The notes under the pieces are model-generated. The model ran no database searches, had not been told where the DNA came from, and was given only the letters and a program-made list of their open reading frames with translations. Positions 1-64,000 of a stretch of 64,000 nt of DNA are shown here, piece by piece (positions within the stretch are counted from its first letter, which is position 1; every line of letters starts with the position of its first letter). Both the position numbers and the translations under genes were made by a program. This stretch comes from Candidatus Nomurabacteria bacterium (lineage in GTDB: Bacteria > Patescibacteriota > Minisyncoccia > Phycocordibacterales > SBAW01). The DNA lies in assembly GCA_943356415.1 (NCBI GenBank), contig CALREW010000001.1, forward strand, positions 149,252 through 213,251, read 5' to 3'.

Positions 1-1352
1 CAACGACACTCACCCTCATCAACGGCAAACTAAACAAGTTTGTCGAAACAAAAACTGGAGATGAATTACGCATCGGACGTGGGGCGGTCGGTGTTTTGCC
101 GCGTCGCAAGGTGGTGCTTCTTGCGCGAAAGGCAATCAGTCTCGCAAAACAGAATCGTATCAGTGAAATATCTATTGATTGGAAAGAGTGGCGCGCCGCT
201 TCGGCAAAGATGATTGATGATCGTGAGTTAGGCGAAGTTATTGCCACCGCCTTTTCGATGGCTGACTTTGACTTTACTGAGTTTAAAAGCAAACCGAAGG
301 ATGGATTTGCGCAAGTAAAAAGCGTTTCAGTCGTGGGGGCAACGATCACGGCACGCAAAGGTGTCGAACGCGGACTGGCTATCGCCGAATCGGTGAATGC
401 GTGCCGCGCTCTTTCAAATACCCCAGGCAGCGACATGACCCCAGAACTTCTCGCACGGGCAGCACAAAAGGCAGTAGGAGGTACGTCGGCTACCTGCACG
501 GTTCTCAATGTTGCACAGATGGAAAAGCTTGGTATGGGGGCGGTTCTTGGTGTCGGAGCGGGTTCAACATCCGAACCAAAATTTATCGTTCTTGAGTACT
601 GGGGGGCAGGGAAATCTTCTAAAAAGAAGCCGCTGGTTCTTTGCGGTAAAGGTGTCACCTTCGATTCCGGCGGTCTCAACATCAAAACCGGCGACCACAT
701 GTACGAAATGCACCTCGACATGTCCGGAGGTGCCGCCGTCATCCACGCAGTAGCCCTTGCTGCCAAACTAAACCTCAAACGTAATGTTGTAGGCCTCGTG
801 CCCGCAGTAGAAAACATGCCAGGCAATAACGCGTTTCGTCCTGGCGACATTTTGAAGTCGATGTCGGGAAAAACGATTGAGGTTCTAAACACCGACGCGG
901 AAGGTCGTGTCATCCTGGCCGATGCGCTCACCTACGCAAAACGCTACGACCCAGAGGTGGTCCTTGAAGCGTCAACGCTTACCGGCGCTTCTCTTATCGC
1001 ACTCGGGCAGCAGTGTTCAGCGGTACTTGCAACCGACGACAAACTCGCCCGCGATCTAGTAGCGCTCGGTGAGCGTTCCGGAGACTATCTCTGGCAGCTG
1101 CCGTTGTGGGAAGAATACGACTATATGGTTGAAGGTATCTTTGGCGATGTTCCAAATATTCCCGCACAAGGAAATTCTCGATACGCAGGCGTTATCGGCG
1201 GCGGTAAATTCCTGGAAAAATTTGTTGACGGGTTCCGCTTTGCTCACCTCGATATCGCTCCACGCATGACTGCTGCGCCAGGCGAACACCTAGCTAAAGG
1301 TGCCGTCGGCGCTCCTGTGCGACTATTCCTCAGTGCAATTGAGAATCTATAG
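1..1352 (+). CDS. pepA: Leucyl aminopeptidase (M17 family), 5' end likely outside the window: the frame is open back to base 3 and the TTG at 96 is only the first in-window start
   Basis: NTDAEGRVILADALTYA signature of M17 LAP; C-terminal catalytic domain conserved; no stop upstream in frame. Confidence 0.8.
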   Translation, partial: TTLTLINGKLNKFVETKTGDELRIGRGAVGVLPRRKVVLLARKAISLAKQNRISEISIDWKEWRAASAKMIDDRELGEVIATAFSMADFDFTEFKSKPKDGFAQVKSVSVVGATITARKGVERGLAIAESVNACRALSNTPGSDMTPELLARAAQKAVGGTSATCTVLNVAQMEKLGMGAVLGVGAGSTSEPKFIVLEYWGAGKSSKKKPLVLCGKGVTFDSGGLNIKTGDHMYEMHLDMSGGAAVIHAVALAAKLNLKRNVVGLVPAVENMPGNNAFRPGDILKSMSGKTIEVLNTDAEGRVILADALTYAKRYDPEVVLEASTLTGASLIALGQQCSAVLATDDKLARDLVALGERSGDYLWQLPLWEEYDYMVEGIFGDVPNIPAQGNSRYAGVIGGGKFLEKFVDGFRFAHLDIAPRMTAAPGEHLAKGAVGAPVRLFLSAIENL

Positions 1353-1354
1353 CG

Positions 1355-2080
1355 ATGGCGTACGTTGTACGGACAGACGTTTTTGAAGGACCACTTCACT
1401 TGCTGCTTGATCTTATCGAGCGGCGTAAGCTCCTTATCAACGATATATCGCTCTCTCAAGTTGCGGACGACTTTTTAGGACACATCAAAGAACTCCCTGA
1501 ACTTCCGTTAACCGAGACTGCAGAATTCGTTGCACTCGCGGCAACACTACTTCTGATAAAATCGCGCTCACTGCTACCACTGCTTACCCTTACCGAAGAG
1601 GAAAAGGCAGATGTTGCTTCGCTTGAACGACGTTTAGCACAGTTAAAACTTTTTCGAGCAGCAGCAGCTAGTCTTGGGAAGGTATGGAAAGAAACTCCGA
1701 CCGCAGCTCACGTCGGACAAAACCCCGCGCCAGTCTTTGCACCTGACCGCATGACCACACTTGCATACATACAAGAGGCGATTGAGCGCGTGGTGTTTTC
1801 TTTTCCAAAGCCTGTCACCTTGCCGACAGCGATAGTCAAAACAGTAATAAGTCTTGAGGAAATGATCATGCGTCTTACTGAACGCATCAGTGCGCAACTG
1901 AAGATGAGTTTCAAAGAATTTTCCGGCCACGGAAAAGCGGCAAAAGACGATATTATCGTGAGTTTCTTGGCGCTTCTTGAACTGGTCAAGCAGGGTATAA
2001 TCAAGGCCGAACAAGAAGGCGCGTTTGGAGATATTGCGCTTGAAACCGACGCCGTTTCAACTCCCACCTATGGTGGCTGA
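1355..2080 (+). CDS. scpA: Segregation and condensation protein A
   Basis: N-terminal VFEGPLHLLLDLIERRKL motif typical of ScpA; followed by scpB. Confidence 0.8.
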   Translation: MAYVVRTDVFEGPLHLLLDLIERRKLLINDISLSQVADDFLGHIKELPELPLTETAEFVALAATLLLIKSRSLLPLLTLTEEEKADVASLERRLAQLKLFRAAAASLGKVWKETPTAAHVGQNPAPVFAPDRMTTLAYIQEAIERVVFSFPKPVTLPTAIVKTVISLEEMIMRLTERISAQLKMSFKEFSGHGKAAKDDIIVSFLALLELVKQGIIKAEQEGAFGDIALETDAVSTPTYGG

Positions 2081-2085
2081 CACTC

Positions 2086-2649
2086 ATGACACCCACACAA
2101 AATCTTATAACCTACCTGTTTGTTAAAGGCGAACCAACGACCCGGAAAGAACTGTTGCAGTACTTCAAATGGGATGAATCGACGCTTGCGAGTGCACTCA
2201 CTGAAGCGGGAGGCATGTTAAGCGAGTTGTCACTTTCTCTTGTTGATGATGGAAAAGAAATAGAGCTCCGAACCGCCTCCGCAGCGCAACCGCTTGTCGA
2301 TGCTATCCGGAAAGATGAACTTGGTCGTGATATTGGCAAAGCAGGACTTGAGACACTCGCCATTGTTCTTTATAAAGGTGGAGTGAGCCGAGCGGAGATT
2401 GATTACATACGTGGTGTTAACTCCTCACACATCCTTCGAGCGCTCAGTATGCGCGGTCTCGTGCGACGCATCCCAAAGCCAGGCGACGAGCGGAGTTTCC
2501 TATACGAGCCGACCACGGAACTTTTGGGTCACTTAGGCGTATCAAAAATAGATCAGTTGCCAGAGTTTGCTGCGGTACGTGCTAATCTGGCAGAACTTGA
2601 GGCAAGTGCAACGGTCGAAGTCGAAGCAGGAACGAACCATGACGCGTGA
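2086..2649 (+). CDS. scpB: Segregation and condensation protein B
   Basis: ScpB-like winged-helix sequence directly after scpA (4-nt gap). Confidence 0.75.
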   Translation: MTPTQNLITYLFVKGEPTTRKELLQYFKWDESTLASALTEAGGMLSELSLSLVDDGKEIELRTASAAQPLVDAIRKDELGRDIGKAGLETLAIVLYKGGVSRAEIDYIRGVNSSHILRALSMRGLVRRIPKPGDERSFLYEPTTELLGHLGVSKIDQLPEFAAVRANLAELEASATVEVEAGTNHDA

Positions 2650-3523
2650 CGCAATCCTTTTAAGCATAGCTACTGTAGCTGCGGTCGCAGGGCTTCTTCT
2701 CCTTGGCTATCAAACGTACGCACCGCGACCAACGGTGCCGGAAGCGCTGCGCCCTGCACCGACGCCCGCACATTTTAGCGCCGTAACATTGCCGAAAGAC
2801 GCACTCACCGCACAGGCGGCAATACTTTACAATCCCGCAACCAAAGAAGTCTTGTATGCAAAAAACGTCGAACAGCAGCTACCGCTTGCATCTCTCACAA
2901 AACTTGCGACAGCGCTTGCCGCGCTTTCACAAGGCGAAGATCGTTTAGTAACGATCCAATCACAAGATCTCAAAGAAGAAGGGGACTCGGGGCTCAAAGC
3001 AGGAGAGACGTGGCGTCTCGGCGACCTTATCGCCTTCGCACTCACCACCTCAAGCAACGACGGCATAGCGGCAGCGGCAGCGGGCGCTCTCACTCGTACT
3101 GCAGCGATTGAAAAAATGAACGAGGACGCAAAGGCGCAAGGTCTTTCACAGAGTTATTTCCTTAATCCGACCGGGCTCGACATTTCATCCTCGACCGCAG
3201 GTGCATACGGTTCAGCGCGCGACGTCGCGCAACTCGTCGAGACTATGCTACGAACGTATCCGGTCATTTTTGAAGCCACTGCTTATGAGCCCAGCGCACG
3301 CGCACCGAAAGAAGTGAGCACCCTTGCTCCTATACACAATCTCCCGGGTTTTGTTGCCGGAAAAACAGGCGACACAGACCTTGCAGGCGGAAATCTTGCT
3401 GCAGTTGTCGATGGTGGTCTAAACGAGCCACTTATTGCGGTAGTGCTCGGTTCAACACGCGATGGGCGCTTTGACGATGTGCGTACGTTAGTCGCTGCTG
3501 CACAGTCACAACGAGCACAATGA
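2639..3523 (+). CDS. D-alanyl-D-alanine carboxypeptidase (serine-type PBP5/6-like); start placed at ATG 2639 (MTRDAILL) rather than track start 2567
   Basis: SxxK (SLTK), SxN (SSN), KTG (GKTG) motifs; N-terminal TM segment. Confidence 0.7.
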   Translation: MTRDAILLSIATVAAVAGLLLLGYQTYAPRPTVPEALRPAPTPAHFSAVTLPKDALTAQAAILYNPATKEVLYAKNVEQQLPLASLTKLATALAALSQGEDRLVTIQSQDLKEEGDSGLKAGETWRLGDLIAFALTTSSNDGIAAAAAGALTRTAAIEKMNEDAKAQGLSQSYFLNPTGLDISSSTAGAYGSARDVAQLVETMLRTYPVIFEATAYEPSARAPKEVSTLAPIHNLPGFVAGKTGDTDLAGGNLAAVVDGGLNEPLIAVVLGSTRDGRFDDVRTLVAAAQSQRAQ

Positions 3524-4578
3524 GCATCGCCATACTCATCGTCATATTTGGGCCCGCTGTCGCTGCGTTTGCGCTTGGCATCGCCATGACTCCAGCACTG
3601 ACGCATTTTTTGTATTCGCGAAAAATGTGGAAGAAAAAAGGCGGCAAGATAGCGCTCGACGGGAGCACTGCCGAAGTCTTCAACACCCTCCATACTGAAA
3701 AAGAAGTTGGTACTCCACGTTTTGGAGGCATTATCGTATGGGCCAGCGTCTTGGCTTCTGCTGCTTTTTTCTTTGCACTCGCTGCCGCAACGGGTTACAC
3801 GGCACTCTGGGATCTCTCCTTTATTTCACGTGGCGAAACCTGGCTACCACTTGCAACACTCGCGTTAGGAGCGGCGGTTGGACTTATCGATGACCTATAC
3901 GAGGTGCGCGGGGTAGGGGGGTTGCGACTACGCATGCGCCTTATCATCGTGGGGGTCACCGCACTTTTTTGTGCTTGGTGGTTCTACTCCAAGCTTGGAG
4001 TCACGGGCGTTTCCATACCGTTTGATGGCGTCTTAGAGCTTGGTGTGCTTTTTATCCCTCTCTTTATGCTGGTGGCACTTTCTGTCTACGCCGGAGGAGT
4101 TATTGATGGAATCGACGGGCTTGCAGGAGGCGTATTTGCTGCCATGTTTGCCGCGTACGGCGGCATTGCCATTACCAACGGACAGATAGACCTCGCCGCT
4201 TTCTGCGCAACCGTTGTTGGTGGGCTACTCGCGTTTTTATGGTTCAATATCCCACCTGCCAGGTTTTATCTTTCTGAAACAGGGACGATGGGTCTTACTT
4301 TGACGCTTACCGTTGTTGCATTTCTCTCCGATACCCTGAGCGATGGAGTAGGGGTCCTCGTGCTCCCTATTATTGCGCTGCCCCTTGTAGCAACCGTCGG
4401 ATCCGTTTTGCTACAAATCGTTTGGAAAAAGGTGTTTGGAAAAAAACTTCTGCGCATCTCTCCACTACATCACCATTTCGAAGCTATCGGCTGGCCAGCC
4501 TATAAGGTGACGATGCGCTATTGGATTGTCTCTGTTATGTGCGCGATCATGGGGGTGAGCATCTCTTTGTTGGGATAA
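3520..4578 (+). CDS. mraY: Phospho-N-acetylmuramoyl-pentapeptide transferase (MraY-like polyprenyl-phosphate glycosyl-1-P transferase)
   Basis: GTPRFGG and PLHHHFE motifs, multi-TM; dcw context upstream of ftsW. Confidence 0.65.
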   Translation: MSIAILIVIFGPAVAAFALGIAMTPALTHFLYSRKMWKKKGGKIALDGSTAEVFNTLHTEKEVGTPRFGGIIVWASVLASAAFFFALAAATGYTALWDLSFISRGETWLPLATLALGAAVGLIDDLYEVRGVGGLRLRMRLIIVGVTALFCAWWFYSKLGVTGVSIPFDGVLELGVLFIPLFMLVALSVYAGGVIDGIDGLAGGVFAAMFAAYGGIAITNGQIDLAAFCATVVGGLLAFLWFNIPPARFYLSETGTMGLTLTLTVVAFLSDTLSDGVGVLVLPIIALPLVATVGSVLLQIVWKKVFGKKLLRISPLHHHFEAIGWPAYKVTMRYWIVSVMCAIMGVSISLLG

Positions 4579-4599
4579 CCCGCGGTACAATGTCCGGTA

Positions 4600-5700
4600 A
4601 TGAAGTCTGGACATCTTGATTACCCGTTCCTTTTTGTAACGTTACTGCTGTCTGCAACTGGCTTTCTTATTTTCTCGTCTGCAGCACTGGGTCTCCTTGC
4701 TCGCGAAGGCGCTTCGTTTGCAACGGTAGCTGGTACGCAAGTCCTCTTTGGTATTGTCTGCGGACTTATCGCCCTGTATGTCACCTCTCGTATAGACACC
4801 CGGTTATTGCGTCGCTTTTCTATCTATGTCTTTGGTATTTCGTGGATTGCGGCGTGGCTTCCATTTGTACCAGTTATTGGGCTCACGCTTAAAGGGGCGC
4901 ACCGTTGGATCGAGATAGGCGGCCTTTCATTCCAGCCTGCGGAACTCCTTAAAGTAGGGACTATCATTCTGCTCTCCTCGTACTTTGCTGCGTTTGCAAA
5001 CAAAGCCCACACCATCCGACACGGACTTATCCCATTTCTCGGCATTATTGCGATTGCCGCACTTCCGCTTGCCTTGCAACCCGACCACGACGGCATTCTT
5101 ATCCTCGGCATTGCCGGAGCTGCGGTGTACTTTGCGGCAGGGGGTCGCTTCCTTCATCTGCTTGGACTTGGCGTACTAGCGGCTGTAGTAGCAGCGCTGT
5201 TTATTTTCTCCAGACCTTACGTGATGGATCGCATAAAAACGTTTATCGACCCTTCACGCGACCCGCTTGGTGCCGGCTATCAAGTGACCCAATCGATTAT
5301 CGCCGTGGGTTCTGGTCAAGCGGTCGGTCGCGGCTTTGGACAAAGTATTCAAAAGTTCTCGCACCTACCCGAACCAATAGGGGACTCGGTATTTGCGGTT
5401 GCTGCTGAAGAGTTTGGTTTTGCCGGTTCAGTATTTTTAATAACGCTCTTCGTTGCATTTGCTGCGGCAGGTTTACGCATCGCTGCACTTTCAGCAGATA
5501 GATTTGGTGGCCTATTGGCGGTCGGACTTGTTGTGCACATAGTTAGCCAATCATTTATCAATATTGCATCTATGTTGGCGCTCTTTCCGTTATCGGGAAC
5601 CCCGCTTATTTTTGTAAGCCATGGCGGCACAGCCCTTCTTATTGCGCTCGCCGAGACTGGTATCATCCTTTCTGTATCGAGGCGTTTACGTAGTTCCTAA
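4600..5700 (+). CDS. ftsW: SEDS family peptidoglycan glycosyltransferase (FtsW/RodA)
   Basis: 10-TM SEDS-like sequence; between mraY and murG. Confidence 0.75.
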   Translation: MKSGHLDYPFLFVTLLLSATGFLIFSSAALGLLAREGASFATVAGTQVLFGIVCGLIALYVTSRIDTRLLRRFSIYVFGISWIAAWLPFVPVIGLTLKGAHRWIEIGGLSFQPAELLKVGTIILLSSYFAAFANKAHTIRHGLIPFLGIIAIAALPLALQPDHDGILILGIAGAAVYFAAGGRFLHLLGLGVLAAVVAALFIFSRPYVMDRIKTFIDPSRDPLGAGYQVTQSIIAVGSGQAVGRGFGQSIQKFSHLPEPIGDSVFAVAAEEFGFAGSVFLITLFVAFAAAGLRIAALSADRFGGLLAVGLVVHIVSQSFINIASMLALFPLSGTPLIFVSHGGTALLIALAETGIILSVSRRLRSS

Positions 5701-5705
5701 ATTGC

Positions 5706-5730
5706 GAACGCCCCCAAGTGAGGGGGCGTT
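5706..5730 (+). terminator. GC-rich hairpin AACGCCCCC-aagtga-GGGGGCGTT after ftsW, at the boundary of a GC-rich island
   Basis: 9-bp perfect stem; second hairpin AGACGG-agg-CCGTCT follows. Confidence 0.4.
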
Positions 5731-5769
5731 GCCCGAAGACGGAGGCCGTCTGCGGTAGTTGTTGTTGGT

Positions 5770-6618
5770 TCACCAGCGCCAGTTGATGGTGATGGCCCTG
5801 GTCTCGTGGACCTTGGCCAGCATGTAGCCAGCGAAACCGGCGACCAGGCTACCGGTCAGGAAGATGACCGTCGCCGTGGTATTGAAGCCAGGCGTGAAGC
5901 CCGTCACCTTGCCGATGGCGAGGCCGGTCAGCATGCCGAGCGCGGCTCCAGTCACCGCCGCGATGTGGGCATCCGAGACGGTGAACCAGTAGAAAGCCGT
6001 CGCAAACCGCGCAGCGAAGCGCACGATGGCCACGACAGCCGACAGCAGGTACGTCGAGTAGTGGACGACGCCCATCGGCATCCAGATCAGCAGCGCGGGG
6101 ATGCTGAAGTAGAGGAACGCCGAACCAGGAGCGACCCCGATGACATCAAACACGAAGCCGGTGCTGTAGCTCATCTTCTTCTCGAGGCGTTGGGCGCCAT
6201 ACATGGCACCGAGCGCGATGATGCCCGGCAGTCCAGCGAAGACGAAGGCACTCGTGGCCACTTCGCTGAATCCCGCTCCCACCGCGAGCGCTGCATCCAC
6301 TGGCGGAAGAGCCATGGCGGCCCAAAAGAAGAAGCCGTAGATAGCGGTGCCGCTAGCAACGAGATAGACCACAGCCACGATGACAGTGGTCCTCCTCCAG
6401 ACCGCACGGAGGTGCGCCGGATCGGTCGTCGTCGCCCACGCGTGCCGAAGACCGGCAAGGAAGGCTGCGGGGTCGCTCATGAACCACGAAACAGCGAGGC
6501 CGAGGAGCGAGCAGCAGACCAGCGACAAGCCGGTCGTGCCGAGGTACGCGTAGAAGGCGAGAAAGGTCGCCGCTCCGCCAATCGCAGAGAGAGCAACCTG
6601 ACGCTGCAGATGTGTCAC
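5770..6618 (-). CDS. Hypothetical multi-TM membrane protein in a GC-rich (about 62%) island between ftsW and murG
   Basis: Long ORF with multiple hydrophobic helices; opposite-strand ORF 5806..6744 is Arg/Asp-rich low-complexity, typical antisense artefact. Confidence 0.45.
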   Translation of the reverse strand: MTHLQRQVALSAIGGAATFLAFYAYLGTTGLSLVCCSLLGLAVSWFMSDPAAFLAGLRHAWATTTDPAHLRAVWRRTTVIVAVVYLVASGTAIYGFFFWAAMALPPVDAALAVGAGFSEVATSAFVFAGLPGIIALGAMYGAQRLEKKMSYSTGFVFDVIGVAPGSAFLYFSIPALLIWMPMGVVHYSTYLLSAVVAIVRFAARFATAFYWFTVSDAHIAAVTGAALGMLTGLAIGKVTGFTPGFNTTATVIFLTGSLVAGFAGYMLAKVHETRAITINWRW

Positions 6619-6772
6619 GCTTTGTGCACTCCGTCTTTACGGACATCCGGAAGTGGAGCCGTTCCGAAATGCACTGTACTACTGAAAATAGACTTCGTCT
6701 ATAGTACGCCGCTTACTGGGAAATACTCTTTAATTTCATGCTAATCTGTAGGAACTACTAATAGTCAGAGGG

Positions 6773-7900
6773 ATGAAAATACTGCTTACAGGAGGAGGTT
6801 CAGGAGGCCATTTTTACCCCATAATCGCGGTGGCAGAAGCTATCCGTGACTTGGCAAAAGAGCGCAAGCTGCTCGATCCTTTTCTCTATTACGCGGCGCC
6901 AGAGCCGTATAATGCGCAGTCTCTTGTTGAGAACGATATTACATTCGTCCAGACTTCAGCCGGAAAGATGCGACGCTATTTTTCATTGCTTAACTTTTTT
7001 GATTTCTTCAAAACGGCATGGGGGGTTACGGTGTCAGTCTTTCGCATTTTTTTCCTGTACCCAGACGTTATTTTTGGCAAAGGAGGGTACGCGTCGTTCC
7101 CGACACTCCTTGCGGCGCGACTTTTTCGCATTCCAGTTGTCATTCACGAGTCCGACACCGTGCCTGGACGCGTAAACAAATGGGCGGGTAAATTTGCCAC
7201 ACGTATCGCCGTCTCGTACCCACGCGCCGCAGCATTTTTCCCAAAGGACAAAGTGGCAGTGACCGGTAACCCCATACGCAAAGCGATACTCACACCCGCA
7301 ACCGAAGGAGCGCACGAGTTTCTCAAACTTGAGCGGGAAGTGCCTGTCATTCTCGTTGTTGGTGGTTCACAAGGCTCTGCAGTTTTAAACGACGCCATAC
7401 TGCGTGCATTGCCTGACCTTCTTGCAGATTTTCAAATCATCCATCAGACCGGCGCGGCAAACCTCGCAGAAGTTGAACAGCTGGCGTCAGTTATTCTTGC
7501 AGACTCGCCCTACAAAGGACGCTACCGCCCGTTTGCATATCTCGACGATCTTGCGACACGTATGTCTGCCGGGGCCGCGTCGCTTGTTATTTCTCGTGCC
7601 GGTTCTGCCATCTTTGAAATTGCCGCGTGGGGCAAGCCAGCCATTCTCATTCCTATTCCAGATAGCATTGTGAAAGATCAAACAACAAACGCCTTTACGT
7701 ACGCACGCGGAGGTGGAGCCGTGGTGATAGAACAAAACAATCTCTCCGCGACACTTCTTGCATCAGAAATTCGCCGCATCCTCAACAATCAAGATCTCTA
7801 TGACCGCATGCGTCTTGCTGCGACTGCTTCATCGACGGCAGATGCGGCGCGCATTATTGCAGACGAATTGTTACGCATCGCACTCTCGCACGAAAAGTAA
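6773..7900 (+). CDS. murG: Undecaprenyldiphospho-muramoylpentapeptide beta-N-acetylglucosaminyltransferase
   Basis: MKILLTGGGSGGHFYP N-terminus, GT28 family. Confidence 0.85.
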   Translation: MKILLTGGGSGGHFYPIIAVAEAIRDLAKERKLLDPFLYYAAPEPYNAQSLVENDITFVQTSAGKMRRYFSLLNFFDFFKTAWGVTVSVFRIFFLYPDVIFGKGGYASFPTLLAARLFRIPVVIHESDTVPGRVNKWAGKFATRIAVSYPRAAAFFPKDKVAVTGNPIRKAILTPATEGAHEFLKLEREVPVILVVGGSQGSAVLNDAILRALPDLLADFQIIHQTGAANLAEVEQLASVILADSPYKGRYRPFAYLDDLATRMSAGAASLVISRAGSAIFEIAAWGKPAILIPIPDSIVKDQTTNAFTYARGGGAVVIEQNNLSATLLASEIRRILNNQDLYDRMRLAATASSTADAARIIADELLRIALSHEK

Positions 7901-9231
7901 TGTTTGATTTTCTTAAAACAAAACCGCGTGTACGCATGGCACCGTCTCCAACGGGTAACCTGCATATCGGGACTGCACGCACCACACTTATTAACTACCT
8001 ATTTGCAAAAAGTACCGGCGGAACGTTTGTTGTGCGCGTTGAAGATACCGACAAAGAACGCAGCAAGCTAGAATTTGAAAAAAATATCCTCGATGGTTTT
8101 ACGTGGCTCGGTCTTACCTGGGACGAGTTTTATCGCCAATCAGAGCGCACCGACATATATAAAAAGGCACTCGCTCGTCTTATCAAAGAAGACAAGGCAT
8201 ACGTATCTAAAGAACCCGGCAAGAAAGACCCAAACGAAACTGTTGAAGTTGTGCGCTTACGGAACCCTGGAGGCACCGTAACCTTTGATGATGTTGTTCG
8301 TGGCCCGATCACTACTGACGTATCTGACTTAGGAGATTTTGTTATTGCTCGTGCCATTGATGACCCGCTGTATCACTTTGCGGTGGTAGTAGATGACGGC
8401 GAGACAGGCATTACGCACGTGATTCGCGGCGACGACCATATCAGCAACACGCCGCGCCAAATCCTTATTCTTGAGGCGCTCGGTTACACACGCCCTATTT
8501 ACGCGCACTTGCCGCTCGTGTTAGCACCCGACCGCTCGAAACTTTCTAAACGACATGGGGCAACCGCGCTCGACGATTACCGTGCGATGGGCTTTATACC
8601 CGAAGGCCTTACCAACTACCTTGCCTTCCTTGGCTGGAATCCCGGCACCGAGCAAGAAATCTTTACCCTCGAAGAATTGAGTCGTGCCTTCAAACTCGAG
8701 CAGCTCCAGAAGAGCGGCGCAATTTTTGATATGACTCGTCTTTCCTTTGTAAATCGTGAACACCTAAAGAGGCTCCCTGAGAACGAGTTTGCAAAACGCT
8801 TAGCGGATTTTGGTGTAACGGCAGACTCACGCCTGCTCCCACTTCTTCATGAACGTGTATCAACGCTTAAGGAAGCCGCTGACCTCCTTCTTAGCGACGA
8901 GTTCGCATTCCTCGGGACGGCCCCAGTCCAGGATGCCACCCTGCTCGTGCCTCGAGTCAAAGACAGGGAAGTAAGCCGGGGTGAGACCGCAGAGCATCTG
9001 GGCACTGTTTTAAGCCTTTTGGAGGCTATTTCCCCATCACAGTTCACTGCTGAAGCAGTTAAAGAGGTGGTGTGGCCCTACGCAGAAAAAGAAGGGAAGG
9101 GGGTTGTGCTGTGGCCCATGCGTGTAGGGTTAACCGGTAAGGAGCGCTCGCCAGATCCTTTCACAGTCGCAGCTCTGCTTGGAAAAGAAGAAACTGTTGC
9201 GCGTCTTACTGCCGCACGCACCGCGCTCTAA
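7900..9231 (+). CDS. gltX: Glutamyl-tRNA synthetase
   Basis: PSPTGNLHIG (HIGH) and KLSKRHG (KMSKS) motifs; TAATG overlap with murG stop. Confidence 0.9.
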   Translation: MFDFLKTKPRVRMAPSPTGNLHIGTARTTLINYLFAKSTGGTFVVRVEDTDKERSKLEFEKNILDGFTWLGLTWDEFYRQSERTDIYKKALARLIKEDKAYVSKEPGKKDPNETVEVVRLRNPGGTVTFDDVVRGPITTDVSDLGDFVIARAIDDPLYHFAVVVDDGETGITHVIRGDDHISNTPRQILILEALGYTRPIYAHLPLVLAPDRSKLSKRHGATALDDYRAMGFIPEGLTNYLAFLGWNPGTEQEIFTLEELSRAFKLEQLQKSGAIFDMTRLSFVNREHLKRLPENEFAKRLADFGVTADSRLLPLLHERVSTLKEAADLLLSDEFAFLGTAPVQDATLLVPRVKDREVSRGETAEHLGTVLSLLEAISPSQFTAEAVKEVVWPYAEKEGKGVVLWPMRVGLTGKERSPDPFTVAALLGKEETVARLTAARTAL

Positions 9232-9258
9232 AGCTCGTAGCGTATAATCAAACAATAA

Positions 9259-10563
9259 ATGCGTTTCCGTACTGTCTTGGTATTTATTTTTGTGCTTAGC
9301 TTGTGCGCCTCGGCGCAACGGGTAGCCCTTTTTATACCCACATCTATCGTCTACGCCGCAACTGAAGAAGAACTTAAGGCGCAAATAGACGAACACTCGA
9401 AACGTATCAATGACCTTGAAGCCGAAATATCAAAAATAGAAGTCGATCTTGCGACAACGACAAAACAGAAACAAACCCTGCAATCGACCATAAAAACGAT
9501 TGACCTCTCGCGTCAAAAAGTGAGCAGCAACATCAACCTCACTCAAAATAAAATACAAAAAACTGATCTTCAGATAACCGGACTCGCCGAAAATATTACC
9601 GAGACGGATAAAAAAATACACCGTCAACGCGAGGCAGTCCTTCTCGCACTCGCGTCCGTTTCTGATCTTGAAGATAGCGGCCTCGCCGTCTCACTTTTCT
9701 CTGGTGAAGATTTCTCGTCGTTTTTTGCTTCTGCCGCATCATTGTCGAGTTTGCGCGAAGCGCTACGTGCTCAAGTAGAAAAACTTTCGGGACTCAAGAC
9801 CAATCTTCAGGTCAGCAAAAGTTCTGCTGAAACTAAGCGCGCTGAACTTGCCGCACTCAAACGCGACCTCGCAGACCAAAAATCGCTTCTCGATCAAAAT
9901 CGAAAAGAGAAAGATTCGCTTTTAACTACAACAAAAAACAAAGAAGCGAACTATCAAAAACTCCTTGAAGAAAAGCGTGCGCTTAAAGCGCAGTTTGAAT
10001 CAGACCTTCGTGACTTTGAAAACCAGCTTAACCTCACGGTTGATGCGGCGAGTATCCCGAAATATGGCTCCGGCGTTTTGAAATGGCCAGTTGATAAGGT
10101 GGTTATCACTCAAAACTTTGGCAACACGGCATTCTCGACACAAAACCCACAGATTTATAGCGGCAAAGGGCACAACGGCATCGACCTTGGTATTCCTTCC
10201 GGTAGCAAAATTAAAGCTGCACGCGGAGGCACCGTAAAAGGTACCGGCGACACTGACCTTACCTGTCCGAATGCCTCCTACGGCAAATGGGTTCTTGTTC
10301 AACACGACAACGGACTTTCAACCCTCTACGCCCACCTCTCCTATATCCGCGTGACCACGGGCACGAGTGTTGCGACAGGGGATTTGCTCGGCTACAGCGG
10401 CAACACTGGCTACTCAACTGGTCCACATCTTCACTTCACTGTCTATGCAACACAAGGTGTCGAAATACGTTCCTTCTCTAGTCAGTCGTGTAAAGGAAAG
10501 AAGTACACCATGCCCGTTGCTGATACCAAAGCGTATCTAAATCCGCTTTCATACCTACCGTAA
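9259..10563 (+). CDS. M23 family metallopeptidase with N-terminal coiled coil (EnvC/NlpD-like murein hydrolase activator)
   Basis: Signal peptide, long coiled coil, C-terminal GHNGIDL...YAHL...HLHF M23 motifs. Confidence 0.8.
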   Translation: MRFRTVLVFIFVLSLCASAQRVALFIPTSIVYAATEEELKAQIDEHSKRINDLEAEISKIEVDLATTTKQKQTLQSTIKTIDLSRQKVSSNINLTQNKIQKTDLQITGLAENITETDKKIHRQREAVLLALASVSDLEDSGLAVSLFSGEDFSSFFASAASLSSLREALRAQVEKLSGLKTNLQVSKSSAETKRAELAALKRDLADQKSLLDQNRKEKDSLLTTTKNKEANYQKLLEEKRALKAQFESDLRDFENQLNLTVDAASIPKYGSGVLKWPVDKVVITQNFGNTAFSTQNPQIYSGKGHNGIDLGIPSGSKIKAARGGTVKGTGDTDLTCPNASYGKWVLVQHDNGLSTLYAHLSYIRVTTGTSVATGDLLGYSGNTGYSTGPHLHFTVYATQGVEIRSFSSQSCKGKKYTMPVADTKAYLNPLSYLP

Positions 10564-10618
10564 TGCAAAAGGCGCTGCGGGATTTCTCCCGAGCGCCTTC
10601 GCCCGTTTCTTGATGCGC

Positions 10619-11119
10619 TTACGCGCTAGAAGCTGCCACCGAAGCCAGACGAGGCCGCTGGCGGATGAGAAGTTTACCCTCCACCACCTCGCCAAAGCCT
10701 GACTCGCGGTACATCTCACCCGCCGCGCCTTCCATGACATGCGCGACGATGGCGAGATGCCGCTTCGCCATGCTGTCAGCCTCGTTGACGAGGCATTCGA
10801 TCAGCGCCGCCCGGAGACGCAGCAACTCTTCGCCGTCCTTGATGGGGGCGAAGAAGAAGTTGGTGATGATCCCGGCGTTGCCGCTCAACAGGTCGAGGTG
10901 AGCGAGCGAGGCCGTCGCCACGATCCGGCCGGTCTTGCCGATCAGGCTACGACGGACCACCGCGATGCGGCAGGATGTCATGACGCGCTGGAGGCCTTCG
11001 AGGGTGACGGACACGCCACCTTTCGAGATGTGGTGGAAATCGTCGACATCAGCTTGCGTCACGCACGAAGGGTGCAGCGTATGGGCTTGGCCATAGACGA
11101 AGCCAGTGTTCTCAATCAT
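10619..11119 (-). CDS. Hypothetical protein (GC-rich island); start placed at MIENTGF, track ORF extends to 11215
   Basis: ORF in about 62% GC DNA downstream of the GNAT gene on the same strand; no recognisable motif. Confidence 0.35.
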   Translation of the reverse strand: MIENTGFVYGQAHTLHPSCVTQADVDDFHHISKGGVSVTLEGLQRVMTSCRIAVVRRSLIGKTGRIVATASLAHLDLLSGNAGIITNFFFAPIKDGEELLRLRAALIECLVNEADSMAKRHLAIVAHVMEGAAGEMYRESGFGEVVEGKLLIRQRPRLASVAASSA

Positions 11120-11283
11120 GGCTCTAACCTCACAAGTTGCCAGTTGGGGAAACAAAGCAGATATTCGAACAGGTACAATCGATAAAACCATACAATAAAC
11201 CTTATATTCCGTCAATATAACGAAAACCGCCAGGGGAGACCCCGGGCGGTTTCGCTACTCACTCGTAGCTGGTGGATGGATAT

Positions 11284-11775
11284 TCACGTGCCGCCCGGGG
11301 TCCAACGATAGGTCCGTGTGTGGCGGCGCTGCACACCCCAGCCCTGCATCGTCGAGCCTTCGTAGAAGGCCTGTGCACCCGTCTTGCTCGAAGTCCAGTC
11401 GACGTGATCGAACTTCTTCTCACGCGCGACTTGGAACAGCTTGCGCATGACACGTTTGCCAAGGCCTCGGCCTTCATGTGCGCGGAGCGTCGAGACGTCA
11501 TTGACCGTCGCGAAGCGCTTGCCGACGTACTCCGCGAGCAAATGCGGCGTCATGATGGCCATCGAGACGATGGTGCCGCCACTGTCGCGCACAACCACCC
11601 AATACGCGCCTTGCGCAAGGACCATCTCATAGTGCCAACGCAGCTGCTCGAGCGACTTCGCAGGCAAGCTTTTGTTGCCAGCCAAATGCTGCATCAAAGC
11701 GGCGATGGCCTGCACATCCTTATCCGTAAGACGCTGTCCTCCGATCAACTCAGCCTCGCTGTAGGCTTCAGCCAT
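11284..11775 (-). CDS. GNAT family N-acetyltransferase (GC-rich island)
   Basis: Acetyl-CoA binding motif RAHEGRGLGKRVMRKL and C-terminal GAQAFYEGSTMQG. Confidence 0.7.
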   Translation of the reverse strand: MAEAYSEAELIGGQRLTDKDVQAIAALMQHLAGNKSLPAKSLEQLRWHYEMVLAQGAYWVVVRDSGGTIVSMAIMTPHLLAEYVGKRFATVNDVSTLRAHEGRGLGKRVMRKLFQVAREKKFDHVDWTSSKTGAQAFYEGSTMQGWGVQRRHTRTYRWTPGGT

Positions 11776-11863
11776 TGTCTTGGCCTCCCAGCCACTGTTT
11801 CAACCTCAGGGACTATAACCAACTCTCGTAGAAAAAAGTAGCGGACAGGGAAGTCGCTCCTCA

Positions 11864-11909
11864 AAAACAACAACGCCCGCGAGGAGTTACCCTCGGGGCG
11901 CGTGTTGAA
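11864..11909. repeat. Left copy of a 46-bp perfect inverted repeat (AAAACAACAACGCCCGCGAGGAGTTACCCTCGGGGCGCGTGTTGAA)
   Basis: Exact reverse complement found at 14154..14199; also hairpin-capable. Confidence 0.9.
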
Positions 11910-11935
11910 GTGATCCTTCGAAGTGATCCTTCAAG
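11910..11935. repeat. Tandem 13-bp direct repeat GTGATCCTTCGAA / GTGATCCTTCAAG abutting the left IR
   Basis: Read directly. Confidence 0.8.
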
Positions 11936-11946
11936 GTGCTGCGGCA

Positions 11947-12246
11947 TCACCTCTTCAGGCTGGCGATGACGTAGTTCGCCAGCGACCAGAGCGTGCCGAA
12001 ACCTGCGGCGACGGCGATGAAGGCCGACACGCCCCTGATAGGGCCAGCCGAAATACTTGCCGCGACAGCGACGCAGATGGCGCAAATCAGGCCATAGAAC
12101 GCTGCGCAGATCAGTTCCTGCGCGATATCGTTCAGTTCGTCCCACACGGGGAATCGCGGCTTACGGCGAGATGTAATGGACATTGTTCGAAGCCCTTCGC
12201 GCGAATGCCTCTGCACGAGCTTGATTGCTCTTAAGGTGCAGTGCAT
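11947..12246 (-). CDS. Hypothetical small membrane protein (99 aa, GC-rich) inside the IR-bounded cassette
   Basis: Two predicted TM helices; GC-rich codon usage. Confidence 0.35.
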   Translation of the reverse strand: MHCTLRAIKLVQRHSREGLRTMSITSRRKPRFPVWDELNDIAQELICAAFYGLICAICVAVAASISAGPIRGVSAFIAVAAGFGTLWSLANYVIASLKR

Positions 12247-12748
12247 TTAACCAAACATACGGTACCACACTTATTTAATTTAGCTAGCCTAGCCGAGATT
12301 TTGAACTAAATAGGGGAGACAGGCTTCCCTAAACCTCCATGATTTTTTGACTAAACCTTCAGCCGCGTTAACAACCAGGGAATTACATACCCACAAACCA
12401 ATCAGATTTATATACACGCGGTGTGTGTGGGGTAGAAGGTCTGTTGCCTTAGACTCAAAGCCCAGTACTTGGCTATCCTAGTTCGTCTATAGCCATACGT
12501 CGCAAAAGGTATATTGTGCGACGTATGTAATCTCTTCTCCCCTAGGGACTAGGATGGCCGAGACGGTTGGTTGGGGCTTAGTGCCCTACGACGTTGTGCA
12601 GCGCGTGGCGCGACAGAATGGCACCGGAATACTTTTATGGGAAAGAAGCGAGTGAAGGCTGAATCTAATAGGTCTACCCCCCCCCCGACCGATTTGCTCA
12701 GGAAACCGGGGGAGACCGGCTTCCCTATTTCAGCGTAGAATTGTACCT

Positions 12749-13192
12749 GTGAGACATCAGGAGCTCGTAAAACGGATTCGCGAAAATGCTGAGCAAGGCC
12801 GGAGATTGGAAGCCTTTTTGCTACTCATGGCGTACATAGAGACTATTTTCAACATGCACCTGCAGTTTGTAATTATGATGGCTGCGAATAAGCAAATTGG
12901 TGATAGTAAGCCAATGGATACTGTCTATAAGAAAATTGAGCGGATGCGTATCTCAGAAGTTTTGCAAATGCTTTTTGACATGCAGCAGATCGAAAAAGAG
13001 TTTAAGAACAACCTGGGAAAACTTTTTGATAAGAGGAATCAATTAATACACGACGTCGTAAGTCACGTCATGTTCAACGTTAAATTAGACGACTCACTTA
13101 CTGAACCTTACGAGCAGGCTTTTACTGTGTTGGAAACGGAAATTTTTAAAAGCTGGACTGCCACACTTGATCAGCAATTTACAGGCAATTAG
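12749..13192 (+). CDS. Hypothetical all-alpha protein with a HEPN-like Rx4H motif (KRNQLIHD); candidate RNase toxin or abortive-infection effector
   Basis: RNQLIH matches the R-[NHQ]-x3-H HEPN catalytic motif; AT-rich; GTG start; convergent with a membrane protein gene. Confidence 0.45.
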   Translation: MRHQELVKRIRENAEQGRRLEAFLLLMAYIETIFNMHLQFVIMMAANKQIGDSKPMDTVYKKIERMRISEVLQMLFDMQQIEKEFKNNLGKLFDKRNQLIHDVVSHVMFNVKLDDSLTEPYEQAFTVLETEIFKSWTATLDQQFTGN

Positions 13193-13232
13193 GCAGAGAA
13201 GTCTTGTCTGAAAGAAAAAGTATTTACATCCC

Positions 13233-13958
13233 CTACCTGTCTCTACTTTTGCGCCACGCGATAAACTCTAGGAACGGCAAGCAGACAAAATGACAGGCTT
13301 CTCTAAACAGGAGAAGTGTGCCGATCCAGACACTTAGAACAACGTAGTAAATCAAAATCGCATAATCCCATTTGAATATAGTGTGTATACATGCGTCTGA
13401 TCCCGGGCCAATATCGATTGCCATATGCTGCCCAGAGCTGAAGGTTGTTGTAGAAATTGGCGTCGCCGCAAAGAGAGTAGTTGTTGAAGCCATCCGTTTT
13501 CCAAGTTCACTTATGGGCAAGTTAGACCAAATGGTTTTTTCGTCGTGAACACTCAAACTAACGGAGGCGTCAGTTGGTGTCATTACCACATAAGAAACTT
13601 CGCTTGCTTGTGAATATTCTCCAGTTTCTACATTTCTAAATCCGACTGACTTTAGGTTGTTTGACGCCACAACATCAGCAATAAACCAACTGTCGGTAAA
13701 TTTGATTATAGGTTCCAGTGATTTCAATTCTTCATACGTAAAAGTAGTACTCTGGTTATTTCTTTCAGGGATTAGGCAAAAATCTCTTGAATAATGCTTA
13801 TCAACCCACACTAAAAATATAAAAGGGACGACAAGAATAAAAAGTGTTTTCCTAAATTGAGCACTGGCAAATAATCTAACAAGGAAATCTTTGACTTGCG
13901 GACCTTTCGAAGCAAGCCATTTTAACCTGACCCACCATTTAATAAGCACTTCTTTCAC
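13233..13958 (-). CDS. Hypothetical membrane protein (TM helices at both ends, central extracytoplasmic domain), AT-rich
   Basis: Hydrophobic segments LFILVVPFIFLVWV and YAILIYYVVLSVWIGTLLLF; convergent partner of the HEPN-like ORF. Confidence 0.45.
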   Translation of the reverse strand: MKEVLIKWWVRLKWLASKGPQVKDFLVRLFASAQFRKTLFILVVPFIFLVWVDKHYSRDFCLIPERNNQSTTFTYEELKSLEPIIKFTDSWFIADVVASNNLKSVGFRNVETGEYSQASEVSYVVMTPTDASVSLSVHDEKTIWSNLPISELGKRMASTTTLFAATPISTTTFSSGQHMAIDIGPGSDACIHTIFKWDYAILIYYVVLSVWIGTLLLFREACHFVCLPFLEFIAWRKSRDR

Positions 13959-14153
13959 GTTCTAACCCTACCACCAATAATTTACGCTAGAAGGGGTCTT
14001 CCCTTCTCCTGTAGAATGTAGCTGTGGGCTATATAATTAAGAAGAATATTCTACTTACTGGCGCTGGCTTCAGTGCAAATTTTGGTGGTCTCCTTGCTGC
14101 GGATAGTCCGAAACGACGAGGGAAAACCGCCAGAGTAATCGGTTCGGTTCGAG

Positions 14154-14199
14154 TTCAACACGCGCCCCGAGGGTAACTCCTCGCGGGCGTTGTTGTTTT
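14154..14199. repeat. Right copy of the 46-bp perfect inverted repeat; on the + strand it reads as hairpin plus T-run (terminator-like)
   Basis: Exact reverse complement of 11864..11909. Confidence 0.9.
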
Positions 14200-14244
14200 A
14201 AAACGGTATAATTAATCCCATACAAGCTTTAGATAATTTTCTTC

Positions 14245-14640
14245 ATGCAGATTCCTTCTTGGGCTGAGTTATATGCACCGGTCATCGCGCGCGTACTTAT
14301 GGGCGGTATGTTCCTTATGGCAGGTATCCAAAAGTTTATGACATTGGATACAACGGCTGGCTATATTGCCACGAGCTTCCTCCCTGCCCCGATGGCCATG
14401 GCAGTCATCGCAGCCATCGTTGAAACCGTACTCGGCGCGTCACTCCTTATCGGCTACCGCACCAAGCTTGCTGCGGCAGGCCTCGCAGTCTTTACCGTCA
14501 TTGCCACCATCGCCTTCCACACTGGATGGAGCGCCAACCAGATGCAGCAAGTCCTTTTTACCAAGAACCTTGCTATCGTTGCCGGTCTTCTCTATATGAT
14601 GGCGTTTGGTTCTGGTCGCTACGCAGTAAACAACAAATAG
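14245..14640 (+). CDS. DoxX family membrane protein
   Basis: 4-TM DoxX-like sequence (MGGMFLMAGIQKF...). Confidence 0.65.
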   Translation: MQIPSWAELYAPVIARVLMGGMFLMAGIQKFMTLDTTAGYIATSFLPAPMAMAVIAAIVETVLGASLLIGYRTKLAAAGLAVFTVIATIAFHTGWSANQMQQVLFTKNLAIVAGLLYMMAFGSGRYAVNNK

Positions 14641-14663
14641 GTTTTAGCTTCCCTGAACAAAAC

Positions 14664-14700
14664 AAAACCCCGGCTCACATGGAGCCGGGGTTTTGTTTTT
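14664..14700 (+). terminator. Intrinsic terminator, likely bidirectional: CCCCGGCTC-acatg-GAGCCGGGG plus T-run
   Basis: Perfect 9-bp GC stem flanked by A-run and T-run. Confidence 0.75.
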
Positions 14701-14717
14701 AAAATCGTATTTCTATC

Positions 14718-15167
14718 TTACTTTTTGGCTACAGCAACTTTGGCACTTTGTGCAGCTGCCGTTTTGCCCCAGCAATTCTGGGACGGCTTCCACGGAGCGG
14801 TGCCTTCCTTGCCGTAGAGGTACTGAGCGTAACCGAGATTACCGTCTATGGTCTTAAGGTCGTAACCGAGGTCCTTTGCCGCTTTGGCATGGAAGTACTC
14901 ATTGATCTGCATTACGCCGATGTCTTGCGAGACGGCTTCACCGCGAAGCAGCTGACCTTTCTCATCAAACTGGCGAAAACGAGACTCGCAACGTGCGATT
15001 TCAGCGAGAACGGGCGTATCGGTATAGAACGTACGGACGTACTGTTCAACTGAAGGCGCCGACGTTGCAACGGTAGGTTCAACCGGTGCTTTGTCCGTCA
15101 TGGTGGCGTTCCAGAGCATCATTGCACCTATTACAAGTGGAATCATAATTAATAGGACTTCCCACAC
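14718..15167 (-). CDS. Membrane-anchored lytic transglycosylase-like (SLT/lysozyme-like) domain protein
   Basis: N-terminal TM; CESRF...GVMQIN resembles SLT catalytic ES...GLMQ motif. Confidence 0.5.
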   Translation of the reverse strand: MWEVLLIMIPLVIGAMMLWNATMTDKAPVEPTVATSAPSVEQYVRTFYTDTPVLAEIARCESRFRQFDEKGQLLRGEAVSQDIGVMQINEYFHAKAAKDLGYDLKTIDGNLGYAQYLYGKEGTAPWKPSQNCWGKTAAAQSAKVAVAKK

Positions 15168-15295
15168 ACAGTCCCTTTTCTCGTTCGGCCCGGGAAATCC
15201 TTAGGGAGGCCGAGGGGACAAATAAAAGCGCTCGGCCGCAATGACCGAGCCCAATAAGGGTATGTTTTTTGGCTAGTACCGGCAATAGCACCTCC

Positions 15296-15322
15296 TTGAC
15301 AGGACCCGAAGGTGGATATTAA
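15296..15322 (+). promoter_or_regulatory. Weak candidate promoter TTGACA-N15-TATTAA
   Basis: Consensus -35 with suboptimal spacer; a hairpin terminator lies about 130 nt downstream. Confidence 0.25.
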
Positions 15323-15426
15323 CGTTGCAAAATAAGGCTATTTTAGGAGATTTGCCAAAGAGCAATATTTATTGAGTTTTAGAACCCTTTCTCCCCTGCC
15401 GCCGGTTAGGTGAGCCCACAAAACAT

Positions 15427-15457
15427 GCAAAAAGGAGGCTTTTGGCCTCCTTTTTGC
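15427..15457 (+). terminator. Hairpin GGAGGC-ttttg-GCCTCC flanked by A-run and T-run (bidirectional terminator-like)
   Basis: Read directly. Confidence 0.55.
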
Positions 15458-15667
15458 ATCTCTTGCGTCTCTTTTGCTCTAGTCGGGCTGCCGGTCGGCC
15501 AGGCGTTCAAGCTTCGCCGTCGCTCACCTTGCCGCACGGCCCTGGCTCGTCATCTTGGGCCGGTGCCCAAGATATGCCTCCGCCTTTCGATTCCCGGCCG
15601 CAGAGTATGCAGATACTCTATTCAGCCCACCCATACGTAAAAGAGACGCTCTCGCGTCTTTTTACTT

Positions 15668-15741
15668 TGGTCGGGCTGCCGGGAATCGAACCCGGTCCAC
15701 ATCCACCCCATGGATGCATACTACCGGTATACTACAGCCCG
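15668..15741 (-). tRNA. tRNA-Pro (anticodon GGG), CCA encoded
   Basis: Manual fold: 7-bp acceptor stem (C1-G70 to G7-C64, 5' CGGGCUG) with discriminator A71 and encoded CCA, U8, D-loop with GG, anticodon loop AUGGGGU (G37), T-arm CCGGG-UUCGAUU-CCCGG. Confidence 0.7.
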
Positions 15742-15770
15742 AAATAACGAACCGCCGTATCTTACCGTAG

Positions 15771-16364
15771 TTACCAAGGCATCGGGAACTGATCGAACTC
15801 AGGAAGCAACTTCTTTCCGTATAAAAGCCTCGATATAACCTCTGCATGGCTCATGGCTCCGGTGAGGGCGTTGTGTGGGTCCGGCTCGTCCGGGATGCCG
15901 CAGTAGTTTAAGACTGCATCGAGGTTGAGGGCGGAGCGGTGGTGGACCGGGTCAACTGGCGGGGTAAGACCTGCTTTCACCATATGCATATAGCAGAGGG
16001 TGTGTGTGTCGATAGTGCGGTGGGCAAAAGGCCAGTTGGTATGCCCTGCTCGCTCAGCCGCTGCACGCAAAAAATCGCGGTCAAAGGAGACGTTCTGGCC
16101 AGCCAAAGTACGCTCCGGAACCTTGAGTGCCCACTCGATAAAAGCATGAGCTAAGTCTGCTTCAGTCATCTTGCTCGGGTCACGGAGCTCCACTTCGGTA
16201 AAGCCGTTGACCGCAAGTGCACCTTCGTCGATATGTGCTCCGTCCCAAACCTTACACTCCATGTACAGGCGATTTGTTGGGTTATCAATATCGAGAGCCC
16301 CCACACTCACAATCGAGTGCTTTTCGTAATTAACCCCGGACGTCTCCACATCAACAACAATCAT
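15771..16364 (-). CDS. DEDD-family 3'-5' exonuclease (DnaQ/RNase T-like)
   Basis: VVDVETSG Exo I motif and downstream H...D motifs. Confidence 0.65.
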   Translation of the reverse strand: MIVVDVETSGVNYEKHSIVSVGALDIDNPTNRLYMECKVWDGAHIDEGALAVNGFTEVELRDPSKMTEADLAHAFIEWALKVPERTLAGQNVSFDRDFLRAAAERAGHTNWPFAHRTIDTHTLCYMHMVKAGLTPPVDPVHHRSALNLDAVLNYCGIPDEPDPHNALTGAMSHAEVISRLLYGKKLLPEFDQFPMPW

Positions 16365-16418
16365 AGGAACCAGTGTATAGCCACAAGTGGCTTGCGACTA
16401 GTAGACCACCAATTTTGC

Positions 16419-16667
16419 CTAAACTTCTCCTACAACCTTAAGTACCCACCGTTCAACTTTAAGCACAATTCTTTCAGCTTGAGGATGCTGTCTTCCAATC
16501 TTATGTAAAAGTTTTTTTGCCCATTCGGAATATACGGAAAGTAAGACCAATCCTGCAACAAGAAACACCGTGCCGTTTAAGATAGGCAAAATAATGCCCG
16601 CGATGCCGAGCAAAAGGCATGCGTAGCCGACGGTTTGTATGCTGATTCGTTTAATATGTTTTGCCAT
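16419..16667 (-). CDS. Small inner membrane protein (DUF454/YbaN-like)
   Basis: Two TM helices with GxxxLPxLxGTxFLxxG pattern. Confidence 0.45.
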   Translation of the reverse strand: MAKHIKRISIQTVGYACLLLGIAGIILPILNGTVFLVAGLVLLSVYSEWAKKLLHKIGRQHPQAERIVLKVERWVLKVVGEV

Positions 16668-16763
16668 TTGAAATCACAGTATGACGGAAAAACCTGTATG
16701 CCGTATGAAGTGTTGAGGTGAGTATATACGTCATACGTGATACCTCATACTTTTATACCGTTT

Positions 16764-17177
16764 CTACTCCAATCCTTTGCAGTTACTTGCTGGTTGATAT
16801 CCAGCAGCCTTCGCTTCCGCAGTAGAGGTGAACCAAATCTTGTTTGCGTCTTTGATAGCTTTTGCTCCCGCACACCACGGAAAGTGATATTTAGTACCGC
16901 TTTTTGAAGCGACTACTCCTCCCGCAACAGCACCTGCCACTCCGGCTACAGAAGTGCCGGGGGTCTCGACAGACCCCCCTCCTTCCGTCGTACTGGTAGC
17001 GCCAGCAACATCTTCCCCAACGAGGCGCAGACCCGCCTGTGACGAAGCAGGCTTAGTTTGTGAGGCCGATACTCGCCCCAAGGCAAAGGACGAAAGTCCA
17101 ACCAGGATAATAACCAGGCATATAAGGACAGTTTGGCCTGGTTCCTTGCGGAAGGAGAGGAATTCTGGTAGATTCAT
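16764..17177 (-). CDS. Secreted or membrane-anchored protein with C-terminal Cys-containing domain (KYHFPWC...GYQPASNCKG)
   Basis: N-terminal TM or signal, low-complexity linker, conserved-looking C-terminal module. Confidence 0.45.
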   Translation of the reverse strand: MNLPEFLSFRKEPGQTVLICLVIILVGLSSFALGRVSASQTKPASSQAGLRLVGEDVAGATSTTEGGGSVETPGTSVAGVAGAVAGGVVASKSGTKYHFPWCAGAKAIKDANKIWFTSTAEAKAAGYQPASNCKGLE

Positions 17178-17218
17178 GCGGTAAATTATAGGGCACGGGC
17201 GTCAACTGAAACACTGAT

Positions 17219-17491
17219 ATGGCAACAAAAAAATCAGGCGGAACAGCGAAAAACCTTCGCGATTCTAATGCACAATACCTTGGCGTTAAGCTCTTTGGCG
17301 GCGAAGTTGCCAAACCGGGCGCTATTATCGTGCGCCAGCGCGGTACCCGCATCCTCCCAGGCAAGAACACCATGCTCGGCAAGGATCACACTATTTTTGC
17401 AGTAGCAGACGGCAAAGTAACCTTCCGCGACGTCCGCAAGAGTCACTTTGATGGAACGACTTCAACCAAAAAGAAAGTAGACGTCCTCTAG
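17219..17491 (+). CDS. rpmA: 50S ribosomal protein L27
   Basis: [29 protein letters not shown] matches L27 N-terminus. Confidence 0.9.
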
Positions 17492-17516
17492 ATCTCCCTG
17501 TCATATCTGAACTCAC

Positions 17517-17544
17517 ACAAAAGCCCCGTAAGGGGCTTTTGTGT
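17517..17544 (+). terminator. Intrinsic terminator after rpmA: AAAAGCCCC-gtaa-GGGGCTTTT
   Basis: Perfect stem plus T-run. Confidence 0.75.
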
Positions 17545-17547
17545 TAA

Positions 17548-17576
17548 TTGACCATTCTATTTTTCTTTTGTATAAA
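17548..17576 (+). promoter_or_regulatory. Near-consensus sigma70 promoter TTGACC-N17-TATAAA driving the GC-rich ORF at 17610
   Basis: Read directly; RBS GGGAG 7 nt before ATG. Confidence 0.55.
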
Positions 17577-17609
17577 AAGTTTGGACCGAAACACACCAGG
17601 GAGCCAACA

Positions 17610-18407
17610 ATGGCCTCGCATACTCCGTCGTTCTCCTTCGAGGGCTTGTCGGCTTCACAGCTCGCTCAGCTCGCCACGCTCATCTGCAATCGTAAAGACG
17701 CGGCGAACTTCGACGCCATCCTCAGCGAGGTTGGACGTCAGGTTGACCGCTTGGGCGGCCTTCACGACGCACTTCGTCACCTACGGCGCATGGGGAAACC
17801 TATTCCTTCCGCAACGCGCCTGCCGGTGTGGAAAAGGCTGCGACTTGGCACCCGCAGCACCTTCCTGAAATACCGCGCGGATCTCGACGTTCGAGAGTAC
17901 GGCTTCTTCGGCGGCGGGTTAGAGACGTACTACCTGTTTGAGGAACTGCGACGCTTCCGCCCTGCGCAGACGACGCATGAAGTAGACCTTGTTCGACTGT
18001 CCGCAAAGGACCTCGGCTTCATCGGACCGGTGAGCCACACCGACGTCTACGCCATCGCCAGCAAAATGGGACTGGAGCTCTGCACGCCAGAGGTCGGGCC
18101 CGCATTGCGTCGCGTCTACCGGAACCAACCGGTCGGCGAAACGCTCTACGTCGGCATGGAAGCGATCGAAAGACACCGCGCAAGCACGGCGCGTCAGGCT
18201 GATCTCCCACGGAAGTTCGGCTTCGCACTTCACCGCGAGTCGAACTTCAAGGATTACCGCCGGACGCACATGCGGCGGATGAAAAAAGCGCTCCTACTCA
18301 AACCGATCGAGTACGAGCGCTACCCTGAAGAGCCTGGGAATCTACGCTCCCACCCTCTGGTGCAGGGCAACTGGTTCTACGTGTTCGTCCGGCCTCGGCC
18401 GAAATAA
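17610..18407 (+). CDS. Hypothetical protein (GC-rich island, about 60% GC)
   Basis: ATG with GGGAG RBS; GC-rich hairpin (GAGGCCTGCA-tttcgg-TGCAGGCCTC) after stop. Confidence 0.45.
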   Translation: MASHTPSFSFEGLSASQLAQLATLICNRKDAANFDAILSEVGRQVDRLGGLHDALRHLRRMGKPIPSATRLPVWKRLRLGTRSTFLKYRADLDVREYGFFGGGLETYYLFEELRRFRPAQTTHEVDLVRLSAKDLGFIGPVSHTDVYAIASKMGLELCTPEVGPALRRVYRNQPVGETLYVGMEAIERHRASTARQADLPRKFGFALHRESNFKDYRRTHMRRMKKALLLKPIEYERYPEEPGNLRSHPLVQGNWFYVFVRPRPK

Positions 18408-18474
18408 CACGACCACCATCTGTGCGATTCGAGGCCTGCATTTCGGTGCAGGCCTCATCGTATTCAGGTAAGCG

Positions 18475-18918
18475 TTACTCCGCTACAATCTCAACCGTGA
18501 TTTCTGCTTTTTTGTGCTTCGATTTGAGGCCAACTTCATGCTTTCCTACTGAACGCAGTGGTTCGTCGAGAATAATCGCGCTTGTCGGCATTTCGAGAGA
18601 TTTTTCCGCACGAATAGCTTTCACGACATCGTTGTCAATCACTTTCTTAAAGAGACCTCCACTTGGAGCTGCTTTAACTTTGATCACAAACGTTGCACCC
18701 CGCAGCGTGTCTACTTTTTTATCGAGCGCCAATTCTTCTGCTTCTTTTTCTGCAGTTTTCTTTGCTATCTCTGCAGCAACTGCAGCAAGTTTCTCTTCGG
18801 TTGCCGGTTCAGCTGCTTTCTGTGGAAACAGGAAGTTAACGGCGTAGCCGTCAGATACTTCTTTGACAGCACCTTTCTGTCCCAGCCCGCGCAAGTCCCT
18901 CAGTAGAATTACCTTCAT
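18475..18918 (-). CDS. rplI: 50S ribosomal protein L9
   Basis: MKVILLRDLRGLGQKGAVKEVSDGYAVNFLFPQ matches L9. Confidence 0.85.
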   Translation of the reverse strand: MKVILLRDLRGLGQKGAVKEVSDGYAVNFLFPQKAAEPATEEKLAAVAAEIAKKTAEKEAEELALDKKVDTLRGATFVIKVKAAPSGGLFKKVIDNDVVKAIRAEKSLEMPTSAIILDEPLRSVGKHEVGLKSKHKKAEITVEIVAE

Positions 18919-19088
18919 CAGATGAGTCTACTTCAGTAGCCTGCGCTTTCCCAGCCTCTCGCTTTCTGAGGCCTCTGGTTTTGGATGTAATACAAGGCGC
19001 GCCTGAGGAGCAAACTGAGGTGTATCAGGAATACACCGAAGGAGCACCGGAAGGAGCAACGCAGTAGTACGCCAAAACCAGAGGTCGT

Positions 19089-20336
19089 CTACTTGCCCGT
19101 GAGGAGGAACTCTACTGCTCGGTCTAATTGAGGATCCTTATTCGCCTTCATATCGTCTATCGTTCTATCAACTTCAATATCCGGAGTGAGTCCCTGCTGC
19201 GAGATTGAATGGCCGCTCGGAGTGAGCCACTTTGCGATAGTGATCTTAAGCGACGCACCGCCACCAAGATCTACCAGTTCTTGCACAGAGCCTTTGCCGA
19301 AACTCTTCATACCGATAAGGGTTGCTACACCATGGTCCTTAAGTGCTCCTGCAAGAATTTCCGAAGCCGATGCCGAACCCTGGTTTATAAGCACCACCAT
19401 CTTGAGGTCAATACCTCGAGTGCGTATAACGTTGTATCCGCGACTCTTGTGCTCTTCGTTTTTCTGCGTGCCATTGTAGTCCTCGGTCACAATCACATCT
19501 CCCAGCGGCAAGAAGTAGCTGGCCATATCTACTGACGATTCAAGGAACCCTCCTGGGTTGCCACGAAGGTCGAGCACGAGACGTGTGCTGCCAGACTCAA
19601 TAAACTGACGCATCGCTTCTTTAAACTTGGGAGAGGCAAGCGAGGAGAAGTTATAGAGCGATATCACGAAGACACCGTCTGGACGATGAACAACTTTAAT
19701 AGTCGGTGCTTCAATCGTTGCGCGTGTTATCTTGAGCTCCTTTGCTTCCTGTTTGTCGTGGGCAACCAAAAGACGAACGACGCTATCTACCGGTCCGCGA
19801 ATGCGTTTAACGGCTTCGTCTACTGACATACCGTCCGTTGGTACGCCGTCGACAGCGATTATCTTGTCTCCCGTGAGAATACCCGCGCGTTCAGCCGGAG
19901 AATTCGGAATCGGCGCTACTACCGTGATTGCGCGATCTTGAATACCTATTTCCATACCAACACCAGAGAAACTTCCTTGCACTTGCTCAGTAAAGGCTTT
20001 GTTTTCCTCGGGCGGCAAAAAGACGGTGTACGGGTCTCCGTAGGAACGGGTCAGTCCTTCAATAGCACCCCAGATTTTTTCCTGGTCTGTTGCACGAGTT
20101 GAAGACGCCGTTGTTGAAACAAAACGGTCATTGAGAAGCTGCCACGCGACCCAAAGCTGGGTGAGATCAACTCCTTCTGGCGCTTTGCCAGTTCCAACAA
20201 AAAAAGTAGAGAAGTTGGCGGCTTGCGACGAACTGCGCGCCACGCCAACCGCTATACCTGCACCGAATGACGAAAATACAAGAACGGCAGCTATAACCGC
20301 CGAAGATACGCGGAAGCGCCTGTTTGGAGTCTGCAT
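19089..20336 (-). CDS. ctpA: Carboxyl-terminal processing protease (S41, PDZ domain)
   Basis: PDZ region and S41 catalytic Ser in GSASASEIL (the LDLRGNPGG stretch is the conserved S41 region, not the nucleophile). Confidence 0.85.
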   Translation of the reverse strand: MQTPNRRFRVSSAVIAAVLVFSSFGAGIAVGVARSSSQAANFSTFFVGTGKAPEGVDLTQLWVAWQLLNDRFVSTTASSTRATDQEKIWGAIEGLTRSYGDPYTVFLPPEENKAFTEQVQGSFSGVGMEIGIQDRAITVVAPIPNSPAERAGILTGDKIIAVDGVPTDGMSVDEAVKRIRGPVDSVVRLLVAHDKQEAKELKITRATIEAPTIKVVHRPDGVFVISLYNFSSLASPKFKEAMRQFIESGSTRLVLDLRGNPGGFLESSVDMASYFLPLGDVIVTEDYNGTQKNEEHKSRGYNVIRTRGIDLKMVVLINQGSASASEILAGALKDHGVATLIGMKSFGKGSVQELVDLGGGASLKITIAKWLTPSGHSISQQGLTPDIEVDRTIDDMKANKDPQLDRAVEFLLTGK

Positions 20337-20360
20337 TTGCCTATTTTCTCACAGTCTCGA

Positions 20361-20382
20361 CGCGAGAACAAATTTTCTCGCG
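20361..20382. promoter_or_regulatory. Perfect palindrome CGCGAGAA-caaatt-TTCTCGCG in the ctpA/corA divergent intergenic region (candidate operator)
   Basis: 8-bp arms, read directly. Confidence 0.3.
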
Positions 20383-20399
20383 CTATACTGTGTTGACGT

Positions 20400-21311
20400 A
20401 TGCTCGCGCGCCACACCTTAAAGGGAATGACGTGGATCGACCTTGAGTCGCCAACCCCGACTGAAGTGCGCACCCTCATGCACGAGCACGATATCCATCC
20501 GTCCGTTGCCGAAGAGCTTCTTAAGCCGTCGCTTAAATCAAAAGCAGAACGGTATGAAAACTGCCTCTATGTGATACTCCACTTCCCCACCGCGCTTGGC
20601 CGCAGCGCTGCGCACGCGCAAGAAGTAGACTTCGTTCTCGGAAAGGACTACCTCATAACAACGCGTTACGAAGAAGTAGATCCACTCTTTAAATTCTCGC
20701 GCATCTTCGAAGCCAGCGCACTTATCGAACATGGTGACGCAAGCAACCGTGCCGGTTACACGTTTTGCATGATGCTGCGCAATATCTATCAAGCGCTCGA
20801 ATCTGAGCTTGAGACCGTTTCATCGATGCTTTCCCGGGCTGAAAACCGTATTTTTGAAGGACAGGAGCGTGCGATGGTAACTGAGCTCTCTCGCGCAGCG
20901 CGCATACTCCTCACCTTCAAGCAAACGTTGATGCCACACAAAGATATGCTCGACTCCATCGAAGCGCCCGGCGTGCGTCTCTACGGGCAAGCGTTCGCCT
21001 ACCACCTGCGCGGCATTATGGGTGATTACTTCCGCCTTGCGACCAATTTGCAGAGCGAGCGCGACATACTTGGAGAATTGCGCGCCACCAATGACTCGCT
21101 TCTTACCACCAAACAAAACGAGACGATCAAAAACCTCACCGTGATGGCGTTTATTGCGCTCCCTCTTTCTGTAATTGCCTCACTTTTCGGAATGAACGTA
21201 GAACACACTCCTATCGTAGGGAATCCGAACGACTTCTGGGTGGTCATTATGTTGATGGCTGCGTTCTCAATTGGGCTTCTGTGGTTCTTTAAATATAAAA
21301 AGTGGCTCTAA
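20400..21311 (+). CDS. corA: CorA family magnesium/cobalt transporter
   Basis: C-terminal two TM helices with GMN motif (LFGMNVEH). Confidence 0.8.
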   Translation: MLARHTLKGMTWIDLESPTPTEVRTLMHEHDIHPSVAEELLKPSLKSKAERYENCLYVILHFPTALGRSAAHAQEVDFVLGKDYLITTRYEEVDPLFKFSRIFEASALIEHGDASNRAGYTFCMMLRNIYQALESELETVSSMLSRAENRIFEGQERAMVTELSRAARILLTFKQTLMPHKDMLDSIEAPGVRLYGQAFAYHLRGIMGDYFRLATNLQSERDILGELRATNDSLLTTKQNETIKNLTVMAFIALPLSVIASLFGMNVEHTPIVGNPNDFWVVIMLMAAFSIGLLWFFKYKKWL

Positions 21312-21358
21312 GCACGAGGCGGTAGCACGCTACCTGCTTAGTTGGTATTCTCTCGTCT

Positions 21359-22825
21359 ATGGGTTTCCTCGGACTATTTAGTAAAAAAGAACCGGCCATT
21401 CAGGCTAAGCTTCGTTTTCACAACACCCTTTCAGACGAACTCGAGGTATTCGAACCGATCGCGGGACCGTCAGTGCGCATGTACAACTGCGGTCCTACTG
21501 TCTATCTCGAGCAGCACATCGGCAATCTCAAGCCATACATATTTGCGGATATTCTTAAACGTACGCTCGTCCTTTGGGGGTATCGAGTAAACCAGGTCAT
21601 CAATATCACCGATGTTGGACATCTCGTTTCAAACGCCGATGAGGGTGAAGACAAAATCGAAAAAGGGGTCCGCGCACGCGGTGGGACGGTAGAAGACTTG
21701 GTTCAAGAAGTAAGTGCCGCATTTTTTTCAGACCTTGATCTGCTTGGCATTAACCGAGCGTCTATTGTTTTCCCGCGCGCAACAGAATACATCGGCGAGC
21801 AAATTGCGTTGGTACATGCGCTCGAAGAAAAGGGTTACACCTACACTATCGAAGAAGACGGTATCTATTTCGACACCAAACGTTTTAAGGACTACGGCAA
21901 GCTCGGTTCTATAAATCTCTCCGGACTTGAAGAAGGAGCGCGCATCGGCGTCGTTCTAGGAAAGCGTAACCCTGCAGACTTCGCACTTTGGAAATTCTCG
22001 CCAAAAGGAGAGAAGCGCTTGCAAGAATGGGACAGCCCCTGGGGCACCGGCTTCCCTGGCTGGCATTTAGAGTGCACCGCCATGATCTTCAAACTTCTTG
22101 GCCGACAGATCGATATCCATACCGGTGGCGTCGACCATATTCCCGTTCACCACAACAACGAGCTCGCACAGGCTGAAGCAGCAACGCAAAAGCAATACGT
22201 TCGCTATTGGATGCACGAAAATTTCATAAACATCGAAGGAAAGAAAATCAGCAAGTCGCTCGGCAATACGATTTACTTGCGTAATATTGTTGAACGCGGT
22301 TTTAATCCGCTCTCCTATCGATACCTCCTCCTTACTGCCCACTACCGCACGCTGATGAATTTCACATGGACAGGACTCGAGGCGGCACAAGCAGCACTCA
22401 CTCGTCTCTACCGCATCTTTTTTGAAGAGCTCCCAACATCCGGCGAAGCGTCACCCGAGTTTATTGCGACGTTTACTGAAGCACTCTCAAACGACCTCGA
22501 TACCCCGAAAGCAATCGCAGCAATGTGGGAGATGCTCAAAGATACAAAAGTCACTCCCGCACAAAAACACGGCAATCTTTTATATGCAGATCGCGTGCTG
22601 GGCTTAGGACTGCGCGATGGAAAAAAACGTCTTTCAGAAATGAAATCGCTTAGTGTATTGCCTGCCTCGGATGTCCCTGCAGAGATACAAAACCGCATCG
22701 ACGCTCGCGAAACGGCACGAAAGGAACGCAATTTCACTGAAGCAGATCGGCTTCGTCAAGAACTCCTTGATTTAGGCTATGAACTGTCGGATAGCCCTAC
22801 CGGGCCCTCAATACGCAAAATATAG
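21359..22825 (+). CDS. cysS: Cysteinyl-tRNA synthetase
   Basis: CGPTVYLEQHIGN (HIGH) and KISKSLGN (KMSKS) motifs. Confidence 0.9.
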   Translation: MGFLGLFSKKEPAIQAKLRFHNTLSDELEVFEPIAGPSVRMYNCGPTVYLEQHIGNLKPYIFADILKRTLVLWGYRVNQVINITDVGHLVSNADEGEDKIEKGVRARGGTVEDLVQEVSAAFFSDLDLLGINRASIVFPRATEYIGEQIALVHALEEKGYTYTIEEDGIYFDTKRFKDYGKLGSINLSGLEEGARIGVVLGKRNPADFALWKFSPKGEKRLQEWDSPWGTGFPGWHLECTAMIFKLLGRQIDIHTGGVDHIPVHHNNELAQAEAATQKQYVRYWMHENFINIEGKKISKSLGNTIYLRNIVERGFNPLSYRYLLLTAHYRTLMNFTWTGLEAAQAALTRLYRIFFEELPTSGEASPEFIATFTEALSNDLDTPKAIAAMWEMLKDTKVTPAQKHGNLLYADRVLGLGLRDGKKRLSEMKSLSVLPASDVPAEIQNRIDARETARKERNFTEADRLRQELLDLGYELSDSPTGPSIRKI

Positions 22826-22923
22826 CCTTATATAGAGGCCTGTATTGCTATCCCCTGCTTATCCAGAGGTTATAAAGCGTTGGCAATATTTGTCCCCGAC
22901 ACTGCACAAGGTAGACTGCCGAT

Positions 22924-24300
22924 ATGAAGGACAAGCTCCGTATACCGCCCCAGCAACTTGAATCGGAGAAGGCACTCCTCGGTGCCATCATGATTAAGCC
23001 TGACACGCTCCACGACACCATCGACATGGTGTCGCCGGATGCCTTTTACAGCGAAAAGCATCGCATCATCTACCGCGCGATGGTCGGGCTTTGGGGCAAG
23101 AACGAGCCGATCGATTTACTTTCGGTTACTTCAAAGCTGAAAGACAGCGGCCAGATGGAGCAAGTCGGTGGTGTCACCTATCTCTCTGAACTTGTTGCCG
23201 GCGTGCCTGCGGCAAGCAACGCCAAACATTACGCGGGCATCGTGCAGAAGAAGTTTATGCTCCGCAATCTTATTGATGCGGGTGAATATATCGCTGAACT
23301 TGGGTATGACGAATCTTCTGATGTTGAAGAGACACTCGATAAAGCGGAGAAAAAAGTCTATGAGGTAACCAACGCCCCAACGCTCCACAAATTTGTTTCG
23401 ATGCGCGAAAGTTTGACCGAAGCATGGGCTCGCCTCGAACACCTTTCAAATTCTAAAGACGAGATGCGCGGCGTGAAAACCGGTTTCAAAGACCTCGACA
23501 ACTTGCTCGCAGGCTTGCAGAAGTCCGACCTCGTCATCCTTGCGGCGCGTCCTTCCATGGGTAAGACGGCACTCGCGCTCGACATTGCACGCCAAGCAGC
23601 AATCAACCAAAGCACGGTTGTCGGCCTGTTCTCACTTGAAATGAGTTCGCAGCAGTTGGTAGACCGTATGGTTTCTGCGGAAGCAAAAGTTAACTCGTGG
23701 AACCTTCGTATCGGTCGCGGACTTGATGCTGACGACTTCGAAAAAATACGCGATGCGTATGACCGTCTTTCAAAAGCACCCATCTTTATCGACGACAAAG
23801 CAGCTAACAACGTGCTCAACATGCGCGCTGTTGCTCGACGATTGAAACGCGAACAGGGATTGGGTCTTATCGTTGTCGACTACCTCCAGCTGATGGCCCC
23901 AACTAACGCACGCGGTACGGACTCGATGGTGCAGCAAGTAACCGAAATATCACGCTCGCTCAAACAACTGGCACGCGAGCTTGAAGTCCCCGTGCTCGCA
24001 CTCTCACAGCTCTCTCGTGCCGTTGAACAGCGACGCGGCCGCCCTCGCCTCTCTGACCTTCGCGACTCAGGTTCGATCGAACAAGACGCTGACGTCGTTA
24101 TGTTTATTCACCGTGAAGATAAAATGTCCGACAACCAAGATAGACCAAACATCGCTGAAATATTAGTAGAAAAACACCGCAACGGTCCGGTGGGCAAAGT
24201 AGAGCTCTACTTCGATGAAAAGCGAACCACCTTCCTCTCGGTAGATAAGAGCGACTTTGGAGCGTTTGAAACTGCAGCTTCCTCTAGCAGCGAGTTCTAG
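22924..24300 (+). CDS. dnaB: Replicative DNA helicase
   Basis: Full-length DnaB-like with Walker A GKTALAL and C-terminal RecA-like domain. Confidence 0.9.
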   Translation: MKDKLRIPPQQLESEKALLGAIMIKPDTLHDTIDMVSPDAFYSEKHRIIYRAMVGLWGKNEPIDLLSVTSKLKDSGQMEQVGGVTYLSELVAGVPAASNAKHYAGIVQKKFMLRNLIDAGEYIAELGYDESSDVEETLDKAEKKVYEVTNAPTLHKFVSMRESLTEAWARLEHLSNSKDEMRGVKTGFKDLDNLLAGLQKSDLVILAARPSMGKTALALDIARQAAINQSTVVGLFSLEMSSQQLVDRMVSAEAKVNSWNLRIGRGLDADDFEKIRDAYDRLSKAPIFIDDKAANNVLNMRAVARRLKREQGLGLIVVDYLQLMAPTNARGTDSMVQQVTEISRSLKQLARELEVPVLALSQLSRAVEQRRGRPRLSDLRDSGSIEQDADVVMFIHREDKMSDNQDRPNIAEILVEKHRNGPVGKVELYFDEKRTTFLSVDKSDFGAFETAASSSSEF

Positions 24301-24337
24301 ATTTACCATTTGATACTTCATACGCCATACTTTCTTT

Positions 24338-24943
24338 ATGTCCCCGCTCGATAGACTCACTGAACTCTTCCGTGACTTCCCCGGCATTGGTCCGCGCCAA
24401 GCACGACGTTTCGTATATTTTCTCCTTGCGGCAAATCCTAACTACCGCCGCGAACTAGCAAAACTTATTGAAACGAGCGCTGCGGATATCGCGCAATGTG
24501 AGTCATGTTTTCGCTATTTCCCAAAAGATCGACAGCCCTCACCTTTTTGTCGCATCTGCAAAGATCCTGGCCGTGACCAGACGTCTCTTATGGCAGTCGA
24601 GCGCGATGTAGACATTGAAAGCATCGAGCGTTCCGGTGCGTTTAAAGGGCGTTATTTTGTGCTCGGTGGAACCATACCCCTTGCTTCAGAAGAGCCAGAA
24701 AAGTTTGTTCGTCTCCGCGAACTACGCGCCGCAGCAGAACGCCCAGAGCTTAAGGAAATAGTGCTTGGTTTCTCAGCAACGACTGAAGGAGACCACACGC
24801 GTTTGCTTGCAGAAGAATGGTTAAAAGGGGTGCAAGAAAAAGGATTGCGTGTCACGGTCCTCGGCCGCGGTCTTTCAACTGGCTCTGAACTTGAGTACGC
24901 AGACCCCGAAACGATTAAAGCCGCAATACTCGGTAAAAAGTAG
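24338..24943 (+). CDS. recR: Recombination protein RecR
   Basis: FPGIGPRQARR helix-hairpin-helix, C4 zinc finger, Toprim. Confidence 0.9.
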   Translation: MSPLDRLTELFRDFPGIGPRQARRFVYFLLAANPNYRRELAKLIETSAADIAQCESCFRYFPKDRQPSPFCRICKDPGRDQTSLMAVERDVDIESIERSGAFKGRYFVLGGTIPLASEEPEKFVRLRELRAAAERPELKEIVLGFSATTEGDHTRLLAEEWLKGVQEKGLRVTVLGRGLSTGSELEYADPETIKAAILGKK

Positions 24944-24949
24944 AAGCGA

Positions 24950-24982
24950 CAAGCCCCGCCCCCAAGTAGTTCGGGGCGGGGC
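24950..24982 (+). terminator. Bidirectional GC hairpin GCCCCGCCCC-caagtagtt-CGGGGCGGGGC
   Basis: Read directly. Confidence 0.55.
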
Positions 24983-24992
24983 ATAAACAGGG

Positions 24993-25616
24993 TCACGTGA
25001 TACGTACGCGGCCCTCGAGCTTCGTAACCAAGGCCCTCACGTTGCGCGCGAGGATGCCCGAGTACGTGTGCTTCCACTCGTCTGAAGCATCTCGCTTCGC
25101 CAGCAATAGGTCGAACGCGCTGGCATACGTGGTGAAATGCCACATGGCCATCTTCGTCAGCATGTCGCCACGTGCTGCATCCATCATTGTGAAGCCTGCG
25201 CTAGCTGCAGGAGATGGTGTGAACTCGAAGAAGAGTCCATCATCGTCATCGGGGGCAACGGACCACAGAAGACCCGAAGGCCATGTGTTGCAATCCCGGA
25301 TGGAAATGTTGAGTGCGCTGCCGACGAGTGGATTGAGGTCCCGCAGCAGCAGATACGTCGTGGCCTGCAATATGGACATCATCTGTTCGGGCTTCTCCGA
25401 GTTTGGGTTCTCGGCAAAATCCCGGAAGGCGGCATCGAGCGGCCGAACCAACGATGTGAAAATCTGCTCCATCCACATCCCGAGCGACTCCGCTTCGCGC
25501 TTCTTTCCATAGCAGGTAATCGACGCAGAATGCGAGAGCCTGAGATGCAGTTTCCACTGTTGCGGCGGCACGCCCTTCGCATCGAAGACGGCCCGCAAGT
25601 CACTTGTAAAGCGCAC
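24993..25616 (-). CDS. Hypothetical protein (GC-rich island), GTG start with GGAGG RBS
   Basis: ORF in about 60% GC segment between recR and rplU. Confidence 0.4.
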   Translation of the reverse strand: MRFTSDLRAVFDAKGVPPQQWKLHLRLSHSASITCYGKKREAESLGMWMEQIFTSLVRPLDAAFRDFAENPNSEKPEQMMSILQATTYLLLRDLNPLVGSALNISIRDCNTWPSGLLWSVAPDDDDGLFFEFTPSPAASAGFTMMDAARGDMLTKMAMWHFTTYASAFDLLLAKRDASDEWKHTYSGILARNVRALVTKLEGRVRIT

Positions 25617-25697
25617 GGCGCGCCTCCATTGCGTGAGGGGTAAAAAGGATTATTGGGCTAGAAAGAATAGCCGCAGTCAGGATGCAACAAATACCTC

Positions 25698-25736
25698 AAA
25701 ACAACAAGACCCACCGAGTGGTGGGTCTTGTTGTTT
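25698..25736 (-). terminator. Intrinsic terminator downstream of rplU: AACAAGACCCACC-gagt-GGTGGGTCTTGTT
   Basis: 13-bp perfect stem flanked by A/T runs. Confidence 0.7.
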
Positions 25737-25740
25737 GAAA

Positions 25741-26115
25741 TTAGGCTACTTTGCCTATCTTCACTTCAAAATACGGTTGGCGATGACCGCGCTTCTTAAA
25801 ATAGCGACTCTTGGCTTTGTATTTGATGACCGTAACTTTGTCTGCTTTAGCGATAGCAGTGATTTCGGCCGAAACTTTTGCGCCAGCAACGTTCGGGGCA
25901 CCAATCTCAACGCTTTCACCTTTGCCAGTGAGAAGCACGTCTTCAAAGGTGACTGCGTCACCTACTTTGTATCCGCCGAGCATTTTCTCGACACGAAGTT
26001 TCATTCCCTCGGAGACGAGGTACTGCTTACCGCCAGTGGCGATAATCGCGTAAGTATCAGCCTTAGCCTTCGGGGCTTTCTTAGCCTTAACTGGGGCCTT
26101 TTTTGTAGTTGCCAT
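25741..26115 (-). CDS. rplU: 50S ribosomal protein L21 with short Lys/Ala-rich N-terminal extension; start placed at ATG (MATTKK), track ORF begins at TTG 26136
   Basis: YAIIATGGKQY...GHRQPY core of L21. Confidence 0.8.
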   Translation of the reverse strand: MATTKKAPVKAKKAPKAKADTYAIIATGGKQYLVSEGMKLRVEKMLGGYKVGDAVTFEDVLLTGKGESVEIGAPNVAGAKVSAEITAIAKADKVTVIKYKAKSRYFKKRGHRQPYFEVKIGKVA

Positions 26116-26125
26116 AACGCGGCCT

Positions 26126-26154
26126 ACTATACGCAAAATGGCCTAAAAAGGCAA
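26126..26154 (-). promoter_or_regulatory. Promoter TTGCCT-N17-TATAGT for rplU (minus strand), back-to-back with the rnpB promoter
   Basis: Read directly; places TSS a few nt before ATG 26115. Confidence 0.45.
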
Positions 26155-26172
26155 CCTTCTTTACTTACCCTA

Positions 26173-26200
26173 TTGACAAAAATATAAAGAAGTGTACTCT
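26173..26200 (+). promoter_or_regulatory. Promoter TTGACA-N16-TACTCT upstream of candidate rnpB
   Basis: Consensus -35; weak -10 preceded by TG. Confidence 0.4.
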
Positions 26201-26204
26201 GCTT

Positions 26205-26652
26205 GTGCGTCCGTAGATGACGCTCGGGCTACCGGTTCTCCGTCTTTACGGATTCTGGGCTTCTCCTCCTCCGGCGAGGGTCGCACAAATAGCCTGATCT
26301 TGCAGAAGTCCGGATGCTCTTTTTTTCGCTTCACCAGTCCGACGAAGGACACCGGTGGGCGGATGCCCGGGCTATAGGCAGACTTTGGTCAGTTCGTCGA
26401 CCAAGGGAGCACTATAGGCACCAGTCCCTGAAATGGGAATTCTCTGGGGCGTCTTCGCGGACGATCTCCCTTTAGGGCGGACTTGGAACGAGCGTTCGGT
26501 GCTGCAGCACCTACGCATGGGATATACGGGGAGCGCTTCAGCGACGAACTCCCTATGGCCCCTCCAAACTCCGGCACCATGCGCCAGTCGCGCCAGTCTC
26601 CTTGCGGGATTGGCGCTTCTCTTTTTATTCCTCCCCTACGGCAGGACGTTCT
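26205..26652 (+). ncRNA. rnpB: Candidate RNase P RNA (about 445 nt)
   Basis: GCAGAAGUCCGGAUGCUC resembles CR-I GGAAAGUCCGGGCUCC; CAAACUCCGGCAC resembles CR-V ACAGAACCCGGCUUA; 5' GUGCGUCCGUAG can pair with 3' CUACGGCAGGACG (P1); no credible ORF. Confidence 0.5.
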
Positions 26653-27707
26653 AACGCAGCAACTTCAAGACCGGGTGCTGCGCCCGCAATTTTTAATACA
26701 TCTTTGTCTATCTTCTTCAATTCTTTACCAGCAGCGTTGTAGTGGTTAACCGTTGTTGAAAGTGCGTTGCCAAGTTTTCCGTAATATTCTTCGTACGCTT
26801 TCAAGTGCTTGCCGAGATCGCCCACCTTTCCAATAATCTGTGTGGCAGTTTCTTCTATCTGCATGGCGCGTAACCCCTGAAGTACCGTCTGGAGATATGC
26901 GAGGAATGATGTCGGAGAAACAATAATGACTTTGTATTTGCTCGCAGCGCGCTGGATAAGGTTCTCAGTATCTTCAGTCTTAAGCGCACCGACTTTGTTC
27001 GTTAGCAAGTCGTAGTAGATGGCTTCGTGTGGAATAAACATAAACGCAAAGTCCAGCGTGCCCTTACTCGGTTGAATATATTTTGCCGTTTCAACAATAC
27101 GATTCTTTAAATCATTCACGAATACTTTTTCGAGGCGATCCCGCTCTGCAGGCTCGCTGGCTTCAACCATCTTGTTATAGTTCTCGAGCGAAAACTTCGA
27201 GTCCACCGGAATAATTTTTTCCTTCACAAACACCACCGCGTCAGGGATGAGGTCTCCCCCATCTTCATCTTTACCCAATTTGTACTGCATTTCATATGAG
27301 CCGGGCGGTAGCACGTTCTTCAAAAGCGTCTCGAGGTAATACTCACCGAGGATTCCTCGTTGTTTTGGATTTTTCAAAATATCTTGAAGACTCTGCAGTT
27401 GCTCTGCAAATCCCTCAACACGCCGCCCAGTCTCTTTAACAAACGTAAGTTCCGCGGTGATTTCCTTGATAAGTCGGGATGATTCTCCGTGTTGGCTCGT
27501 GACCGCTTCGTGCATTTGCTTTGAAGACTCCGTCACACGACTATCGAGCGTACGCGCAAGCTCTTGTATCTGGTTTTGCAGGAGAACTAATCCACGGTCA
27601 GCGTTTGGGTCAACAGGAGCAGCCTGTTTGCTTCGCTGCCACAGTAGATAGACGAGCGAAACATTCCCCAAAACAACCACGATAAGTATGCCGATAAGGA
27701 CTTCCAT
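26625..27707 (-). CDS. rmuC: DNA recombination protein RmuC
   Basis: N-terminal TM, long coiled coil, C-terminal RmuC nuclease-like region. Confidence 0.75.
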   Translation of the reverse strand: MEVLIGILIVVVLGNVSLVYLLWQRSKQAAPVDPNADRGLVLLQNQIQELARTLDSRVTESSKQMHEAVTSQHGESSRLIKEITAELTFVKETGRRVEGFAEQLQSLQDILKNPKQRGILGEYYLETLLKNVLPPGSYEMQYKLGKDEDGGDLIPDAVVFVKEKIIPVDSKFSLENYNKMVEASEPAERDRLEKVFVNDLKNRIVETAKYIQPSKGTLDFAFMFIPHEAIYYDLLTNKVGALKTEDTENLIQRAASKYKVIIVSPTSFLAYLQTVLQGLRAMQIEETATQIIGKVGDLGKHLKAYEEYYGKLGNALSTTVNHYNAAGKELKKIDKDVLKIAGAAPGLEVAALERPAVGEE

Positions 27708-27808
27708 GCCGATATCATACCGCGACCCGTAGATGCACCCGACTTGCCATCTTGGATAAATGTTGTGTAGGCTCGAAGTGGATCCCGAAACAACCTGACG
27801 GTGATGTG

Positions 27809-28264
27809 ATGAATCGAGAGATGCTCTACGCGTTTGCGGCCATGCTCCTGAGCGCGCCGCTTCTCATGGCCGTTCCGTTCTTCGAGTACAAGTACGGGAC
27901 GCCCAAAGCCGTGACGACGCTCTCCTGGTTCGCCGGAGAGATTGGCGTCATCGCCATCGTCGCGGTCGCGACGGGCCAGTTGAAGCCCCTGGCGGGCTAC
28001 ACCGGCAACCCTGGCATGTGGCTCGCACTTGTCGGCGGAGCTGTCATCGGAACCGGAGCGCTCTTCTGCATGATGAAGGCATTCGGCGGGGACGAACCGG
28101 CTGCTATCGTCATGACCATCGCAAACGCCAACCCGGCTGTCGCGGTGTTGGGGCTCATGTTCCTCGGCCTCGTCGTCAAGGACTTCCCCACCGGAATCAG
28201 CGACAAGCAGACCTTCGGGGTCTTCCTGTCGATACCGGTCTTCTACCTCCTCGCCTCGAAGTAG
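27809..28264 (+). CDS. Hypothetical 4-TM membrane protein (GC-rich island); start placed at MNREMLY
   Basis: GC about 63%; GGTGA RBS; followed by terminator. Confidence 0.4.
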   Translation: MNREMLYAFAAMLLSAPLLMAVPFFEYKYGTPKAVTTLSWFAGEIGVIAIVAVATGQLKPLAGYTGNPGMWLALVGGAVIGTGALFCMMKAFGGDEPAAIVMTIANANPAVAVLGLMFLGLVVKDFPTGISDKQTFGVFLSIPVFYLLASK

Positions 28265-28287
28265 TTCGCAGGCGACACCAGAAATCC

Positions 28288-28322
28288 ACCCTCTCGCCGC
28301 GCGGCGAGAGGTTTGTGTTTTT
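28288..28322 (+). terminator. Intrinsic terminator CCTCTCGCCGCG-CGGCGAGAGG plus T-run
   Basis: Read directly. Confidence 0.7.
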
Positions 28323-28337
28323 TGCTATACTAATTTT

Positions 28338-28790
28338 ATGACCCACCAAGAACTTCGCGACTCCGTTAAAGCTGCCATGCTCGCAAAAGACTCTGTTCGT
28401 TTGCTCGTTGTGCGCGGCCTTGTTACCGCTGCAACGAACGACCTTGTTGCAAAGGGACGCAAGCCAACCGAAGAACTTACTCCTGAGGAGCTGGAGGCTA
28501 TTGTGAGCCGCGCTGTAAAACAACGTAAGGACTCGATCGAACAATTTGAAAAAGGCGGTCGTGCAGACTTGGCAGAAACTGAAAAAGCCGAACTTTCAAT
28601 ACTTGAGGCGATGCTTCCCCCGCAGATGTCCGACGCTGAAATAGAAGTGGTGGTGCGCGCAAAGATGGCAGAAATGGGACCAATTGATAAACAGAAATCT
28701 GGCCAGTTTGTAGGCGCAGTTATGAAGGACCTCAAAGGCAAAGCCGAGGGCTCCGCAGTAAAAGCGGTCGTGGAGCGGGTGCTTGGATAA
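28338..28790 (+). CDS. GatB/YqeY domain protein
   Basis: Typical YqeY-like sequence. Confidence 0.75.
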   Translation: MTHQELRDSVKAAMLAKDSVRLLVVRGLVTAATNDLVAKGRKPTEELTPEELEAIVSRAVKQRKDSIEQFEKGGRADLAETEKAELSILEAMLPPQMSDAEIEVVVRAKMAEMGPIDKQKSGQFVGAVMKDLKGKAEGSAVKAVVERVLG

Positions 28791-28901
28791 ACTTGACGGA
28801 CCTCACTTTCTAACGAATAATCTTTGCAGATGGAATCTCGCCCAAAAAACAACAAACGGGCACCGAGAGAATCCACCCCGCAACCAAGAGACGAGGCATC
28901 G

Positions 28902-29546
28902 ATGGCAACGCCATTTAGTGAGAAGCCCGTCCAGGTTCGGCGGGCAATTGTCGAAGACGACGTCGTGGCACTCTCCGCGATGGGGCACCACGGCGCAATC
29001 CGCTCCAACATCGTGCAGGAGCGAAAGCGCCGCGAAGAGGATGCCGAGCACGAACGTCACCTGATGAACGCGGAACAAAAGTTGCACGAGGCCCACGAGG
29101 ACCTTGTTCCGGTCGGTGACAGCGAGTTCGAGCGCAACAACGTTCCCGAAGATGAGCGCCCTGCGATAATCGAGGATATACCGGCAATCCCCGCCGGCCT
29201 CTCCAAACGCGCACTTGCGTTCCTCACGCTCGCCGCGCGTAAGGCATCTGAGCGTTCTGGTCACCGCGTTTCGACCGACACGCTCGCTGACCTGTGGAAG
29301 TCGCAGCAGCATCACGATCGAAACATGCGCGGCTTTGGAAAGTCACTTACGGCTGCGATGAAAGATGTCGGTATCGCACCGAGTGAACGAGCGGACTACG
29401 GCGCAGCGCTCTTCGAGCTCAACCGACTCGGGATTAAACCCCCGCACGCAAGACGAGCAACCTCCAGACGAGGTACCAACCCTTCGCGGCAGGTACCACC
29501 TGGACAAGCGAAAGATGCGCCGAGAAAGCCCCGCAGGCTTCTCTAG
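28902..29546 (+). CDS. Hypothetical highly charged protein (GC-rich island); alternative starts at 28824 (TTG) or 28830
   Basis: TTGACG-N18-ATAATC promoter-like at 28791-28820; GAGG RBS before ATG 28902; opposite-strand ORFs are Arg-rich artefacts. Confidence 0.35.
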   Translation: MATPFSEKPVQVRRAIVEDDVVALSAMGHHGAIRSNIVQERKRREEDAEHERHLMNAEQKLHEAHEDLVPVGDSEFERNNVPEDERPAIIEDIPAIPAGLSKRALAFLTLAARKASERSGHRVSTDTLADLWKSQQHHDRNMRGFGKSLTAAMKDVGIAPSERADYGAALFELNRLGIKPPHARRATSRRGTNPSRQVPPGQAKDAPRKPRRLL

Positions 29547-29564
29547 GACCGGACTCCCGACAAG

Positions 29565-29598
29565 TGACGCCCCTCCCCTGGGGCGTCGCGTTGCGTTT
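29565..29598 (+). terminator. GC hairpin GACGCCCC-tcccct-GGGGCGTC followed by GCGTTGCGTTT
   Basis: Read directly. Confidence 0.45.
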
Positions 29599-29686
29599 AA
29601 GACCCTTGCAAATACAAGGATTAGTGGGATAGTAGGGGCGCTACCAGCCAACATCGGTAGCGTGTGTCTAGGGGAGCTCTTTTAGA

Positions 29687-30094
29687 ATGAAACCGAAAAA
29701 AGGCAAGCCCGAGCTTAGGCTCGCGGCGTGCGACGGCAAGTCGCTCGAACGCGGAACCATCCTGGTTCCGAAGAACCTCACGTCCTTTCTTCAACAAGGC
29801 GTGGACCCCATGGTCTTCACGACCATCAACGACTTCGACGACCAGTCGAACGGGGTGTTCTTCGCTACGTTGGGACGGAAGTTCCCGACGTTGCGCTTCA
29901 TGCTGCCGAACATCGAGTGCCCGAACCTCATCATGGCGTTCAGGTACTGCTGTCATCCCAACAACGCGCTGCGTCTCTCTCGTACGCTGCGTGAGCTGGG
30001 CTACCCGGTGATGCTCGTCCACATGACGCCGAGCAGTGTTCCGGAACAGACAGCGCGCATGTTCGCGCCCAATCGGATGAGGATCCGAGCCTGA
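29687..30094 (+). CDS. Hypothetical protein (GC-rich island)
   Basis: GGGGAG RBS, ATG; about 62% GC; terminator hairpin CGCGGCGGCC-tcct-GGCCGCCGCG after stop. Confidence 0.4.
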   Translation: MKPKKGKPELRLAACDGKSLERGTILVPKNLTSFLQQGVDPMVFTTINDFDDQSNGVFFATLGRKFPTLRFMLPNIECPNLIMAFRYCCHPNNALRLSRTLRELGYPVMLVHMTPSSVPEQTARMFAPNRMRIRA

Positions 30095-30149
30095 TCTCCT
30101 ACCCCCCAATCGATCGACGCGGCGGCCTCCTGGCCGCCGCGATTCGTTA

Positions 30150-30794
30150 TTATTTTAAATTTTCTAGCGTAACCGCATCCTCAATTTTAAAATCTCCAAT
30201 TCGTGTGCGGCGTAAACTTGCGAGCGTTGCAGGTACCTCAAGTCTTCGTCCGAGTTCTTCTGCAAGCGAGCGTATGTACGTGCCGCTTCCTACGTCAAAA
30301 CGAGCACGTATATCACAACCTCCCTTTTCACACGCTAACCCCAAAAACTCTGCCTTTCGTATTTCCATGTCTCTCATAGGTAGAGTCACCTCTTCACCTC
30401 GACGGGCCTTTTTATACAACGGTTCCCCTTCTCTCTTTATTGCTGAGTACGCAGACACAGGAAGCCGCAACATTCCTTGCAAACCTTCTATTGTCTCCTT
30501 TGCTCTCTGAGGCGCTACCGGCAAAATTGTTCTTTCTTCTAGTACCGCTCCTTCAATATCACTCGTGTCAGTGCGTATGCCGAGACGAATCGTCGCCTCA
30601 TATGTTTTCGGCAATTTTAAATATTCAGTAAGTTTCTTAGTCCCGGCACCAACTCCCAAGACAAGTAGCCCTGTAGCCATAGGGTCGAGCGTTCCCGCGT
30701 GACCGACTTTTTGCCTAACAATACGGCGCACTTGAGCCACAACACCAAACGAAGTGATGCCTGCAGGTTTATCAATAAGGAGTATCTGCTCCAT
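30150..30794 (-). CDS. truB: tRNA pseudouridine(55) synthase
   Basis: KPAGITSF and GHAGTLDPMATGLL motifs. Confidence 0.9.
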   Translation of the reverse strand: MEQILLIDKPAGITSFGVVAQVRRIVRQKVGHAGTLDPMATGLLVLGVGAGTKKLTEYLKLPKTYEATIRLGIRTDTSDIEGAVLEERTILPVAPQRAKETIEGLQGMLRLPVSAYSAIKREGEPLYKKARRGEEVTLPMRDMEIRKAEFLGLACEKGGCDIRARFDVGSGTYIRSLAEELGRRLEVPATLASLRRTRIGDFKIEDAVTLENLK

Positions 30795-30803
30795 ACGGAT
30801 ACG

Positions 30804-32207
30804 CTATGCGCGCAATTGACTCTTCAGCGCCTCGACGTCAGCGTCCATAGTAATAAAACTACCTTGCTTCATCTCCTCCTCTAACCCCACAAAACGTGCA
30901 GGGCGCTCCGGTACAAATCCAAGTGCTTCGCGAATCGTCTCTTCAAATTTGACCGGCAACGCAGTGGCTAAACAAATAACCGGCACTTCTTGTATGTCGC
31001 GCTTCTTTGCAACACAAACACCATCAGCAGTGTGCGGGTCGATAACAATGCCAGTGTCTTTGTAGATATCTTGAATGGTACGAATGCGTTCCTCATGTGT
31101 CGATGAACCGCTTTCAAACCCAAGCGCTAAAAATGCTTCAACGGAGAGGCCGTGATCTAAAAACGAAACAAGTCCCGTCGTATTGAATTCATGCATATAG
31201 GCTGAGAGCTTCGTGGCGTCGCGGCCAAAGAGGTCGAACGCGAGGCGCTCGTAGTTGGAGGCCTTTGAAATATCCATTGAGGGGCTCGAGGTAATGACTG
31301 CCTCCTTCTGGGCATAAACGCCCGTCTGCATTAGACGAGACAGTACGTTGTTCTCATTAGTAGCCACCACAAGGCGTCTGATGGGTAGTCCCATGCGCTT
31401 TGCGACATAGCCAGAAAACACGTTCCCAAAATTCCCGCTTGGCACCACAAAATCAACTTCCTCACCTACCTCTTTTACCGCCTGCAAATATCCGGAGAAG
31501 TAATACGGTACCTGTGAGCTAATGCGTCCCCAGTTTATTGAATTAACGGCACCAAGTGCGGCAAACTCTGAATCTTGTTTAACCGCTTTTACCAAATCCT
31601 GACAATCGTCAAAACGCCCTCGGATGCTGATGTTGCGGATGTTTCCACCTGAGAGCGCGCCCATCTGCGCGCGTTGAAATGCACTCATCCCAACTTCGGG
31701 ACTAAGCATAAAAAGTTCTACACTACCGAGCCCTTTGAACGCTGCCTCCGCAGCAGAGCCAGTGTCGCCTGAAGTAGCACCCAAAATCGTGAGGCTGTCT
31801 TTCCGACGAGCGAGTTCGTAATCCATTTCTCGACCAAGCAGCTGCATAGCCATATCTTTAAACGACGCCGTTGGTCCGAGTGAGAGATTCTGCAACTTGA
31901 GATTTCTTCCAACGTCAGTGACCGGTGTCACTTGTCCTTTTTCATTCGCAAAGGCCGGTTCAATATAGGTTGAGTCAACGAGCGAACGTAGTTCGACTGA
32001 GGGTATAGCGTCGCCAACAAGTTTTTGCTTTATAACAAATGCAACAGTTTCATACGAAGCACCTTTAAGCGCTCGAAGTTCATCGAGTGTTACCTTTGGA
32101 TACTCCTCCGGTGTATACAGCCCGCCGTCTGGAGCAAGACCAGAGAGGAGAACGTCCGTATATGAATGCTGCGCAGCAGAAGCGTCCCGAGTACTTACCA
32201 ATCTCAT
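30804..32207 (-). CDS. thrC: Threonine synthase (ThrC family PLP enzyme)
   Basis: PLP-lysine motif GPTASFKD; full-length ThrC-like. Confidence 0.75.
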   Translation of the reverse strand: MRLVSTRDASAAQHSYTDVLLSGLAPDGGLYTPEEYPKVTLDELRALKGASYETVAFVIKQKLVGDAIPSVELRSLVDSTYIEPAFANEKGQVTPVTDVGRNLKLQNLSLGPTASFKDMAMQLLGREMDYELARRKDSLTILGATSGDTGSAAEAAFKGLGSVELFMLSPEVGMSAFQRAQMGALSGGNIRNISIRGRFDDCQDLVKAVKQDSEFAALGAVNSINWGRISSQVPYYFSGYLQAVKEVGEEVDFVVPSGNFGNVFSGYVAKRMGLPIRRLVVATNENNVLSRLMQTGVYAQKEAVITSSPSMDISKASNYERLAFDLFGRDATKLSAYMHEFNTTGLVSFLDHGLSVEAFLALGFESGSSTHEERIRTIQDIYKDTGIVIDPHTADGVCVAKKRDIQEVPVICLATALPVKFEETIREALGFVPERPARFVGLEEEMKQGSFITMDADVEALKSQLRA

Positions 32208-32869
32208 CGATGGAGTTTTGACTTAATGAGATCAAGTGTCTCTTGTGCAGAGGTGTCACGTACCAATTGTGCAGGAATACTCATGTGAGCGAGTTTCCGA
32301 TAGGTCGCAAGGCGATCAGTAAGAAGCTTCGGGTAGCAGCGGCGGATGGACTCTTCATCGCTCTCTCCCACTTCGCGCGTGAGATACCCAGACCACGCGA
32401 CCGGTTTTGGCTTGCGGAAAAAGCGATCCATCACTTCGTGCAACGACTCTTCCCCTACATCAAGGTGGACAACGAGGCAGTTGTCTTTAAGGAGTACTAA
32501 CGTCGAGGGTTCGAGGTGCGCGACACTCCCAGTAGTATCGAAGACCAAGTTCTTGCCATGCATTTCCATCGATGCTTTTCGCGTGGCAGCATTTTCAAGC
32601 TCAAGATACTTCGCTTCCCGCTCCTCATACCCTTCACTTGTCGGATACCCAAGCCATGTGGAGATGGCATCCATATCGGCAAATCCAAGCGCTTTTTGTA
32701 TTTGCTCGTCTACTTGAAACCAAAAGAACTTCAGTTCATTCTGAAGCGCCTTAGAACGGTAGCTTTTACCGGCATTCGACATGCCGACAAACGCCAAGCG
32801 AAACGTGCCATTGGCGATATGCGCCTCAAACTCCTCTGCCGTGAGCTGCTCACTGTCCATGTAATGCAA
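32204..32869 (-). CDS. P-loop kinase (shikimate-kinase/NMP-kinase-like fold), translationally coupled to thrC-like
   Basis: Walker A GMSNAGKS, DTTG Walker-B-like; 4-nt ATGA overlap with thrC start. Confidence 0.5.
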   Translation of the reverse strand: MHYMDSEQLTAEEFEAHIANGTFRLAFVGMSNAGKSYRSKALQNELKFFWFQVDEQIQKALGFADMDAISTWLGYPTSEGYEEREAKYLELENAATRKASMEMHGKNLVFDTTGSVAHLEPSTLVLLKDNCLVVHLDVGEESLHEVMDRFFRKPKPVAWSGYLTREVGESDEESIRRCYPKLLTDRLATYRKLAHMSIPAQLVRDTSAQETLDLIKSKLHR

Positions 32870-32935
32870 TACTACATGAATTTTTCATGGAGTGGCAGCG
32901 CTTAAACGCCCAAAAGATGATGTACACTTCTGCGT

Positions 32936-33301
32936 ATGAGTCGACTCGAAAAGTACGTCAAAAGCTGGCATTTGGAGTCAGAGGAGCGGTTTTTGAAAAC
33001 TCCCGTTGGCATTTTTCTCCTCGGTGCCTTTTTGGGCGAACTTTCACCAGACCCCACAGACGCAATCCATTTTTGGCTTCAAGAAAACGTCTTTCTGCAC
33101 CCTACCCTCCCAGCACCGGTGCTGATATTCCTACAGATTTTTGATTGGTACCTTATGAGCGCCTTCTACTTTCTCTTACTCTTGATACTGGCTTATTTCC
33201 TCCATATTAAGAAAGTGAATACCGTAAAGCGCATTACGGTTATCGGAGGATTGCTCGGCGTTGGTGTCGTAATTGGGGTTCTTGTTCGATTTTTTGTGTA
33301 G
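32936..33301 (+). CDS. Hypothetical small membrane protein
   Basis: Three predicted TM helices. Confidence 0.35.
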   Translation: MSRLEKYVKSWHLESEERFLKTPVGIFLLGAFLGELSPDPTDAIHFWLQENVFLHPTLPAPVLIFLQIFDWYLMSAFYFLLLLILAYFLHIKKVNTVKRITVIGGLLGVGVVIGVLVRFFV

Positions 33302-33326
33302 AAAATAAAACACGGTTTTAGAATAT

Positions 33327-33351
33327 ATTGATTACTTGACAAGTAATCAAT
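33327..33351. promoter_or_regulatory. 25-bp perfect palindrome ATTGATTACTTG-A-CAAGTAATCAAT centred on the -35 hexamer (operator-like)
   Basis: 12-bp arms, read directly. Confidence 0.6.
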
Positions 33352-33364
33352 ATATATGTATAAT
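33336..33364 (+). promoter_or_regulatory. Consensus sigma70 promoter TTGACA-N17-TATAAT
   Basis: Exact consensus hexamers, 17-nt spacer; RBS AAGGGGGA before ATG 33400. Confidence 0.7.
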
Positions 33365-33399
33365 GGTTTTATTGCATCAAACGTCCAAGGGGGACATCA

Positions 33400-33759
33400 A
33401 TGCACACGTTCACTCAGCTCTTTTCGTGGCTCTCGACTCTTCCCGGCATGATCGCCGCGATGATCGTCGGGTTCGCAATTCAAATGGCCCCGTTCAGCGC
33501 AGGCCTCGTCGTCTACAAGTGGTCGGTGTTCGGATTCCTGATCCTGCCGCTCATCACCGGCCTGATCTATCCGGCCAGCATCGCCCTCGGCGTTGCGGTC
33601 AGATGGAACCGGCTCGGCGCGAGCGGCCGCTCGCTCCAATGGGAGAAGATCTCTCCGTGGATTAGCGGTTATGGCGCGCCGATGTCAGTGACCCTGACGG
33701 CGCTCTGCATCCTGTGCACGATCTTCATCGGCGCCGGCGCTAACGTCAAGATGATGTAG
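33400..33759 (+). CDS. Hypothetical small membrane protein (GC-rich island, about 62% GC)
   Basis: 3-4 TM helices; driven by consensus promoter; followed by terminator. Confidence 0.45.
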   Translation: MHTFTQLFSWLSTLPGMIAAMIVGFAIQMAPFSAGLVVYKWSVFGFLILPLITGLIYPASIALGVAVRWNRLGASGRSLQWEKISPWISGYGAPMSVTLTALCILCTIFIGAGANVKMM

Positions 33760-33765
33760 GCCTCG

Positions 33766-33812
33766 GGCCTCGACGAAAGAGCTTCGGCTCCCCGTCGAGG
33801 CCCTTTTGTTTT
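33766..33812 (+). terminator. Intrinsic terminator GGCCTCGACG...CGTCGAGGCC plus CTTTTGTTTT
   Basis: 10-bp stem, read directly. Confidence 0.65.
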
Positions 33813-33994
33813 GGAAGTTGAATTTATATGGTCGCAAGTATTTTTCTCATAACGTGACCCGCAGGGGTCTGGGAAACCCACGGTTTTCCCAACCTTCCTC
33901 CACGGAAAACCAAACAGGTTTTCCGACCCTTTCCTACCCCGTGGGTTCATGCAGCCGAAAAAGGCGCCGAGAGGCGCTCAATTTCGTTACTGCA

Positions 33995-34066
33995 TGACCC
34001 CACGGGGAGTCGAACCCCGATTAACGGCTTGAGAAGCCGGCGTCCTAACCATTAGACGATGGGGCC
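33995..34066 (-). tRNA. tRNA-Glu (anticodon CUC), CCA not encoded
   Basis: Manual fold: acceptor GGCCCCA/UGGGGUC, D-stem GUCU/GGAC, anticodon loop UUCUCAA, T-arm CGGGG-UUCGACU-CCCCG. Confidence 0.65.
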
Positions 34067-34134
34067 GTCTAAATGAACACGCGAAACTATACCAGTTTTT
34101 TTACTACCTGACAAAACAGCGTATACTTTCCCCA

Positions 34135-35355
34135 ATGTCGCTTAAAAAAACCGACCTAGCGGTGACCATTCTTTTCATTGGAATTGTAGGATTGTTGATC
34201 CTTAGTCCGTACATACACCTGCCAAGATTTCTCATATCCAAAGAAGCGCACTACGTACAAACGCTTGAAGAACATTGCGGAAATCGACCGACGCAGTACA
34301 ACTGCTTAGAGCCGTTTGTAACCGAAACCATACGTACAGAAGGCCTTGATGCGGGACTTGAAATGATAAAGGCGTGGTATCTGCACACGCCTGAATTTCG
34401 ACAATTTTGTGACGCATTTACACGATACGTAGGAGTCGCCGCAGAAAAGAAAATTAAAGACTACGAAGCGCTTACCTACACAGAAAAAAGTGTTTGGTGT
34501 AACTACGGTTTTTATCACGGGTATATGCAGGCCTATATGGCTGAAGTTCAGGATGTAGAAAAAGGAACGGCATTCTGCACTCATATAGGCGAAAAATTGC
34601 ACGATTCTGCCCCAGGTGCTCAGTCAGAGTGTTTTCGCGCCCTTGGATACGCCATTGTGTTGCTTACCGGAGCAAAAGAGAAAGATATATCGAAGATTGC
34701 AGAGACGTCAGTAAAGCAGTGCAGAACACACGCAAAAGAACCTTTGGATGTGCGCCTTTGCGAAGAAGGAGTCTTTAGTGAATTGGGACAAGTCATTGCA
34801 ACTGGCGAATACGGTGCAATATCAAAGGACAATCCGCTTTGGCTATGTGATCAACAACAAAACGACATGCAAACAATTTGTTATGCAACGATGAAGTGGC
34901 TACCACTCATTTCGTTTGACATCAGAGGAGAAGATATTATTCCTGGCTTTAAGAAAATCGAGGAGCGCTATAGCGAACAAGAAATACAAGAATTGAGCAA
35001 AACTATAGAACAGCTGGTTTTTACACTCGCTTACAATCAAGCACGCCGTGGAACTTCTCTTCCTGCTGCAGAAAATTATAAAAAAGGTACAGACGCGTGC
35101 GCGGCACTACCTTCTATGTTCCTAAACCAATGCATAAGTGGCTTTGGCTTCGGACTCGCAAAGGGAGGTAAGCCTGGCGAGCAATATCATGAAGTGCTCG
35201 CCTTCTGCGAAGAGACCTCAAAGATTCCTGGATATCCGGTCAAAGAATGCGCACCATCGTCACTTGAATACCTCGGTCGATACTATTCACACGAGCTTTT
35301 TAAAAAAGTATGTACTGAATTTGAGACGTCTGTTGGAACTTCATGTGCTAATTAA
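34135..35355 (+). CDS. Hypothetical membrane-anchored Cys-rich protein (406 aa)
   Basis: N-terminal TM, about 20 Cys spread through extracytoplasmic domain; slightly AT-rich. Confidence 0.5.
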   Translation: MSLKKTDLAVTILFIGIVGLLILSPYIHLPRFLISKEAHYVQTLEEHCGNRPTQYNCLEPFVTETIRTEGLDAGLEMIKAWYLHTPEFRQFCDAFTRYVGVAAEKKIKDYEALTYTEKSVWCNYGFYHGYMQAYMAEVQDVEKGTAFCTHIGEKLHDSAPGAQSECFRALGYAIVLLTGAKEKDISKIAETSVKQCRTHAKEPLDVRLCEEGVFSELGQVIATGEYGAISKDNPLWLCDQQQNDMQTICYATMKWLPLISFDIRGEDIIPGFKKIEERYSEQEIQELSKTIEQLVFTLAYNQARRGTSLPAAENYKKGTDACAALPSMFLNQCISGFGFGLAKGGKPGEQYHEVLAFCEETSKIPGYPVKECAPSSLEYLGRYYSHELFKKVCTEFETSVGTSCAN

Positions 35356-35468
35356 TTACAAACGACATTTACCTTTCATTGAAAAACAAACCAGTCGACT
35401 CTCTTTTTAAATAGGTGTACCCTCTCCCATGGAGCCGGTTCGGCTCGAACAACGCAGGAGACACCTTC

Positions 35469-35939
35469 ATGCGGCTGCGCATCGCATATATGGGTACCAT
35501 CGGCGAAGTGCCGAGGGGTGAACCCGACCCGTTCCAGCTTCTCGCTCGGGGCGGCAAGCACTTCGGCCTTATCGCCCCCGACGACGAGCTCCTCGAAGGC
35601 AAGCCTCCGGAGGCGCGCCTCTTCATCTGGAAGTCGGCCTCGATCCTGAGCCGCGTCATGGAAGCGAAGTACGACCTCAACAAGATCGCTGAGGCACTTG
35701 CGGCAGAAGGACACGCAAGCGCCGTGGTCCTGAAGCGGCTTGCTGCCGAAACGACCGCGGCCGCACCTGCTGGCAACATCCACCTCGTGTGGGCTTTGCC
35801 GCCCGGCATGCCGGAGCGCACTGCAGAGGGCCAGAGCGGCCTCATGGACACGATCTACTGCCCCATGTTCAGCGGTCGCTTCACCTTCAGCGACACCCTG
35901 GAGACCACGATCGAACTTCTCGGGGCTCCACGCGCCTGA
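35469..35939 (+). CDS. Hypothetical protein (GC-rich island); start placed at MRLRIAY with AGGAGA RBS
   Basis: About 64% GC; terminator follows. Confidence 0.4.
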   Translation: MRLRIAYMGTIGEVPRGEPDPFQLLARGGKHFGLIAPDDELLEGKPPEARLFIWKSASILSRVMEAKYDLNKIAEALAAEGHASAVVLKRLAAETTAAAPAGNIHLVWALPPGMPERTAEGQSGLMDTIYCPMFSGRFTFSDTLETTIELLGAPRA

Positions 35940-35955
35940 TTGCGGCGACATACGG

Positions 35956-35991
35956 CGAACGTCCGGGCTTAGGCCCGGACGTTTTGCGTTT
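35956..35991 (+). terminator. Hairpin AACGTCCGGGC-ttag-GCCCGGACGTT plus TTGCGTTT
   Basis: Read directly; shares CGTTTTGCGTTT tail with other GC-island terminators. Confidence 0.6.
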
Positions 35992-35997
35992 CATACT

Positions 35998-37302
35998 CTA
36001 TCTCCTTCTCCACTCTGGCTCCTGGCGTACTAAAAGCTCTTTTGCACGCGCTGGCTCTGCCATCACTTCCTCAACCGCGCGTTCCATGCGTATCGACTGC
36101 GAACCCTTTATCAGAACAACATCACCAGGCTCGAGCATCCGTTCAAGTTCTTTGCCCGCTTGATGCGAATCTTCAAACTGCAAAATGTTGTCATCCTTCA
36201 TTCCATTGTCGAGCGCTCCCTCAGCCATATCGCGTGCACGAAAACCAACAGTGAGCAGTATGTCTGCAGCATCTGCAATATCCTTTCCTATCTCTTTGTG
36301 TTGTGCGGTTGAATAACGTCCAAGCTCAAGCATGTCGCCTAAGACGGCAATGCGACGCCCTTTACCTCCTGCCAGCTTAAGCGCTTGGAGTGCTGCAACC
36401 GTGGCTGCCGGCGAGGCGTTGTACGTATCGTCGATAATGAGCGTGTCTTTGATGCCTGGGAGCAGCCGCATACGACCCGGAGGAGCGCTGTGTCCTGCAA
36501 GTGCTTCAATCATCGAAGGGAGTGAAAACCCGAGCACTTTGCCTACTGCAATGGCAGTAAGTACCGGCATAAATCCGTGAGCGCCGATGGTACCCATAAT
36601 GCGAACCTCTGCTGACTCTCCGGTATCTTCGTAATGGACCCGCGCTGCAAGTCCAATAGGTAGACTCTTTGGGCCTTTCTCGGAGAGTAGCTGCAGATTG
36701 TCTCCCATCACATCGGAGCCAAGGGTAAAACCAACCGTCATCGATTGCCCAGGAACGTCGTCGCGCAGTTTCAACACTTTGGGATCATCAGCATTTGCAA
36801 CAAAAATTCCGTCCGACTTAAGAGCAGCGAGAAGCGAGGCTTTTTCTCGCACAACATCTTCCGGAGAATCAAAAAACTCAACGTGAGCTGGCATGTCCGG
36901 CAAACGAGTGATAACCACAACATCTGCACGCAGCCACTTTGAAACCGACGAAATATCCCCTGGCCTGTCTGCACCAACTTCAAGGACGAGCCACTCTGGA
37001 TACTTACTTCTCCAAAGAATCAATACGAGGCCATCAATAAGATTTTCAATCCATCGAAGCGGATTACTCCACGCATTCGGACGACCTAAAATGGTAAGAG
37101 GAATACCTACTTCGCTATTGAAACTCTTGTCGCTTTTACGCACGTATGCGTGGGGAGCTAAAACAGAATAAATGGCGTCTTTGGTGGAGGTTTTGCCAAC
37201 GCTTCCCGTCACCGCGACAATACGCGGCTTATAGATGCGCAAAACGGCCTTAGCCTCGAGCGTGAGCAGTGCAACAATAATCCGCTTAAATAGACCGCGC
37301 AT
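35998..37302 (-). CDS. murF: Mur ligase family protein (MurF-like UDP-MurNAc-tripeptide--D-Ala-D-Ala ligase)
   Basis: GSVGKTSTKD ATP-binding motif; downstream of ftsI in dcw order. Confidence 0.65.
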   Translation of the reverse strand: MRGLFKRIIVALLTLEAKAVLRIYKPRIVAVTGSVGKTSTKDAIYSVLAPHAYVRKSDKSFNSEVGIPLTILGRPNAWSNPLRWIENLIDGLVLILWRSKYPEWLVLEVGADRPGDISSVSKWLRADVVVITRLPDMPAHVEFFDSPEDVVREKASLLAALKSDGIFVANADDPKVLKLRDDVPGQSMTVGFTLGSDVMGDNLQLLSEKGPKSLPIGLAARVHYEDTGESAEVRIMGTIGAHGFMPVLTAIAVGKVLGFSLPSMIEALAGHSAPPGRMRLLPGIKDTLIIDDTYNASPAATVAALQALKLAGGKGRRIAVLGDMLELGRYSTAQHKEIGKDIADAADILLTVGFRARDMAEGALDNGMKDDNILQFEDSHQAGKELERMLEPGDVVLIKGSQSIRMERAVEEVMAEPARAKELLVRQEPEWRRR

Positions 37303-37357
37303 GGCTGTAGTGGCTATAGTTTAGCTCCTTTAGTATCCACAAGAAAGTCTCTCACTT

Positions 37358-39061
37358 CTAGCGATCTGGAGGAATTTCGTAGTAATTAATCAAGAACTGG
37401 CTCAGTTTATGAAAGGGGTCAGTGAGGGTCTGGGACGCAAAATTGGCTCCTTTCGGCTCCATAGCGAATAGGAAAATAATGAACTTGGGTTGATATGACG
37501 GGAAGTAGCCGAAGAACGTGTGTAAGTAGCGGTCATCGTAATACCCGCCTCCATTTGGGTTAGCGATCTGTGCGGTGCCCGTCTTTGCCGCAACAGACGT
37601 GTGCTCAAGCTTTATAGCGCCATTGGCGAGTGCTTTATCGACAACGACCGTAAGCATGCGGCTTATCTCGTGCGATGTTTCTTTTGAAATGACTCGCTTC
37701 CCTTCTGGATAATCAACGGTGCGCACTGCGCCAGTCTCATGACGTATCGCCTTTACAAGATGTGGAGTTACCAATGTGCCGCCATTTGCCAACACCGCAA
37801 GCGCGCGGATGGTAGAAATAGGTGTAATAGCGACGCCCTGTCCGAATGATGCGGTGTAGTGTTCAACTTTTCTTGGACTATCAAGGTTTGCAACAAGCCC
37901 AGGCAATTCTCCCGGCAAATCAATACCCGTTTCCTCCCCCATACCGTAGTTATGCATGTAATCGCTAAACTTTTGTATACCCATTTTGTCTACGACAAAG
38001 GAAACACCTGTGTTCAATGATTGATTCAATACTTCTTGCATTGGAACCACCCCACGGCCTTTGCCGTCGTAGTTACGTATCGTCTTGCTGTCGATATCGA
38101 TGAAGCCACGGTCGTTATAGGTCGTTGACGCCGTCACTGCTCCCGCGTCGATACCCGCAGCCATCGTGAGCGGCTTAATGATGGAACCCATTTCATAGAC
38201 GTTTTCAATCATCGGGTTTGCGTACCAGGCTGGATTGGCCTTTCCAAACTCATTGAGATCGAACGATGGGTGTACCGCCATCGCAACCACTTCGCCAGTC
38301 ATAGGGTCCATGATGATGCCTCCAAGTTCGCGTGGGCTCCACGTTTCATTCACGCGCGAAAGCTCTCGTTCAAGCGTCGCTTGCACGGTTGGCTCAATGG
38401 TCGTGATGAGGTCTCCTTTTGCATTTTGTTTTGATCCAAGCACCTCACGTGCCGCAGAAAATATTTCTGCAAAGAGATTTACATACAGACCATTTTCGTC
38501 ACGAGAGAGCGCGTCGTTGTAATAACGCTCAAGTCCGTACCGCCCGCGCAGCACATCACCGTCATAGGCAACAAACCCAATTGCTTGTGCAGCGATCGTC
38601 TGCGCAGGGTACGCACGCCATTGTTCATCTTCCAAAATAACGCCAGAAAGTTTCAAGGCCCTCACACTATCGGCCTGCTTTTTGGTGAGTCGATGAACTA
38701 TCTCCTCATACGGATCCCCTGATTTGCTCGCCTTTGCAATAAAGGATTCTTTATCGATCGTTACCACTGCAGAGAGTGCTGCATAGAGCGCTGCAGGGTT
38801 TTCTACTTCAGTTGGCTTGATGGCCAATATATAGCCCGTCGCAAGCGTCGCCGCAGCGATAGGGTCGCCACTGCGGGTTGTGAAGTAAATGCTGCCACGA
38901 TCAAAAATACCTGCTTGGGGCCGTACTGCTTGTCGGTTTGCCCGGGCAGCGTACTCAGACCCATGCACCAATTGTAAAAAATAAAGTTTACCGACGAGCG
39001 CAGCAGCAATAAGTAAGAACGGTACAAGCAACAATCGGATGCGTAGGCGATGCCCCTTCAT
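37358..39061 (-). CDS. ftsI: Penicillin-binding protein (FtsI-like class B transpeptidase)
   Basis: SIIKP (SxxK), SxN, KTGT motifs; dcw context. Confidence 0.85.
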   Translation of the reverse strand: MKGHRLRIRLLLVPFLLIAAALVGKLYFLQLVHGSEYAARANRQAVRPQAGIFDRGSIYFTTRSGDPIAAATLATGYILAIKPTEVENPAALYAALSAVVTIDKESFIAKASKSGDPYEEIVHRLTKKQADSVRALKLSGVILEDEQWRAYPAQTIAAQAIGFVAYDGDVLRGRYGLERYYNDALSRDENGLYVNLFAEIFSAAREVLGSKQNAKGDLITTIEPTVQATLERELSRVNETWSPRELGGIIMDPMTGEVVAMAVHPSFDLNEFGKANPAWYANPMIENVYEMGSIIKPLTMAAGIDAGAVTASTTYNDRGFIDIDSKTIRNYDGKGRGVVPMQEVLNQSLNTGVSFVVDKMGIQKFSDYMHNYGMGEETGIDLPGELPGLVANLDSPRKVEHYTASFGQGVAITPISTIRALAVLANGGTLVTPHLVKAIRHETGAVRTVDYPEGKRVISKETSHEISRMLTVVVDKALANGAIKLEHTSVAAKTGTAQIANPNGGGYYDDRYLHTFFGYFPSYQPKFIIFLFAMEPKGANFASQTLTDPFHKLSQFLINYYEIPPDR

Positions 39062-39088
39062 TACTTCAAAAGAGTAGCACGCGCGCTC

Positions 39089-39409
39089 TTACTGAGTCGC
39101 AGCGGTATTAAGTGAGAACGTACCCACGTTCTGTGGAGTGATAAAACTTACATGCGCTGGCGCATGCAAACCTCTACGTCCCGCTTCTTCAGGAGTTATG
39201 GTGTGTTCTATGACGAAATAACTACGCTCAAGGTCCCCGATAGAGGCGGTGAGCGCCTTGCTCTCACGAGCAGCAGCAGTGCGTTCTGCAGTAGCAAAAA
39301 TGGTTGCGGCAGTAAAACCGATATAGGCAATGATTGAGAGTGCCGCAAGTACGGTAAGCCCTGAAATACAGGTCTTGTAGAGTGAAAGTGAGTGTGCGGT
39401 GTTGCTCAT
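39089..39409 (-). CDS. ftsL: Putative cell division protein FtsL (small single-TM protein)
   Basis: Position between rsmH and ftsI; single TM; no sequence motif. Confidence 0.35.
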   Translation of the reverse strand: MSNTAHSLSLYKTCISGLTVLAALSIIAYIGFTAATIFATAERTAAARESKALTASIGDLERSYFVIEHTITPEEAGRRGLHAPAHVSFITPQNVGTFSLNTAATQ

Positions 39410-40299
39410 GTTGTTTTTTGTAAAGTGCGAAGTTTTGCGCTGCGTGAACGTGGGTTTTTTTGTATCTCCTCGGCGCTCGGTGTTACTGGTTTTTTTGTGA
39501 GTGTCTCGCCTTCACCGAGTTGAACTTTGTCTCGCATGAAGTGCTTTACGACTCGGTCTTCAAGACTATGAAACGAGATGACTGCAATTCGCCCGTTTGG
39601 TGAAAGATGCTCCCATACCGCATTCAGTCCATCTTTAAGAGCGTCGAGTTCATCGTTAACTGCCATGCGCAAGGCCTGAAATACTTTTGTTGCCGGATGA
39701 ATGCGTCCTTTTGCGTAGAGTGCTGGTACGGACACTTTGATAAGTTCTCGCAATTGCGTTGTGGTCGTTATCGCCTCGTGCTCACGGTGTGCAACGATCG
39801 CTCGTGCGATGCGCATGGCATACCGCTCTTCCCCGTACGCACGGAAGATGTCCGTTAACTGCTGTGCATCGAGGTGTGCGAGGAGGTCTGTCGCGGTGAG
39901 TTCTTGCCGTGAGTCAAAGGCCATCGAAAGCGGTTCGTCCTTTTGTAAGGAAAATCCACGACCTGATAACTCCAATTCGTCGGACGAGAGGCCAAGGTCA
40001 AAGAGTGCCTTGTCGATATGCGTGACTTCGAGCTTCGAGAGAACGCTACCAACGGCTCTGAAGTTCGATTGTGCAAGCACTGCCCGCTTTCCATACGAAG
40101 CCAAGCGCTCCGTGACCCGCTCCACCGCTTGAGCGTCAGCATCAAGACCAAGGAGGTGAATATCGGCTTCAGCAAGCATCGCTTCAGCGTGACCGCCACC
40201 ACCAAGTGTTGCGTCGAGCACGACATCTCCATCGTGGAGATCAAGTGCATCTATGGTTTCTTTCAAAAGAACTGGGACATGGACCGTTGGTTTAGGCAT
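39406..40299 (-). CDS. rsmH: 16S rRNA (cytosine1402-N4)-methyltransferase
   Basis: VHVPVLLKE N-terminus and SAM-MTase motifs; after mraZ. Confidence 0.9.
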   Translation of the reverse strand: MPKPTVHVPVLLKETIDALDLHDGDVVLDATLGGGGHAEAMLAEADIHLLGLDADAQAVERVTERLASYGKRAVLAQSNFRAVGSVLSKLEVTHIDKALFDLGLSSDELELSGRGFSLQKDEPLSMAFDSRQELTATDLLAHLDAQQLTDIFRAYGEERYAMRIARAIVAHREHEAITTTTQLRELIKVSVPALYAKGRIHPATKVFQALRMAVNDELDALKDGLNAVWEHLSPNGRIAVISFHSLEDRVVKHFMRDKVQLGEGETLTKKPVTPSAEEIQKNPRSRSAKLRTLQKTT

Positions 40300-40301
40300 C
40301 G

Positions 40302-40808
40302 CTATATCGCGCCTAGATCACCCAACTTTTGCGCAACCTGATCTGCCTGCTTTTCGATGCGGCGTGTTTGTTCTTCCCACGCCTTTTCGCTCCAGACTTC
40401 AACGCGCTCACCGACACCTGCGAGTACGACCTTCCCTTTGAGACCCGCAAAATCTTTTAAGAAATCGGGAACAAGGATGCGTCCTGCGGCATCGACATCG
40501 CTTTCAACCGCGCCGGAGAGGATAAATCGCGACAACGCTCGGCTGTCACTTTGTCCCATCGGAAGCTCCGCGAGCTTCTGGGCAATCTTCCCCCACGCTT
40601 TTTCTGGATACATGAACAGACAGGCATCGAGCCCGCGCGTTACAACCACCTTCTTCCCCATCTCCTTGCGAAATTTCGCCGGAAGCGAAAGACGCTTCTT
40701 GGAGTCGAGCGTGTGGATGTATTCGCCAATAAGCATCGACTTTGTGTGTGATGCAGTGGTTTCCCACTTCATCCCACTAGTAGGTAAGTATATGCCACTC
40801 TGCCCCAC
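40302..40808 (-). CDS. mraZ: Transcriptional regulator MraZ
   Basis: Duplicated DxxxR-like MraZ halves (GEYIHTLDSKKRLSLP). Confidence 0.85.
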   Translation of the reverse strand: MGQSGIYLPTSGMKWETTASHTKSMLIGEYIHTLDSKKRLSLPAKFRKEMGKKVVVTRGLDACLFMYPEKAWGKIAQKLAELPMGQSDSRALSRFILSGAVESDVDAAGRILVPDFLKDFAGLKGKVVLAGVGERVEVWSEKAWEEQTRRIEKQADQVAQKLGDLGAI

Positions 40809-40907
40809 TCTACGGGTTGGTTATCCACAAAATAAGGACACAGAAGTAGCCAAAAGAAAGACCGGGCTTTGTGGCCCGGCTTCTCTCAGGATTCCTCTGT
40901 TAGTGGC

Positions 40908-41456
40908 TTATACCTTTACGCTTGGGTGCGATTCGGCCGAAAGGGCGTGCCGTTGGCACTCCAAAATGCGGTCTTTCGCGTGCTGCGGGTAGGCCGCGTA
41001 GCGTATGACGATATCAGGGTCTTCTGCCCCTGCCGTATGGAGAATAAGGGTGCCGAATCCAAAGAGCGTCTGGAAGAGACCGTCGACGTCAACGGTCATA
41101 TCTTGGATTTTCTCGAGCATAAGAGTCGTCACTTTGCGCTGAAAGAGTGCGCGCTGGTCAATGTCAATAATACGTCGGTTCGTAACAATCCAAGTGTCCA
41201 AGTAATAGGTGGTCCAAGAAATAAACGCGAGATTCCACGTCATAAGAACCCAGAGCATGTACAGAAAGACCAAAAAAGTTGAAGAAGCTCCGATCTGCGA
41301 AAGTGACTCAAACGCGGTTGCCGGTATAAAGAGTGCTGCAAGGAGCGGAAAAAGAGCGACAACAGAAAGAATGAACACTTGGATAGCGAACATGAACCAG
41401 TGCTTCCGTATCACGGTCACTACTTCTTCGTTTGGATCGAGTCGGTCTGAAATCAT
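40908..41456 (-). CDS. Membrane protein with bacterial PH (YdbS/bPH_2-like) domain
   Basis: Two TM helices flanking a PH-like region. Confidence 0.4.
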   Translation of the reverse strand: MISDRLDPNEEVVTVIRKHWFMFAIQVFILSVVALFPLLAALFIPATAFESLSQIGASSTFLVFLYMLWVLMTWNLAFISWTTYYLDTWIVTNRRIIDIDQRALFQRKVTTLMLEKIQDMTVDVDGLFQTLFGFGTLILHTAGAEDPDIVIRYAAYPQHAKDRILECQRHALSAESHPSVKV

Positions 41457-41459
41457 AGG

Positions 41460-41666
41460 TTACAACTGCGCAAAGACGCCAAGGGCTGATATCAGAAGCA
41501 CCGCCGTTCCAATCGCATAGGAAACCATAACGATGAACGTACCGATGATGCCGACACCATAACGTACCCAGTGATAATAGAGCGCAAGCGCGAGCAAAAG
41601 CGTTCCGCCAGCAGCAAATGCAAGGAGCACAAACGCAACTGTTCCAGACGATACAACCATTACCAA
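41460..41666 (-). CDS. Hypothetical small membrane protein (68 aa)
   Basis: Two TM helices; tight spacing with neighbouring gene. Confidence 0.3.
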   Translation of the reverse strand: MVMVVSSGTVAFVLLAFAAGGTLLLALALYYHWVRYGVGIIGTFIVMVSYAIGTAVLLISALGVFAQL

Positions 41667-41681
41667 ATAGTATAGCGCGCC

Positions 41682-43277
41682 TTAGAGCGTTGCTGCTGCG
41701 CGCAAACGAACCAAAGTGGATTCACGTGGAAGGGTGTACAGAAGCCACCCAGCCTTTGGACCTTGAGATTTGCCAAAGAAAATAAGATAGATAGCAGCAA
41801 AGAGTTCTGCTGGTGCAATCGTAAGTTCATCTTTGAGGCTGTGTATCTGCGTATGAAGCTCTTCTGGCGACGTCGCCTTCTCAAGTAATTCTGCGACACG
41901 CCCAAGTGCCGCCTTTTGCACGGCGGTAAGCGTCGAAGCAGATTCTGGCATTGTGTCGTGAAGCGCAAAGCGATATTTCTCTGGCGCTTGGCCTTTGAGC
42001 CAGCCCTTAGCGTACGCGGCGCGCTCATCAAGCTCGGCACGATCGAGATCAGTCAGTGCACTTCCCTTTAGTTCAGCGGCTGCGCTATAGAGATCGACGT
42101 GTGGCATCTGCACGGTAAAGGCAAGCTGTGAGAACCGCATCAAGAACGGCACTTCAATTTTCTGTTTTGAATCCCCGCGGTCATCAGTCTCAATGAGAGT
42201 GAAGAGGCGTGAGTAGTCATCATCATTTCCTGCCTTGTATCCTTCAGCCAACTTGTCATAGAGATCGTAGAGCACAGGGATGGTCTCGCCCGCCGGATCG
42301 AAGTTAAACGCCTGATTGATTTCTTTGCCAAGGAGTGCCAGACGAAATATTTTGGGCGGCACCAAGCTTGCAACGTCGCGCGCCGAAGAGCCGCGACCTT
42401 TCGATGACGCCATTTTCTGTCCACCGACAAGGAAGAATTCGTACGGCACATCGAACGGCGGTTCTATATTGAATACGTCTCGCGCAATGGCGTTGGCCAC
42501 GTCGCGGGCGCCACCTTTCGTGGAGTGGTCTTTACCCGCACCTTCAACATCAACGCCAAGTACGTACCATTTTGCGGCCCATTCAGGTTTCCATGGCAGC
42601 TTTGCGCGACCGCCGAACGGTGATACGCGACCAGAGTGACCACACCCCACCCCGCCCCAAGGCAGCTCGTGCGGTACGCACCTATACGCGACCGTCTCGC
42701 CATCAAAGTCGGAAGATTGCGTCATGGATACCTTGGCGCAGTTCTCACATATAACCGATATAGGGAGCCATTCTGACACCCGCTGAGACCCCGAAACTTC
42801 TTTGTATATCTCTCGGATACGATCTGCATTTGTTATGACCAGACGCATTGCTTCATCCATTTTGCCCGAGAGGTAAAGGTCTTTCGAATAGTAGAACGTC
42901 GGATGATATCCACTATCGCTGATGACCTTCATGAACTCGCCGCCATAGAAATCGGCATAATTTGGAGCCGAAGAGTCTGGTGATGGGATCTTGTAAAGTT
43001 GTCCACCAAGGAGCGGTTTATATTGATCCGCTGGCAAGTAATTTGGCAGACCGTCAAATGGATCAAAATCGTTTATCTCGTACTTAAATTCGTTCAGAAC
43101 GCCGCGTTCACGAAGCACGCGAGCTAAAAGGCCGTGGATAGCGACGCCACGCATCGAACCGACATGCACCCGGCCTGAGGCCGTCTTTTCATCGCGTATT
43201 AAAAGGGGCTCGCCTTTCTTGATGCGGTCCTTGAAACGCTCTTCTATTTCAGCTGCAATGCGGTCTGCCCAAAACAT
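41682..43277 (-). CDS. lysS: Lysyl-tRNA synthetase, class I (archaeal type)
   Basis: HVGS (HIGH-like) and KMASSKG (KMSKS-like) motifs, about 530 aa. Confidence 0.8.
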   Translation of the reverse strand: MFWADRIAAEIEERFKDRIKKGEPLLIRDEKTASGRVHVGSMRGVAIHGLLARVLRERGVLNEFKYEINDFDPFDGLPNYLPADQYKPLLGGQLYKIPSPDSSAPNYADFYGGEFMKVISDSGYHPTFYYSKDLYLSGKMDEAMRLVITNADRIREIYKEVSGSQRVSEWLPISVICENCAKVSMTQSSDFDGETVAYRCVPHELPWGGVGCGHSGRVSPFGGRAKLPWKPEWAAKWYVLGVDVEGAGKDHSTKGGARDVANAIARDVFNIEPPFDVPYEFFLVGGQKMASSKGRGSSARDVASLVPPKIFRLALLGKEINQAFNFDPAGETIPVLYDLYDKLAEGYKAGNDDDYSRLFTLIETDDRGDSKQKIEVPFLMRFSQLAFTVQMPHVDLYSAAAELKGSALTDLDRAELDERAAYAKGWLKGQAPEKYRFALHDTMPESASTLTAVQKAALGRVAELLEKATSPEELHTQIHSLKDELTIAPAELFAAIYLIFFGKSQGPKAGWLLYTLPRESTLVRLRAAATL

Positions 43278-43322
43278 CGCTCCAGTCTACAAGTAAAAGC
43301 GTTTACGCCAAATAGTGACTGC

Positions 43323-44438
43323 CTACCGTACCGAGGTATACCCGCCAGGAACTCCTCGTTTTGAGAGTACGATCTGCCAGAGTTGCAGGTTGCGCGAACG
43401 GAAAAAACCTGCAAAGAGAAGAAGGTAATAGACCCACATGCGTTTGAAGCGGTCGTCGTACTTTCCCTTAAGTTTGTCCCAATTGTTGATGAAGTTCGAA
43501 TGCCATGCCATCAGTGTCTTGTCGTAGTCAGCACCGAAGTTGTGCCAGTCTTCCATAACAAAACGCCTCTCAAGGTGCCGACCTATCTGTGTGATGGAAG
43601 GCAACATGCTATTGGGGAAAATATATTTATTCACCCAGGAGTCTCCCGTCTGTTCTGACTCATTACCCCCTATGGTGTGCAAGAGAAAGAAACCGCCGTC
43701 TTTAAGAAGCGAGTGGGCCTTTTTGATATAGGTGCCATAGTTCTTATGACCAACGTGCTCCATCATGCCTAACGAGACGATGTGATCGAACTCACCCACC
43801 GTATCGCGATAGTCCTCAAGTCGAATTTCAACAGGAAGTCCTGCACAATTCTCGCGTGCAAGTGCCGCTTGTTCTTTGGAGACGGTGACACCCACAACAT
43901 GTGCGCCATATTTCTCTGCAGCAAATTTTGCAAAGCTTCCCCACCCACAACCAATATCAAGGACGGTATCGCCAGGTTTAAGGCCCAATTTTCGGCACAC
44001 TAAGTCGAGTTTTGCTTCCTGTGCTTCATCAAGATTTTTTGCGTCCTTCCAGTAGGCGCAGGTATAAACCATGCGCTTGTCTAGCATCGCGACGTATAGA
44101 TCGTTGCCAAGATCGTAGTGCTCCTCCCCGATAATGAACGCGCGACGCTTACTTTGAGGATTCACAATCCCTTCCAACACTCGTCGCACAACTCTGCCAG
44201 CGCCAGGCGCCGTTTTCGCCAACCCACCTTTCGCAACATGGTAAAAAAATTGATCAAGGGCTGGGCAATCCCACCAACCGTCCATATAGGACTCACCAAG
44301 GGCAAGCGAGCCACCAAAAGCAATGCGTCGATAAATCCGTTCATCGTGGATGGTCATATCCCACGGCCTACCACCATCCACTTTGATATCTGCGCTTTTG
44401 AGGAACCGCTGCGCTCCTTCCTTCGTAAAAAATGCCAT
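43323..44438 (-). CDS. cfa: Cyclopropane-fatty-acyl-phospholipid synthase family SAM methyltransferase
   Basis: VLDIGCGWG SAM motif and CFA-synthase-like length. Confidence 0.8.
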   Translation of the reverse strand: MAFFTKEGAQRFLKSADIKVDGGRPWDMTIHDERIYRRIAFGGSLALGESYMDGWWDCPALDQFFYHVAKGGLAKTAPGAGRVVRRVLEGIVNPQSKRRAFIIGEEHYDLGNDLYVAMLDKRMVYTCAYWKDAKNLDEAQEAKLDLVCRKLGLKPGDTVLDIGCGWGSFAKFAAEKYGAHVVGVTVSKEQAALARENCAGLPVEIRLEDYRDTVGEFDHIVSLGMMEHVGHKNYGTYIKKAHSLLKDGGFFLLHTIGGNESEQTGDSWVNKYIFPNSMLPSITQIGRHLERRFVMEDWHNFGADYDKTLMAWHSNFINNWDKLKGKYDDRFKRMWVYYLLLFAGFFRSRNLQLWQIVLSKRGVPGGYTSVR

Positions 44439-44627
44439 ATCGAAACGTTACGAAATAAGTATTAAATAGTCAAAACGAAAAAACCACCTGAGACGACCTC
44501 ACGTAAGACCTCAGAAACTGGATGCAGAGCAAGAAGACAAGGAGCGATGCCCGCGAGCAATAGTAAACCTATTGTGAGCGGGCTCGCGACGCAGGCGCCA
44601 AAGCTATGCGCCAATTTCTGAGGTCGA

Positions 44628-45092
44628 CTATTCGACCTTGAGTATCTTATATTTCTGCGTCCCTTTAGGAGTGGAGAATGCAAACTGCTCACCTTTCTTT
44701 TTGCCCATCAATGCACCGCCAAGTGGCGAGTGGTAGGAAATCTTTCCTTCGAGCATGTTTGCCTCCTCCGCACCAACAACCGTATAGGTGTGTTTATGGC
44801 CTTCGCCACTTTGATTTTCGACAGTAACAACCGAACCCATGCCAATACCTTCGCTCTTAGCGATTTTTGCTATCTTCGCGGTCTTAAGTACTCCTTCGAG
44901 TTTGCTTATGCGCTCTTCAACGGCAGCTTGCATTTCACGAGCTTCTTGATACTCAGCATTTTCAGAGAGGTCTCCGAGTGAGCGTGCGTACTCAAGCTGT
45001 TCTGCGATCTCTTTGCGACGACGAGTTTTAAGGTCGTCAAGCTCTTTTGTCAGCTCTTCAAATTTTTCTTGTGAGAGTAGTTCGTTTGGCAT
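44628..45092 (-). CDS. greA: Transcription elongation factor GreA
   Basis: N-terminal coiled coil and C-terminal FKBP-like domain. Confidence 0.9.
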   Translation of the reverse strand: MPNELLSQEKFEELTKELDDLKTRRRKEIAEQLEYARSLGDLSENAEYQEAREMQAAVEERISKLEGVLKTAKIAKIAKSEGIGMGSVVTVENQSGEGHKHTYTVVGAEEANMLEGKISYHSPLGGALMGKKKGEQFAFSTPKGTQKYKILKVE

Positions 45093-45173
45093 AAAGAGTG
45101 TAATAGAGCCTTGAAAAATGGAGTTTTTATGTCAGAGGTAGTGTACCTGAAATAACCCTCTCGTCAAGATGGC

Positions 45174-46877
45174 TCAGTCATCCTTTCCTTCCAACATCTC
45201 TTGGCGGTTACCATGCATCCATTCAAATGCACTAAGCATAACGCCCGGCGCACCGTAGAGATTTTTGTACGGTCCATGCTCAAGTAAAAGAACAAACGCA
45301 TACCGCGGATGTTCATAGGGGAAAAATCCGGTAACCCACGAATTAACATACGATTTACTCGAATCAAGTTCTGCGGTACCTGTCTTCGCAGCAATATGCA
45401 CGTAACCGAGGTTTAATGCCTTCGCGGTGCCTATCTGCGCACCCATGCGCATACCTTCAAAAAGTATTTGGTACTCCTCATACGTCATTGGCAGTGTCCC
45501 TTCTTTGCGTTCGCCGCGTGCACCCTGGATGATGGTTGGTGTTATAAGCGTGCCACGCGTGGCGATGGCCGAAACGGCGCGCAACGCCTGCAGTGGCGTG
45601 ACTTGAAAACCGTATTGACCAATAGATGTGTTGTACGTGTCGCCAAGACGCCACGGGTCGTCAGGAAACAGTTTTGCTTTCCACGCCTTACTTGGCACCG
45701 TGCCGTCTTCTTCTGGAAAATAGTCGATGCCGGTCTTTGAACCAAACCCAAAAGACCTGGCGTACTTTTCAAGCTTCTCTATTCCCAAACCCGCTTGATC
45801 ACCGAACCCGCCGCCTATGGTAAAGAAGTACACATTCGAAGAGACGGCGATGGCTTGGCGCATATCAACCCAGCCATGCGCTTTCCAATCTTTAAAGACG
45901 CTTGGCTTATCCGGGTTATATGGGTTTGGAACCGTGAGTGCACCCGTTGAAAGTATCGACTTCGTTGGACTAATAAGATTTTCGTTTAAGGCACCGAGTG
46001 CAAAGTAAGGCTTCATGATCGAACCTGGCGTAAAAGCGCCGAGTATCGCGCGGTTAAGAAACGGCTGACGCGTATCTTTTAAATACCCACGTATTGCTGC
46101 TTGATCACTTCTATCCGTCATAATCTGAGGGCTATACGACGGATAGCTCGTAAGTGCGAGTAATTCCCCCGTCGTAAGATCCATCACCGCGGCCGCGCCT
46201 CCACGAAAACCCGATTCTTCGATACGCGCTGCAAGGGCGTTATAGATAACCTGATTCAACTCTGCGTCAACGGAAAGCGCGATGGTCTCGCCATGTTTTG
46301 GCGCTGCAATAGTACTTTCTGAAGTTACCCTGCCTTTGGCATCAGTTTCCTGAATTTTCAAACCGTTTACCCCGCGCAGACGTTCATCAAGTGCTTTTTC
46401 TAATCCTTCGGCGCCAACGTACGTATCTTGGTAGTAAATGCCGGAAGAATCTTTTGCTGGTGCTTTTGCGTACCCAATGACGTGCGAGAGTCCCGTATAC
46501 GACGAATACACGCGCGAGGGGTAGTCACTGCCCTCTTTGTGTGAGTCGTGCACGAGGTCAACGCCACGCCGGTCAACAATGGTGCCGCGGTCAGCAAACA
46601 CATATTCGTGTGAAAGACGGTTGTTTTCAGAAAGCGCCGCATACGCAGTGCCTTCAAATATCTGTAAGTACGACGCTCTTCCGGCAAACGTAAGGACGAC
46701 GAGTGCAAAAACACCAAGAAGCACGGACGCAGTTCGTCGGCGAATCGGTTGCTCGATGCGTCCTTCAAACTGGTCGGTATCAAACGAAGGCAAATTGCTC
46801 GAGTCGATAAATATTTCGTCGGGAGCTATCTCCTCACTCTTTCGCTTTAACCCACGCAACAACTTTCTAAGCGGCAT
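45174..46877 (-). CDS. mrdA: Penicillin-binding protein 2 (elongasome class B transpeptidase)
   Basis: SIMKP, SSN, KTGTAE motifs; downstream of mreBCD. Confidence 0.85.
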   Translation of the reverse strand: MPLRKLLRGLKRKSEEIAPDEIFIDSSNLPSFDTDQFEGRIEQPIRRRTASVLLGVFALVVLTFAGRASYLQIFEGTAYAALSENNRLSHEYVFADRGTIVDRRGVDLVHDSHKEGSDYPSRVYSSYTGLSHVIGYAKAPAKDSSGIYYQDTYVGAEGLEKALDERLRGVNGLKIQETDAKGRVTSESTIAAPKHGETIALSVDAELNQVIYNALAARIEESGFRGGAAAVMDLTTGELLALTSYPSYSPQIMTDRSDQAAIRGYLKDTRQPFLNRAILGAFTPGSIMKPYFALGALNENLISPTKSILSTGALTVPNPYNPDKPSVFKDWKAHGWVDMRQAIAVSSNVYFFTIGGGFGDQAGLGIEKLEKYARSFGFGSKTGIDYFPEEDGTVPSKAWKAKLFPDDPWRLGDTYNTSIGQYGFQVTPLQALRAVSAIATRGTLITPTIIQGARGERKEGTLPMTYEEYQILFEGMRMGAQIGTAKALNLGYVHIAAKTGTAELDSSKSYVNSWVTGFFPYEHPRYAFVLLLEHGPYKNLYGAPGVMLSAFEWMHGNRQEMLEGKDD

Positions 46878-47013
46878 TAGGCGCAGTATACCCCATGAGA
46901 TATTCCACCCAGTATCTTGCCGAAATACTATGCCTGCATGTCAAGATGAAGCCTATAGATTGATGCGTTTCCCTTATCTCACGAAGTATAGCGAAGCACG
47001 AAAATCAAACCCA

Positions 47014-47268
47014 CTAGCGCAAATATTTCTCAAGTGCGATTGCACTGAGACCTAGTACTAGGGCTGCAACCGTAAACGGATACGCAACGTATGACGGCAG
47101 CCACGTAGGGGCGCCAAAAATAATATCGAGACAAAATCCAAGCGCTAGCCCGAGTGTTGGCACCACTGCAGAGAGTCCAATAAGTGCAATGAGTCCAGCA
47201 ATCCAGCTTGGGATGATGAGTCCTAAAATACCGAGAACGCCGAAAGCAACAAGTAATTTATTCTGCAT
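47014..47268 (-). CDS. mreD: Putative rod shape-determining protein MreD (short)
   Basis: Small multi-TM protein between mreC and mrdA. Confidence 0.35.
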   Translation of the reverse strand: MQNKLLVAFGVLGILGLIIPSWIAGLIALIGLSAVVPTLGLALGFCLDIIFGAPTWLPSYVAYPFTVAALVLGLSAIALEKYLR

Positions 47269-48058
47269 ACGCGCTTCTCCACACTTCAGCAAAGCGAAGT
47301 GAAAAAGGATTGGCCGCAAGGTGCATATATATTTCTGCCGCAGAATCTCCCCTCCCGGCTTCGATACTCTCTACGACAAACGACAAATTGGGTTCAATGC
47401 CCGGCAGCGTCACCAAGTCGCCCGCTGCCGCTTCCGCATCATGCGGGACTGATGCTTTGAGAGAACCTCCGCCGATACCTTCGGCGCGAATAGGAATACT
47501 GCCGCGCAAAAATGCATCGTATGAAGTATTGGGAGCAGAGTAGAGTTTTATGCGCGCAGTGGTGGCGTAGACCGCCTCGACGGTGCCAATAAGGAATGCC
47601 CCGCTTGCCGCAACGCGGTCCCCAACCTTCACTTGTTTATCTTCCCCGGCGTCAATGATGAGCGTGTCATAAGGACTCTCAGGTGGGCGCACCAGGACTG
47701 CCGCAAGGAGTGCATTTGGCTGTGCGGAACGACCCATCGATTCTTTGAGCGTGAGATTCTCTTCGTACAAGAGATTGCGATCAAGTACCGCGAGCTTTGA
47801 GGCAGCGAGTTGCTCTTTAAGCGAATCTCGTTCACGCAAAAGTGCATTCATCCCTCGAAAATACTCGGGCACTCGACCAAGTCCAGTACTGCTTATGTCG
47901 CTCGCACGCCACAGAGCCGAGAGACCTCCTCCTACCACTCGTTCAAGTGCTGGACGAAAGAAGAAACCAGCAATAAGGAGGGCAATAAAAAAACCGACCG
48001 CAACGAGTGCTCGGCGCAGCCCAGGACCTCGCTTTCTATTACGATAGATCGTCGTCAT
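47258..48058 (-). CDS. mreC: Rod shape-determining protein MreC
   Basis: N-terminal TM, coiled coil, beta-rich C-terminus; follows mreB. Confidence 0.75.
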   Translation of the reverse strand: MTTIYRNRKRGPGLRRALVAVGFFIALLIAGFFFRPALERVVGGGLSALWRASDISSTGLGRVPEYFRGMNALLRERDSLKEQLAASKLAVLDRNLLYEENLTLKESMGRSAQPNALLAAVLVRPPESPYDTLIIDAGEDKQVKVGDRVAASGAFLIGTVEAVYATTARIKLYSAPNTSYDAFLRGSIPIRAEGIGGGSLKASVPHDAEAAAGDLVTLPGIEPNLSFVVESIEAGRGDSAAEIYMHLAANPFSLRFAEVWRSAYAE

Positions 48059-49103
48059 GTTCGATAAGAATGTCGCGGTAGCTTTCTATATCTTCAAGTA
48101 CCACACCCGCGCCGCGTGCAACCGCGGTGAGCGGATCGTCCGCAACATGCACCGGTATTTTAACCCACTCGGAAATTAAGCGATCTAAGTCTTTTATAAG
48201 TGCACCGCCTCCCACTAGGTAAATACCGCTCTTCATAATATCGGCAAGTATTTCAGGCGGCGTTGTTTCGATAACTTCACGCACCGACTCAACAAGCGTA
48301 TCGATAGACTGCGACACCGCTTCGCGCACATCAGAGTCCGTCACAATCACTTCGCGCGGCAACCCGGTAATAAGATCGCGTCCGCGTACCACCGCTTCAA
48401 GTGGTCGGTCGCCTTCAATCACCGCTCCGATAGCCATCTTTACATTTTCTGCCGTTTTCTCTCCTATCAATATTTTGAACTCCGATCGTATATGAGAAAT
48501 GATGTCCTGATTGAGTTTGTCTCCCGCGATTCTGAGATTTTTTGAACGAACGATGCCACCAAGCGAAATGACGGCGATATCAGTGGTGCCACCACCAATA
48601 TCGACAATCATTGAGCCGACCGCTTCTTTTACCGGAAGACGGATGCCGAGCGCTGCAGCCATCGGTTCTTCGATAATGTGCACTTCGCGCGCGCCAGCAT
48701 TCTGAGCCGCATCGCGCACCGCGCGTATCTCGACGTTCGTAATGCCGGAAGGCACACCCACGACAACGCGTGCGCCGAGCAGTTTTCTTCCTTCACCCTG
48801 CGCACGGTTCATCAAATATGCCAGCATTTCTTCGGTCACTTCGAAATCTGAAATAACACCGTCAACGAGCGGACGCACCGCAACAAGATGTCCGGGAGTG
48901 CGCCCCAACATTTCCTTTGCAGAGGCACCCACCGCAACAACACGGCCGGTCTTTTGGTTGACCGCCACGACTGATGGCTCATTGACTACAATGCCGCGCC
49001 CGCGCACATAGACAAGCGTATTGGCCGTTCCGAGGTCGATGCCGAGGTCGTTGCTCGCGAGGCTCGCTATTTTTTCACGCAGTCGTTTAAACATAGAGAG
49101 CAT
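48039..49103 (-). CDS. mreB: Rod shape-determining protein MreB
   Basis: Actin-like ATPase with canonical MreB motifs (DLGTANTLVYV, VDIGGGTTD). Confidence 0.9.
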   Translation of the reverse strand: MLSMFKRLREKIASLASNDLGIDLGTANTLVYVRGRGIVVNEPSVVAVNQKTGRVVAVGASAKEMLGRTPGHLVAVRPLVDGVISDFEVTEEMLAYLMNRAQGEGRKLLGARVVVGVPSGITNVEIRAVRDAAQNAGAREVHIIEEPMAAALGIRLPVKEAVGSMIVDIGGGTTDIAVISLGGIVRSKNLRIAGDKLNQDIISHIRSEFKILIGEKTAENVKMAIGAVIEGDRPLEAVVRGRDLITGLPREVIVTDSDVREAVSQSIDTLVESVREVIETTPPEILADIMKSGIYLVGGGALIKDLDRLISEWVKIPVHVADDPLTAVARGAGVVLEDIESYRDILIEHDDDLS

Positions 49104-50361
49104 CCTTCGTTATGGCAGCCGCATCGGGAAGAAGGAAACTCTCGCCCGTCTGTCGACGGACACATTCGAACTGTCCTGTTTCAATGGTTTTCTTTCCTAC
49201 CACAACGCGAAGCGGTATCCCGATAAGGTCTGAATCTGCAAATTTTTCTCCCGCGCGCATATCGCGCTCATCGTAAAGCACCTCGACTCCCGCTTTCATA
49301 AGATCAGCATAGAGTTCGTCTGCCTTTGCTTTAACTGCCGCGTCACCACCTGAGAGCTCGATAAGGTGTACCTGTGCTGGCGCAATAGATTTTGGCCACA
49401 CCATTCCCTTCTCATCTGCGAATGTTTCTACCGCTACTCCCATCAAGCGTGTCGTGCCGATGCCATAACAACCCATGATCGGGTAATAGTCGCTGCCATC
49501 CTCTGCTTTATATGTATAGTTGAGCGCTTTTGGATATCGCTGCCCGAGGTCAAAAACATTTCCAACTTCAGAGGCAACGGCTTTGGTGAGTTTTGAACCG
49601 CCGCACTTCGGGCAGTTCTCACCTTCCTTCAAATCACCGGCTACTTCGACGTTAGTGCAGTAATCGCACGCAGAACAGTAGAGGATGGTGTCTTCTCCCG
49701 CATCGGTTAGCACCATAAATTCATAGGAAATCTTTTCACTGAAGCTACCTCCAGAAGCTTCAGTGACTTTCGCGACAAGACCGGTGCGTGTATAGACACG
49801 CAAGTAGGCTTCCTTCGCGATTGCATAAAAACGATCGAAGTCTTCCTGCGACGTATGAAAGCTGTACATGTCTTTCATGCCGAACTCGCGTCCGCGCATA
49901 ATGCCGCTTTTTGCACGCAACTCGTCGCGATACTTCTGTCCAATCTGATAGACCATGAGCGGAAGCTCTTTGTATGAGCGCGCGTACTCACCAACAATAG
50001 GCGTGACGATTTCTTCTTCACTCTGCCCTATCGCATATTCCTTTTCGGTGCGGCTCTGTAATTTGAAAAGCACATCAACCCCGTCCCAACCGCCTGTCAT
50101 CTTCCACGGCTCGCTCGGATGGAGTGTTGCCATCCGCGTCTCTTGCGCGCCAATACCATCCATCTCTTCACGAACGATCGCTTCAATTTTGCGCAATGTT
50201 CGAAGCCCAAGCGGCAGCATCGAATAAACACCTGCCATTTCCTTATGAACAAAGCCTGCTCGTATCAAAAGCTGGGCGTTCTTCGCGACTTCATCGGAAG
50301 GAACTTCCCTGCGCGTCTTGGTAAATAGGTGAGATTGCTTCATACCCCTTTGTGAAGCCAT
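49087..50361 (-). CDS. proS: Prolyl-tRNA synthetase (short bacterial type without editing domain)
   Basis: Class II aaRS motifs and ProRS-like anticodon-binding region. Confidence 0.85.
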   Translation of the reverse strand: MASQRGMKQSHLFTKTRREVPSDEVAKNAQLLIRAGFVHKEMAGVYSMLPLGLRTLRKIEAIVREEMDGIGAQETRMATLHPSEPWKMTGGWDGVDVLFKLQSRTEKEYAIGQSEEEIVTPIVGEYARSYKELPLMVYQIGQKYRDELRAKSGIMRGREFGMKDMYSFHTSQEDFDRFYAIAKEAYLRVYTRTGLVAKVTEASGGSFSEKISYEFMVLTDAGEDTILYCSACDYCTNVEVAGDLKEGENCPKCGGSKLTKAVASEVGNVFDLGQRYPKALNYTYKAEDGSDYYPIMGCYGIGTTRLMGVAVETFADEKGMVWPKSIAPAQVHLIELSGGDAAVKAKADELYADLMKAGVEVLYDERDMRAGEKFADSDLIGIPLRVVVGKKTIETGQFECVRRQTGESFLLPDAAAITKDALYV

Positions 50362-50536
50362 TGTACGTTATGAGGCTCAGGGGTCAAAAGTCCTCCCATG
50401 GTGTAATTGGATCTTTCCTTAAGCCGCTCAATGACCCCAGATACAAGGCGTGATCGAGGAGCGAACTGAGACGTATCACGTATACGGCGAAAGAGCACCG
50501 CAGATCACAACGAAGTAGCTGGGGTTAGTCAGCGGC

Positions 50537-51634
50537 TTAGAAGAGCTTCAAAATATCGTTATAGGTAACTACCAACATCAACACGATTAGAAGTACGAAG
50601 CCAGCTCCATTAACCCAAAGCGAAACAACGGACGGTATGGGGCGTCGCATCACTGCTTCAACAACCACCATGACAAGCCTGCCTCCGTCGAGTGCTGGAA
50701 ATGGGATGAGGTTAATGATGGCGAGGTTGATGGATATGATGGCCGCAAGCATCAACACCGACACAAAGCCAAACTCAGACGCTTCACCCACAACTCCAAC
50801 AATCCCCACCGGACCTGCAACCGTTGAGAAGTCTGCAGAGCCAGTAACAACACCCGAGAAAAATCCCCACAGCCCAACCGCTGTGTCACGAAGAAGTCTG
50901 CCAGTGAGTATCCCTCCTTCTATAAGAGCAAGGTGAACTGGCAAACGACGTACTCCAACATCCTCAAGCATTACACCAAGCGCAGCTTTCCCTTCTACGA
51001 GCCCTTCAACAGGATGCATCGTTACCTTGCGCTCGGTCTCTCCACGCGCAAGTGTGAGCGTGAGATCTTCACTGCCATGCTGCGCGATAAAGTGACGTAC
51101 GTCATCTGCAAGCGCATCTTTTTCAAGAAACGCACCTTGTGTGGCTTCAATGCGCACCACCCGCTCTCCTGAAATAAGGCCAGACGTTTCTGCGGGAGAA
51201 CCCGGAGCAATGCCAAGTACCGTGACGTGCGCGTCGGTGACCACCCCTAGACCAGTGTCACTTGCTGCTGCAGGAAGGCCGACCATATATCCGACTGAAA
51301 GAATGAGCCACGCAGCAACGACGTTCATAAAAACGCCCGCAACGATCACTAGCGCTTGGATCCACCAGCTTTTTTTAGCAAAAGAACGCGCTGTGCTCTC
51401 TCCGGATGCATCAGCCTCCGCACCATCTTCACCAAATATCTTTACGAACCCTCCAAACGGCAACGCATTTATGGTGTAGTCCGTCTCGCCGTATCGGCGC
51501 CCCCACAGTCGGGGAGGAAATCCAATACCAAACTCATCGACACGTATTTTGAAAAGTTTTGCAACAGAAAAATGCCCAAACTCATGGACGAGGATGAGTC
51601 CGAGCAGTATTACGATAAAGAGAAGTATCGCCAT
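50537..51634 (-). CDS. rseP: RIP metalloprotease RseP (site-2 protease, M50)
   Basis: HEFGH zinc motif, PDZ domain, multi-TM. Confidence 0.85.
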   Translation of the reverse strand: MAILLFIVILLGLILVHEFGHFSVAKLFKIRVDEFGIGFPPRLWGRRYGETDYTINALPFGGFVKIFGEDGAEADASGESTARSFAKKSWWIQALVIVAGVFMNVVAAWLILSVGYMVGLPAAASDTGLGVVTDAHVTVLGIAPGSPAETSGLISGERVVRIEATQGAFLEKDALADDVRHFIAQHGSEDLTLTLARGETERKVTMHPVEGLVEGKAALGVMLEDVGVRRLPVHLALIEGGILTGRLLRDTAVGLWGFFSGVVTGSADFSTVAGPVGIVGVVGEASEFGFVSVLMLAAIISINLAIINLIPFPALDGGRLVMVVVEAVMRRPIPSVVSLWVNGAGFVLLIVLMLVVTYNDILKLF

Positions 51635-51637
51635 GCG

Positions 51638-52189
51638 TTAGGCTGATATCTCTGACTCCTTTTTCCTCAAAAGTTCTTCAAACATCTTTCCTGCGGCGTC
51701 TACATGCTTTTGCATTTCGTCGCGGTAGCGAAACTTCTCGTCTTCGCCGTATTCTTTTGCCTTCTCACGCTTATCGATGTCGCTCTGCACTTGATCACGT
51801 TCATGACGTAGTTGTTTGCGTGTCTCCTCAAGACGTTCCTTTGCAAGCTTCATCAACATATCCCGACGTTCGGAAGTTAGTTCTGGAAAGAAGACCCGGA
51901 CTCCCTTCTCATCAGCACCGACTGATACACCTAAATTTGCAGATACAATCGCGCGCTCTACTTCTTTACCATCCGCGGTATTCCACGGTGCGATACGCAA
52001 GGTTCGAGAGTCTTCTACCGTCACACTCGCCAACTGGTTTATTGGCATGCGCGTTCCATAAAGTTCAACCTGCACTCCATCGAGAATTGCCGGCGTTGCG
52101 CGTCCCGTGCGAATTCCTGAAAGTTCACGACCAAAATGTTCGGTTATTTCCGCGATGCGTGCCTGAAACGGTTTAAAGTCGTATGCCAT
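51638..52189 (-). CDS. frr: Ribosome recycling factor
   Basis: Full-length Frr. Confidence 0.9.
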   Translation of the reverse strand: MAYDFKPFQARIAEITEHFGRELSGIRTGRATPAILDGVQVELYGTRMPINQLASVTVEDSRTLRIAPWNTADGKEVERAIVSANLGVSVGADEKGVRVFFPELTSERRDMLMKLAKERLEETRKQLRHERDQVQSDIDKREKAKEYGEDEKFRYRDEMQKHVDAAGKMFEELLRKKESEISA

Positions 52190-52228
52190 AGATACAGATT
52201 ATAGATGATAGAAGATAGAAAGGAAGAA

Positions 52229-52576
52229 TTAACCCTTAACACGTATCAACCCCGCTAACATTTTTTGAACTTCAGAGAGTTTAGTAAGCACGTCCCCTAG
52301 AGTAACGTTTGGATACAACCGGGAGACCAAAATGAGCTGAGTCTCCGCCTCAGCTGCCGAGCCACTTGCGATATGTAAAAAATGTACGAATTCTTTCTTG
52401 GTTCCACGTTTAGCCCCCTCAGCAATATTAGATGGAATTGATACCGCCGCTCTACAAAGCTGCGATGCAAGACCAAAACGTTCGCTCTCAGGCAAATTGC
52501 GAGCTGTAAGATAAATATCTTTCACAACATCCATGGCTTTTCGCCAAACAATCAAATCTTTTACAGAATTCTGCAT
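52229..52576 (-). CDS. Four-helix-bundle protein (23S rRNA intervening-sequence protein family)
   Basis: Characteristic WxxA...SIPSNIAEG motif. Confidence 0.7.
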   Translation of the reverse strand: MQNSVKDLIVWRKAMDVVKDIYLTARNLPESERFGLASQLCRAAVSIPSNIAEGAKRGTKKEFVHFLHIASGSAAEAETQLILVSRLYPNVTLGDVLTKLSEVQKMLAGLIRVKG

Positions 52577-52616
52577 TGCGCGTGTTTCTATTTTCTATTT
52601 TCTGCCTTCTTCTTAT

Positions 52617-53315
52617 CTAGAGTTTATAGACCACATCCTTACGTTCAACGACGACCGGCCAGCCCATGCGCTGTGCGTAGCGATATAACTTTTTATTTGG
52701 ATTAAAAACCAGTGGCTTTTCTACCATTTCAAGGAAACTAATGTCGCTCTCGGTGTCACCCACCCCGACAGACCCCTTCAGCGTAAGACCTTCTTTCTCT
52801 ATCGCTCGCTTCACAATATTTGCTTTGTTGCCAATGAGGTGCAAGTCGAGCACCGCACCCGTAAAGCAATCGTTGGGTCCAACGTCGTACATCATGCCGT
52901 ACACCTTATGGAAGCCGAGTCGGCGTGCAAATTGGTCCACCACAAGTTTCGGTGAATGCGATATTGCGAGCATATAGTATCCACGCTCGCGGAGATTTCG
53001 TACAAGCGCTGCAGTGTGCAAATACGTGCGGAAGCCAAGACGTTCAACGAGACGTTTTCCCGCCCACTCAAGCTGACGATACTCAACTCCTTTTAAGTTG
53101 CGGACAAACGCTTGGACCGTTGCGCCAACATAGGCTTCATAATCGCCTCGCCGATCGAGCCAGGCTTCTTTTTCTTTTTGATACGTTCCACGCACCGATG
53201 CGTCAAAGACTCCTGCTGCAATAAGTTCTTCTACCAGCTCAATAAGAAGTGAGGAGCGAAAGATGGTCCCATCGATATCGAATATCGCAACTTTCCTCAC
53301 TGGCTTCGTAGTCAT
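52617..53315 (-). CDS. HAD-superfamily subfamily IB hydrolase; start placed at MTTKPVRK
   Basis: FDIDGT (motif I), GVGDTESD (motif IV). Confidence 0.65.
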   Translation of the reverse strand: MTTKPVRKVAIFDIDGTIFRSSLLIELVEELIAAGVFDASVRGTYQKEKEAWLDRRGDYEAYVGATVQAFVRNLKGVEYRQLEWAGKRLVERLGFRTYLHTAALVRNLRERGYYMLAISHSPKLVVDQFARRLGFHKVYGMMYDVGPNDCFTGAVLDLHLIGNKANIVKRAIEKEGLTLKGSVGVGDTESDISFLEMVEKPLVFNPNKKLYRYAQRMGWPVVVERKDVVYKL

Positions 53316-53329
53316 CAAGGTAAGTATAG

Positions 53330-54019
53330 CTAATGCGCCTTTGTGCGAAATACCTTCCCCGCTTTTGGATATATGGTAACAAGTGGGTCCTTTGAGGTGT
53401 CGTAGGCTCGTGCCGGAGCAATGCGACGCCCGTAGTAGATGACGCGGTGGGTAAAATGTGGCCATTCTTTCTTTGGGAGCATCTGCATCAAGTCTCGCTC
53501 GATGCGAACTGCATCTTTGTAGTCAGAGAGATCGAAGCGGTGCACAAAACGTATGACATGCGTGTCTACCGTGATACCACCGCTTTCACCATACAGGTCG
53601 CCGAGGATAACGTTGGCCGTCTTACGACCCACGCCAGGTATTTTTATCATCTCCGGAAGCGTGGTCGGCAGCTTCCCCTTCAAATTATTCTTTACGTATT
53701 TTGCTGCAGCAAGAATGTTGCGCGTCTTTGCATTTGCAAAAGTGACTGAGCGTATAAGTTTTGAAAATTCTGCCGGATCAGCCACGCAATAGTCGTTGAG
53801 TGTTTTATAGCGTTTAAAAAGCGCCGGAGTCACCCGGTTTACCATTTTATCCGTGCACTGAGCAGACAACTGTACTGCAACCATAAACTGCCATGGCGTT
53901 TTATAGACCAATTCGGTTATGGCTTCAGGGAACAGTTTCTTTAGAGCCTTATCAAGCTTCAAAATACGAGCCTTTCGCTCGGCTAACTTTTTGCCCGTCA
54001 TGGCTAGCTTGCTGGGCAT
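53330..54019 (-). CDS. nth: Endonuclease III; start placed at MPSKLAMTGKK, as the track ORF extension to 54826 is antisense of the GC-rich gene
   Basis: HhH-GPD motif and C-terminal 4Fe-4S Cys cluster region. Confidence 0.8.
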   Translation of the reverse strand: MPSKLAMTGKKLAERKARILKLDKALKKLFPEAITELVYKTPWQFMVAVQLSAQCTDKMVNRVTPALFKRYKTLNDYCVADPAEFSKLIRSVTFANAKTRNILAAAKYVKNNLKGKLPTTLPEMIKIPGVGRKTANVILGDLYGESGGITVDTHVIRFVHRFDLSDYKDAVRIERDLMQMLPKKEWPHFTHRVIYYGRRIAPARAYDTSKDPLVTIYPKAGKVFRTKAH

Positions 54020-54050
54020 AATGACTAGATAGTACTCCACCTCGGATCTA

Positions 54051-54079
54051 TTGACACAGTGGCAGAGTCGGTCTATAGT
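54051..54079 (+). promoter_or_regulatory. Near-consensus promoter TTGACA-N17-TATAGT driving GC-rich ORF 54158
   Basis: Read directly. Confidence 0.6.
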
Positions 54080-54157
54080 CTTTTTTGGTTCGCTTCTCAG
54101 ACCTGGCAACCGCCAATTTCCCCGAAATAAAGGTCTACCATCGCGAAAGGACGTCCT

Positions 54158-54817
54158 TTGACCAAGACCGCCCCGTTCACTGCCCGTCTCCACGCTGCCA
54201 TGGCTGCTGACGGTTCCACTATCCGCCCGCCCGAGCTGGGCGCCGGCATCAAGACCAAAGGCTACCGCGCCTACGGCATCGTCCCGCACAACCTGCGCGG
54301 CCTGACGGCTTTCCACCATGAGACCCGCACGGCCGTCAACGGCATGCTGGACGAGGCCATGCGCATCAGCGCGGACTGCCTGAAGGGCAACTGCGCCTGC
54401 AAGGCCGGCACCTTCGATGTGGTGAAGTTCGCCGACGAGCTCGCGCTCCTGACCGGCGACCTGACCAAGATCGATGGCATCCTGCTCCCCGAGCTGGCGC
54501 CTGCGCTCAACGGCCTCGATCTGAACTTCACCCAGTACGTCATCGGCGACGACTGGTCCATCAAGGCCCCGGCCGACGCCATGCGCAAGCAGAACCCGCT
54601 CGCGATGTTCAGCGAGATGCTGTTCGGCGATGCTGCTGGTCGATCGCCCTTCGGTCGCGGTCGTCGCGAGCGCAACGACGACATGATGGTCGAGGTCATC
54701 GAAATCGGCGGCATGCGCGGTGGTGGCTCGCCCTTCGGTGGCGCCACCACGCTCCGCGATCTGCTCGGCCGTCTCCGCGGCAGCCGGCGTCACGATCAGT
54801 ACGCCGGCTCGGCGTAG
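54158..54817 (+). CDS. Hypothetical protein (GC-rich island, about 66% GC), TTG start with AAAGGA RBS
   Basis: ORF with Gly/Arg-rich C-terminus; followed by terminator. Confidence 0.4.
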   Translation: MTKTAPFTARLHAAMAADGSTIRPPELGAGIKTKGYRAYGIVPHNLRGLTAFHHETRTAVNGMLDEAMRISADCLKGNCACKAGTFDVVKFADELALLTGDLTKIDGILLPELAPALNGLDLNFTQYVIGDDWSIKAPADAMRKQNPLAMFSEMLFGDAAGRSPFGRGRRERNDDMMVEVIEIGGMRGGGSPFGGATTLRDLLGRLRGSRRHDQYAGSA

Positions 54818-54855
54818 CCTCCTCAACCTCTACTCGGCGCGCCTCGCGCGCCGGT

Positions 54856-54886
54856 GGAAGCGCCCCCTTTTCGGAGGGGGCGTTTT
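54856..54886 (+). terminator. Hairpin AAGCGCCCCC-ttttcg-GAGGGGGCGTT plus TTC
   Basis: Read directly; resembles hairpin at 5706. Confidence 0.55.
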
Positions 54887-54920
54887 CAATTGCAGGAGAC
54901 TTTTAAGTTTGCAAGGAAGA

Positions 54921-56003
54921 TTATTTCTCTAACTTTCCAATGCGTACTCCGATAAGGCGCACTTTTTTCTTACGAGGATTCTCGCGTCGATCAAAAAACG
55001 GCAATACTAACTTGATGGCACGCATCTCAAGATCTTTGACTGAAGAGAGCGGCTCGTCAGCTGTGACCGCTCGCGTATAGGTGGCGAAGTCTTCAAAACG
55101 GACTACGATGCTTACGTTGCGAAACGCGGTGAATCCATCTTTGTGCATACGTGAAATAACTTCTTTCGCCTCCCGCTCGATAACCACAAACGCATCGCGC
55201 ACGTCAGAGATATCGACGTCGAGCGTTTCATCAACACCGATAGTTTTTGCATCAACTTCTACCTCCGCAACCTCACGATCATCCCTCCCCCACAGTCGCT
55301 CATAGAAGGTAAAGCCGAAACGCCCAAGCAGACGCTCACATTCTTGCCAGGAAAGTTTGCGTGCATCCTCAACCGTTTTAATCCCTCGACGATTAAGGAG
55401 TTCTTCTGTCTTTCTGCCAATACCTGGAATAACTGAGACAGGGAGCGGCGCAAGCAACCCTTCGACTTCTCGCAAGCGCACAACAAAAAGCCCATCTGGT
55501 TTGGCACGCTCACTTCCAAACTTCGCGAGCATTTTGTTTGGAGCAACACCGATTGAAGCGGGTAGTTTCGTTTTTGTGCGTATCTCACGACGAAGCTTCT
55601 TCATTGCCGCTTCTGCCTTTGCAAAACTGCGAAGGCTCGAGAGGTCTATATATCCTTCGTCCACACTCGTTTGTTCAAGCGAAGGGTAGGTACGTCGAAC
55701 AATGTCGAACACTTCACGCGACGCTGCACCATAGCGTCCAGACTTCGGCACAATAAATGCGACGCCAGGTTTACCCTTCGCTCGCGCTTCTTCAGAAAAT
55801 CTCCATGCGCGGCTAATCGGAATAGCAGAGCGGATACCATATTCGCGTGCCAAATAATTTGCCGTCGAAACTACACCACGGCCAGTGCCACCAGCCGGGT
55901 CTGCCCCTACGGCGATAGGTCTTCCGCGCAAATGCGGCTTGTCACGCTCTTCTACCGAAGCAAAGAAAGCGTCCATATCCAGATGTGCGACGATGCGCGC
56001 CAT
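54921..56003 (-). CDS. dinB: DNA polymerase IV
   Basis: HLDMDAFFASVE Y-family N-terminus. Confidence 0.85.
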   Translation of the reverse strand: MARIVAHLDMDAFFASVEERDKPHLRGRPIAVGADPAGGTGRGVVSTANYLAREYGIRSAIPISRAWRFSEEARAKGKPGVAFIVPKSGRYGAASREVFDIVRRTYPSLEQTSVDEGYIDLSSLRSFAKAEAAMKKLRREIRTKTKLPASIGVAPNKMLAKFGSERAKPDGLFVVRLREVEGLLAPLPVSVIPGIGRKTEELLNRRGIKTVEDARKLSWQECERLLGRFGFTFYERLWGRDDREVAEVEVDAKTIGVDETLDVDISDVRDAFVVIEREAKEVISRMHKDGFTAFRNVSIVVRFEDFATYTRAVTADEPLSSVKDLEMRAIKLVLPFFDRRENPRKKKVRLIGVRIGKLEK

Positions 56004-56022
56004 CTACGCAGTGTACGGGTTT

Positions 56023-56664
56023 TTACTTTTGGACGGGCACCACCAGCGCCAGGTGCTCGAGAATCATCTTGACCGAAGGAGAAGGACCCATCAGGTAGGA
56101 GCGCATTTGAGATAACTCAGTTAGAGCGTGGCGTATTGGTGCTTTTTTTATATCTTTGCGTAGCAGCGATTCGAGTCCATCAATAAGTTCGCGAGCTGCA
56201 TGCTTTTCTTTATCCTCAACTACTTTTGAAATAAGTTTGCTGCGAGCCGCAGGTGCTGCAGCAATAAACTCCTCTGCCAATCCCTTTTCAGACTTCTTTG
56301 TCGGAAGTGCAATGGCAACAAGTCGCGAACGCACCGTGGCAATAAGAGTTCCGTGTGGCACAAGAAGCGCAAAATGCGTATCAGCCGTTGGTTCTTCGAG
56401 CGTCTTTAACAGCGCGTTCTGTGCTTCGCGCGTGAGCGATTGCGCAGCAATCACAAATAATTTCTTTCCTCCTGCGCTTGAAAGTGAAGCAAGTGCAGTG
56501 AGCTCTCGTGCGTCATCAACTCCAAGATTCTCGAACTGACGCACGTGTATATCAGGATTGTGCGCGGCAGAGAGTCCAAGCTCACGTACAAGCAGAGCTG
56601 CGAGTTCTTTGCTACGCATTGGTGACCCATATGCGACATAGGCATGATGCTGAGAAAGCGACAT
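56023..56664 (-). CDS. holB: DNA polymerase III delta-prime-like AAA+ subunit (short); start placed at MSLSQHH
   Basis: LLKTLEEP sensor motif. Confidence 0.5.
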   Translation of the reverse strand: MSLSQHHAYVAYGSPMRSKELAALLVRELGLSAAHNPDIHVRQFENLGVDDARELTALASLSSAGGKKLFVIAAQSLTREAQNALLKTLEEPTADTHFALLVPHGTLIATVRSRLVAIALPTKKSEKGLAEEFIAAAPAARSKLISKVVEDKEKHAARELIDGLESLLRKDIKKAPIRHALTELSQMRSYLMGPSPSVKMILEHLALVVPVQK

Positions 56665-56758
56665 ACAAAGCATTCTACCAAAATGAAACGCCGGCCTGGG
56701 AAGGCCGGCGGCGCCGAATGGCGCGAACTTCGGGGGAATCAACCGTTTCTTCTTGGAG

Positions 56759-57145
56759 TTAGCGGCCCTTTCGGAGATCCGCCAAACTCTCCTCTACCTG
56801 CTCCTTGTGGTAGAGGATGAAGTCCTTGAAGGCGGTTTGGCCGCCCCGCTTGAATTGTTCTTCTCCGTGTAAGACGAAGTTGAGGGCCAAGACGATCACG
56901 TCGAGATCGCGTTGTTCACCCTTCCAGCCGCACAGGTGCTGGTTGTCCTCGTTTTCCGCCATGCACAGCAGCTGACGTTTGAGCGTGAGTAGTTTCGCTC
57001 GCGTCATGTCGACAGTGAACAGGTCAAGCGCCTTGCGTTGCTTGACCCACCCCTGCTCTTCCGCGGTAGTCGTCTGCGCCTGGCCGGAAGCGACCAGAAA
57101 CAGTAGTGCAGCCACAACCAAAGTCGCGGCACGCATTGGGTTCAT
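56759..57145 (-). CDS. Hypothetical secreted protein (GC-rich island)
   Basis: Signal peptide MNPMRAATLVVAALLFLVASGQA; GGGAGG RBS. Confidence 0.4.
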   Translation of the reverse strand: MNPMRAATLVVAALLFLVASGQAQTTTAEEQGWVKQRKALDLFTVDMTRAKLLTLKRQLLCMAENEDNQHLCGWKGEQRDLDVIVLALNFVLHGEEQFKRGGQTAFKDFILYHKEQVEESLADLRKGR

Positions 57146-57267
57146 TTCTGCCTCCCGACCGCTTCTACTGGCACAAGGCGATTGCCTGTCCTAGAACGGT
57201 CTGCCAGGTATAAGACTACAGCTACACTAGGTCGTCAATACACCCTTGTTGATAGTCAATGTTGCCT

Positions 57268-58281
57268 CTACCTCTTAGCAATAATGGAGCGCTTATACGT
57301 ATCGAGGTGCTCGAGAGCGATGCCAGTCCCCTTCGCTACACAATAGAGCGGATCTTGAGCAAGTTCAGCGCGTACGCCGGTGCGGCGCAAAACAAGTTCA
57401 GGAAAATTGCGCAACTGACTCGTGCCACCCGTCATGATGATGCCATAGTCGATGATATCGGCCGCAAGCTCTGGCGGCGTCTCTTGCAGAACATCGCGAA
57501 TCGCTTTGATTATCTCGCGCAATTCACGACCAATTGCTTTTACTATTTCGTTGGTGCGGATTTCAGTCTGACGTGGAAGCCCGGTGATAAAGTCGCGTCC
57601 TTTAATGATCATCGCGAGCTCTTCTTCAACCGGCACCGCGGAACCAACCTGTATTTTTATTTGCTCTGCCGTCTTGTCTCCAATCGCAAGGTTAAAGGTC
57701 TTCTTTATATAGTCAGCGATAGCGTGATCAAGCCTATCGCCCGCACACTTCACCGACGTTGAGGCGACGATGCCGCCGAGAGAAATCACTGCGACGTCAG
57801 TGGTTCCTCCACCTATGTCGACAATCATATGTCCGCGTGGTTCTTGGATGGGAATACCTGCGCCGATAGCGGCAAGCACCGGTTCTTTAACCACATACGC
57901 GTTTCGCGCACCCCCCTTTATCGCCGCCTCAACAACTGCGCGGCGCTCAGTTGATGTAACACCTGCCGGCACCGATACCATTACTTCAGGTTTAAAGAAT
58001 GAGAAGCGTCCCATCGCTTTGCCGATAAAGTAACGCAGCATCGCCTGCGTCACGCGATAGTCCGCGATAACCCCGTCGCGCATCGGCCGATACGCGATAA
58101 TCTCGTCCGGCGTGCGGCCGATCATTTCCTTTGCTTCAAAGCCAACCGCAAGAATGCGCTTATCTATTTCTGAAATAGCGACAACTGAAGGTTCGTTGAG
58201 GATGACACCTTTACCGGGTACGAATACGAGTGTATTTGCAGTGCCTAAGTCGATTCCGAGTTTTGGAGAGAAAAACGACAT
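57268..58281 (-). CDS. mbl: Second MreB paralog (Mbl/MreBH-like)
   Basis: Full-length MreB-like with all actin-fold motifs. Confidence 0.85.
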   Translation of the reverse strand: MSFFSPKLGIDLGTANTLVFVPGKGVILNEPSVVAISEIDKRILAVGFEAKEMIGRTPDEIIAYRPMRDGVIADYRVTQAMLRYFIGKAMGRFSFFKPEVMVSVPAGVTSTERRAVVEAAIKGGARNAYVVKEPVLAAIGAGIPIQEPRGHMIVDIGGGTTDVAVISLGGIVASTSVKCAGDRLDHAIADYIKKTFNLAIGDKTAEQIKIQVGSAVPVEEELAMIIKGRDFITGLPRQTEIRTNEIVKAIGRELREIIKAIRDVLQETPPELAADIIDYGIIMTGGTSQLRNFPELVLRRTGVRAELAQDPLYCVAKGTGIALEHLDTYKRSIIAKR

Positions 58282-58320
58282 ATCGGAGACATCATACAGG
58301 ATTTACTACGAAGCTGAGAA

Positions 58321-60030
58321 TTAGACCTCTTCGGGCCTGTATTTTACCGCGCGCACTTCTTCTTCCTTTGGACTTTGGTACGCGACCGTAAAATCAAGTT
58401 TCCCATCTCTTTCGACTACAGAAACACTCGCTGTTCCAGCAACATCGTTTGGGGCTATGACCATTATGCCCAAGCTATCACGCATACGTTCTGCAATACC
58501 TCCTGCTTGGCCCGTTGAACATGAATCAAGAATCAATGTCGCGTCTTTTGAAAAAAAGTCTTTGGCGCGCCTATGTCCAGGCCCTGCTAAATGTTCACTG
58601 GTAAGTGAACCAAATTGCGAAAACTCAATGTTGTCTGGCGCTCCGTGCCCACCGAGGATTGCAAAATCTATTTTGTGCTCATACGCCTTACCGAGATGCA
58701 GTAAGTGGCGCGCAACATCGCGCGACGAAGCAACTTCAAATATTTTGACGCCGTGATGGGCTTTCACGCTCTCAAACAATGCTTTAAATTCGGTTCTTTC
58801 ATTGTCAAAAGCAGCAATTTCTTCAGCGTTGTCAGCATATGGAAACATGATGACCCCGTAAGGGCGATCTACCTTTTCTTCTTGCAGCTGTGAAAGCAGC
58901 ATTTCTTCCGGATATCGGTAGAACTCACGTATTCCGTAATCCTTAAAGAGGCGTTTGACCGAACCTGGCGTAGATTTTTCAAGGGAACTACACGCCTCAA
59001 AAAATTTATACAGTGCGATTTCTTTATATCCTTTAGGATTTCTGTTTAGGTCAAACATTTCGCGCAACGATACGCCGTACGTTTGTGCAAAGGTTTCGCC
59101 GTACTTCTCGAATCCATATTCGGCTGCCTTCGGTCCCGACAGAAGCAAGTGTTGAAATAGAAGTGAGTCAGAAATGCCGCCAAGCGATTCAACAAATTGT
59201 GTCCTGGTTTTGTCTTTTTCTGGCAGTGCAAACAAGAAGCGCGTCACGCCATGACCCTCCTCTACTATTCTCTGAGCTGCATCATGATCCATCGAGGGAA
59301 CGATTTGCTGAAGTGCAGAGAGAATCTTTGTTTCTCGACCCTTAGGCAAGGGCATGTGCTCAAACGCAGGTTCCGCAAGCAGTCGATCGATAAGTTTGAC
59401 GTACGTCCATCGCACTTTCTCTGCATCATCTTCAGACTTCCCAAGAGTCGACAGTGACTCCATATTTTCAAAGACGGCACCGGCAAGCGCTGCGCGTAAC
59501 TGAGGTAATCGTTTGGTCGCCAACAGTGACCTGTAGAGGTTCGAGAGTTTTGGAATCAAAACGTTATGATCCTCTGCGCGCTTCAATGCATACGAAAGAT
59601 TGCCGAGATGTATGGCTTTTGCCAACTCCTCGTCTTTTGGAGACTCCGCAAATGTCATCTGCGCCGCACCTTCAACGTGAAGTACTTCTACTCCCTGTCT
59701 AAAGAGACGGTCCATTGGTCCATACACGGTTTCTTGAAGAAGTGTTTCTTCATCTCGAGGTGCCACAATTTCTTTTTGTGCAAGCAACTCAGTCGCTCCT
59801 TCGCGCAACGTATCCTTCGCAGCTGCAATGTCCTGCTCACGTCTCTCGGCACGCGCCGGTACAAAAAAGCGTTTCGCCGCATGCAACACTCCCTTCTCTT
59901 CGCGCGTCAGTGCGTCGCGTTCTCGACGTCCAGCACGCAACTGTGCTGCCCACTGATCGCGGTGCTCCTGTACTCGTGGATCAACGAGGCCGGGTTTCTT
60001 TGGCCCGCGGTTTGGACCTTCCATATTCAT
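58321..60030 (-). CDS. Uncharacterized 569-aa protein with C-terminal caspase-like (clan CD; CHAT/C11-like) His-Cys dyad domain
   Basis: Hydrophobic strand plus GGHG, then about 40 aa later TLILDSCSTG (His and Cys after beta-strands). Confidence 0.5.
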   Translation of the reverse strand: MNMEGPNRGPKKPGLVDPRVQEHRDQWAAQLRAGRRERDALTREEKGVLHAAKRFFVPARAERREQDIAAAKDTLREGATELLAQKEIVAPRDEETLLQETVYGPMDRLFRQGVEVLHVEGAAQMTFAESPKDEELAKAIHLGNLSYALKRAEDHNVLIPKLSNLYRSLLATKRLPQLRAALAGAVFENMESLSTLGKSEDDAEKVRWTYVKLIDRLLAEPAFEHMPLPKGRETKILSALQQIVPSMDHDAAQRIVEEGHGVTRFLFALPEKDKTRTQFVESLGGISDSLLFQHLLLSGPKAAEYGFEKYGETFAQTYGVSLREMFDLNRNPKGYKEIALYKFFEACSSLEKSTPGSVKRLFKDYGIREFYRYPEEMLLSQLQEEKVDRPYGVIMFPYADNAEEIAAFDNERTEFKALFESVKAHHGVKIFEVASSRDVARHLLHLGKAYEHKIDFAILGGHGAPDNIEFSQFGSLTSEHLAGPGHRRAKDFFSKDATLILDSCSTGQAGGIAERMRDSLGIMVIAPNDVAGTASVSVVERDGKLDFTVAYQSPKEEEVRAVKYRPEEV

Positions 60031-60188
60031 ATAAGGATTCTACCTTGCCGTACCGAGGAGTCACTTGTACCCACAGTAACCCTTTTAGGACTGAAAATGA
60101 AAAATAGATTCTCTGTAGGTTTTCCAAAAGAAAAGCCCCCGCCTTGCAGCGGGGACTTCACCACCAGGCCGGAGCCTGGATTTAGATA

Positions 60189-61034
60189 TCAGTTGCGGAG
60201 CGTGGTCCGCAGGTCCTCCATGTGGGCCAGATAGCCCCTCAGCAGAGCGTCGCCCTGCTGGCCGCGACCGGCGTCCTCGTGACGACGGTCGGCAAACTGG
60301 AGGGTCTCCGGCCGCGTGCCGAGCTTCTTGGCCGCATCCTGCAGGACGACCTTGGCGGCGCCCATGGCGTCCCACTTGGCGCCTTCCGTGCCGTCCTTCG
60401 CGAGGTAGGCCGCATGCCAGAGAGCCTGGCTCGAGCGCAGCCCGAGAACGGCGGTGCGGATGCCGTCCTTGTCGTCGAGGTAGGCCTGGGTCGCGGTGAT
60501 GCGCCGGTCGAGATGCGCCATGAAGCGCGCACGCTCGTCGGAGTTCATCTCGCGCACCGTCTTGATGACGGTGAGCTTGTGCTTGTCGTAGAAGGCCTTG
60601 AGGCCCTCGGGCGTCGACAGCACGGATTTGCCCAACGCCAGGGTGACCTTGCGCCAGTTGTAGATGGCCTCGGAGTCCTCCTTCGTGATCCGCGCCTCCT
60701 CGAGGTCGTAGGAGCGCGAGAAGGTGAAGGACGCGTAGAGGACATTGTAGAACTGTCGGTCCTCGTTGACGGCCAGCAGCGGCTGCAGTTGGTCGCGGTA
60801 GAACGCCTGCCGCTCCATGCCACCGCGATCCTCGTAGACCCGCTGGTCCACCGAGGCCATCACCATGCTCGCCACCGTCTTGTTGGTGACGAAGCTGAGG
60901 GCGACACTCGTGGCGACCTGGTCGGTGACGGCCTTGATCTTGGCGCTGATCGTCGGCGACTGCGCGACCACCACGCTGGTGGCCGCCAGAGTCATCAGCG
61001 CTGCGCCAACGATGGCGCGACCGATATTGTTCAT
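60189..61034 (-). CDS. Hypothetical secreted protein (GC-rich island); start placed at MNNIGRA
   Basis: Signal peptide; GGGAG RBS; alternative long ORFs on both strands are Arg/Gly-rich artefacts. Confidence 0.4.
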   Translation of the reverse strand: MNNIGRAIVGAALMTLAATSVVVAQSPTISAKIKAVTDQVATSVALSFVTNKTVASMVMASVDQRVYEDRGGMERQAFYRDQLQPLLAVNEDRQFYNVLYASFTFSRSYDLEEARITKEDSEAIYNWRKVTLALGKSVLSTPEGLKAFYDKHKLTVIKTVREMNSDERARFMAHLDRRITATQAYLDDKDGIRTAVLGLRSSQALWHAAYLAKDGTEGAKWDAMGAAKVVLQDAAKKLGTRPETLQFADRRHEDAGRGQQGDALLRGYLAHMEDLRTTLRN

Positions 61035-61109
61035 AGACTTTTGCTCCCGCCGGCAGTGCCGGTCTTCTAGACATGGAAGTGCCAAACAACAACTCATAGC
61101 ACCTGTAAC

Positions 61110-61139
61110 ATTATACTATACTTATAGTAATATTGTCAA
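61110..61139 (-). promoter_or_regulatory. Consensus sigma70 promoter TTGACA-N18-TATAAT (minus strand) driving the GC-rich ORF 60189..61034
   Basis: Exact consensus hexamers. Confidence 0.65.
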
Positions 61140-61188
61140 TAGCCTCCAAACCTTCTGGTTAAGGCCTGTATGGGCTACGCTGGTGGGT

Positions 61189-62499
61189 ATGCAGCCAACC
61201 CTCAATTTCCGCGTTAAAGGCGGGCGCAAACTTACCGGTGAAATAACCGTTAATTCTTCAAAGAATGGCGCAGTGGGCCTTTTGTGCGCAAGCCTTCTAA
61301 ACCGCGGTACGACCGTACTCAAAAACATGCCTCGCATAGAGGAAGTACACCGCATCATCGAGGTTTTGCGTTCCATCGGTGTTGAGGCAACGTGGAATGA
61401 CCATACACTCACATTGGTACCCCCAAAAACGTTTTCGATGCAAAAAATGGATATTGAGGCTGCCGAAAAAACACGGAGCATCTTGATGTTTGTCGGCTCG
61501 CTTATCCATTCCCTGCCTTCAATGCGCATACCGCAAGCAGGTGGATGCAAGCTTGGCAGCCGCACTGTGCGTCCACATAAGTACGCACTTAAACAATTCG
61601 GTGTTGTTATCGCCTCCGGTGGAGATGCGTGGAAAGTCTCGCACACGAAACTGCATGCTGCAGATATTCTTATGTATGAGTCCGGCGACACCGCGACCAT
61701 CAACGCCATACTTGCAGCTGCAGGCATCGCAGGTCAAAGCACTATCAAATACGCATCAGCAAACTACCAGGTGCAAGATGTTTGCCAGTACCTCGTGAGC
61801 CTCGGCGTAAAGATAGATGGCATTGGTACGACGACGCTTACGATTCGTGGCAAGGCGGGTATAAAGAAAAACGTATCGTTCGAATTGTCAGAGGACCCGA
61901 CCGACGCTATGTTTTTCCTTGCCGCTGCGATAGTCACCCGCTCATCGATTGTCATCAAACGCATTCCCATAGATTTCCTTGAACTCGAGCTCTACAAGCT
62001 CGAGTTGATGGGTTTTACCTACGACGTGCTACGCAAGTACAAAGGTCGCAATGGGTACGTGAATCTTGTCGATATTCGCACACATGCATCATCCCTTGTT
62101 GGGTCGCCTGAAAAAATCTACGGACGCCCCTATCCGGGACTTAATATCGACAACCTTCCGTTCTTTGCAGTTATCGCAACACAGGCAAAAGGCACAACGC
62201 TTATCCATGACTGGGCCTATGAAGGCCGCGCGCTCTATTTCACCGAGATGAACAAACTTGGCGCCAAAGCCATGCTTGCTGATCCTCACCGCGTGTTTGT
62301 TGAAGGAAAAACTCCACTTAAAGCCGCGGATCTCACGTGCCCGCCAGCACTTCGTCCCGCCGCCATACTTCTTATTGCCATGCTTGCTGCAAAAGGCATT
62401 TCGACGCTCCGCAATATTTACAGCATCAATCGTGGGTATGAAGGTCTCGCGGAGAAACTCCAATCGCTGGGCGCTTCAGTAGAGGTATTTGAGGGGTGA
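61189..62499 (+). CDS. murA: UDP-N-acetylglucosamine 1-carboxyvinyltransferase; start placed at MQPTLNF
   Basis: Full-length MurA-like incl. KLTGEI, catalytic Cys region. Confidence 0.9.
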   Translation: MQPTLNFRVKGGRKLTGEITVNSSKNGAVGLLCASLLNRGTTVLKNMPRIEEVHRIIEVLRSIGVEATWNDHTLTLVPPKTFSMQKMDIEAAEKTRSILMFVGSLIHSLPSMRIPQAGGCKLGSRTVRPHKYALKQFGVVIASGGDAWKVSHTKLHAADILMYESGDTATINAILAAAGIAGQSTIKYASANYQVQDVCQYLVSLGVKIDGIGTTTLTIRGKAGIKKNVSFELSEDPTDAMFFLAAAIVTRSSIVIKRIPIDFLELELYKLELMGFTYDVLRKYKGRNGYVNLVDIRTHASSLVGSPEKIYGRPYPGLNIDNLPFFAVIATQAKGTTLIHDWAYEGRALYFTEMNKLGAKAMLADPHRVFVEGKTPLKAADLTCPPALRPAAILLIAMLAAKGISTLRNIYSINRGYEGLAEKLQSLGASVEVFEG

Positions 62500-62547
62500 C
62501 GCAGACGAAGATGAAGATACAGAGGACTTCCTGTACTGCCGATATAT

Positions 62548-62576
62548 TTGACATTATATTTTATTTATAGTATAGT
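62548..62576 (+). promoter_or_regulatory. Near-consensus promoter TTGACA-N17-TATAGT
   Basis: Read directly; RBS AAGGGGG before ATG 62624. Confidence 0.6.
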
Positions 62577-62623
62577 TAGTTCGACACCGTCCTTTTTTAA
62601 TTCGCGCAACAAGGGGGCATCCT

Positions 62624-63097
62624 ATGCGCACGCGAAACGTAAATATCCTGGCCTGGGGGCTTGGTCTGATCGTGGGTGGCATCGTCCTCTACGCCGGACT
62701 CGCGGGCTTCGGCTTCTTCGATGGGAGCTGGGCGCCAAGCCGAGCGTCGGCTAACAAGAACCCCATCGACGAGGTTTACCACCTCGTCGTCGCACAGCAA
62801 TTGCCGCCGGGCCCTGGGCCAAACACGACCCGCATCGTCAGCGCCAGCGGGACGTACGTACTTGGTGCTACGGCACCCAATACGTTCAGCGTCTCGCGTG
62901 AGGGGTCACCGAGGCTCGGTGTCGTGATGCAGAAGCTGGGCGACGTCTGGAATTCGACCAGCGTTACCGGTTTTGAAACCACGCTGAACCGGGATTCCGG
63001 GCGAGCGCGTATCCTCGACCCGCAGAAGCTGCAGGATTTCATCAACACGGCAATCAACGCCGCGTTGGCCTGCAGTCACAGGAAGAACATGTGCTGA
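62624..63097 (+). CDS. Hypothetical secreted protein (GC-rich), paralog of 63267..63791
   Basis: N-terminal TM/signal; C-terminus FINTAINAALACSHRKNMC similar to FLMKAFDAARSCGYNKTQC. Confidence 0.4.
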   Translation: MRTRNVNILAWGLGLIVGGIVLYAGLAGFGFFDGSWAPSRASANKNPIDEVYHLVVAQQLPPGPGPNTTRIVSASGTYVLGATAPNTFSVSREGSPRLGVVMQKLGDVWNSTSVTGFETTLNRDSGRARILDPQKLQDFINTAINAALACSHRKNMC

Positions 63098-63146
63098 CCT
63101 CGGTCACCACGCAGCGAGCGCCCCTCACCGGGCGCTCGTTTTGCGT
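63095..63146 (+). terminator. Terminator hairpin GAGCGCCC-ctcacc-GGGCGCTC plus GTTTTGCGT; copy 1 of a near-identical repeat
   Basis: Almost identical to 63789..63842. Confidence 0.6.
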
Positions 63147-63182
63147 CTGGCTACGGCAATTTTGAAAGTAGAAAGAGCGTAA

Positions 63183-63212
63183 TTGACAGATAGTACTTTT
63201 TCGTATCATAAT
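63183..63212 (+). promoter_or_regulatory. Near-consensus promoter TTGACA-N17-TCATAAT
   Basis: Read directly. Confidence 0.55.
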
Positions 63213-63266
63213 ACTTACGTACGCTCGTTGAGTTCCCTTTCCTCAGTTCAATCCTGGAGACACGCC

Positions 63267-63791
63267 ATGTCGTGGTTTATCCGCCTCTTCGTCCCAGTCC
63301 TTCTCCTTCTCGCGCTCGGCGCGTGCGACAACGGCAACAAGAAGGCCAAATCCCCGCCTCCCCCGGCACCGACGGAGCTCGACCTGGCAGCCAACCAGGT
63401 CCTGGACCTCTTCCTCTCGGGCAAGCTGCCCATGGGGAATGATGCCTTCGGCGCCCCTGCGGCCGTCTTCGGCAAGCACACGGTGCCGGCGGTGCCCTCG
63501 ATTAACGCGCCGGCGTACACCATGGAGTACACCATCACGATGGACTCCATCGATAAGTGGACGAGCCTGAAGATCGCTGTCCGCTACAGCAATGGCGCGG
63601 GCAGCTACGTCGGCATCTCTCGGCTTAACACCGAGACGAAGTGGGCCATCAATGGTGTCGGCAACATGCCGTGGACATCCGGGGCCAACTGGAACGAGCC
63701 GGGCAGCGTGGACTATCCACGCTACAAAGAATTCCTGATGAAGGCCTTCGACGCCGCCCGCTCCTGCGGCTACAACAAGACCCAGTGCTGA
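63267..63791 (+). CDS. Hypothetical lipoprotein (GC-rich), lipobox LLALGAC
   Basis: Signal peptide with LALGAC, Pro-rich linker; paralogous C-terminus. Confidence 0.45.
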   Translation: MSWFIRLFVPVLLLLALGACDNGNKKAKSPPPPAPTELDLAANQVLDLFLSGKLPMGNDAFGAPAAVFGKHTVPAVPSINAPAYTMEYTITMDSIDKWTSLKIAVRYSNGAGSYVGISRLNTETKWAINGVGNMPWTSGANWNEPGSVDYPRYKEFLMKAFDAARSCGYNKTQC

Positions 63792-63842
63792 CCTCGGTCA
63801 CCACGCAGCGGGCGCCCCTCACCGGGCGCTCGTTTTGCGTTT
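63789..63842 (+). terminator. Copy 2 of the conserved 3' end plus terminator repeat
   Basis: One mismatch versus 63095..63146. Confidence 0.6.
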
Positions 63843-63892
63843 AGATATGCACCGTTCGACAAACATGGCTGTATTCGTATAATGTGGCGGCT

Positions 63893-64000
63893 ATGGGTAT
63901 CTTTTCCCGCAAAAACATCCTCCTTATCGGGGCTCTCGTGGTTTTCACCGTCGGCGCTTTTACGCTGGTAAAACTCTACGAGCTTGGGTACCGCTTTACG
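63893..64000 (+). CDS. 5' fragment of a CDS continuing beyond the window (MGIFSRKNILLIGALVVF...)
   Basis: Open frame from ATG to window edge with N-terminal TM. Confidence 0.25.
   Translation, partial: MGIFSRKNILLIGALVVFTVGAFTLVKLYELGYRFT

Follow-up and report, generated by a model that had tools for sequence, protein, structure and literature searches.

The window analysed here, 64,000 nucleotides long with a GC content of 51.5%, comes from an Adlerbacteria-like bacterium of the Paceibacterota (CPR). Its core genes (n = 53) have a GC content of 0.50 +/- 0.03 (maximum 0.546) and a third-position GC content (GC3) of 0.37-0.61, whereas 16 single-gene ORFs, hereafter cassettes 1 to 16 in their order along the window, have GC of 0.57-0.67 and GC3 of 0.65-0.91. 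The two GC3 distributions do not overlap (Mann-Whitney U = 848 = 16x53, p = 8.6e-10), and synonymous codon choice differs in all amino-acid families (codon fractions in cassettes vs core genes: ATC, 0.86 vs 0.36; TTC, 0.87 vs 0.35; AAG, 0.78 vs 0.42), with C-ending codons favoured by the cassettes in the two-fold families. The amino-acid composition is nearly equal in both sets, and the GC surplus is mainly in the third position. The occurrence of these ORFs among core genes, proposed in an earlier note on this DNA, is confirmed by composition, non-uniform codon usage, terminators and near-consensus promoters; they are real accessory protein-coding genes.

Cassette 1 (5704-6745, minus strand; ORF 5770-6618, 282 aa, GC 0.637, GC3 0.80) encodes a polytopic membrane protein, in which hydropathy predicts about 8-9 hydrophobic segments, and shares its terminator hairpin (5704-5732) with the convergent ftsW. 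Three more minus-strand cassettes follow: cassette 2 (10571-11215; ORF 10619-11119, 166 aa, soluble, GC3 0.78), with the putative promoter TTGACG-17-TATGGT at 11215-11187 and terminator at 10571-10597; cassette 3 (11227-11830; ORF 11284-11775, GC3 0.74, terminator 11227-11249), encoding a GNAT acetyltransferase (Pfam PF00583, E = 9e-10); and cassette 4 (11864-12300; ORF 11947-12246, 99 aa, two C-terminal transmembrane (TM) segments, GC3 0.72), whose terminator (11874-11902) lies within a 46-nt repeat arm (11864-11909) and has a perfect inverted copy at 14154-14199. Cassette 5 (17548-18456, plus strand; ORF 17610-18407, 265 aa, GC3 0.73) ends in a terminator at 18431-18456, and cassette 6 (24953-25700, minus strand; ORF 24993-25616, 207 aa, soluble, GC3 0.71) in one at 24953-24982. 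The next six are all on the plus strand, beginning with cassette 7 (27744-28311; ORF 27809-28264, 151 aa, about 4-5 TM segments, GC3 0.85, terminator 28290-28311) and cassette 8 (28793-29589; ORF 28902-29546, 214 aa, charged with a basic C-terminus, GC3 0.65), with a promoter-like TTGACG-17-AATAAT at 28793-28821 and a terminator at 29564-29589.

Cassette 9 (29606-30141; ORF 29687-30094, 135 aa, GC3 0.81, terminator 30118-30141) is followed by cassette 10 (33336-33802; ORF 33400-33759, 119 aa, about 3-4 TM segments, GC3 0.84, terminator 33766-33802), whose predicted promoter, TTGACA-17-TATAAT at 33336-33364, matches the consensus at 12 of 12 positions and lies inside a palindrome. Cassette 11 (35379-35981; ORF 35469-35939, 156 aa, soluble, GC 0.645, GC3 0.78, terminator 35960-35981) and cassette 12 (54051-54882; ORF 54158-54817, 219 aa, with an uncertain TTG start, GC 0.67, GC3 0.86) complete the plus-strand series, the latter with TTGACA-17-TATAGT at 54051-54079 and a terminator at 54860-54882. 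Public gene calls join the antisense strand of cassette 12 to the HhH-GPD gene, giving a product of 487 aa vs 223 aa in the sister population described below. The minus-strand cassettes 13 (56689-57238; ORF 56759-57145, 128 aa, GC3 0.73, terminator 56710-56689) and 14 (60132-61139; ORF 60189-61034, 281 aa, all-alpha, GC3 0.91) both encode proteins with predicted signal peptides, that of cassette 13 being an N-terminal hydrophobic segment; cassette 14 has a perfect promoter match, TTGACA-18-TATAAT at 61139-61110, and a terminator at 60159-60132. The plus-strand cassettes 15 (62548-63138; ORF 62624-63097, 157 aa, N-terminal anchor, C-terminal Cys, GC3 0.77; promoter 62548-62576, terminator 63114-63138) and 16 (63183-63834; ORF 63267-63791, a 174-aa lipoprotein with lipobox LGAC, GC3 0.86; promoter 63183-63212, terminator 63807-63834) have nearly identical 3' ends and terminators and are tandem paralogues.

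Each cassette thus appears, from its sequence motifs, to be a stand-alone unit of promoter-like site, Shine-Dalgarno sequence, single ORF and terminator-like hairpin, with a predicted promoter close to the consensus in about a third of cases. A scan for TTGACA-N16-18-TATAAT with at least 11 of 12 matches, against a background of 100 shuffles, returned six sigma-70 promoters where 0.32 +/- 0.55 were expected (about 19-fold enrichment). Five of them lie 50-110 nt upstream of cassettes (33336, 54051, 61139 on the minus strand, 62548 and 63183), and the sixth (63856) precedes a hypothetical gene with normal GC. Sites with 9 of 12 matches are no more numerous than expected by chance, so that significance is restricted to the near-consensus class. 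Accordingly, of the at least seven near-exact promoters claimed previously, these five are retained, whereas the site at 28791 reaches only 10 of 12 matches and the promoter-like TTGACC-N17-TATAAA of cassette 5 (17548-17576) does not satisfy the -10 rule of the scan. RBS-like motifs are present upstream of the cassette starts; the promoter regions look AT-rich by eye, and the boundaries are sharp, with these AT-rich-looking promoters a few bases away. Strong terminators, defined as hairpins with dG <= -12 kcal/mol and a T-rich tail, follow 14 of the 16 cassettes but only 7 of the 53 core genes, three of the seven being hairpins held in common with a convergent cassette. The cassette hairpins have near-perfect stems followed by T-runs, as in intrinsic terminators, and only two pairs of them are duplicates.

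The sequence is 100% identical, cassette junctions included, across its overlaps with assemblies (Logan, ENA) of four other samples, an agreement that holds across several runs and two assemblers. More than 13 additional runs yielded a sister population of about 97% identity in which 13 of the 16 cassettes are present, each at an unchanged position, and the suspicion that the contig is chimeric or engineered is thereby refuted. The contig ends of both populations fall at about 30127-30144, by cassette 9.

Comparison with the sister population (median dN 0.004, dS 0.09 and dN/dS 0.044 for 48 core genes) divides the cassettes into three that are missing or replaced, eight that have diverged (amino-acid identity 43-91%, dN/dS 0.13-1.0) and five that are conserved (dN/dS 0.05-0.23) and under purifying selection. 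The conserved ones are cassettes 6 (98.9% nucleotide identity, dN/dS 0.23), 7 (98.2%, 0.14), 9 (98.3%), 11 (98.7%, 0.16) and 13 (98.2%, 0.05). In the FtsW|MurG slot, cassette 1 is replaced in the sister by an unrelated 194-aa GC-rich ORF (GC3 0.79) with its own promoter (TTGACA-17-CATAAT) and a similar terminator hairpin. The site of cassette 5 is empty, the L27|L9 gap being 129 bp, with no target duplication and an entirely different intergenic region, and cassette 15 is missing through an indel of about 680 bp. Among the diverged cassettes, cassette 2 (54% amino-acid identity, dS 1.07) lies between flanks of 98-100% identity; cassette 8 is a mosaic, with two patches of 58-75% within sequence of about 98-100% and substitutions that are not A-specific; cassette 10 has a divergent patch of about 80 nt; and cassette 16 retains 92.6% nucleotide identity. 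At the site of cassette 12, the sister has two tandem GC-rich cassettes (amino-acid identity 43%, dN/dS about 1, terminator 98-100%). In cassette 14, the promoter, the 5'UTR, the first approximately 15 and the last approximately 70 codons are about 98-100% identical, and the centre is at 60-80% (dN 0.33, dS 0.63). Several cassettes share this mosaic organization, with promoter, UTR and terminator at 98-100% around ORF bodies at 35-80%; the substitutions in the variable patches are spread over every base and every codon position, and indels accompany some of them. At several loci the promoter region goes with the resident flank and not with the exchanged part, duplicated cassettes come with duplicated terminators and 3' ends, and the sister-specific cassettes have the same architecture. 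Given the five cassettes conserved like core genes and the 13 older than the split from the sister, turnover is not uniformly fast, and the term flexible fits about two thirds of the cassettes.

At a greater distance, none of the six cassettes from the 12.7-35.4 kb section gave a tblastn match in 80 related Paceibacterota loci, where the core genes on either side are syntenic and for the most part immediate neighbours; in most relatives, for example, RecR adjoins L21 (the slot of cassette 6), and RmuC and YqeY (that of cassette 7) are separated by a gap of about 50 bp. These cassettes are therefore insertions and not old native loci, and the lineage is unusually loaded, given that GC-rich orphans are uncommon in these relatives (19 of 290). 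The polarity of gain and loss is drawn from these distant relatives, for these six cassettes, and the close comparison comprises one sister lineage. Along with the several presence/absence or replacement polymorphisms, these empty or adjoining sites support the piecemeal acquisition envisaged earlier. The supposed non-coding fragment at 15456-15640 is real and GC-rich, and proves to be a tRNA-associated piece (15473-15669, minus strand) bounded by tRNA-Pro(GGG) at 15668-15741 and by a second, partial copy of that tRNA's 3' end (23 nt, 15472-15494, direct repeat D17). It has an RNAfold z of -3.1, matched no Rfam family, and is missing from the sister, where tRNA-Pro sits at the position in which the piece ends.

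At the Pfam level, all cassette products are hypothetical except the GNAT, as previously stated. Four were searched against 5.8 billion proteins, including assemblies from the same samples, and three of these queries yielded no homologue beyond this lineage: cassette 14 matched only the sister allele (67-68% amino-acid identity), cassette 12 had no homologue, and the GNAT retrieved, besides itself, only the copy of the sister (89%) and a single match at 50%. Cassette 5 lacks a Pfam assignment and belongs to a large uncharacterised family with 1759 matches at E < 1e-3, and was hypothetical in the former sense only. In 64 metagenome contigs, members of this family have GC of about 0.54-0.60 within flanks of 0.29 to 0.68, exceeding the flanks in 45 of 45 low-GC contigs; the GC content of the family is independent of that of the host. 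Most members are on low-GC contigs, at least one of them from Paceibacterota, and some are carried by conjugative plasmids of Bradyrhizobium, a high-GC host. A structural model of the cassette 5 protein weakly resembles a C-type-lectin/FGE-like fold. The cassettes had no match in phage, plasmid and defence libraries.

On balance, we favour the interpretation of the cassettes as moron-like, stand-alone accessory genes of a GC-rich flexible pool, exchanged by recombination through their flanks. They occupy intergenic slots between core genes or operons, singly or in short tandem pairs, and would come from a distinct pool (about 60-65% GC and GC3 about 0.8, with a codon usage of its own) and not from the vertical core. 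Turnover would proceed by homologous recombination of imported DNA: crossovers in flanking core genes or in a retained terminator would lead to gain, loss or replacement of a whole cassette, and crossovers inside a cassette would swap allele cores or short tracts, leaving near-identical promoter, 5'UTR and terminator around mosaic, hyper-divergent ORF bodies. New members would be added by tandem duplication followed by divergence. Local hypermutation, instead of import of old alleles, could also explain why dS is raised inside cassettes.

The earlier proposal of recent transfer straight from an unrelated high-GC organism, such as the bacterial host of an episymbiont, with each cassette being a captured host gene, is unlikely. 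It would fit the foreign codon usage, typical of a 60-65% GC genome, the insertions into conserved synteny and the Bradyrhizobium plasmids, but the protein search gave nothing beyond this lineage for cassettes 3, 12 and 14, five further cassettes had no plasmid or phage matches, and the one large family is found mainly in low-GC contigs. Moreover, cassettes common to a population of about 97% identity are not very recent, and near-consensus promoters that look AT-rich are part of the conserved flank at several loci. Enrichment in place, with native, fast-evolving loci gaining GC through recombination and GC-biased gene conversion or other GC-biased repair, we consider quite improbable. It would account for the third-position excess and for the mosaic recombination tracts falling exactly in the GC-rich genes, and recombining bacterial core genes have raised GC3 in 11 of 14 groups (PMC4450053). 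The cassette 5 family, with GC3 about 0.3 above its neighbours in two hosts, also points in this direction. However, GC differences between recombinant and non-recombinant core genes were reportedly modest in the study of 14 groups, and a GC3 shift of 0.3 without overlap with the core seems large beside them. The absence of six cassettes from all 80 distant relatives, the sharp boundaries with AT-rich-looking promoters a few bases off, the equally high GC of five cassettes without raised exchange, and the roughly constant GC of the cassette 5 family over the 64 contigs, with no constant offset above the host, also argue against it.

A promoter-equipped cassette system, also suggested earlier, describes the structure fairly, but no dedicated recombination machinery or common recombination site was found. 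An integron-like version, in which the 3' hairpins act as attC-like sites for a dedicated recombinase, is very unlikely: all cassettes end in a GC-rich hairpin, such hairpins are kept or copied in duplicated and replaced cassettes, and one GC-rich piece lies at tRNA-Pro, whose 3' end is duplicated, yet the cassettes share no sequence motif, the hairpins have intrinsic-terminator form with only two pairs duplicated, the cassettes are scattered in both orientations with their own promoters, the L27|L9 site lacks a target duplication, and no integrase or recombinase is present in the precomputed Pfam listings, which extend to those stretches of the region that public contigs cover. Slightly less probable still is translational selection for GC-ending codons in native, highly expressed genes; near-consensus promoters, RBS-like motifs and preferred C-ending codons in two-fold families would agree with it, but the GC3 of the genes for ribosomal proteins L27, L9 and L21 and for RRF and MreB, all within this window, is unremarkable (0.41-0.54), and the cassettes are strain-variable orphans instead of conserved high-expression genes. 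Least credible are an artefact (chimeric assembly, contamination or engineered DNA), suggested by the sharp composition jumps and contradicted by the independent assemblies and the shared architecture of the sister population, and a diversity-generating retroelement (DGR). For the latter, an Avd-like gene at 52229-52576 and the weak lectin-like resemblance of the cassette 5 model to DGR targets are offset by the variable-patch substitutions at all bases and codon positions, by the lack of a TR/VR repeat pair, and by the lack of a reverse transcriptase in the same Pfam listings. In all, no integron, phage or DGR signatures were found for the cassettes.

The likeness of the cassettes to phage morons, to return to the favoured interpretation, consists in their being add-on genes with expression predicted to be independent of their neighbours; here, they reside in a cellular chromosome and the likeness is drawn from motifs. 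TM segments, a signal peptide or a lipobox are predicted by hydropathy and sequence in 8 of the 16 products, and with half of the cassettes thus encoding envelope or secreted proteins, their likely role is to mediate interactions that differ between strains, be it with the host cell, with phages or with competitors.

The window has a GC content of 51.5%, and its ordinary housekeeping genes include those for leucyl aminopeptidase, GltX, CysS, DnaB, class-I LysS, MurA, ThrC, MreB, two PBP2-type transpeptidases, ribosomal proteins L27, L9 and L21, and RRF. In a species-level genome collection, the closest matches are MAGs of Paceibacterota that carry the label Adlerbacteria or Kaiserbacteria, and their DnaB identity is at most 75%; the organism therefore belongs to the candidate phyla radiation (CPR; Patescibacteria). 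The lysyl-tRNA synthetase (41682-43277, minus strand) belongs to class I, the archaeal type (TIGR00467, E = 7e-88). Within 58 kb, 16 GC-rich single-ORF cassettes lie among genes for ribosomal proteins, aminoacyl-tRNA synthetases and DnaB and among mur/mre genes, each unit spanning 0.5-1 kb with an ORF of 0.3-0.9 kb; about one quarter of the genes in this core chromosomal region are stand-alone, compositionally foreign, strain-variable units.

The cassettes have a GC content of 0.57-0.67 and a GC3 of 0.65-0.91, against 0.50 +/- 0.03 and 0.37-0.61, respectively, in the 53 core genes. The two GC3 ranges do not overlap (Mann-Whitney p = 8.6e-10), and computed GC3 separates the two gene sets completely, which bears out the claim of the earlier note that these ORFs are GC-richer than all housekeeping genes. 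The shift is synonymous: all codon families have moved (ATC, 0.86 in cassettes vs 0.36 in core genes; TTC, 0.87 vs 0.35; AAG, 0.78 vs 0.42; TGC, 0.97 vs 0.55), with almost equal amino acid composition.

The order of GC content by codon position in the cassettes, GC3 > GC1 > GC2, indicates that these are true coding sequences on the strands originally assigned to them rather than chance ORFs in GC-rich DNA, as do the signal peptides, the lipobox, a reading frame maintained although 30-40% of nucleotides have diverged, and dN/dS values that are mostly below 1. Half of the products (8 of 16) are membrane proteins, secreted proteins or lipoproteins, and one (11284-11775) is a GNAT acetyltransferase (Acetyltransf_1, PF00583; 39.3 bits vs a gathering cut-off of 20.7). 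In at least three places, the public gene calls take the antisense strand of a cassette or fuse it to a neighbor: a 487-aa 'HhH-GPD' protein (53330-54826, minus strand) that has 223 aa in a close relative, a 282-aa product (60222-61070, plus strand) opposite 60189-61034, and a 168-aa product (25137-25643, plus strand) opposite 24993-25616. Genes of the cassette type are therefore under-represented or corrupted in protein databases.

The possibility that the contig is chimeric or engineered, raised in the earlier note, is excluded by independent assemblies. Stretches of 2-41 kb of the window, cassette junctions included, are reproduced at 100% identity in the Logan per-run assemblies ERR5863124 and ERR5863123 and in the ENA assemblies ERZ27280315 and ERZ27280317. 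Furthermore, many assemblies of SRR247509xx runs contain a sister population whose core genes are about 97% identical to those of the window; its contigs reach 82 kb, and 13 of the 16 cassettes occupy the same positions in it. Contigs of both populations from independent assemblies stop at the same two points, ~30127-30144, just past the terminator of 29687-30094, and ~14170, within a 46-nt repeat, which suggests that the population is heterogeneous there or that a repeat is present.

Comparison with 80 related Paceibacterota loci centered on DnaB supports piecemeal gain of the cassettes. The core genes between 12.7 and 35.4 kb are found in the same order in 40-80 of the 80 loci, and tblastn detected no match in any of them for the six GC-rich ORFs of this region. 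The gene pairs that flank cassettes, L27|L9, RecR|L21 and RmuC|YqeY, adjoin in most of the relatives, with gaps of only ~50-150 bp. Among the orphan ORFs of these relatives, 19 of 290 are GC-richer than the core median by 0.07, and 29 of 290 are GC-poorer by as much. Because GC-rich orphans are uncommon there, the window lineage is unusually loaded with them, and the cassette pattern may be lineage-restricted.

Promoter matches of at least 11/12 were observed six times in the window, compared with 0.32 expected in shuffled sequence. Five of these precede cassettes by 50-110 nt, and the sixth lies in front of a hypothetical gene of normal GC just beyond the last cassette. By motif match, promoters of at least 10/12 precede six cassettes (at least 11/12 in five of these), with weaker -35/-10 pairs before several more; matches of 9/12 are not more frequent than in shuffled sequence. 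A strong terminator, defined as a hairpin with dG <= -12 kcal/mol and a T-rich tail, follows 14 of the 16 cassettes vs 7 of the 53 core genes, and in three of these seven cases, the hairpin is common to a convergent cassette. Given the promoter excess and this difference in terminators, the earlier description of the cassettes as self-contained promoter-ORF-terminator units is correct, and the predicted terminators and near-consensus promoters occur specifically with genes of this type. The perfect promoter of 33400-33759 is located inside an inverted repeat (33322-33364; TATTGATTACTT GACA AGTAATCAATA) that overlaps the -35 box and could be an operator for a repressor.

Between the window strain and the sister population, core genes (n = 48) have a median dN of 0.004, dS of 0.09 and dN/dS of 0.044, and the cassettes fall into three classes: absent or replaced, diverged, and conserved. 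Cassette 17610-18407 is absent, the L27|L9 spacer of the sister consisting of 129 bp of unrelated GC-rich sequence, and 62624-63097 is missing through a 680-bp indel. In place of 5770-6618, which encodes a 282-aa polytopic membrane protein, the FtsW|MurG slot of the sister contains an unrelated GC-rich gene (194 aa), equipped with a separate TTGACA-17-CATAAT promoter and ending in a terminator hairpin of similar form. The hyper-divergent cassettes are 54158-54817 (43% aa identity, dN/dS ~1), where the sister has two tandem cassettes, 10619-11119 (54% aa identity, dS 1.07) and 60189-61034 (68% aa identity). Divergence is moderate in 28902-29546 (81% aa identity), the GNAT gene 11284-11775 (88% aa identity) and 11947-12246 (82.7% nucleotide identity), and mild in 33400-33759 and 63267-63791 (91% aa identity each). 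Cassettes 24993-25616, 27809-28264, 29687-30094, 35469-35939 and 56759-57145 are conserved, with 98-99% nucleotide identity and dN/dS of 0.05-0.23. Other genes occupy the same slot in close strains at FtsW|MurG, at DinB|Nth (one cassette in the window strain vs two in the sister) and downstream of murA (two vs one).

Many of the differences are confined to parts of a cassette. In 60189-61034, identity to the sister reaches ~98-100% in the promoter, the 5'UTR, the first ~15 and the last ~70 codons, and the terminator, whereas the center (~630 nt) is only 60-80% identical and contains indels (dN 0.33, dS 0.63). Indels are present in 54158-54817 as well. Cassettes 28902-29546 and 33400-33759 contain patches of 80-170 nt at 58-78% identity amid near-identical sequence. 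The substitutions in these patches affect each of the four bases and every codon position, which fits short tracts having been imported from highly divergent alleles. The proteins encoded by 62624-63097 and 63267-63791 share just ~20% identity, but the last codons, 3'UTR and terminator are near-identical over ~60 bases past the stop codon; apart from these common 3' ends, an all-against-all BLASTP comparison of the cassettes revealed no significant paralogy. At the 54-kb site, the local terminator is present as a copy in the extra cassette of the sister.

The best-supported reading of these sequence features is that the cassettes are moron-like accessory genes, that is, compositionally foreign single ORFs, each with a promoter and terminator of its own, located between genes that are adjacent in relatives. 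A phage moron is a single coding region with its own promoter and terminator inserted between genes adjacent in relatives, a concept due to Hendrix and Juhala; its composition is unlike that of its neighbors, its junctions have no common recombinase target, and its functions are often accessory or conversion functions (PMC4378225). This published definition fits the cassettes point for point except for the recipient: the L27|L9 slot is without a cassette in the sister population, and the cassettes differ in GC3 from adjacent genes (0.65-0.91 vs 0.37-0.61), but they do not reside in a phage or prophage, the recipient being a cellular CPR core chromosome without surrounding phage genes. A PHROG scan yielded nothing except an Avd-like gene. 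Another difference from phage morons is the presence of 16 such units in 58 kb, with many slots that are allelic mosaics, beyond simple presence or absence.

Turnover of the cassettes appears to proceed by homologous recombination of imported DNA, such that crossovers in the flanks would result in cassette gain, loss or replacement, and crossovers inside a cassette would produce mosaic ORFs. A repeat search of the window detected no att- or attC-like sites common to the cassettes, no target-site duplication was found at L27|L9, the one slot compared base by base, and the precomputed Pfam listings of called genes (for the window strain, ~12-30 kb and 45-64 kb; in addition, the sister contigs) include no integrase family.

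Other known systems match the cassettes in part. Integron cassettes are likewise small single-ORF units with a hairpin-forming 3' element that is carried along in duplicates. Unlike integron cassettes, those described here lie in both orientations, have their own promoters, are dispersed over 58 kb without forming an array, and end in canonical intrinsic terminators, with no attI and no conserved attC core; an integron cassette array was accordingly rejected, there being no integrase in these Pfam listings and no repeat family common to the cassettes. A classical tRNA-linked island (>10 kb, with an integrase and direct repeats) was rejected given units of 0.5-1 kb and the lack of an integrase in the same listings; among the GC-rich units, a duplicate of a tRNA end occurs only in a 197-bp piece at tRNA-Pro. 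Adenine-specific mutagenesis by a diversity-generating retroelement (DGR) is ruled out by the substitution of all bases at all codon positions, and with indels also present, the cassettes were rejected as DGR targets; the precomputed Pfam listings, covering part of the window strain, include no RT, and the window contains no TR/VR-like repeat pair.

Flexible genomic islets, or replacement-type flexible islands, of streamlined aquatic bacteria contain differing, envelope-related genes in the same slot of close strains, with deeply divergent alleles and presumed recombination in the flanks. The likeness to the cassettes consists in one slot between conserved genes being filled by different and often unrelated genes in close strains. 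The islets, in contrast, are multi-gene clusters rather than single genes of 0.3-0.9 kb and are AT-rich or neutral in composition, whereas the cassettes are GC-rich and carry near-consensus transcription signals. Atypical acquired genes and ORFans of the type described by Lawrence and Ochman and by Daubin are lineage-restricted and deviate in GC3 and codon usage; in most bacteria, such genes are A+T-richer than the core. The cassettes, unlike these, are ~11 points GC-richer than the core genes. The classical AT-rich kind is also represented in the window, by an island at 12.5-14.2 kb and a gene at 52229-52576. According to the accessible part of one account of Patescibacteria (PMC12455944), these bacteria possess islands and individually transferred genes that are exchanged mostly among Patescibacteria; that part makes no mention of promoter-plus-terminator packaging or hot-spot replacement. 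No description of GC-rich, promoter-and-terminator single-gene cassettes in CPR was found in the searchable literature.

The origin of the cassette genes was addressed through homologs. The only homolog of 60189-61034 among 5.8 billion proteins is the sister allele, protein search found none for 54158-54817, and the GNAT 11284-11775 matched only the sister copy and one protein at 50%. Scans of the cassettes against Pfam, PHROGs and PADLOC identified only the GNAT, other matches being insignificant. The suggestion that the cassettes came from a high-GC donor, such as the host of the episymbiont, is therefore not supported: direct capture predicts donor homologs, and the protein searches of these three cassettes returned none even though the same samples were included.

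The single widespread group is the uncharacterized family that includes 17610-18407 (hereafter, the 17610 family), for which an exhaustive HMMER search identified 1759 relatives, mostly of ~200 aa and without a Pfam domain; a PDB profile search gave nothing significant, and the fold of the family is possibly lectin-like. In tblastn searches, five cassettes compared with plasmids produced matches for this family only, the family had no match in phages, and three cassettes together with the family produced two distant matches in IMG/VR, both for the family. Some members lie close to the relaxase, as hypothetical genes, on conjugative plasmids of Bradyrhizobium. In a 37%-GC Paceibacterota genome, the family member has 54.5% GC and a GC3 of 0.62 vs 0.23-0.34 in its neighbors, and across hosts that range from 29 to 68% GC, the family remains at ~55-60% GC, independent of the host. 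Most simply, then, the GC-richness of the cassettes is a property of the gene pool, as in the 17610 family. GC-biased gene conversion at frequently recombining loci (PMC4450053) is a minority alternative: it would account for GC-richness at sites of repeated exchange, but those cassettes that could be compared with distant relatives proved to be insertions, the shift in GC3 is large, cassettes have sharp boundaries, some that are just as GC-rich show good conservation, and the GC content of the 17610 family is constant rather than offset from that of the host. In a distant 37%-GC Paceibacterota locus (L087, 3524-4000), several TTGACA boxes lie in an AT-rich spacer upstream of a 17610-family gene, which suggests a promoter-equipped architecture elsewhere, too. 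An AF2 model of 60189-61034, built from a two-sequence alignment, had a pLDDT of 52 and was not taken into a fold search.

From the envelope or secreted nature of 8 of the 16 products and their strain-specific diversification, we infer that the moron-like genes point to interaction of the episymbiont surface with the host, phages or competitors. A far broader proposal, which we consider unlikely, would be that Paceibacterota/CPR chromosomes hold an undescribed cellular class of morons, in which fixed slots between core operons keep a resident near-consensus promoter and terminator hairpin, while GC-rich ORF bodies from a phylum-wide mobile pool are swapped, duplicated and mosaicked by natural transformation and recombination, resulting in population-level diversification of episymbiotic envelope and secreted proteins. 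If this were true, a host-independent GC content of ~55-60% would be the mark of genes transferred too frequently to ameliorate. The genomes of CPR bacteria are tiny, with a large share of unknown genes; if the pattern is general, GC3 combined with the promoter/terminator signature would be a cheap flag for flexible, probably host-facing genes in any Paceibacterota MAG, moron-style gene addition would extend beyond phages, and the rule that acquired genes are AT-rich would have a counter-example.

Several other loci in the window deserve description. The terminator hairpin of 11947-12246 is a perfect 46-nt inverted repeat (11864-11909 and 14154-14199) with arms 2244 nt apart, between which lie this cassette and a low-GC (0.43), strain-specific island (12527-14153) with the orphan ORFs 12749-13192 and 13233-13958. 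In the sister population, the right arm is missing and another AT-rich island, of ~6 kb, is found there (HEPN, DUF1508 and others), and one Logan contig starts within the right arm; the segment between the arms may be invertible or recombinogenic. The gene at 52229-52576 (minus strand; 115 aa, GC 0.43) belongs to the 23S-rRNA-IVP/DGR-Avd four-helix-bundle family and is absent in the sister; in the window, neither a reverse transcriptase nor a template repeat was found.

At 15472-15741, a terminator comes after tRNA-Pro(GGG), and next to it lie a GC-rich structured piece of ~165 nt and a partial, 23-nt copy of the 3' end of the tRNA. Both ends of the piece are halves of the acceptor stem of the tRNA (GGGCUG...CAGCCCGAC), and it has no Rfam family. 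The sister lacks the 197 bp, and its tRNA-Pro, which is 87.5% identical with compensatory changes in the acceptor stem, is located at the end position of the piece; the piece could be a scar of integration or else a tRNA-like RNA. Finally, an unannotated unit between L21 and RmuC (26173-26616, plus strand) has a -35 TTGACA at 26173 and a strong terminator at 26590-26616. It comprises ~400 nt at 55% GC with no long ORF and no Rfam match at E <= 1, is ~96% identical in the sister and has an RNAfold z of -2.5, making it a candidate novel non-coding RNA.

Follow-up and report, generated by a model that had tools for sequence, protein, structure and literature searches.

The closest described counterparts of the locus analyzed here are the dif sites at which Xer recombinases act. 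Their defining architecture is a near-palindrome composed of an 11-nt arm, a 6-nt centre and a second 11-nt arm (PMC5357621, PMC2731167). This 28-bp arrangement with partial dyad symmetry is common to E. coli XerCD-dif, XerH-difH, XerS-difSL and archaeal XerA-dif. The inner-arm positions and the centre are the best conserved parts of these sites and the flanks are variable. The sites are found as a single copy where the GC skew switches, and they can serve as integration sites for elements without a recombinase of their own (PMC5357621, PMC2731167). Such elements, the IMEX, include CTXphi, VGJphi, TLCphi and the gonococcal genetic island.

Other described arrangements share single features with the locus. 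In the Acinetobacter pdif modules (PMC12907356, PMC11705084), a small accessory module is likewise located between inverted, short, imperfect palindromes in an Xer/dif context. Flexible "replacement" genomic islands hold alternative gene contents between conserved flanks in close relatives. The Omega interposon is a cassette placed between inverted terminators, so that identical terminators face outward on either side of the accessory genes.

The interval at 11864-14199 was compared with these systems within a window of 64 kb, the window being the whole stretch of Candidatus Nomurabacteria DNA that was analyzed. The interval is probably a replication-terminus locus with a dif site, a hotspot of gene turnover and a duplicated terminator, and not a discrete mobile cassette.

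Inverted repeats with the features of terminators

The interval is bounded by two exact 46-bp inverted repeats, as the first-pass annotation had reported; both the coordinates and the 100% complementarity held on re-analysis. The left copy of this element, here called T, is located at 11864-11909 (minus strand) and the right copy at 14154-14199 (plus strand), with 2244 nt between them. These were the only two copies in the 64 kb even when 3 mismatches were allowed, against a chance expectation of 0, and the pair was the sole inverted repeat of at least 24 nt at >80% identity in the window. Among 80 related loci, perfect inverted repeats of at least 20 nt spaced by >100 nt were rare and did not exceed 22 nt. 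The T-bounded arrangement was found in independent assemblies from three samples, therefore it is not an assembly artefact.

T consists of a hairpin of ~17 bp with one bulge followed by UUGUUGUUUU, a tail with U at 8 of 10 positions. The minimum free energy of the fold was -30.7 kcal/mol (z -4.3, 71-nt context), and in both arms the stable hairpin precedes the U-tract in the outward direction only. The predicted pairs give a UAAC loop closed by G-U, and a GNRA tetraloop for this hairpin was dropped for that reason. The left copy lies 38 nt 3' of the stop codon of a small gene, p99, and the right copy points outward to a gene of the DoxX family. T thus combines a GC-rich hairpin and a U-rich tract 3' of a gene, as intrinsic terminators do, and a terminator of this genome at 14659-14699 has a similar "stem + GTTTTGTTTT" style. 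The arms were not listed by a simple terminator consensus scan, probably because of the bulged stem. Judged by fold and position, they look like two outward-facing copies of one intrinsic terminator. The first-pass annotation had allowed that the repeats might turn out to be ordinary terminators present at many unrelated loci; the terminator look was borne out, but no copies were found at other loci.

Comparison with a close relative, the locus L217, separated the two copies. The flanking proteins of L217 are 98-99% identical to those of the window. Its left T arm is 100% identical and follows the same small membrane gene at the corresponding position, and there is no right T. Collinearity between L217 and the window extends across the left third of the interval, to ~870 nt inside the left arm. 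The presence in L217 of the left T only, at the same position, indicates that the left T is the ancestral copy and the right T a derived, lineage-specific duplicate.

The first-pass annotation had also suggested an invertible segment. The T arms would then be the sites at which homologous recombination, or a recombinase acting in trans, inverts the segment; this would flip the dif module and swap the genes facing GNAT and DoxX. The repeats have the perfect match and the length that RecA-dependent exchange needs, and the arm core can be read as an imperfect 11-6-11 palindrome. However, every assembly crossing the arms, namely the window and k=141 contigs from two samples, displayed the same orientation, and inversion was therefore not demonstrated. 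The Logan k=31 contigs stop at the arms and so do not show the orientation, but such stops are expected for any repeat of at least k. Moreover, the left 870 nt between the arms have a collinear counterpart in a relative without the right arm, and an invertase or recombinase gene was not found nearby (5.3-20.6 kb). Inversion is thus an unlikely explanation.

The right T could alternatively be the last remnant of a larger palindromic duplication, produced by double-strand-break repair at the terminus or dif and later overwritten by the block of genes now found there. This concerns only the origin of the right T and is compatible with a terminus locus. Terminus regions are prone to breakage, and the two T copies mirror each other across dif, each marking the end of inserted DNA that is farther from dif. 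Nevertheless, zero similarity is left past the 46 nt on both sides, so that a larger inverted duplication is not visible, and the edges of the copies match those of the functional terminator unit, as would be expected from selection or capture of a unit more than from decay. We give this origin little weight. Favoured instead are homologous recombination in which a donor allele already carrying T replaced the slot, or a local duplication.

The duplicate is exact, inverted and perfect over 46 nt, a form for which no reconstructed event accounts.

The putative dif site

The putative dif site is located at 12497-12524 on the plus strand and reads ACGTCGCAAAA-GGTATA-TTGTGCGACGT, giving an 11-nt arm, a 6-nt centre and an 11-nt arm over 28 bp, the architecture defined for dif in PMC5357621. 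Inner-arm positions and centre are also the best conserved parts here and the flanks are variable: a consensus of 114 distinct sites showed high information over a 24-nt core with weakly palindromic, variable flanks. The dif site of E. coli, which we take to be GGTGCGCATAATGTATATTATGTTAAAT, matches the window site at 15 of 19 positions across the inner arms and the centre. Compared with the proteobacterial XerD arm, the outer arm (GTCG/CGAC) differs. Another difference from known dif sites is that the arms in the window are nearly perfect inverted copies of each other (10 of 11 positions). Since the arms are near-identical, there is a hint of a single-Xer system, as with XerH, XerS or XerA. 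Unlike xerS and xerH, no recombinase gene adjoins the window dif; a tyrosine-recombinase motif adjoined the 28-mer in just 2 of ~200 loci, and no Xer gene was detected in the annotated parts of the window (5.3-20.6 kb and ~30 to ~62 kb). The literature searched contained no description of a dif site from this phylum.

The core GTCGCAAAAGGTATATTGTGCGAC occurred once each, at up to 4 mismatches, in 17 related Paceibacteria loci, always in the gltX-M23 ... L27 slot; the non-CPR loci lacked it. The exact degenerate dif pattern was detected in at least 120 metagenome contigs with one copy each, none being listed twice. In total the motif was present once per contig in at least 137 Patescibacteria contigs, which are contigs and not closed genomes; those with a single motif include contigs of 830, 637, 473, 346 and 260 kb. 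The 64-kb window also holds one copy. On the scale of contigs the site is a single copy, and it lies at a GC-skew switch, as known dif sites do.

The switch was evident from 36 loci extending at least 1.5 kb to either side of the site: in 29 of them the GC skew was higher on the left (binomial p 3e-4, Wilcoxon 2e-7), with means of +0.069 on the left and -0.025 on the right. The window has only a short flank to the left of the site, over which (7-12 kb) the skew ranges from flat to no more than weakly positive. The strand bias of the genes in the window switches at the site: all nine long genes left of dif (9/9) are on the plus strand, and 68% of the coding residues to the right are on the minus strand. 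The candidate is thus located where a skew switch and a convergence of gene orientation coincide, as expected of a terminus.

The relative L217 provided a further likeness to known dif sites, integration of a recombinase-less element. Its homology with the window stops inside dif, where a 2.59-kb insert begins, after which the window sequence is found again. The insert is bounded by a full dif and a hybrid, in which the left arm is diverged and the centre and right arm are identical. Such full-plus-hybrid pairs were also observed in L020, L180 and L203. No recombinase gene is encoded in the insert, which contains a protein matching the Proteasome family (HslV-like, PHROGs), a DUF1508 protein and two unknowns. 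An element located exactly in dif without a recombinase is IMEX-like, although its content is unrelated to that of the known IMEXs. The likeness belongs to L217 and not to the window, where the site is empty and where position weight matrix and half-site scans detected no second dif-like site. The AT-rich block of the window is therefore not a classical IMEX.

Other functions for the 28-mer have to be weighed. It could be an operator, a promoter element or a conserved small-RNA hairpin, and the interval an ordinary intergenic island. In several genomes the outer stem beside the core covaries, a C-rich element recurs 30-60 nt downstream, and the plus strand of 12247-12748 folds better than shuffled sequences (z -2.8). 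Palindromic flanks are, however, expected around a recombinase site too, and Rfam gave no match inside the interval even at permissive thresholds. Neither an operator nor an RNA would explain the element inserted exactly in the site with a hybrid duplicate, the switch of skew and strand bias, or the strict single copy on contigs up to 830 kb. A function other than dif is accordingly quite unlikely. The combination of architecture, distribution and skew suggests that 12497-12524 is likely the dif/Xer site of the chromosome.

Gene content of the GNAT-dif-DoxX slot

The slot around dif is located between two conserved genes. On the left, outside the repeats, a GNAT acetyltransferase is encoded at 11284-11775 (minus strand, Pfam E 9e-10), in agreement with the first-pass annotation; its homologues in the same slot displayed 89% identity in L217 and 50% in L220. 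On the right is a DoxX family membrane protein at 14245-14640 (plus strand, Pfam E 2e-17), and homology between L217 and the window resumes at its ATG. In the more distant L220 the slot is minimal, with GNAT, dif and DoxX within ~390 bp. The first-pass annotation had proposed HMM searches of the three ORFs. Pfam gave significant matches for GNAT and DoxX, and none of Pfam, PADLOC, NCBIfam and PHROGs gave one for p99, p147 or p241.

The gene p99 (11947-12246, minus strand) encodes a hydrophobic ORF of 99 aa with two hydrophobic segments that are likely transmembrane; the true start is likely the internal ATG at 12183, giving 78 aa. The ORF is kept in L217 with 73% amino-acid identity. Between p99 and the left repeat, a 13-bp tandem duplication, two units of GAAGTGATCCTTC at 11907-11932, abuts the inner edge of the left T arm, as had been described from the sequence before. 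The unit is single in L217 and the tandem form is specific to the window lineage, and the duplication looks like recent slippage. The region to the right of p99, previously called non-coding, has no ORF of at least 60 aa between 12247 and 12748. It contains a direct-repeat motif, GGGGAGACAGGCTTCCCTA, with a 6-bp hairpin at 12313-12331 (plus strand), left of dif, and the same motif is found at the homologous place in L217. Its second occurrence, GGGGAGACCGGCTTCCCTA at 12709-12727 (plus strand), is the last recognisable homology with L217 before the strain-specific block. A poly-C tract, C10, is located at 12677-12686 (plus strand), 63 nt upstream of the p147 start. This is the only G/C homopolymer of at least 8 in the window, and its length varies between assemblies (C9 or C10).

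The right part of the interval is AT-rich. In the whole window, 500-nt windows with <42% GC were confined to 12751-14250, and those with >60% GC were common elsewhere. The contrast in composition drawn by the first-pass annotation therefore applies to the AT-rich part; the GC-rich small ORF, the GNAT gene and its neighbour are not outliers. The convergent gene pair described there is present, with p147 at 12749-13192 (plus strand) and p241 at 13233-13958 (minus strand).

The protein p147 is a stand-alone HEPN-fold protein. It has the α-helical bundle of this fold and the motif KRNQLIHD, which conforms to Rx4-6H: in its family, R96 is invariant and N97 and H101 are present in at least 90% of 27 sequences. 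Its closest described counterparts are HEPN proteins that stand alone (DUF4145-like, DUF3644, Ymh), the toxins of HEPN-MNT systems and Abi proteins. The score of p147 stays below the curated thresholds of all Pfam HEPN models, with 15.4 bits against DUF3644 (cut-off 27.6). Two members of its family matched DUF4145 with E 4e-4. The PDB yielded no significant sequence match to p147 or to the profile of its family, and a single-sequence AF2 model was poor (pLDDT 59.5) and was left out of the fold assignment. Members of the family are found in variable, mobile or defence-like surroundings. Compared with HEPN-MNT systems, p147 has no MNT or other conserved partner: no conserved upstream partner (antitoxin) was found among its homologues and p147 has no neighbour in its own orientation, with 500 nt of non-coding DNA upstream and the orphan membrane protein p241 convergent. 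From its fold and motif, p147 is predicted to be an RNase-type toxin or defence effector.

The product of p241 is an orphan with two hydrophobic segments around a ~150-aa domain. It matched no family in Pfam, PADLOC, NCBIfam or PHROGs, and a word-indexed search of 5.8 billion clusters returned itself alone. Upstream of it, a doubtful ORF of 50 aa (14024-14176, plus strand) runs into the right T arm. It has no homologues and no family matches, and a palindrome is located inside it at 14038-14057. The stretch is more likely the upstream (promoter/operator) region of p241 than an ORF. A resemblance of this ORF to a SIR2-like N-terminus (GAGFS) was dropped, as searches gave no support.

The slot of L217 also encodes a HEPN protein, from a different gene with a significant Pfam match. 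The earlier view of a small defence or accessory island is supported in spirit, since the AT-rich part is strain-specific and one of its genes has a HEPN fold, but the interval is not a mobile cassette.

Differences from the described arrangements concern the position and history of the inverted copies. Compared with the pdif modules, the inverted copies in the window differ in being GC-rich terminator hairpins unrelated to the dif of this genome; the true dif lies inside the module and not at its edges, and no second module or copy of the unit is known. In contrast to the Omega interposon and replacement islands, this is a natural locus in which one of the two terminators is common to L217, with no sign of terminators moving with genes. 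It is very unlikely that the T hairpins are recombination or processing sites that let the dif module invert or be exchanged between chromosomes, which would make it a terminator-bounded chromosomal counterpart of the Acinetobacter pdif modules, or a tiny self-propagating "portable terminator" that marks cassette ends beside dif in Patescibacteria.

The main reading of the first-pass annotation was a transposable element, MITE-like or a cassette, that is non-autonomous, carries 46-bp inverted repeats at its ends and is mobilised in trans. In its favour are a perfect and terminal pair of repeats, a right-hand block that is foreign in composition and strain-specific, and the absence of an internal recombinase. 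This reading is nevertheless highly improbable: the outer flanks (GCTCCTC before the left arm and AAAACGG after the right) have no target-site duplication, direct repeat or similarity, the window, 2.19 Mb of related loci and three public collections yielded no further copy of T, and the strain-specific block begins only ~870 nt inside the left arm. In the public collections (genome, viral and metagenome), the search for other copies that had been proposed used the exact 25-mer core of T, which was absent from all three; the whole interval had no match in a phage collection. The statement that no recombinase lies inside or adjacent was confirmed, with no recombinase or transposase Pfam match in 5.3-20.6 kb, nor among the genes called between ~30 and ~62 kb. 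Presence/absence polymorphism does not end at the repeats: L217 lacks only ~12730-14236 and has orthologous, collinear counterparts of the left arm, p99 and dif without having a right arm. Because this collinearity extends from outside the left arm through p99 to dif, what lies between the repeats does not form an insertion unit.

A probable terminus locus with gene turnover in Paceibacteria

The interval would accordingly be best understood as the replication-terminus locus of a Paceibacteria (Patescibacteria/CPR) chromosome, a reading drawn from comparison of sequences. One or more Xer-type tyrosine recombinases encoded elsewhere may resolve chromosome dimers at 12497-12524. The GNAT-dif-DoxX slot would be a hotspot of gene turnover. 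The window lineage has probably gained p99 to the left of dif and has a ~1.5 kb AT-rich block with p147 and p241 to the right; L217 has other genes there instead, and an IMEX-like, recombinase-less element integrated in dif. The left T would terminate p99, and the right T would lie at the distal end of the acquired block. Since both T copies face outward, transcription leaving the slot would be stopped ahead of GNAT or DoxX.

The inverted-repeat "cassette" would itself be nothing unusual, accessory genes enclosed by a terminator and its duplicate. The 28-mer provides a candidate dif for a large uncultured clade, the Paceibacteria/Parcubacteria. As a single-copy sequence that would mark the terminus, it may help to orient and close CPR genomes from metagenomes and may serve as an anchor for estimates of replication rate. 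It may also aid in finding elements that exploit Xer in a group where recognisable mobile elements are very few. The near-identical arms suggest that these reduced genomes use a single-recombinase Xer system. The locus indicates that the slot flanking dif is a turnover hotspot for HEPN-type toxin or defence genes, which differ there between near-identical strains.

A candidate dif site in a variable slot

The flanking genes placed the window in Patescibacteria/Paceibacteria, and the best relatives of its GltX among GTDB species representatives were only 53-55% identical. Across the clade a conserved order was observed: gltX, M23 peptidase, a variable slot of 0.7-3 kb, (DoxX), p149, RNase T, p137 and L27. 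In this gltX-L27 comparison, the variable slots of the clade relatives held no homologs of p198, GNAT, p99, p147 or p241, and in two of these relatives the slot was occupied by an ABC transporter instead.

Comparing the interval between the two inverted-repeat arms with related loci (blastn/nhmmer) picked out one short element, a hairpin at 12494-12527. Its core, GTCGCAAAAGGTATATTGTGCGAC, was present in exactly one copy each (up to four mismatches) in 17 Paceibacteria loci, always inside the variable slot, and was not found in any non-CPR locus fetched with the same query. A degenerate exact pattern matched at least 120 metagenome contigs in one copy each; among the matches listed no contig occurred twice, and these included single-copy contigs of 830, 637, 473, 346 and 260 kb. 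About half of the pattern-matched loci carried the same syntenic markers. The consensus, TTTAAT-GTCGCAAAAGATATATTGTGCGAC-ATTAAA, consists of two 11-nt arms around a 6-nt centre (GRTATA), the second arm matching the inverted first at 10/11 positions, and its flanks are variable. The site shares the 11-6-11 architecture that defines dif sites (PMC5357621; PMC2731167).

Among the 36 loci that extend at least 1.5 kb to either side of the site, 29 showed a higher GC skew to its left than to its right (binomial p 3e-4, Wilcoxon 2e-7), with means of +0.069 (left) and -0.025 (right). The window contains one such site, with all nine long genes to its left on the plus strand and 68% of the coding residues to its right on the minus strand. 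The switches in GC skew and in gene strand are two independent signs of a replication terminus. The 28-mer at 12497-12524 is a candidate dif site of this Patescibacteria lineage, an assignment that we hold to be very probable.

Other short elements surround the site. A 19-nt hairpin motif, GGGGAGACNGGCTTCCCTA, was found as direct copies at 12313-12331 and 12709-12727, with a weaker copy at 13292-13308, and in the close relative L217 at reverse-complement positions 8996-9013 and 11974-11991; in both loci the two flanking copies lie about 190 nt either side of the dif-like site. Many other genomes shared a C-rich element (CTCCCC/CCGGCTCCCC) located 30-60 nt downstream of their site.

Putative insertions and a hypervariable allele in related loci

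L217 (Logan SRR24750914) shared 98-99% amino-acid identity with the window in GltX, M23, DoxX and p149. Starting at window position 6766, collinearity with about 91% DNA identity extended across GNAT, the left arm and p99 into the non-coding region as far as the 28-mer; homology then broke off inside the dif-like site. L217 displayed a full site, 2.59 kb of unrelated DNA located exactly in the site (4698-7288, reverse-complement 9205-11795), a hybrid site (...TTCGACCTAAGGG-GGTATA-TTGTGCGACGTATG) whose centre and right arm are identical and whose left arm has diverged, and then the window sequence again from 12508. Four proteins are encoded in the insert, none of them a recombinase: one has a Proteasome-family Pfam match and is HslV-like by PHROGs, another is a DUF1508 protein, and two are unknowns. 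[quoted passage not shown] L219, a contig from another sample, ends at this site, which may reflect presence/absence polymorphism of the element.

Pairs of full and hybrid sites were also detected in the Patescibacteria contigs L020 (12942/13590), L180 (1507/3728) and L203 (2039/2352). The pairs lie 0.3-2.2 kb apart, the hybrids again having a conserved centre and right arm and a diverged left arm, suggesting small Xer-exploiting insertions or remnants of them. The more distant L220 (GltX 77% identical) showed the slot in its minimal form, with a perfect consensus site between GNAT (285 nt away) and DoxX (about 80 nt away).

An 89%-identical homolog of the GNAT protein was present on 21 Logan contigs; its locus is L217. 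The p198 ORF (10604-11238, minus strand) had 51% protein and about 65% DNA identity to the L217 allele; it is edged by 40-nt stretches 100% identical to L217 (10564-10603 and 11239-11278), and the neighbouring genes were 89-99% identical. By these alignments p198 is a hypervariable allele with sharp boundaries. Since its L220 counterpart was weakly similar to GNAT, p198 could be a divergent GNAT-like gene, the second at this locus. At this position public gene calls show, instead, a 148-aa ORF read from the other strand.

The inverted-repeat arms

The two 46-nt arms (11864-11909 and 14154-14199) were perfectly complementary, as the first-pass annotation had reported, and lie 2244 nt apart. Within the 64-kb window no third copy was found with up to three mismatches (chance expectation, none), nor any comparable inverted repeat, and perfect inverted repeats of at least 20 nt more than 100 nt apart were rare in 80 related loci, reaching at most 22 nt. 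Three samples, assembled independently, showed the same arrangement and matched the window in all other respects. The search for further copies also returned nothing from 2.19 Mb of other Patescibacteria loci or, with the exact 25-nt core, from three public collections.

Read outward (minus strand for the left arm, plus strand for the right), each arm folds into a GC-rich hairpin (a stem of about 17 bp, bulged once), after which comes UUGUUGUUUU; in the inward direction neither has a U-tract. The left arm lies 38 nt past the stop codon of p99 (11947-12246, minus strand), and a clear bidirectional terminator of this genome (14659-14699) has the same style of stem plus GTTTTGTTTT. The most likely reading of the arms is a single intrinsic terminator present twice, each copy directed outward from the interval, with termination presumed to occur at both.

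L217 contains a single copy of the element, the left one, identical at 46/46 positions, and its p99, a small protein with two hydrophobic segments, is conserved at 73% amino-acid identity. DNA just inside this arm was orthologous in both loci except for a 13-bp tandem duplication specific to the window. With the left arm, p99 and the non-coding region up to dif collinear in L217 without the right arm, 11864-14199 was ruled out as an insertion unit. We conclude that the left arm is probably the resident terminator of p99, and the right arm an inverted duplicate, specific to this lineage, that sits at the far end of an acquired block. The duplicate may have come in with a donor allele or been copied locally, or a larger palindromic duplication may have left it behind. 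The arms could in principle support inversion, which was seen in no assembly. Together with the lone left arm of L217 and the lack of a target-site duplication, this leaves the proposed mobile or invertible cassette unsupported; the flanks of the two arms showed no similarity to each other.

L220 (4090-4500, reverse complement) has a complete bidirectional terminator hairpin (AGGGAAGTGCGACTTCCCT) separating GNAT from dif, and the window retains at 11845-11863, just outside the left arm, what resembles the left half of it (AGGGAAGTCGC). The segment comprising the 46-nt element and p99 may have been inserted into, or beside, this older terminator.

The strain-specific block and its HEPN-fold gene

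Past dif, homology to L217 was recognisable up to the second GGGGAGACNGGCTTCCCTA copy at about 12730 and returned at the DoxX start codon (14245); the strain-specific unit is therefore about 12730-14236, carrying p147, p241, a doubtful 50-aa ORF and the right arm. In its place L217 holds 2.9 kb of other genes, including a Pfam-significant HEPN gene. The 13-bp tandem repeat, small hydrophobic ORF, 500-nt ORF-free stretch, convergent AT-rich pair and neighbouring GNAT were all present as described. The claimed compositional difference held for the right-hand 1.5 kb and not for the GC-rich parts, 500-nt windows above 60% GC being common across the window; those below 42% GC were confined to 12751-14250, so only the right-hand 1.5 kb is compositionally foreign.

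A poly-C tract at 12677-12686, 63 nt upstream of the p147 start, is the sole G/C homopolymer of at least 8 nt in the 64 kb. Over 12.4 kb, the window (C10, as in ERZ27280315) and the ERZ27280317 assembly (C9) differed nowhere but in the length of this tract; with C9, an upstream ORF (TTG 12571) is fused in frame with p147. L217 has only C5. The tract could be phase-variable or homopolymer assembly noise.

The p241 protein (13233-13958, minus strand) is an orphan with two hydrophobic segments. For p147 (12749-13192, plus strand), a word-indexed search found no relatives and an exhaustive HMMER search found 27; alignments with the homologs reach back to residue 1, in support of a GTG start at 12749. 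In this family R96 is invariant and N97 and H101 nearly so (KRNxxxHD), and an N-terminal LEAFLxQSAYIE motif including the invariant E31 is conserved. The surroundings of the homologs were variable or mobile. The nearest homolog, at 44% identity, occupies the same dif-adjacent slot in another Paceibacteria genome and is convergent with a HEPN gene of the Ymh family; another adjoins a relaxase, a coupling protein and a serine recombinase, and a third lies near PIN and AAA_15/21 genes. No conserved partner gene was found among their neighbours. p147 is a HEPN-fold protein and a predicted RNase-type effector, for which we infer a toxin or defence role. The accessory or toxin-like island proposed earlier is supported.

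Four family members (P0006, P0014, P0021 and P0025) displayed an unusual C-terminal fusion to a sigma-70 region 4 HTH and a DnaA C-terminal DNA-binding domain (Bac_DnaA_C, E 3e-25). The ORF upstream of the homolog P0008 (L090 1-369) resembles by eye a nucleoside 2-deoxyribosyltransferase-like protein.

The arms and their accompanying parts are thus confirmed; of greater interest is that the interval contains a candidate Patescibacterial dif site. The evidence indicates that its flanks are a hotspot of gene turnover and IMEX integration; the locus therefore represents no new kind of system and belongs to the known kinds, dif/Xer, IMEX and HEPN.

Follow-up and report, generated by a model that had tools for sequence, protein, structure and literature searches.

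A candidate dif site with variable flanks in an intergenic gap of a Patescibacteria chromosome

Results

The window, which is the whole 64-kb stretch analysed here of DNA from the tiny and little-known Patescibacteria, holds a gap of 502 nt at 12247-12748 between two divergent ORFs (Table 1). The left ORF encodes a small two-helix membrane protein and the right one an all-helical orphan protein. Other gene callers place the start of the left gene at 12183 (78 aa) and that of the right gene at 12827 or 12875, which may widen the gap to as much as ~640 bp. An earlier sequence-only reading saw no credible ORF in it. This holds with the C10 tract of the window, as none exceeds 55 aa, but not with a C9 tract, which opens an ORF of 184 aa from ATG 12637. 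A scan of 11800-13300 for promoter and terminator consensus sequences gave no sites.

The right-hand gene had been called HEPN-like, a name that we do not keep. No Pfam family reaches its gathering cut-off with the product, which also falls into no PHROG family, and only the R-x4-H string RNQLIH is left of the resemblance. It matches itself alone among 5.8 billion clusters, has no significant match in the PDB (best E of 0.64 by sequence and 2.5 by Foldseek) and yields a weak AF2 model with a pLDDT of 59.5. An identity as HEPN-domain RNase was rejected, being unsupported by Pfam, the PDB sequence search, AF2 and Foldseek. Two marginal PADLOC matches of 16 bits (E = 7.5e-4 and 2.5e-3) carry no described function. 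These and a match for the GNAT acetyltransferase are all that the proteins encoded beside the gap returned against PHROGs, PADLOC and the prophage loci.

Table 1. Positions of the features in and around the gap, in window coordinates. L055 is a metagenome contig.
Feature	Position	Strand	Description
Degenerate third copy of the repeat	11847..11862	-	GAGGAGCGACTTCCCT on the - strand; near-identical to L055 421-435
46-bp perfect inverted repeat, left arm	11864..11909	-	Reads as an intrinsic terminator after the small membrane gene; fold z = -3.99
Small two-helix membrane ORF	11947..12246	-	Cargo gene left of the dif-like site, transcribed away from it
Repeat copy M1	12308..12331	+	AAATA-GGGGAG-ACAGG-CTTCCCTA; hairpin with 8-bp stem from two convergent GGGRAG words
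Shared block GGGGTAGAAGGTCTGTT	12429..12445	+	Offset -71 in the window, -68 in L055
GGCTAT...ATAGCC	12471..12493		
Extended palindrome	12494..12527	.	Arms of the dif-like site and 3 more complementary bp per side
28-bp dif-like site	12497..12524	+	ACGTCGCAAAA-GGTATA-TTGTGCGACGT; near-palindrome of 11+6+11 bp
Left arm of the site	12497..12507		ACGTCGCAAAA
Centre of the site	12508..12513		GGTATA
Right arm of the site	12514..12524		TTGTGCGACGT
Pyrimidine block TTCTCCCCTA	12535..12544	-	GGGGAG on the - strand, pointing at the dif-like site
Palindrome CCCTAGGG	12540..12547		
Short upstream ORF	12637..12738	+	33 aa from ATG 12637; 55 aa from TTG 12571; crosses the C tract
C10 homopolymer	12677..12686	+	Polymorphic C9/C10 between assemblies
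Repeat copy M2	12709..12727	+	22 nt upstream of GTG 12749; within DNA absent from L055
Orphan all-helical ORF ("HEPN-like")	12749..13192	+	Cargo gene right of the dif-like site
46-bp perfect inverted repeat, right arm	14154..14199	+	Reads as a terminator; right edge of the DNA absent from L055

The 11-bp perfect-stem hairpin that had been noticed in the gap is real, with CATACGTCGCA...TGCGACGTATG at 12494-12504 and 12517-12527 and a loop of 12 nt. The lesser elements GGCTAT...ATAGCC and CCCTAGGG are likewise present. The chromosomal dif is the site where sister chromosomes get untangled at cell division. Its layout is ~28 bp with two ~11-bp half-sites in partial dyad symmetry, a centre of 6-8 bp and a location in the terminus (PMC5357621, PMC3025954). 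By this definition, ACGTCGCAAAA-GGTATA-TTGTGCGACGT has the dif layout, and its two arms are near-identical (CGCAAAA versus CGCACAA).

The core CG.AAAA..TAT.TTGTGCG does not vary among 50 distinct copies, which come from Paceibacteria and from TM7/Saccharibacteria within the Patescibacteria. The copies counted include 10 genome loci syntenic with gltX and the M23 peptidase and 15 metagenome contigs. The viral-collection contigs supply 24 from a total of 25, the other copy being too near the contig end. The site is kept across classes of the phylum, with or without a prophage. It is single-copy within the window and occurs once per locus wherever a prophage is absent. Of the whole gap, nothing but the 28-mer can be aligned with L052, the closest syntenic relative.

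Across the copies, the left arm varies and the right arm does not, which is the pattern of XerC and XerD arms. Complementarity past the 20-nt core is 0.82, 0.82, 0.55, 0.82 and 0.73 at offsets 1-5 in the unselected loci and reaches background by offset 10. The palindrome signal ends at ~28-30 bp. In L048, L051 and L057, the palindrome is longer by a further 12 bp, with unrelated extension sequences. A 28-bp protein site leaves these extensions unexplained.

The E. coli dif, whose sequence was verified in NC_000913.3, is identical at 17 of 28 positions in register and shares the core CGCA.AA..GTATATT.TG. A profile of the Patescibacteria sites gives no significant match to it (E = 1.5). The E. 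coli dif/XerCD and B. subtilis dif/CodV-RipX systems share with the present site the 28 bp, the 11-bp arms, the partial dyad symmetry, the 6-bp centre, the terminus region and the better conservation of one arm than of the other. In contrast to both, the Patescibacteria arms are much more alike and complementary to their ends. The difSL site of XerS differs in having a centre of 11 bp rather than 6 bp.

Gene orientation and GC skew over 11 loci and polar oligomers over 274 kb agree in a terminus location. To the left of the site, the genes lie on the + strand (13/13 in L006, 12/12 in L015 and 10/10 in L007), and to the right mostly on the - strand. In 9 of 11 loci, the left side has the higher GC skew. 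The window alone has ~-0.01 to -0.02 on the left versus -0.06 on the right, with its sign unchanged and its fall beginning ~6 kb left of the site. As a terminus locator, the skew of the window alone was discarded; its change is weak and does not localise one.

Within the 274 kb of flanking DNA, the 7-mers with the greatest strand skew are oriented towards the site, AGGGGAG by 65:6 and GGGGAAG by 49:2. This polarity persists inside counter-oriented genes (35:8, p = 4e-5). In the organism of the window, the GGGRAG counts turn from 12:3 left of the site to 9:39 right of it (p = 3e-5), switching at the site itself. The polarity breakpoints of most long loci fall at the site or within ~200 bp. The position of the pyrimidine block is kept across the sites, ~15-35 nt right of the right arm. 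YTYCCCY starts at +35 to +57 in 11 of 26 non-viral sites, compared with 0.3 expected.

KOPS and SRS are represented by the words GGGNAGGG and GAGAAGGG. The present oligomers are like those of FtsK and SpoIIIE in being G-rich 7- to 8-mers, >90% co-oriented to the site on both arms independently of the gene strand. The word RGGGRAG itself is unlike either. Also unlike KOPS and SRS, part of the skew here is general leading-strand G-richness, and RGGGRAG is a putative orienting word.

With E. coli XerD as the query, tblastn returned nothing from the window and, among the loci, a match in L023 alone, the only XerD-like one. Neither xerC nor xerD nor ftsK turned up in the 64 kb available from this genome or in most loci. 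In the XerS module, the recombinase gene adjoins the site (PMC5357621). Unlike this, L023 alone among our loci has a tyrosine recombinase <500 bp from the site. A full-text literature search found no description of a dif site for the phylum.

The TM7 relatives are informative on how the site is used. Loci of one TM7 species, which have an identical DUF3048 neighbour, show an empty site in L070 and L071 and a site split by elements of 5-6 kb in L069, L072 and L073. The elements are of the filamentous-prophage type and carry Zot, Rep-G2P and DUF2726. In the occupied loci, the host flanks are preserved and the second site consists of the centre and right arm only. No integrase is listed for L069, L072 and L073, and no integrase domain was found in the ORFs of the equivalent L038 element. 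Having no recognisable recombinase, these prophages must rely on a host enzyme.

A full and a degenerate site without an integrase, as at the attachment of IMEX, are found in the TM7 loci. They resemble CTXphi, VGJphi, TLCphi and the gonococcal island in that a Zot/Rep-G2P element lies between a full and a one-arm-degenerate site, with empty alleles in the same species. The window itself differs from IMEX. It has no phage genes beside the dif-like site, no second site or half-site was found in it with up to 2-3 mismatches as an IMEX scar, and its cargo consists of small orphan genes that lie between a hairpin repeat and a shared terminator.

The palindrome might not resolve dimers but be a recombination target of mobile elements, such as an attB that filamentous phages use through another recombinase, or the operator of a conserved regulator. 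Integration at the site is shown directly, no xer gene is seen in the window and its GC-skew switch is weak, all of which would suit this alternative. However, the prophages need a host enzyme, the site is kept across the classes regardless of them, and it coincides with the switch of gene orientation and oligomer polarity. An operator is moreover not expected at convergent 3′ ends, the setting in most loci. We regard the alternative as very unlikely. An NrdR box, a LexA-type operator and a bidirectional terminator were also tried for the palindrome and rejected, with half-sites out of register, no U tract and a place between convergent genes.

Dense secondary structure had been ascribed to the gap, and this is true only for the + strand of the whole 502 nt, which folds better than its shuffles (z = -2.78). 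The - strand (z = -1.07) and the halves without the palindrome (z = -0.43 and +1.29) show no such excess. The excess on the + strand comes from the central palindrome and the pairing between the two repeat copies. A 9-nt complement, TAGGGGAGA/TCTCCCCTA, was considered as the closing stem of a conserved RNA and rejected, for it is not conserved in the relatives and, in the window, is equalled by 24 of 300 shuffles.

The gap had been suggested to encode a structured ncRNA such as an antitoxin RNA, which could act on the neighbouring gene and have the hairpin at its core. The folding of the whole + strand would suit this, and the hairpin is indeed conserved and is lengthened in some lineages by unrelated complementary sequences. 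Its two variable core positions, with C or T opposite G and G or A opposite T, keep G-U-compatible pairing in a + strand RNA. However, the way it is conserved and behaves in genomes is that of a double-stranded recombination site such as dif and not of an RNA. The conserved "loop" and two unvarying mismatches are what an asymmetric protein site would show, and the flanks are not conserved in L052. The element also lies between convergent genes, and integrating prophages cut and rejoin it.

Rfam gave no match in the gap at gathering or at E ≤ 10, and only tRNAs and noise in the window at gathering, in 11900-13100 at E ≤ 10 and in nine related loci at gathering. A type III antitoxin has tandem repeats upstream of a toxin, whereas the copies here are 396 bp apart and the neighbour has no toxin assignment. 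With no RNA family, no excess folding outside the palindrome and no conserved long-range pairing, we hold a structured ncRNA to be extremely improbable. The hairpin potential would be a by-product of the dyad symmetry of dif.

The reported two copies of GGGGAGAC(A/C)GGCTTCCCTA are confirmed at 12313-12331 and 12709-12727, and the second is just upstream of the right-hand ORF as noticed. Allowing 3 mismatches reveals no further copy in the 64 kb, where chance predicts 0. On the - strand, M1 precedes ATG 12246 by 67 nt, and the degenerate third copy precedes the start of the GNAT gene (11775) by 72 nt. L055 has a counterpart of M1, AAATAGGGGAGCGCGACTTCCCT, likewise at -188 from the site. Metagenome contigs scanned for the two-copy arrangement gave no matches, and viral contigs scanned for AAATAGGGGAG-N5-CTTCCCT gave one chance-level terminator with no dif near.

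The repeat lies 20-75 nt upstream of gene starts in 5 of 6 intergenic occurrences; one L055 copy has no downstream gene before dif. Judged from its position, it is most likely a promoter-proximal operator or 5′ leader element of the cargo genes, and the earlier mention of regulatory binding sites is a reasonable reading to that extent.

Instead of regulating genes, the repeats and the conserved CTCCCC block could be parts of the dimer resolution, either FtsK-orienting KOPS-like words or accessory-protein sites. Fixed-distance accessory sites of this kind would resemble the accessory sequences of cer and psi. Each repeat has two convergent copies of the word family with the strongest polarity to the site, M1 is at exactly -188 in two organisms with the intervening sequence largely diverged, and the position of the - strand GGGGAG is kept ~20-35 nt right of the right arm. 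Yet the repeats are seen in these two organisms only, L052 as the closest syntenic relative has none, each repeat is made of one permissive and one non-permissive word, and many G-rich words are skewed with no fixed word identity. We consider both the resolution role and the likeness to cer and psi unlikely.

The homopolymer described as a C9 run is real but is C10 in the window, while two other assemblies have C9. It is the sole G/C run of at least 7 in the 64 kb, in which 0.1 runs of at least C10 are expected. L065 (2.3 kb; ERR5863124) and L066 (20.3 kb; ERZ27280317) are identical to the window except for C9 at the tract, and L001 (ERZ27280315) has C10 as the window does. The nineteen A7 and T7 runs of the window all match where the assemblies overlap.

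In silico, C9 brings ATG 12637 in frame with the 12749-13192 ORF, and C10 leads to the stop at 12738. The tract is unusually long and alters the reading frame by its length, as in contingency loci. The 184-aa product appears as the gene call P0002 on the C9 contig. On a C9 contig, one gene caller skipped the extension and called 105 aa. The predicted extension of 37 aa is Arg-rich and has neither a homologue nor a Shine-Dalgarno sequence. The proposal of slipped-strand phase variation stands as far as the tract length is the single difference between identical assemblies, and an effect on expression would follow from the frame. As C9 would couple the upstream ATG to the orphan ORF and C10 uncouple it, the tract could be an on/off or long/short switch.

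The contingency loci of Neisseria, Haemophilus and Campylobacter similarly have a long G/C run unique in its surroundings, a one-base change that shifts the frame into a downstream ORF and a length that varies between otherwise identical sequences. Unlike them, the present case is read from assemblies, and its host is an uncultured Patescibacterium. A literature search found no reports of homopolymer switches in Patescibacteria.

The C9/C10 difference may also be a consensus artefact of sequencing or assembly with no regulatory meaning, and the 19-nt repeats chance remnants of a local duplication. Homopolymers of ~10 nt are error-prone, the extension has the features above and was ignored by one caller, and the homologous poly-C of L055, a C8 run 18 nt ahead of its M copy, has no gene following it. 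Against an artefact, the tract is the sole difference in 20.3 kb with the A7 and T7 runs matching, each length is supported by two assemblies, the run has no second instance in the 64 kb, and in L055 the repeat again has a poly-C beside it. Chance remnants fit poorly with 0 chance copies expected and with a second organism that has a copy at this offset from dif. We find this explanation somewhat unlikely.

Discussion

The perfect hairpin in the gap is most likely a chromosomal dif site. This dif/Xer reading comes from the dif layout with the E. coli match, the terminus position, the occurrence once per locus and the integrase-less TM7 prophages. As a whole, the gap is probably a terminus spacer of a Paceibacteria-type Patescibacteria chromosome, where the palindrome is dif, the flanks are variable cargo and the C tract is hypermutable.

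The near-same arms suggest that one recombinase, or two very similar ones, may serve both of them, as in difH/XerH or archaeal dif/XerA.

In the proposed arrangement, dif in the window would be flanked by two outward-facing modules, and the DNA on both sides of it would be variable cargo. Each module would start with the 19-nt hairpin-forming repeat and end with the same 46-bp terminator. The C tract would be a hypermutable run beside the right-hand repeat.

A broader picture for the phylum is improbable at present but can be outlined. Patescibacteria would have one near-palindromic dif, a single Xer and RGGGRAG as the guide word, with one copy fixed ~20-35 nt from the invariant arm. The dif flanks would be a cassette-capture zone of modules with a shared hairpin 5′ element, including the poly-C, and a terminator, and at least one module would be switched by poly-C slippage. 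If true, this would be a dif-linked, phase-variable platform of accessory genes, unlike the phage-type IMEX, the integron cassettes and the Acinetobacter pdif modules.

The filamentous prophages of oral TM7 integrate at the site without their own integrase, which would extend the Xer-exploiting elements to this phylum.

The dif consensus (A)TGTCGYAAAAGRTATATTGTGCGAC would serve as a terminus landmark for Patescibacteria genomes, nearly all of which are metagenome-assembled. It would aid assembly checks, replichore orientation and calibration of coverage-based growth estimates. Such estimates already use dif (PMC6251912). Moreover, the dif flanks are flagged as the home of variable cargo in these reduced genomes, and a possible homopolymer switch is indicated in an uncultured lineage.

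Conservation and layout of the palindrome

The gap that separates the small membrane ORF from the orphan ORF contains a 28-bp near-palindrome, quite probably a dif site. This is its best explanation because four features support it jointly: its layout, its conservation across the phylum, its position at the terminus and its use by integrase-less elements.

With the C10 tract of the window, the gap has no credible ORF, as the sequence-only reading held, the longest being at most 55 aa. The perfect-stem hairpin of that reading (CATACGTCGCA / TGCGACGTATG), its GGCTAT/ATAGCC stem and its palindrome CCCTAGGG were all located (see the table). When 11860-14200 was compared with 20 related loci by blastn/nhmmer, the hairpin was the only conserved piece. 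It occurs in 10 of them, each time as a single + strand copy that follows gltX and an M23 peptidase gene. Judging by its neighbouring proteins, the window belongs to Patescibacteria. The best relatives of the M23 peptidase, at ≤48% identity, come from MAGs labelled Paceibacterota, Parcubacteria, Vogelbacteria and Yonathbacteria, so nucleotide-level relatives were not to be expected.

Scanning with the invariant columns, CG.AAAA..TAT.TTGTGCG(A), gave 25 further viral-collection contigs, and scanning with the exact window 28-mer gave 15 further metagenome contigs. Among 50 distinct copies, variation is confined to two positions of the left half, the right half being invariant, and at two inner positions (A/G and G/A) complementarity is never seen. 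Beyond the 20-nt core, complementarity stays high over 4-5 bp and is at background level by 10 bp. The conserved columns and this decay set the limits of the site at about 28-30 bp. E. coli dif, verified in NC_000913.3, is identical to it in register at 17 of 28 positions. The near-identical arms suggest a single recombinase or a pair of closely similar ones.

The palindrome is longer in L048, L051 and L057, by up to 12 more perfectly complementary bp of unrelated sequences, and also extends beyond the 28-mer in L008, L012 and the window. These extensions are not explained by a 28-bp protein site. Separately, 11 of the 26 non-viral sites carry a CTCCCCT/CTTCCCT block some 15-35 nt to the right of the invariant arm, where 0.3 would be expected.

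The dense structure claimed for the gap holds for the whole 502-nt + strand (z = -2.78) but not for its halves without the palindrome (z = -0.43 and +1.29), and the - strand fold gives z = -1.07. The proposed structured ncRNA matched no Rfam family, either at the gathering threshold or at E ≤ 10.

Features of the window around the dif-like site and other repeats
Feature	Position	Strand	Remark
Degenerate third copy of 19-nt repeat	11847-11862	-	precedes GNAT gene
46-bp perfect inverted repeat	11864-11909 and 14154-14199		only such pair in 64 kb; arms are strong intrinsic-terminator hairpins
13-mer GAAGTGATCCTTC	11907-11932		perfect tandem duplication just inside left 46-bp arm
Small membrane ORF	11947-12246	-	left border of gap
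19-nt repeat, first copy	12313-12331
19-nt repeat, second copy	12709-12727
GGCTAT/ATAGCC stem	12471-12493
Perfect-stem hairpin	12494-12527
Dif-like site ACGTCGCAAAA / GGTATA / TTGTGCGACGT	12497-12524	+	arm, centre, arm
CTCCCCT/CTTCCCT block	12535-12544		equivalents in L004, L006, L007, L010, L012, L016, L020, L054, L055, L057
Palindrome CCCTAGGG	12540-12547
C10 tract	12677-12686
Orphan ORF	12749-13192	+
tRNA-Pro	15668-15741	-
tRNA-Pro 3'-end partial direct repeat	15472-15494 and 15660-15682		188 bp apart
tRNA-Pro 3'-end fragment	15586-15601		inverted
Internal repeat	48550-48670 and 57767-57887		inside two MreB paralogues
78-nt direct repeat	63069-63146 and 63763-63840		88% identity; near right window end

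The repeats of the tRNA-Pro 3' end could mark the former integration of an element at the tRNA.

Terminus signature

Left of the site, genes are on the + strand in every locus (13/13, 12/12 and 10/10 in the longest), and right of it the - strand predominates. In 9 of 11 loci the left side has the higher GC skew. In the window the skew is about -0.02 left and -0.06 right without a change of sign, which is the weak point of the terminus case.

The flanks (274 kb) were searched for skewed k-mers without bias, each arm read towards the site, and the most skewed words were AGGGGAG (65:6), GGGGAAG (49:2), AGGGAAG (52:4) and GAGGGGA (43:2). Their polarity tracks the arm and not the gene strand: right-arm + strand genes carry the word on the - strand (35:8, p = 4e-5). 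In 11 of 12 long loci, its best breakpoint includes the site or is no more than about 200 bp away. For the window organism, with an 8.6 kb leftward extension from another assembly included, the counts are 12:3 left and 9:39 right (p = 3e-5), and its conserved left-arm genes, 21 kb in all, are without exception on the + strand.

On both arms, more than 90% of the RGGGRAG words point towards the site, independently of gene strand; they are candidate FtsK-orienting (KOPS-like) sequences in Patescibacteria. The neighbour genes DoxX, SLT-like and exonuclease are on the left side of the site in L058 and on its right side in the window, a swap that fits inversions centred on the terminus.

Use of the site by integrase-less elements

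The viral-collection matches are host fragments (MurG, FtsQ-like protein, DUF3048) carrying filamentous-phage-like elements. Judging by the names on near-identical DUF3048 proteins, their host is TM7/Saccharibacteria. Five contigs of one TM7 species (L069-L073) encode an identical DUF3048 protein. Two of them are empty, in the order DUF3048, site, FtsQ, and in the other three, two direct site copies enclose an element of 5-6 kb. In the occupied ones, one junction preserves the left host flank together with the host left arm, the opposite junction preserves the right host flank, and only the centre and right arm remain of the second site.

These elements encode Zot, Rep-G2P and DUF2726, and no recombinase or integrase was found among their encoded proteins, so a host enzyme would have to perform the integration. 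They are thus like the integrative mobile elements exploiting Xer (IMEX), which integrate through the host enzyme (PMC5357621), in lacking their own recombinase and sitting at a dif-like site. Filamentous-phage-like elements of 5-6 kb occupy the dif-like site in oral TM7/Saccharibacteria, in L069, L072 and L073 (L070 and L071 being the empty ones) and also in L031, L036, L038, L042 and L044-L046; there are at least two element types, with empty and occupied alleles within one species.

No XerD homologue was found in the window or the compared loci, except beside the site in L023. There a tyrosine recombinase gene (3823-4755, -), the only one found near any site copy, has its stop codon about 460 nt from the site (3340-3360), and its product shares 30% identity with E. 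coli XerD over 140 aa. This arrangement recalls the modules with xerS or xerH next to dif. Partial arm copies also occur: a direct half-site 353 bp upstream of the full site in L007 (9040-9055, 9393-9408) and inverted left-arm copies near it in L010 (5277-5297) and L016 (9197-9214). Earlier Xer-mediated events may have left them as scars.

Full-text paper searches on dif/Xer in Patescibacteria, Saccharibacteria and the Candidate Phyla Radiation yielded no description of the site. Inoviruses are reported in the Candidate Phyla Radiation, with integration-site detail absent (PMC6813254).

The 19-nt repeat and the cargo modules

The two copies of the 19-nt motif noticed earlier stand, with no other in 64 kb at ≤3 mismatches and a chance expectation of 0. 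Each copy is GGGGAG-N5-CTTCCC, two convergent words of the polar family forming an 8-bp hairpin. The repeat lies 22-72 nt upstream of a gene start in five of six intergenic occurrences, and we tentatively regard it as a promoter-proximal operator or leader of the dif-adjacent cargo modules. The main alternative, a less likely one, is a role in FtsK or Xer architecture.

L055 has both the 28-mer and a DoxX gene in common with the window, the gene lying 90 nt to the right of its 28-mer. L055 carries AAATAGGGGAGCGCGACTTCCCT at -188, the same offset as the first repeat copy of the window, with a C8 run 18 nt upstream, and a second common block, GGGGTAGA..CTGTT, at about -70. The third repeat copy has a near-identical counterpart in L055 before a 264-aa gene. 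Relative to L055, window positions ~12545-14199 are extra DNA: besides the orphan ORF and a 241-aa ORF they include the C10 tract, the second repeat copy and the right 46-bp arm. In L052, the closest relative by synteny (its exonuclease is 73% identical), the repeat is missing and nothing but the 28-mer aligns.

Both outward-facing modules around dif end in the identical 46-bp perfect terminator, and the pair brackets a 2.3-kb segment of dif and two cargo modules. Base composition around dif is patchy against a genome average of ~51% GC. The left part (10550-12200, ~60%) holds a 198-aa ORF, GNAT and the small membrane ORF, all opposite to the usual orientation, and the right part (12800-14000, ~38%) holds the orphan ORF and the 241-aa ORF. 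The patchiness suggests separately acquired cargo.

The C tract and the orphan ORF

The tract read earlier as C9 is C10 in the window, where it is the sole G/C homopolymer of ≥7. The orphan product matches only itself among 5.8 billion clusters, in a cluster of three members (121, 184 and 105 aa), whose contigs match the window exactly except at the C tract: C10 in ERZ27280315 (L001, 4.6 kb overlap), C9 in Logan ERR5863124 (L065, 2.3 kb) and C9 in ERZ27280317 (L066, 20.3 kb). With C9, the ATG at 12637 is in frame with the orphan ORF and would give the 184-aa product; with C10, its frame terminates at 12738. The difference fits slipped-strand switching, as the sequence-only reading suggested, in which slippage would join a putative upstream extension to the orphan ORF or uncouple it; it may also be a consensus artefact. 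The Logan contig breaks inside both 46-bp arms.

The orphan ORF had been called HEPN-like within a toxin-antitoxin frame. No Pfam family reaches its gathering cut-off, and there is no PHROG family and no significant match to PDB by sequence or fold. With no family or fold assigned, the toxin-antitoxin frame is therefore unsupported. PADLOC gives two marginal matches (E = 7.5e-4 and 2.5e-3), which have no described function, and the AF2 model is all-helical with pLDDT 59.5.

A dif/Xer locus with IMEX is of a known kind, and the local extras here are the hairpin repeat modules and the polymorphic poly-C tract.
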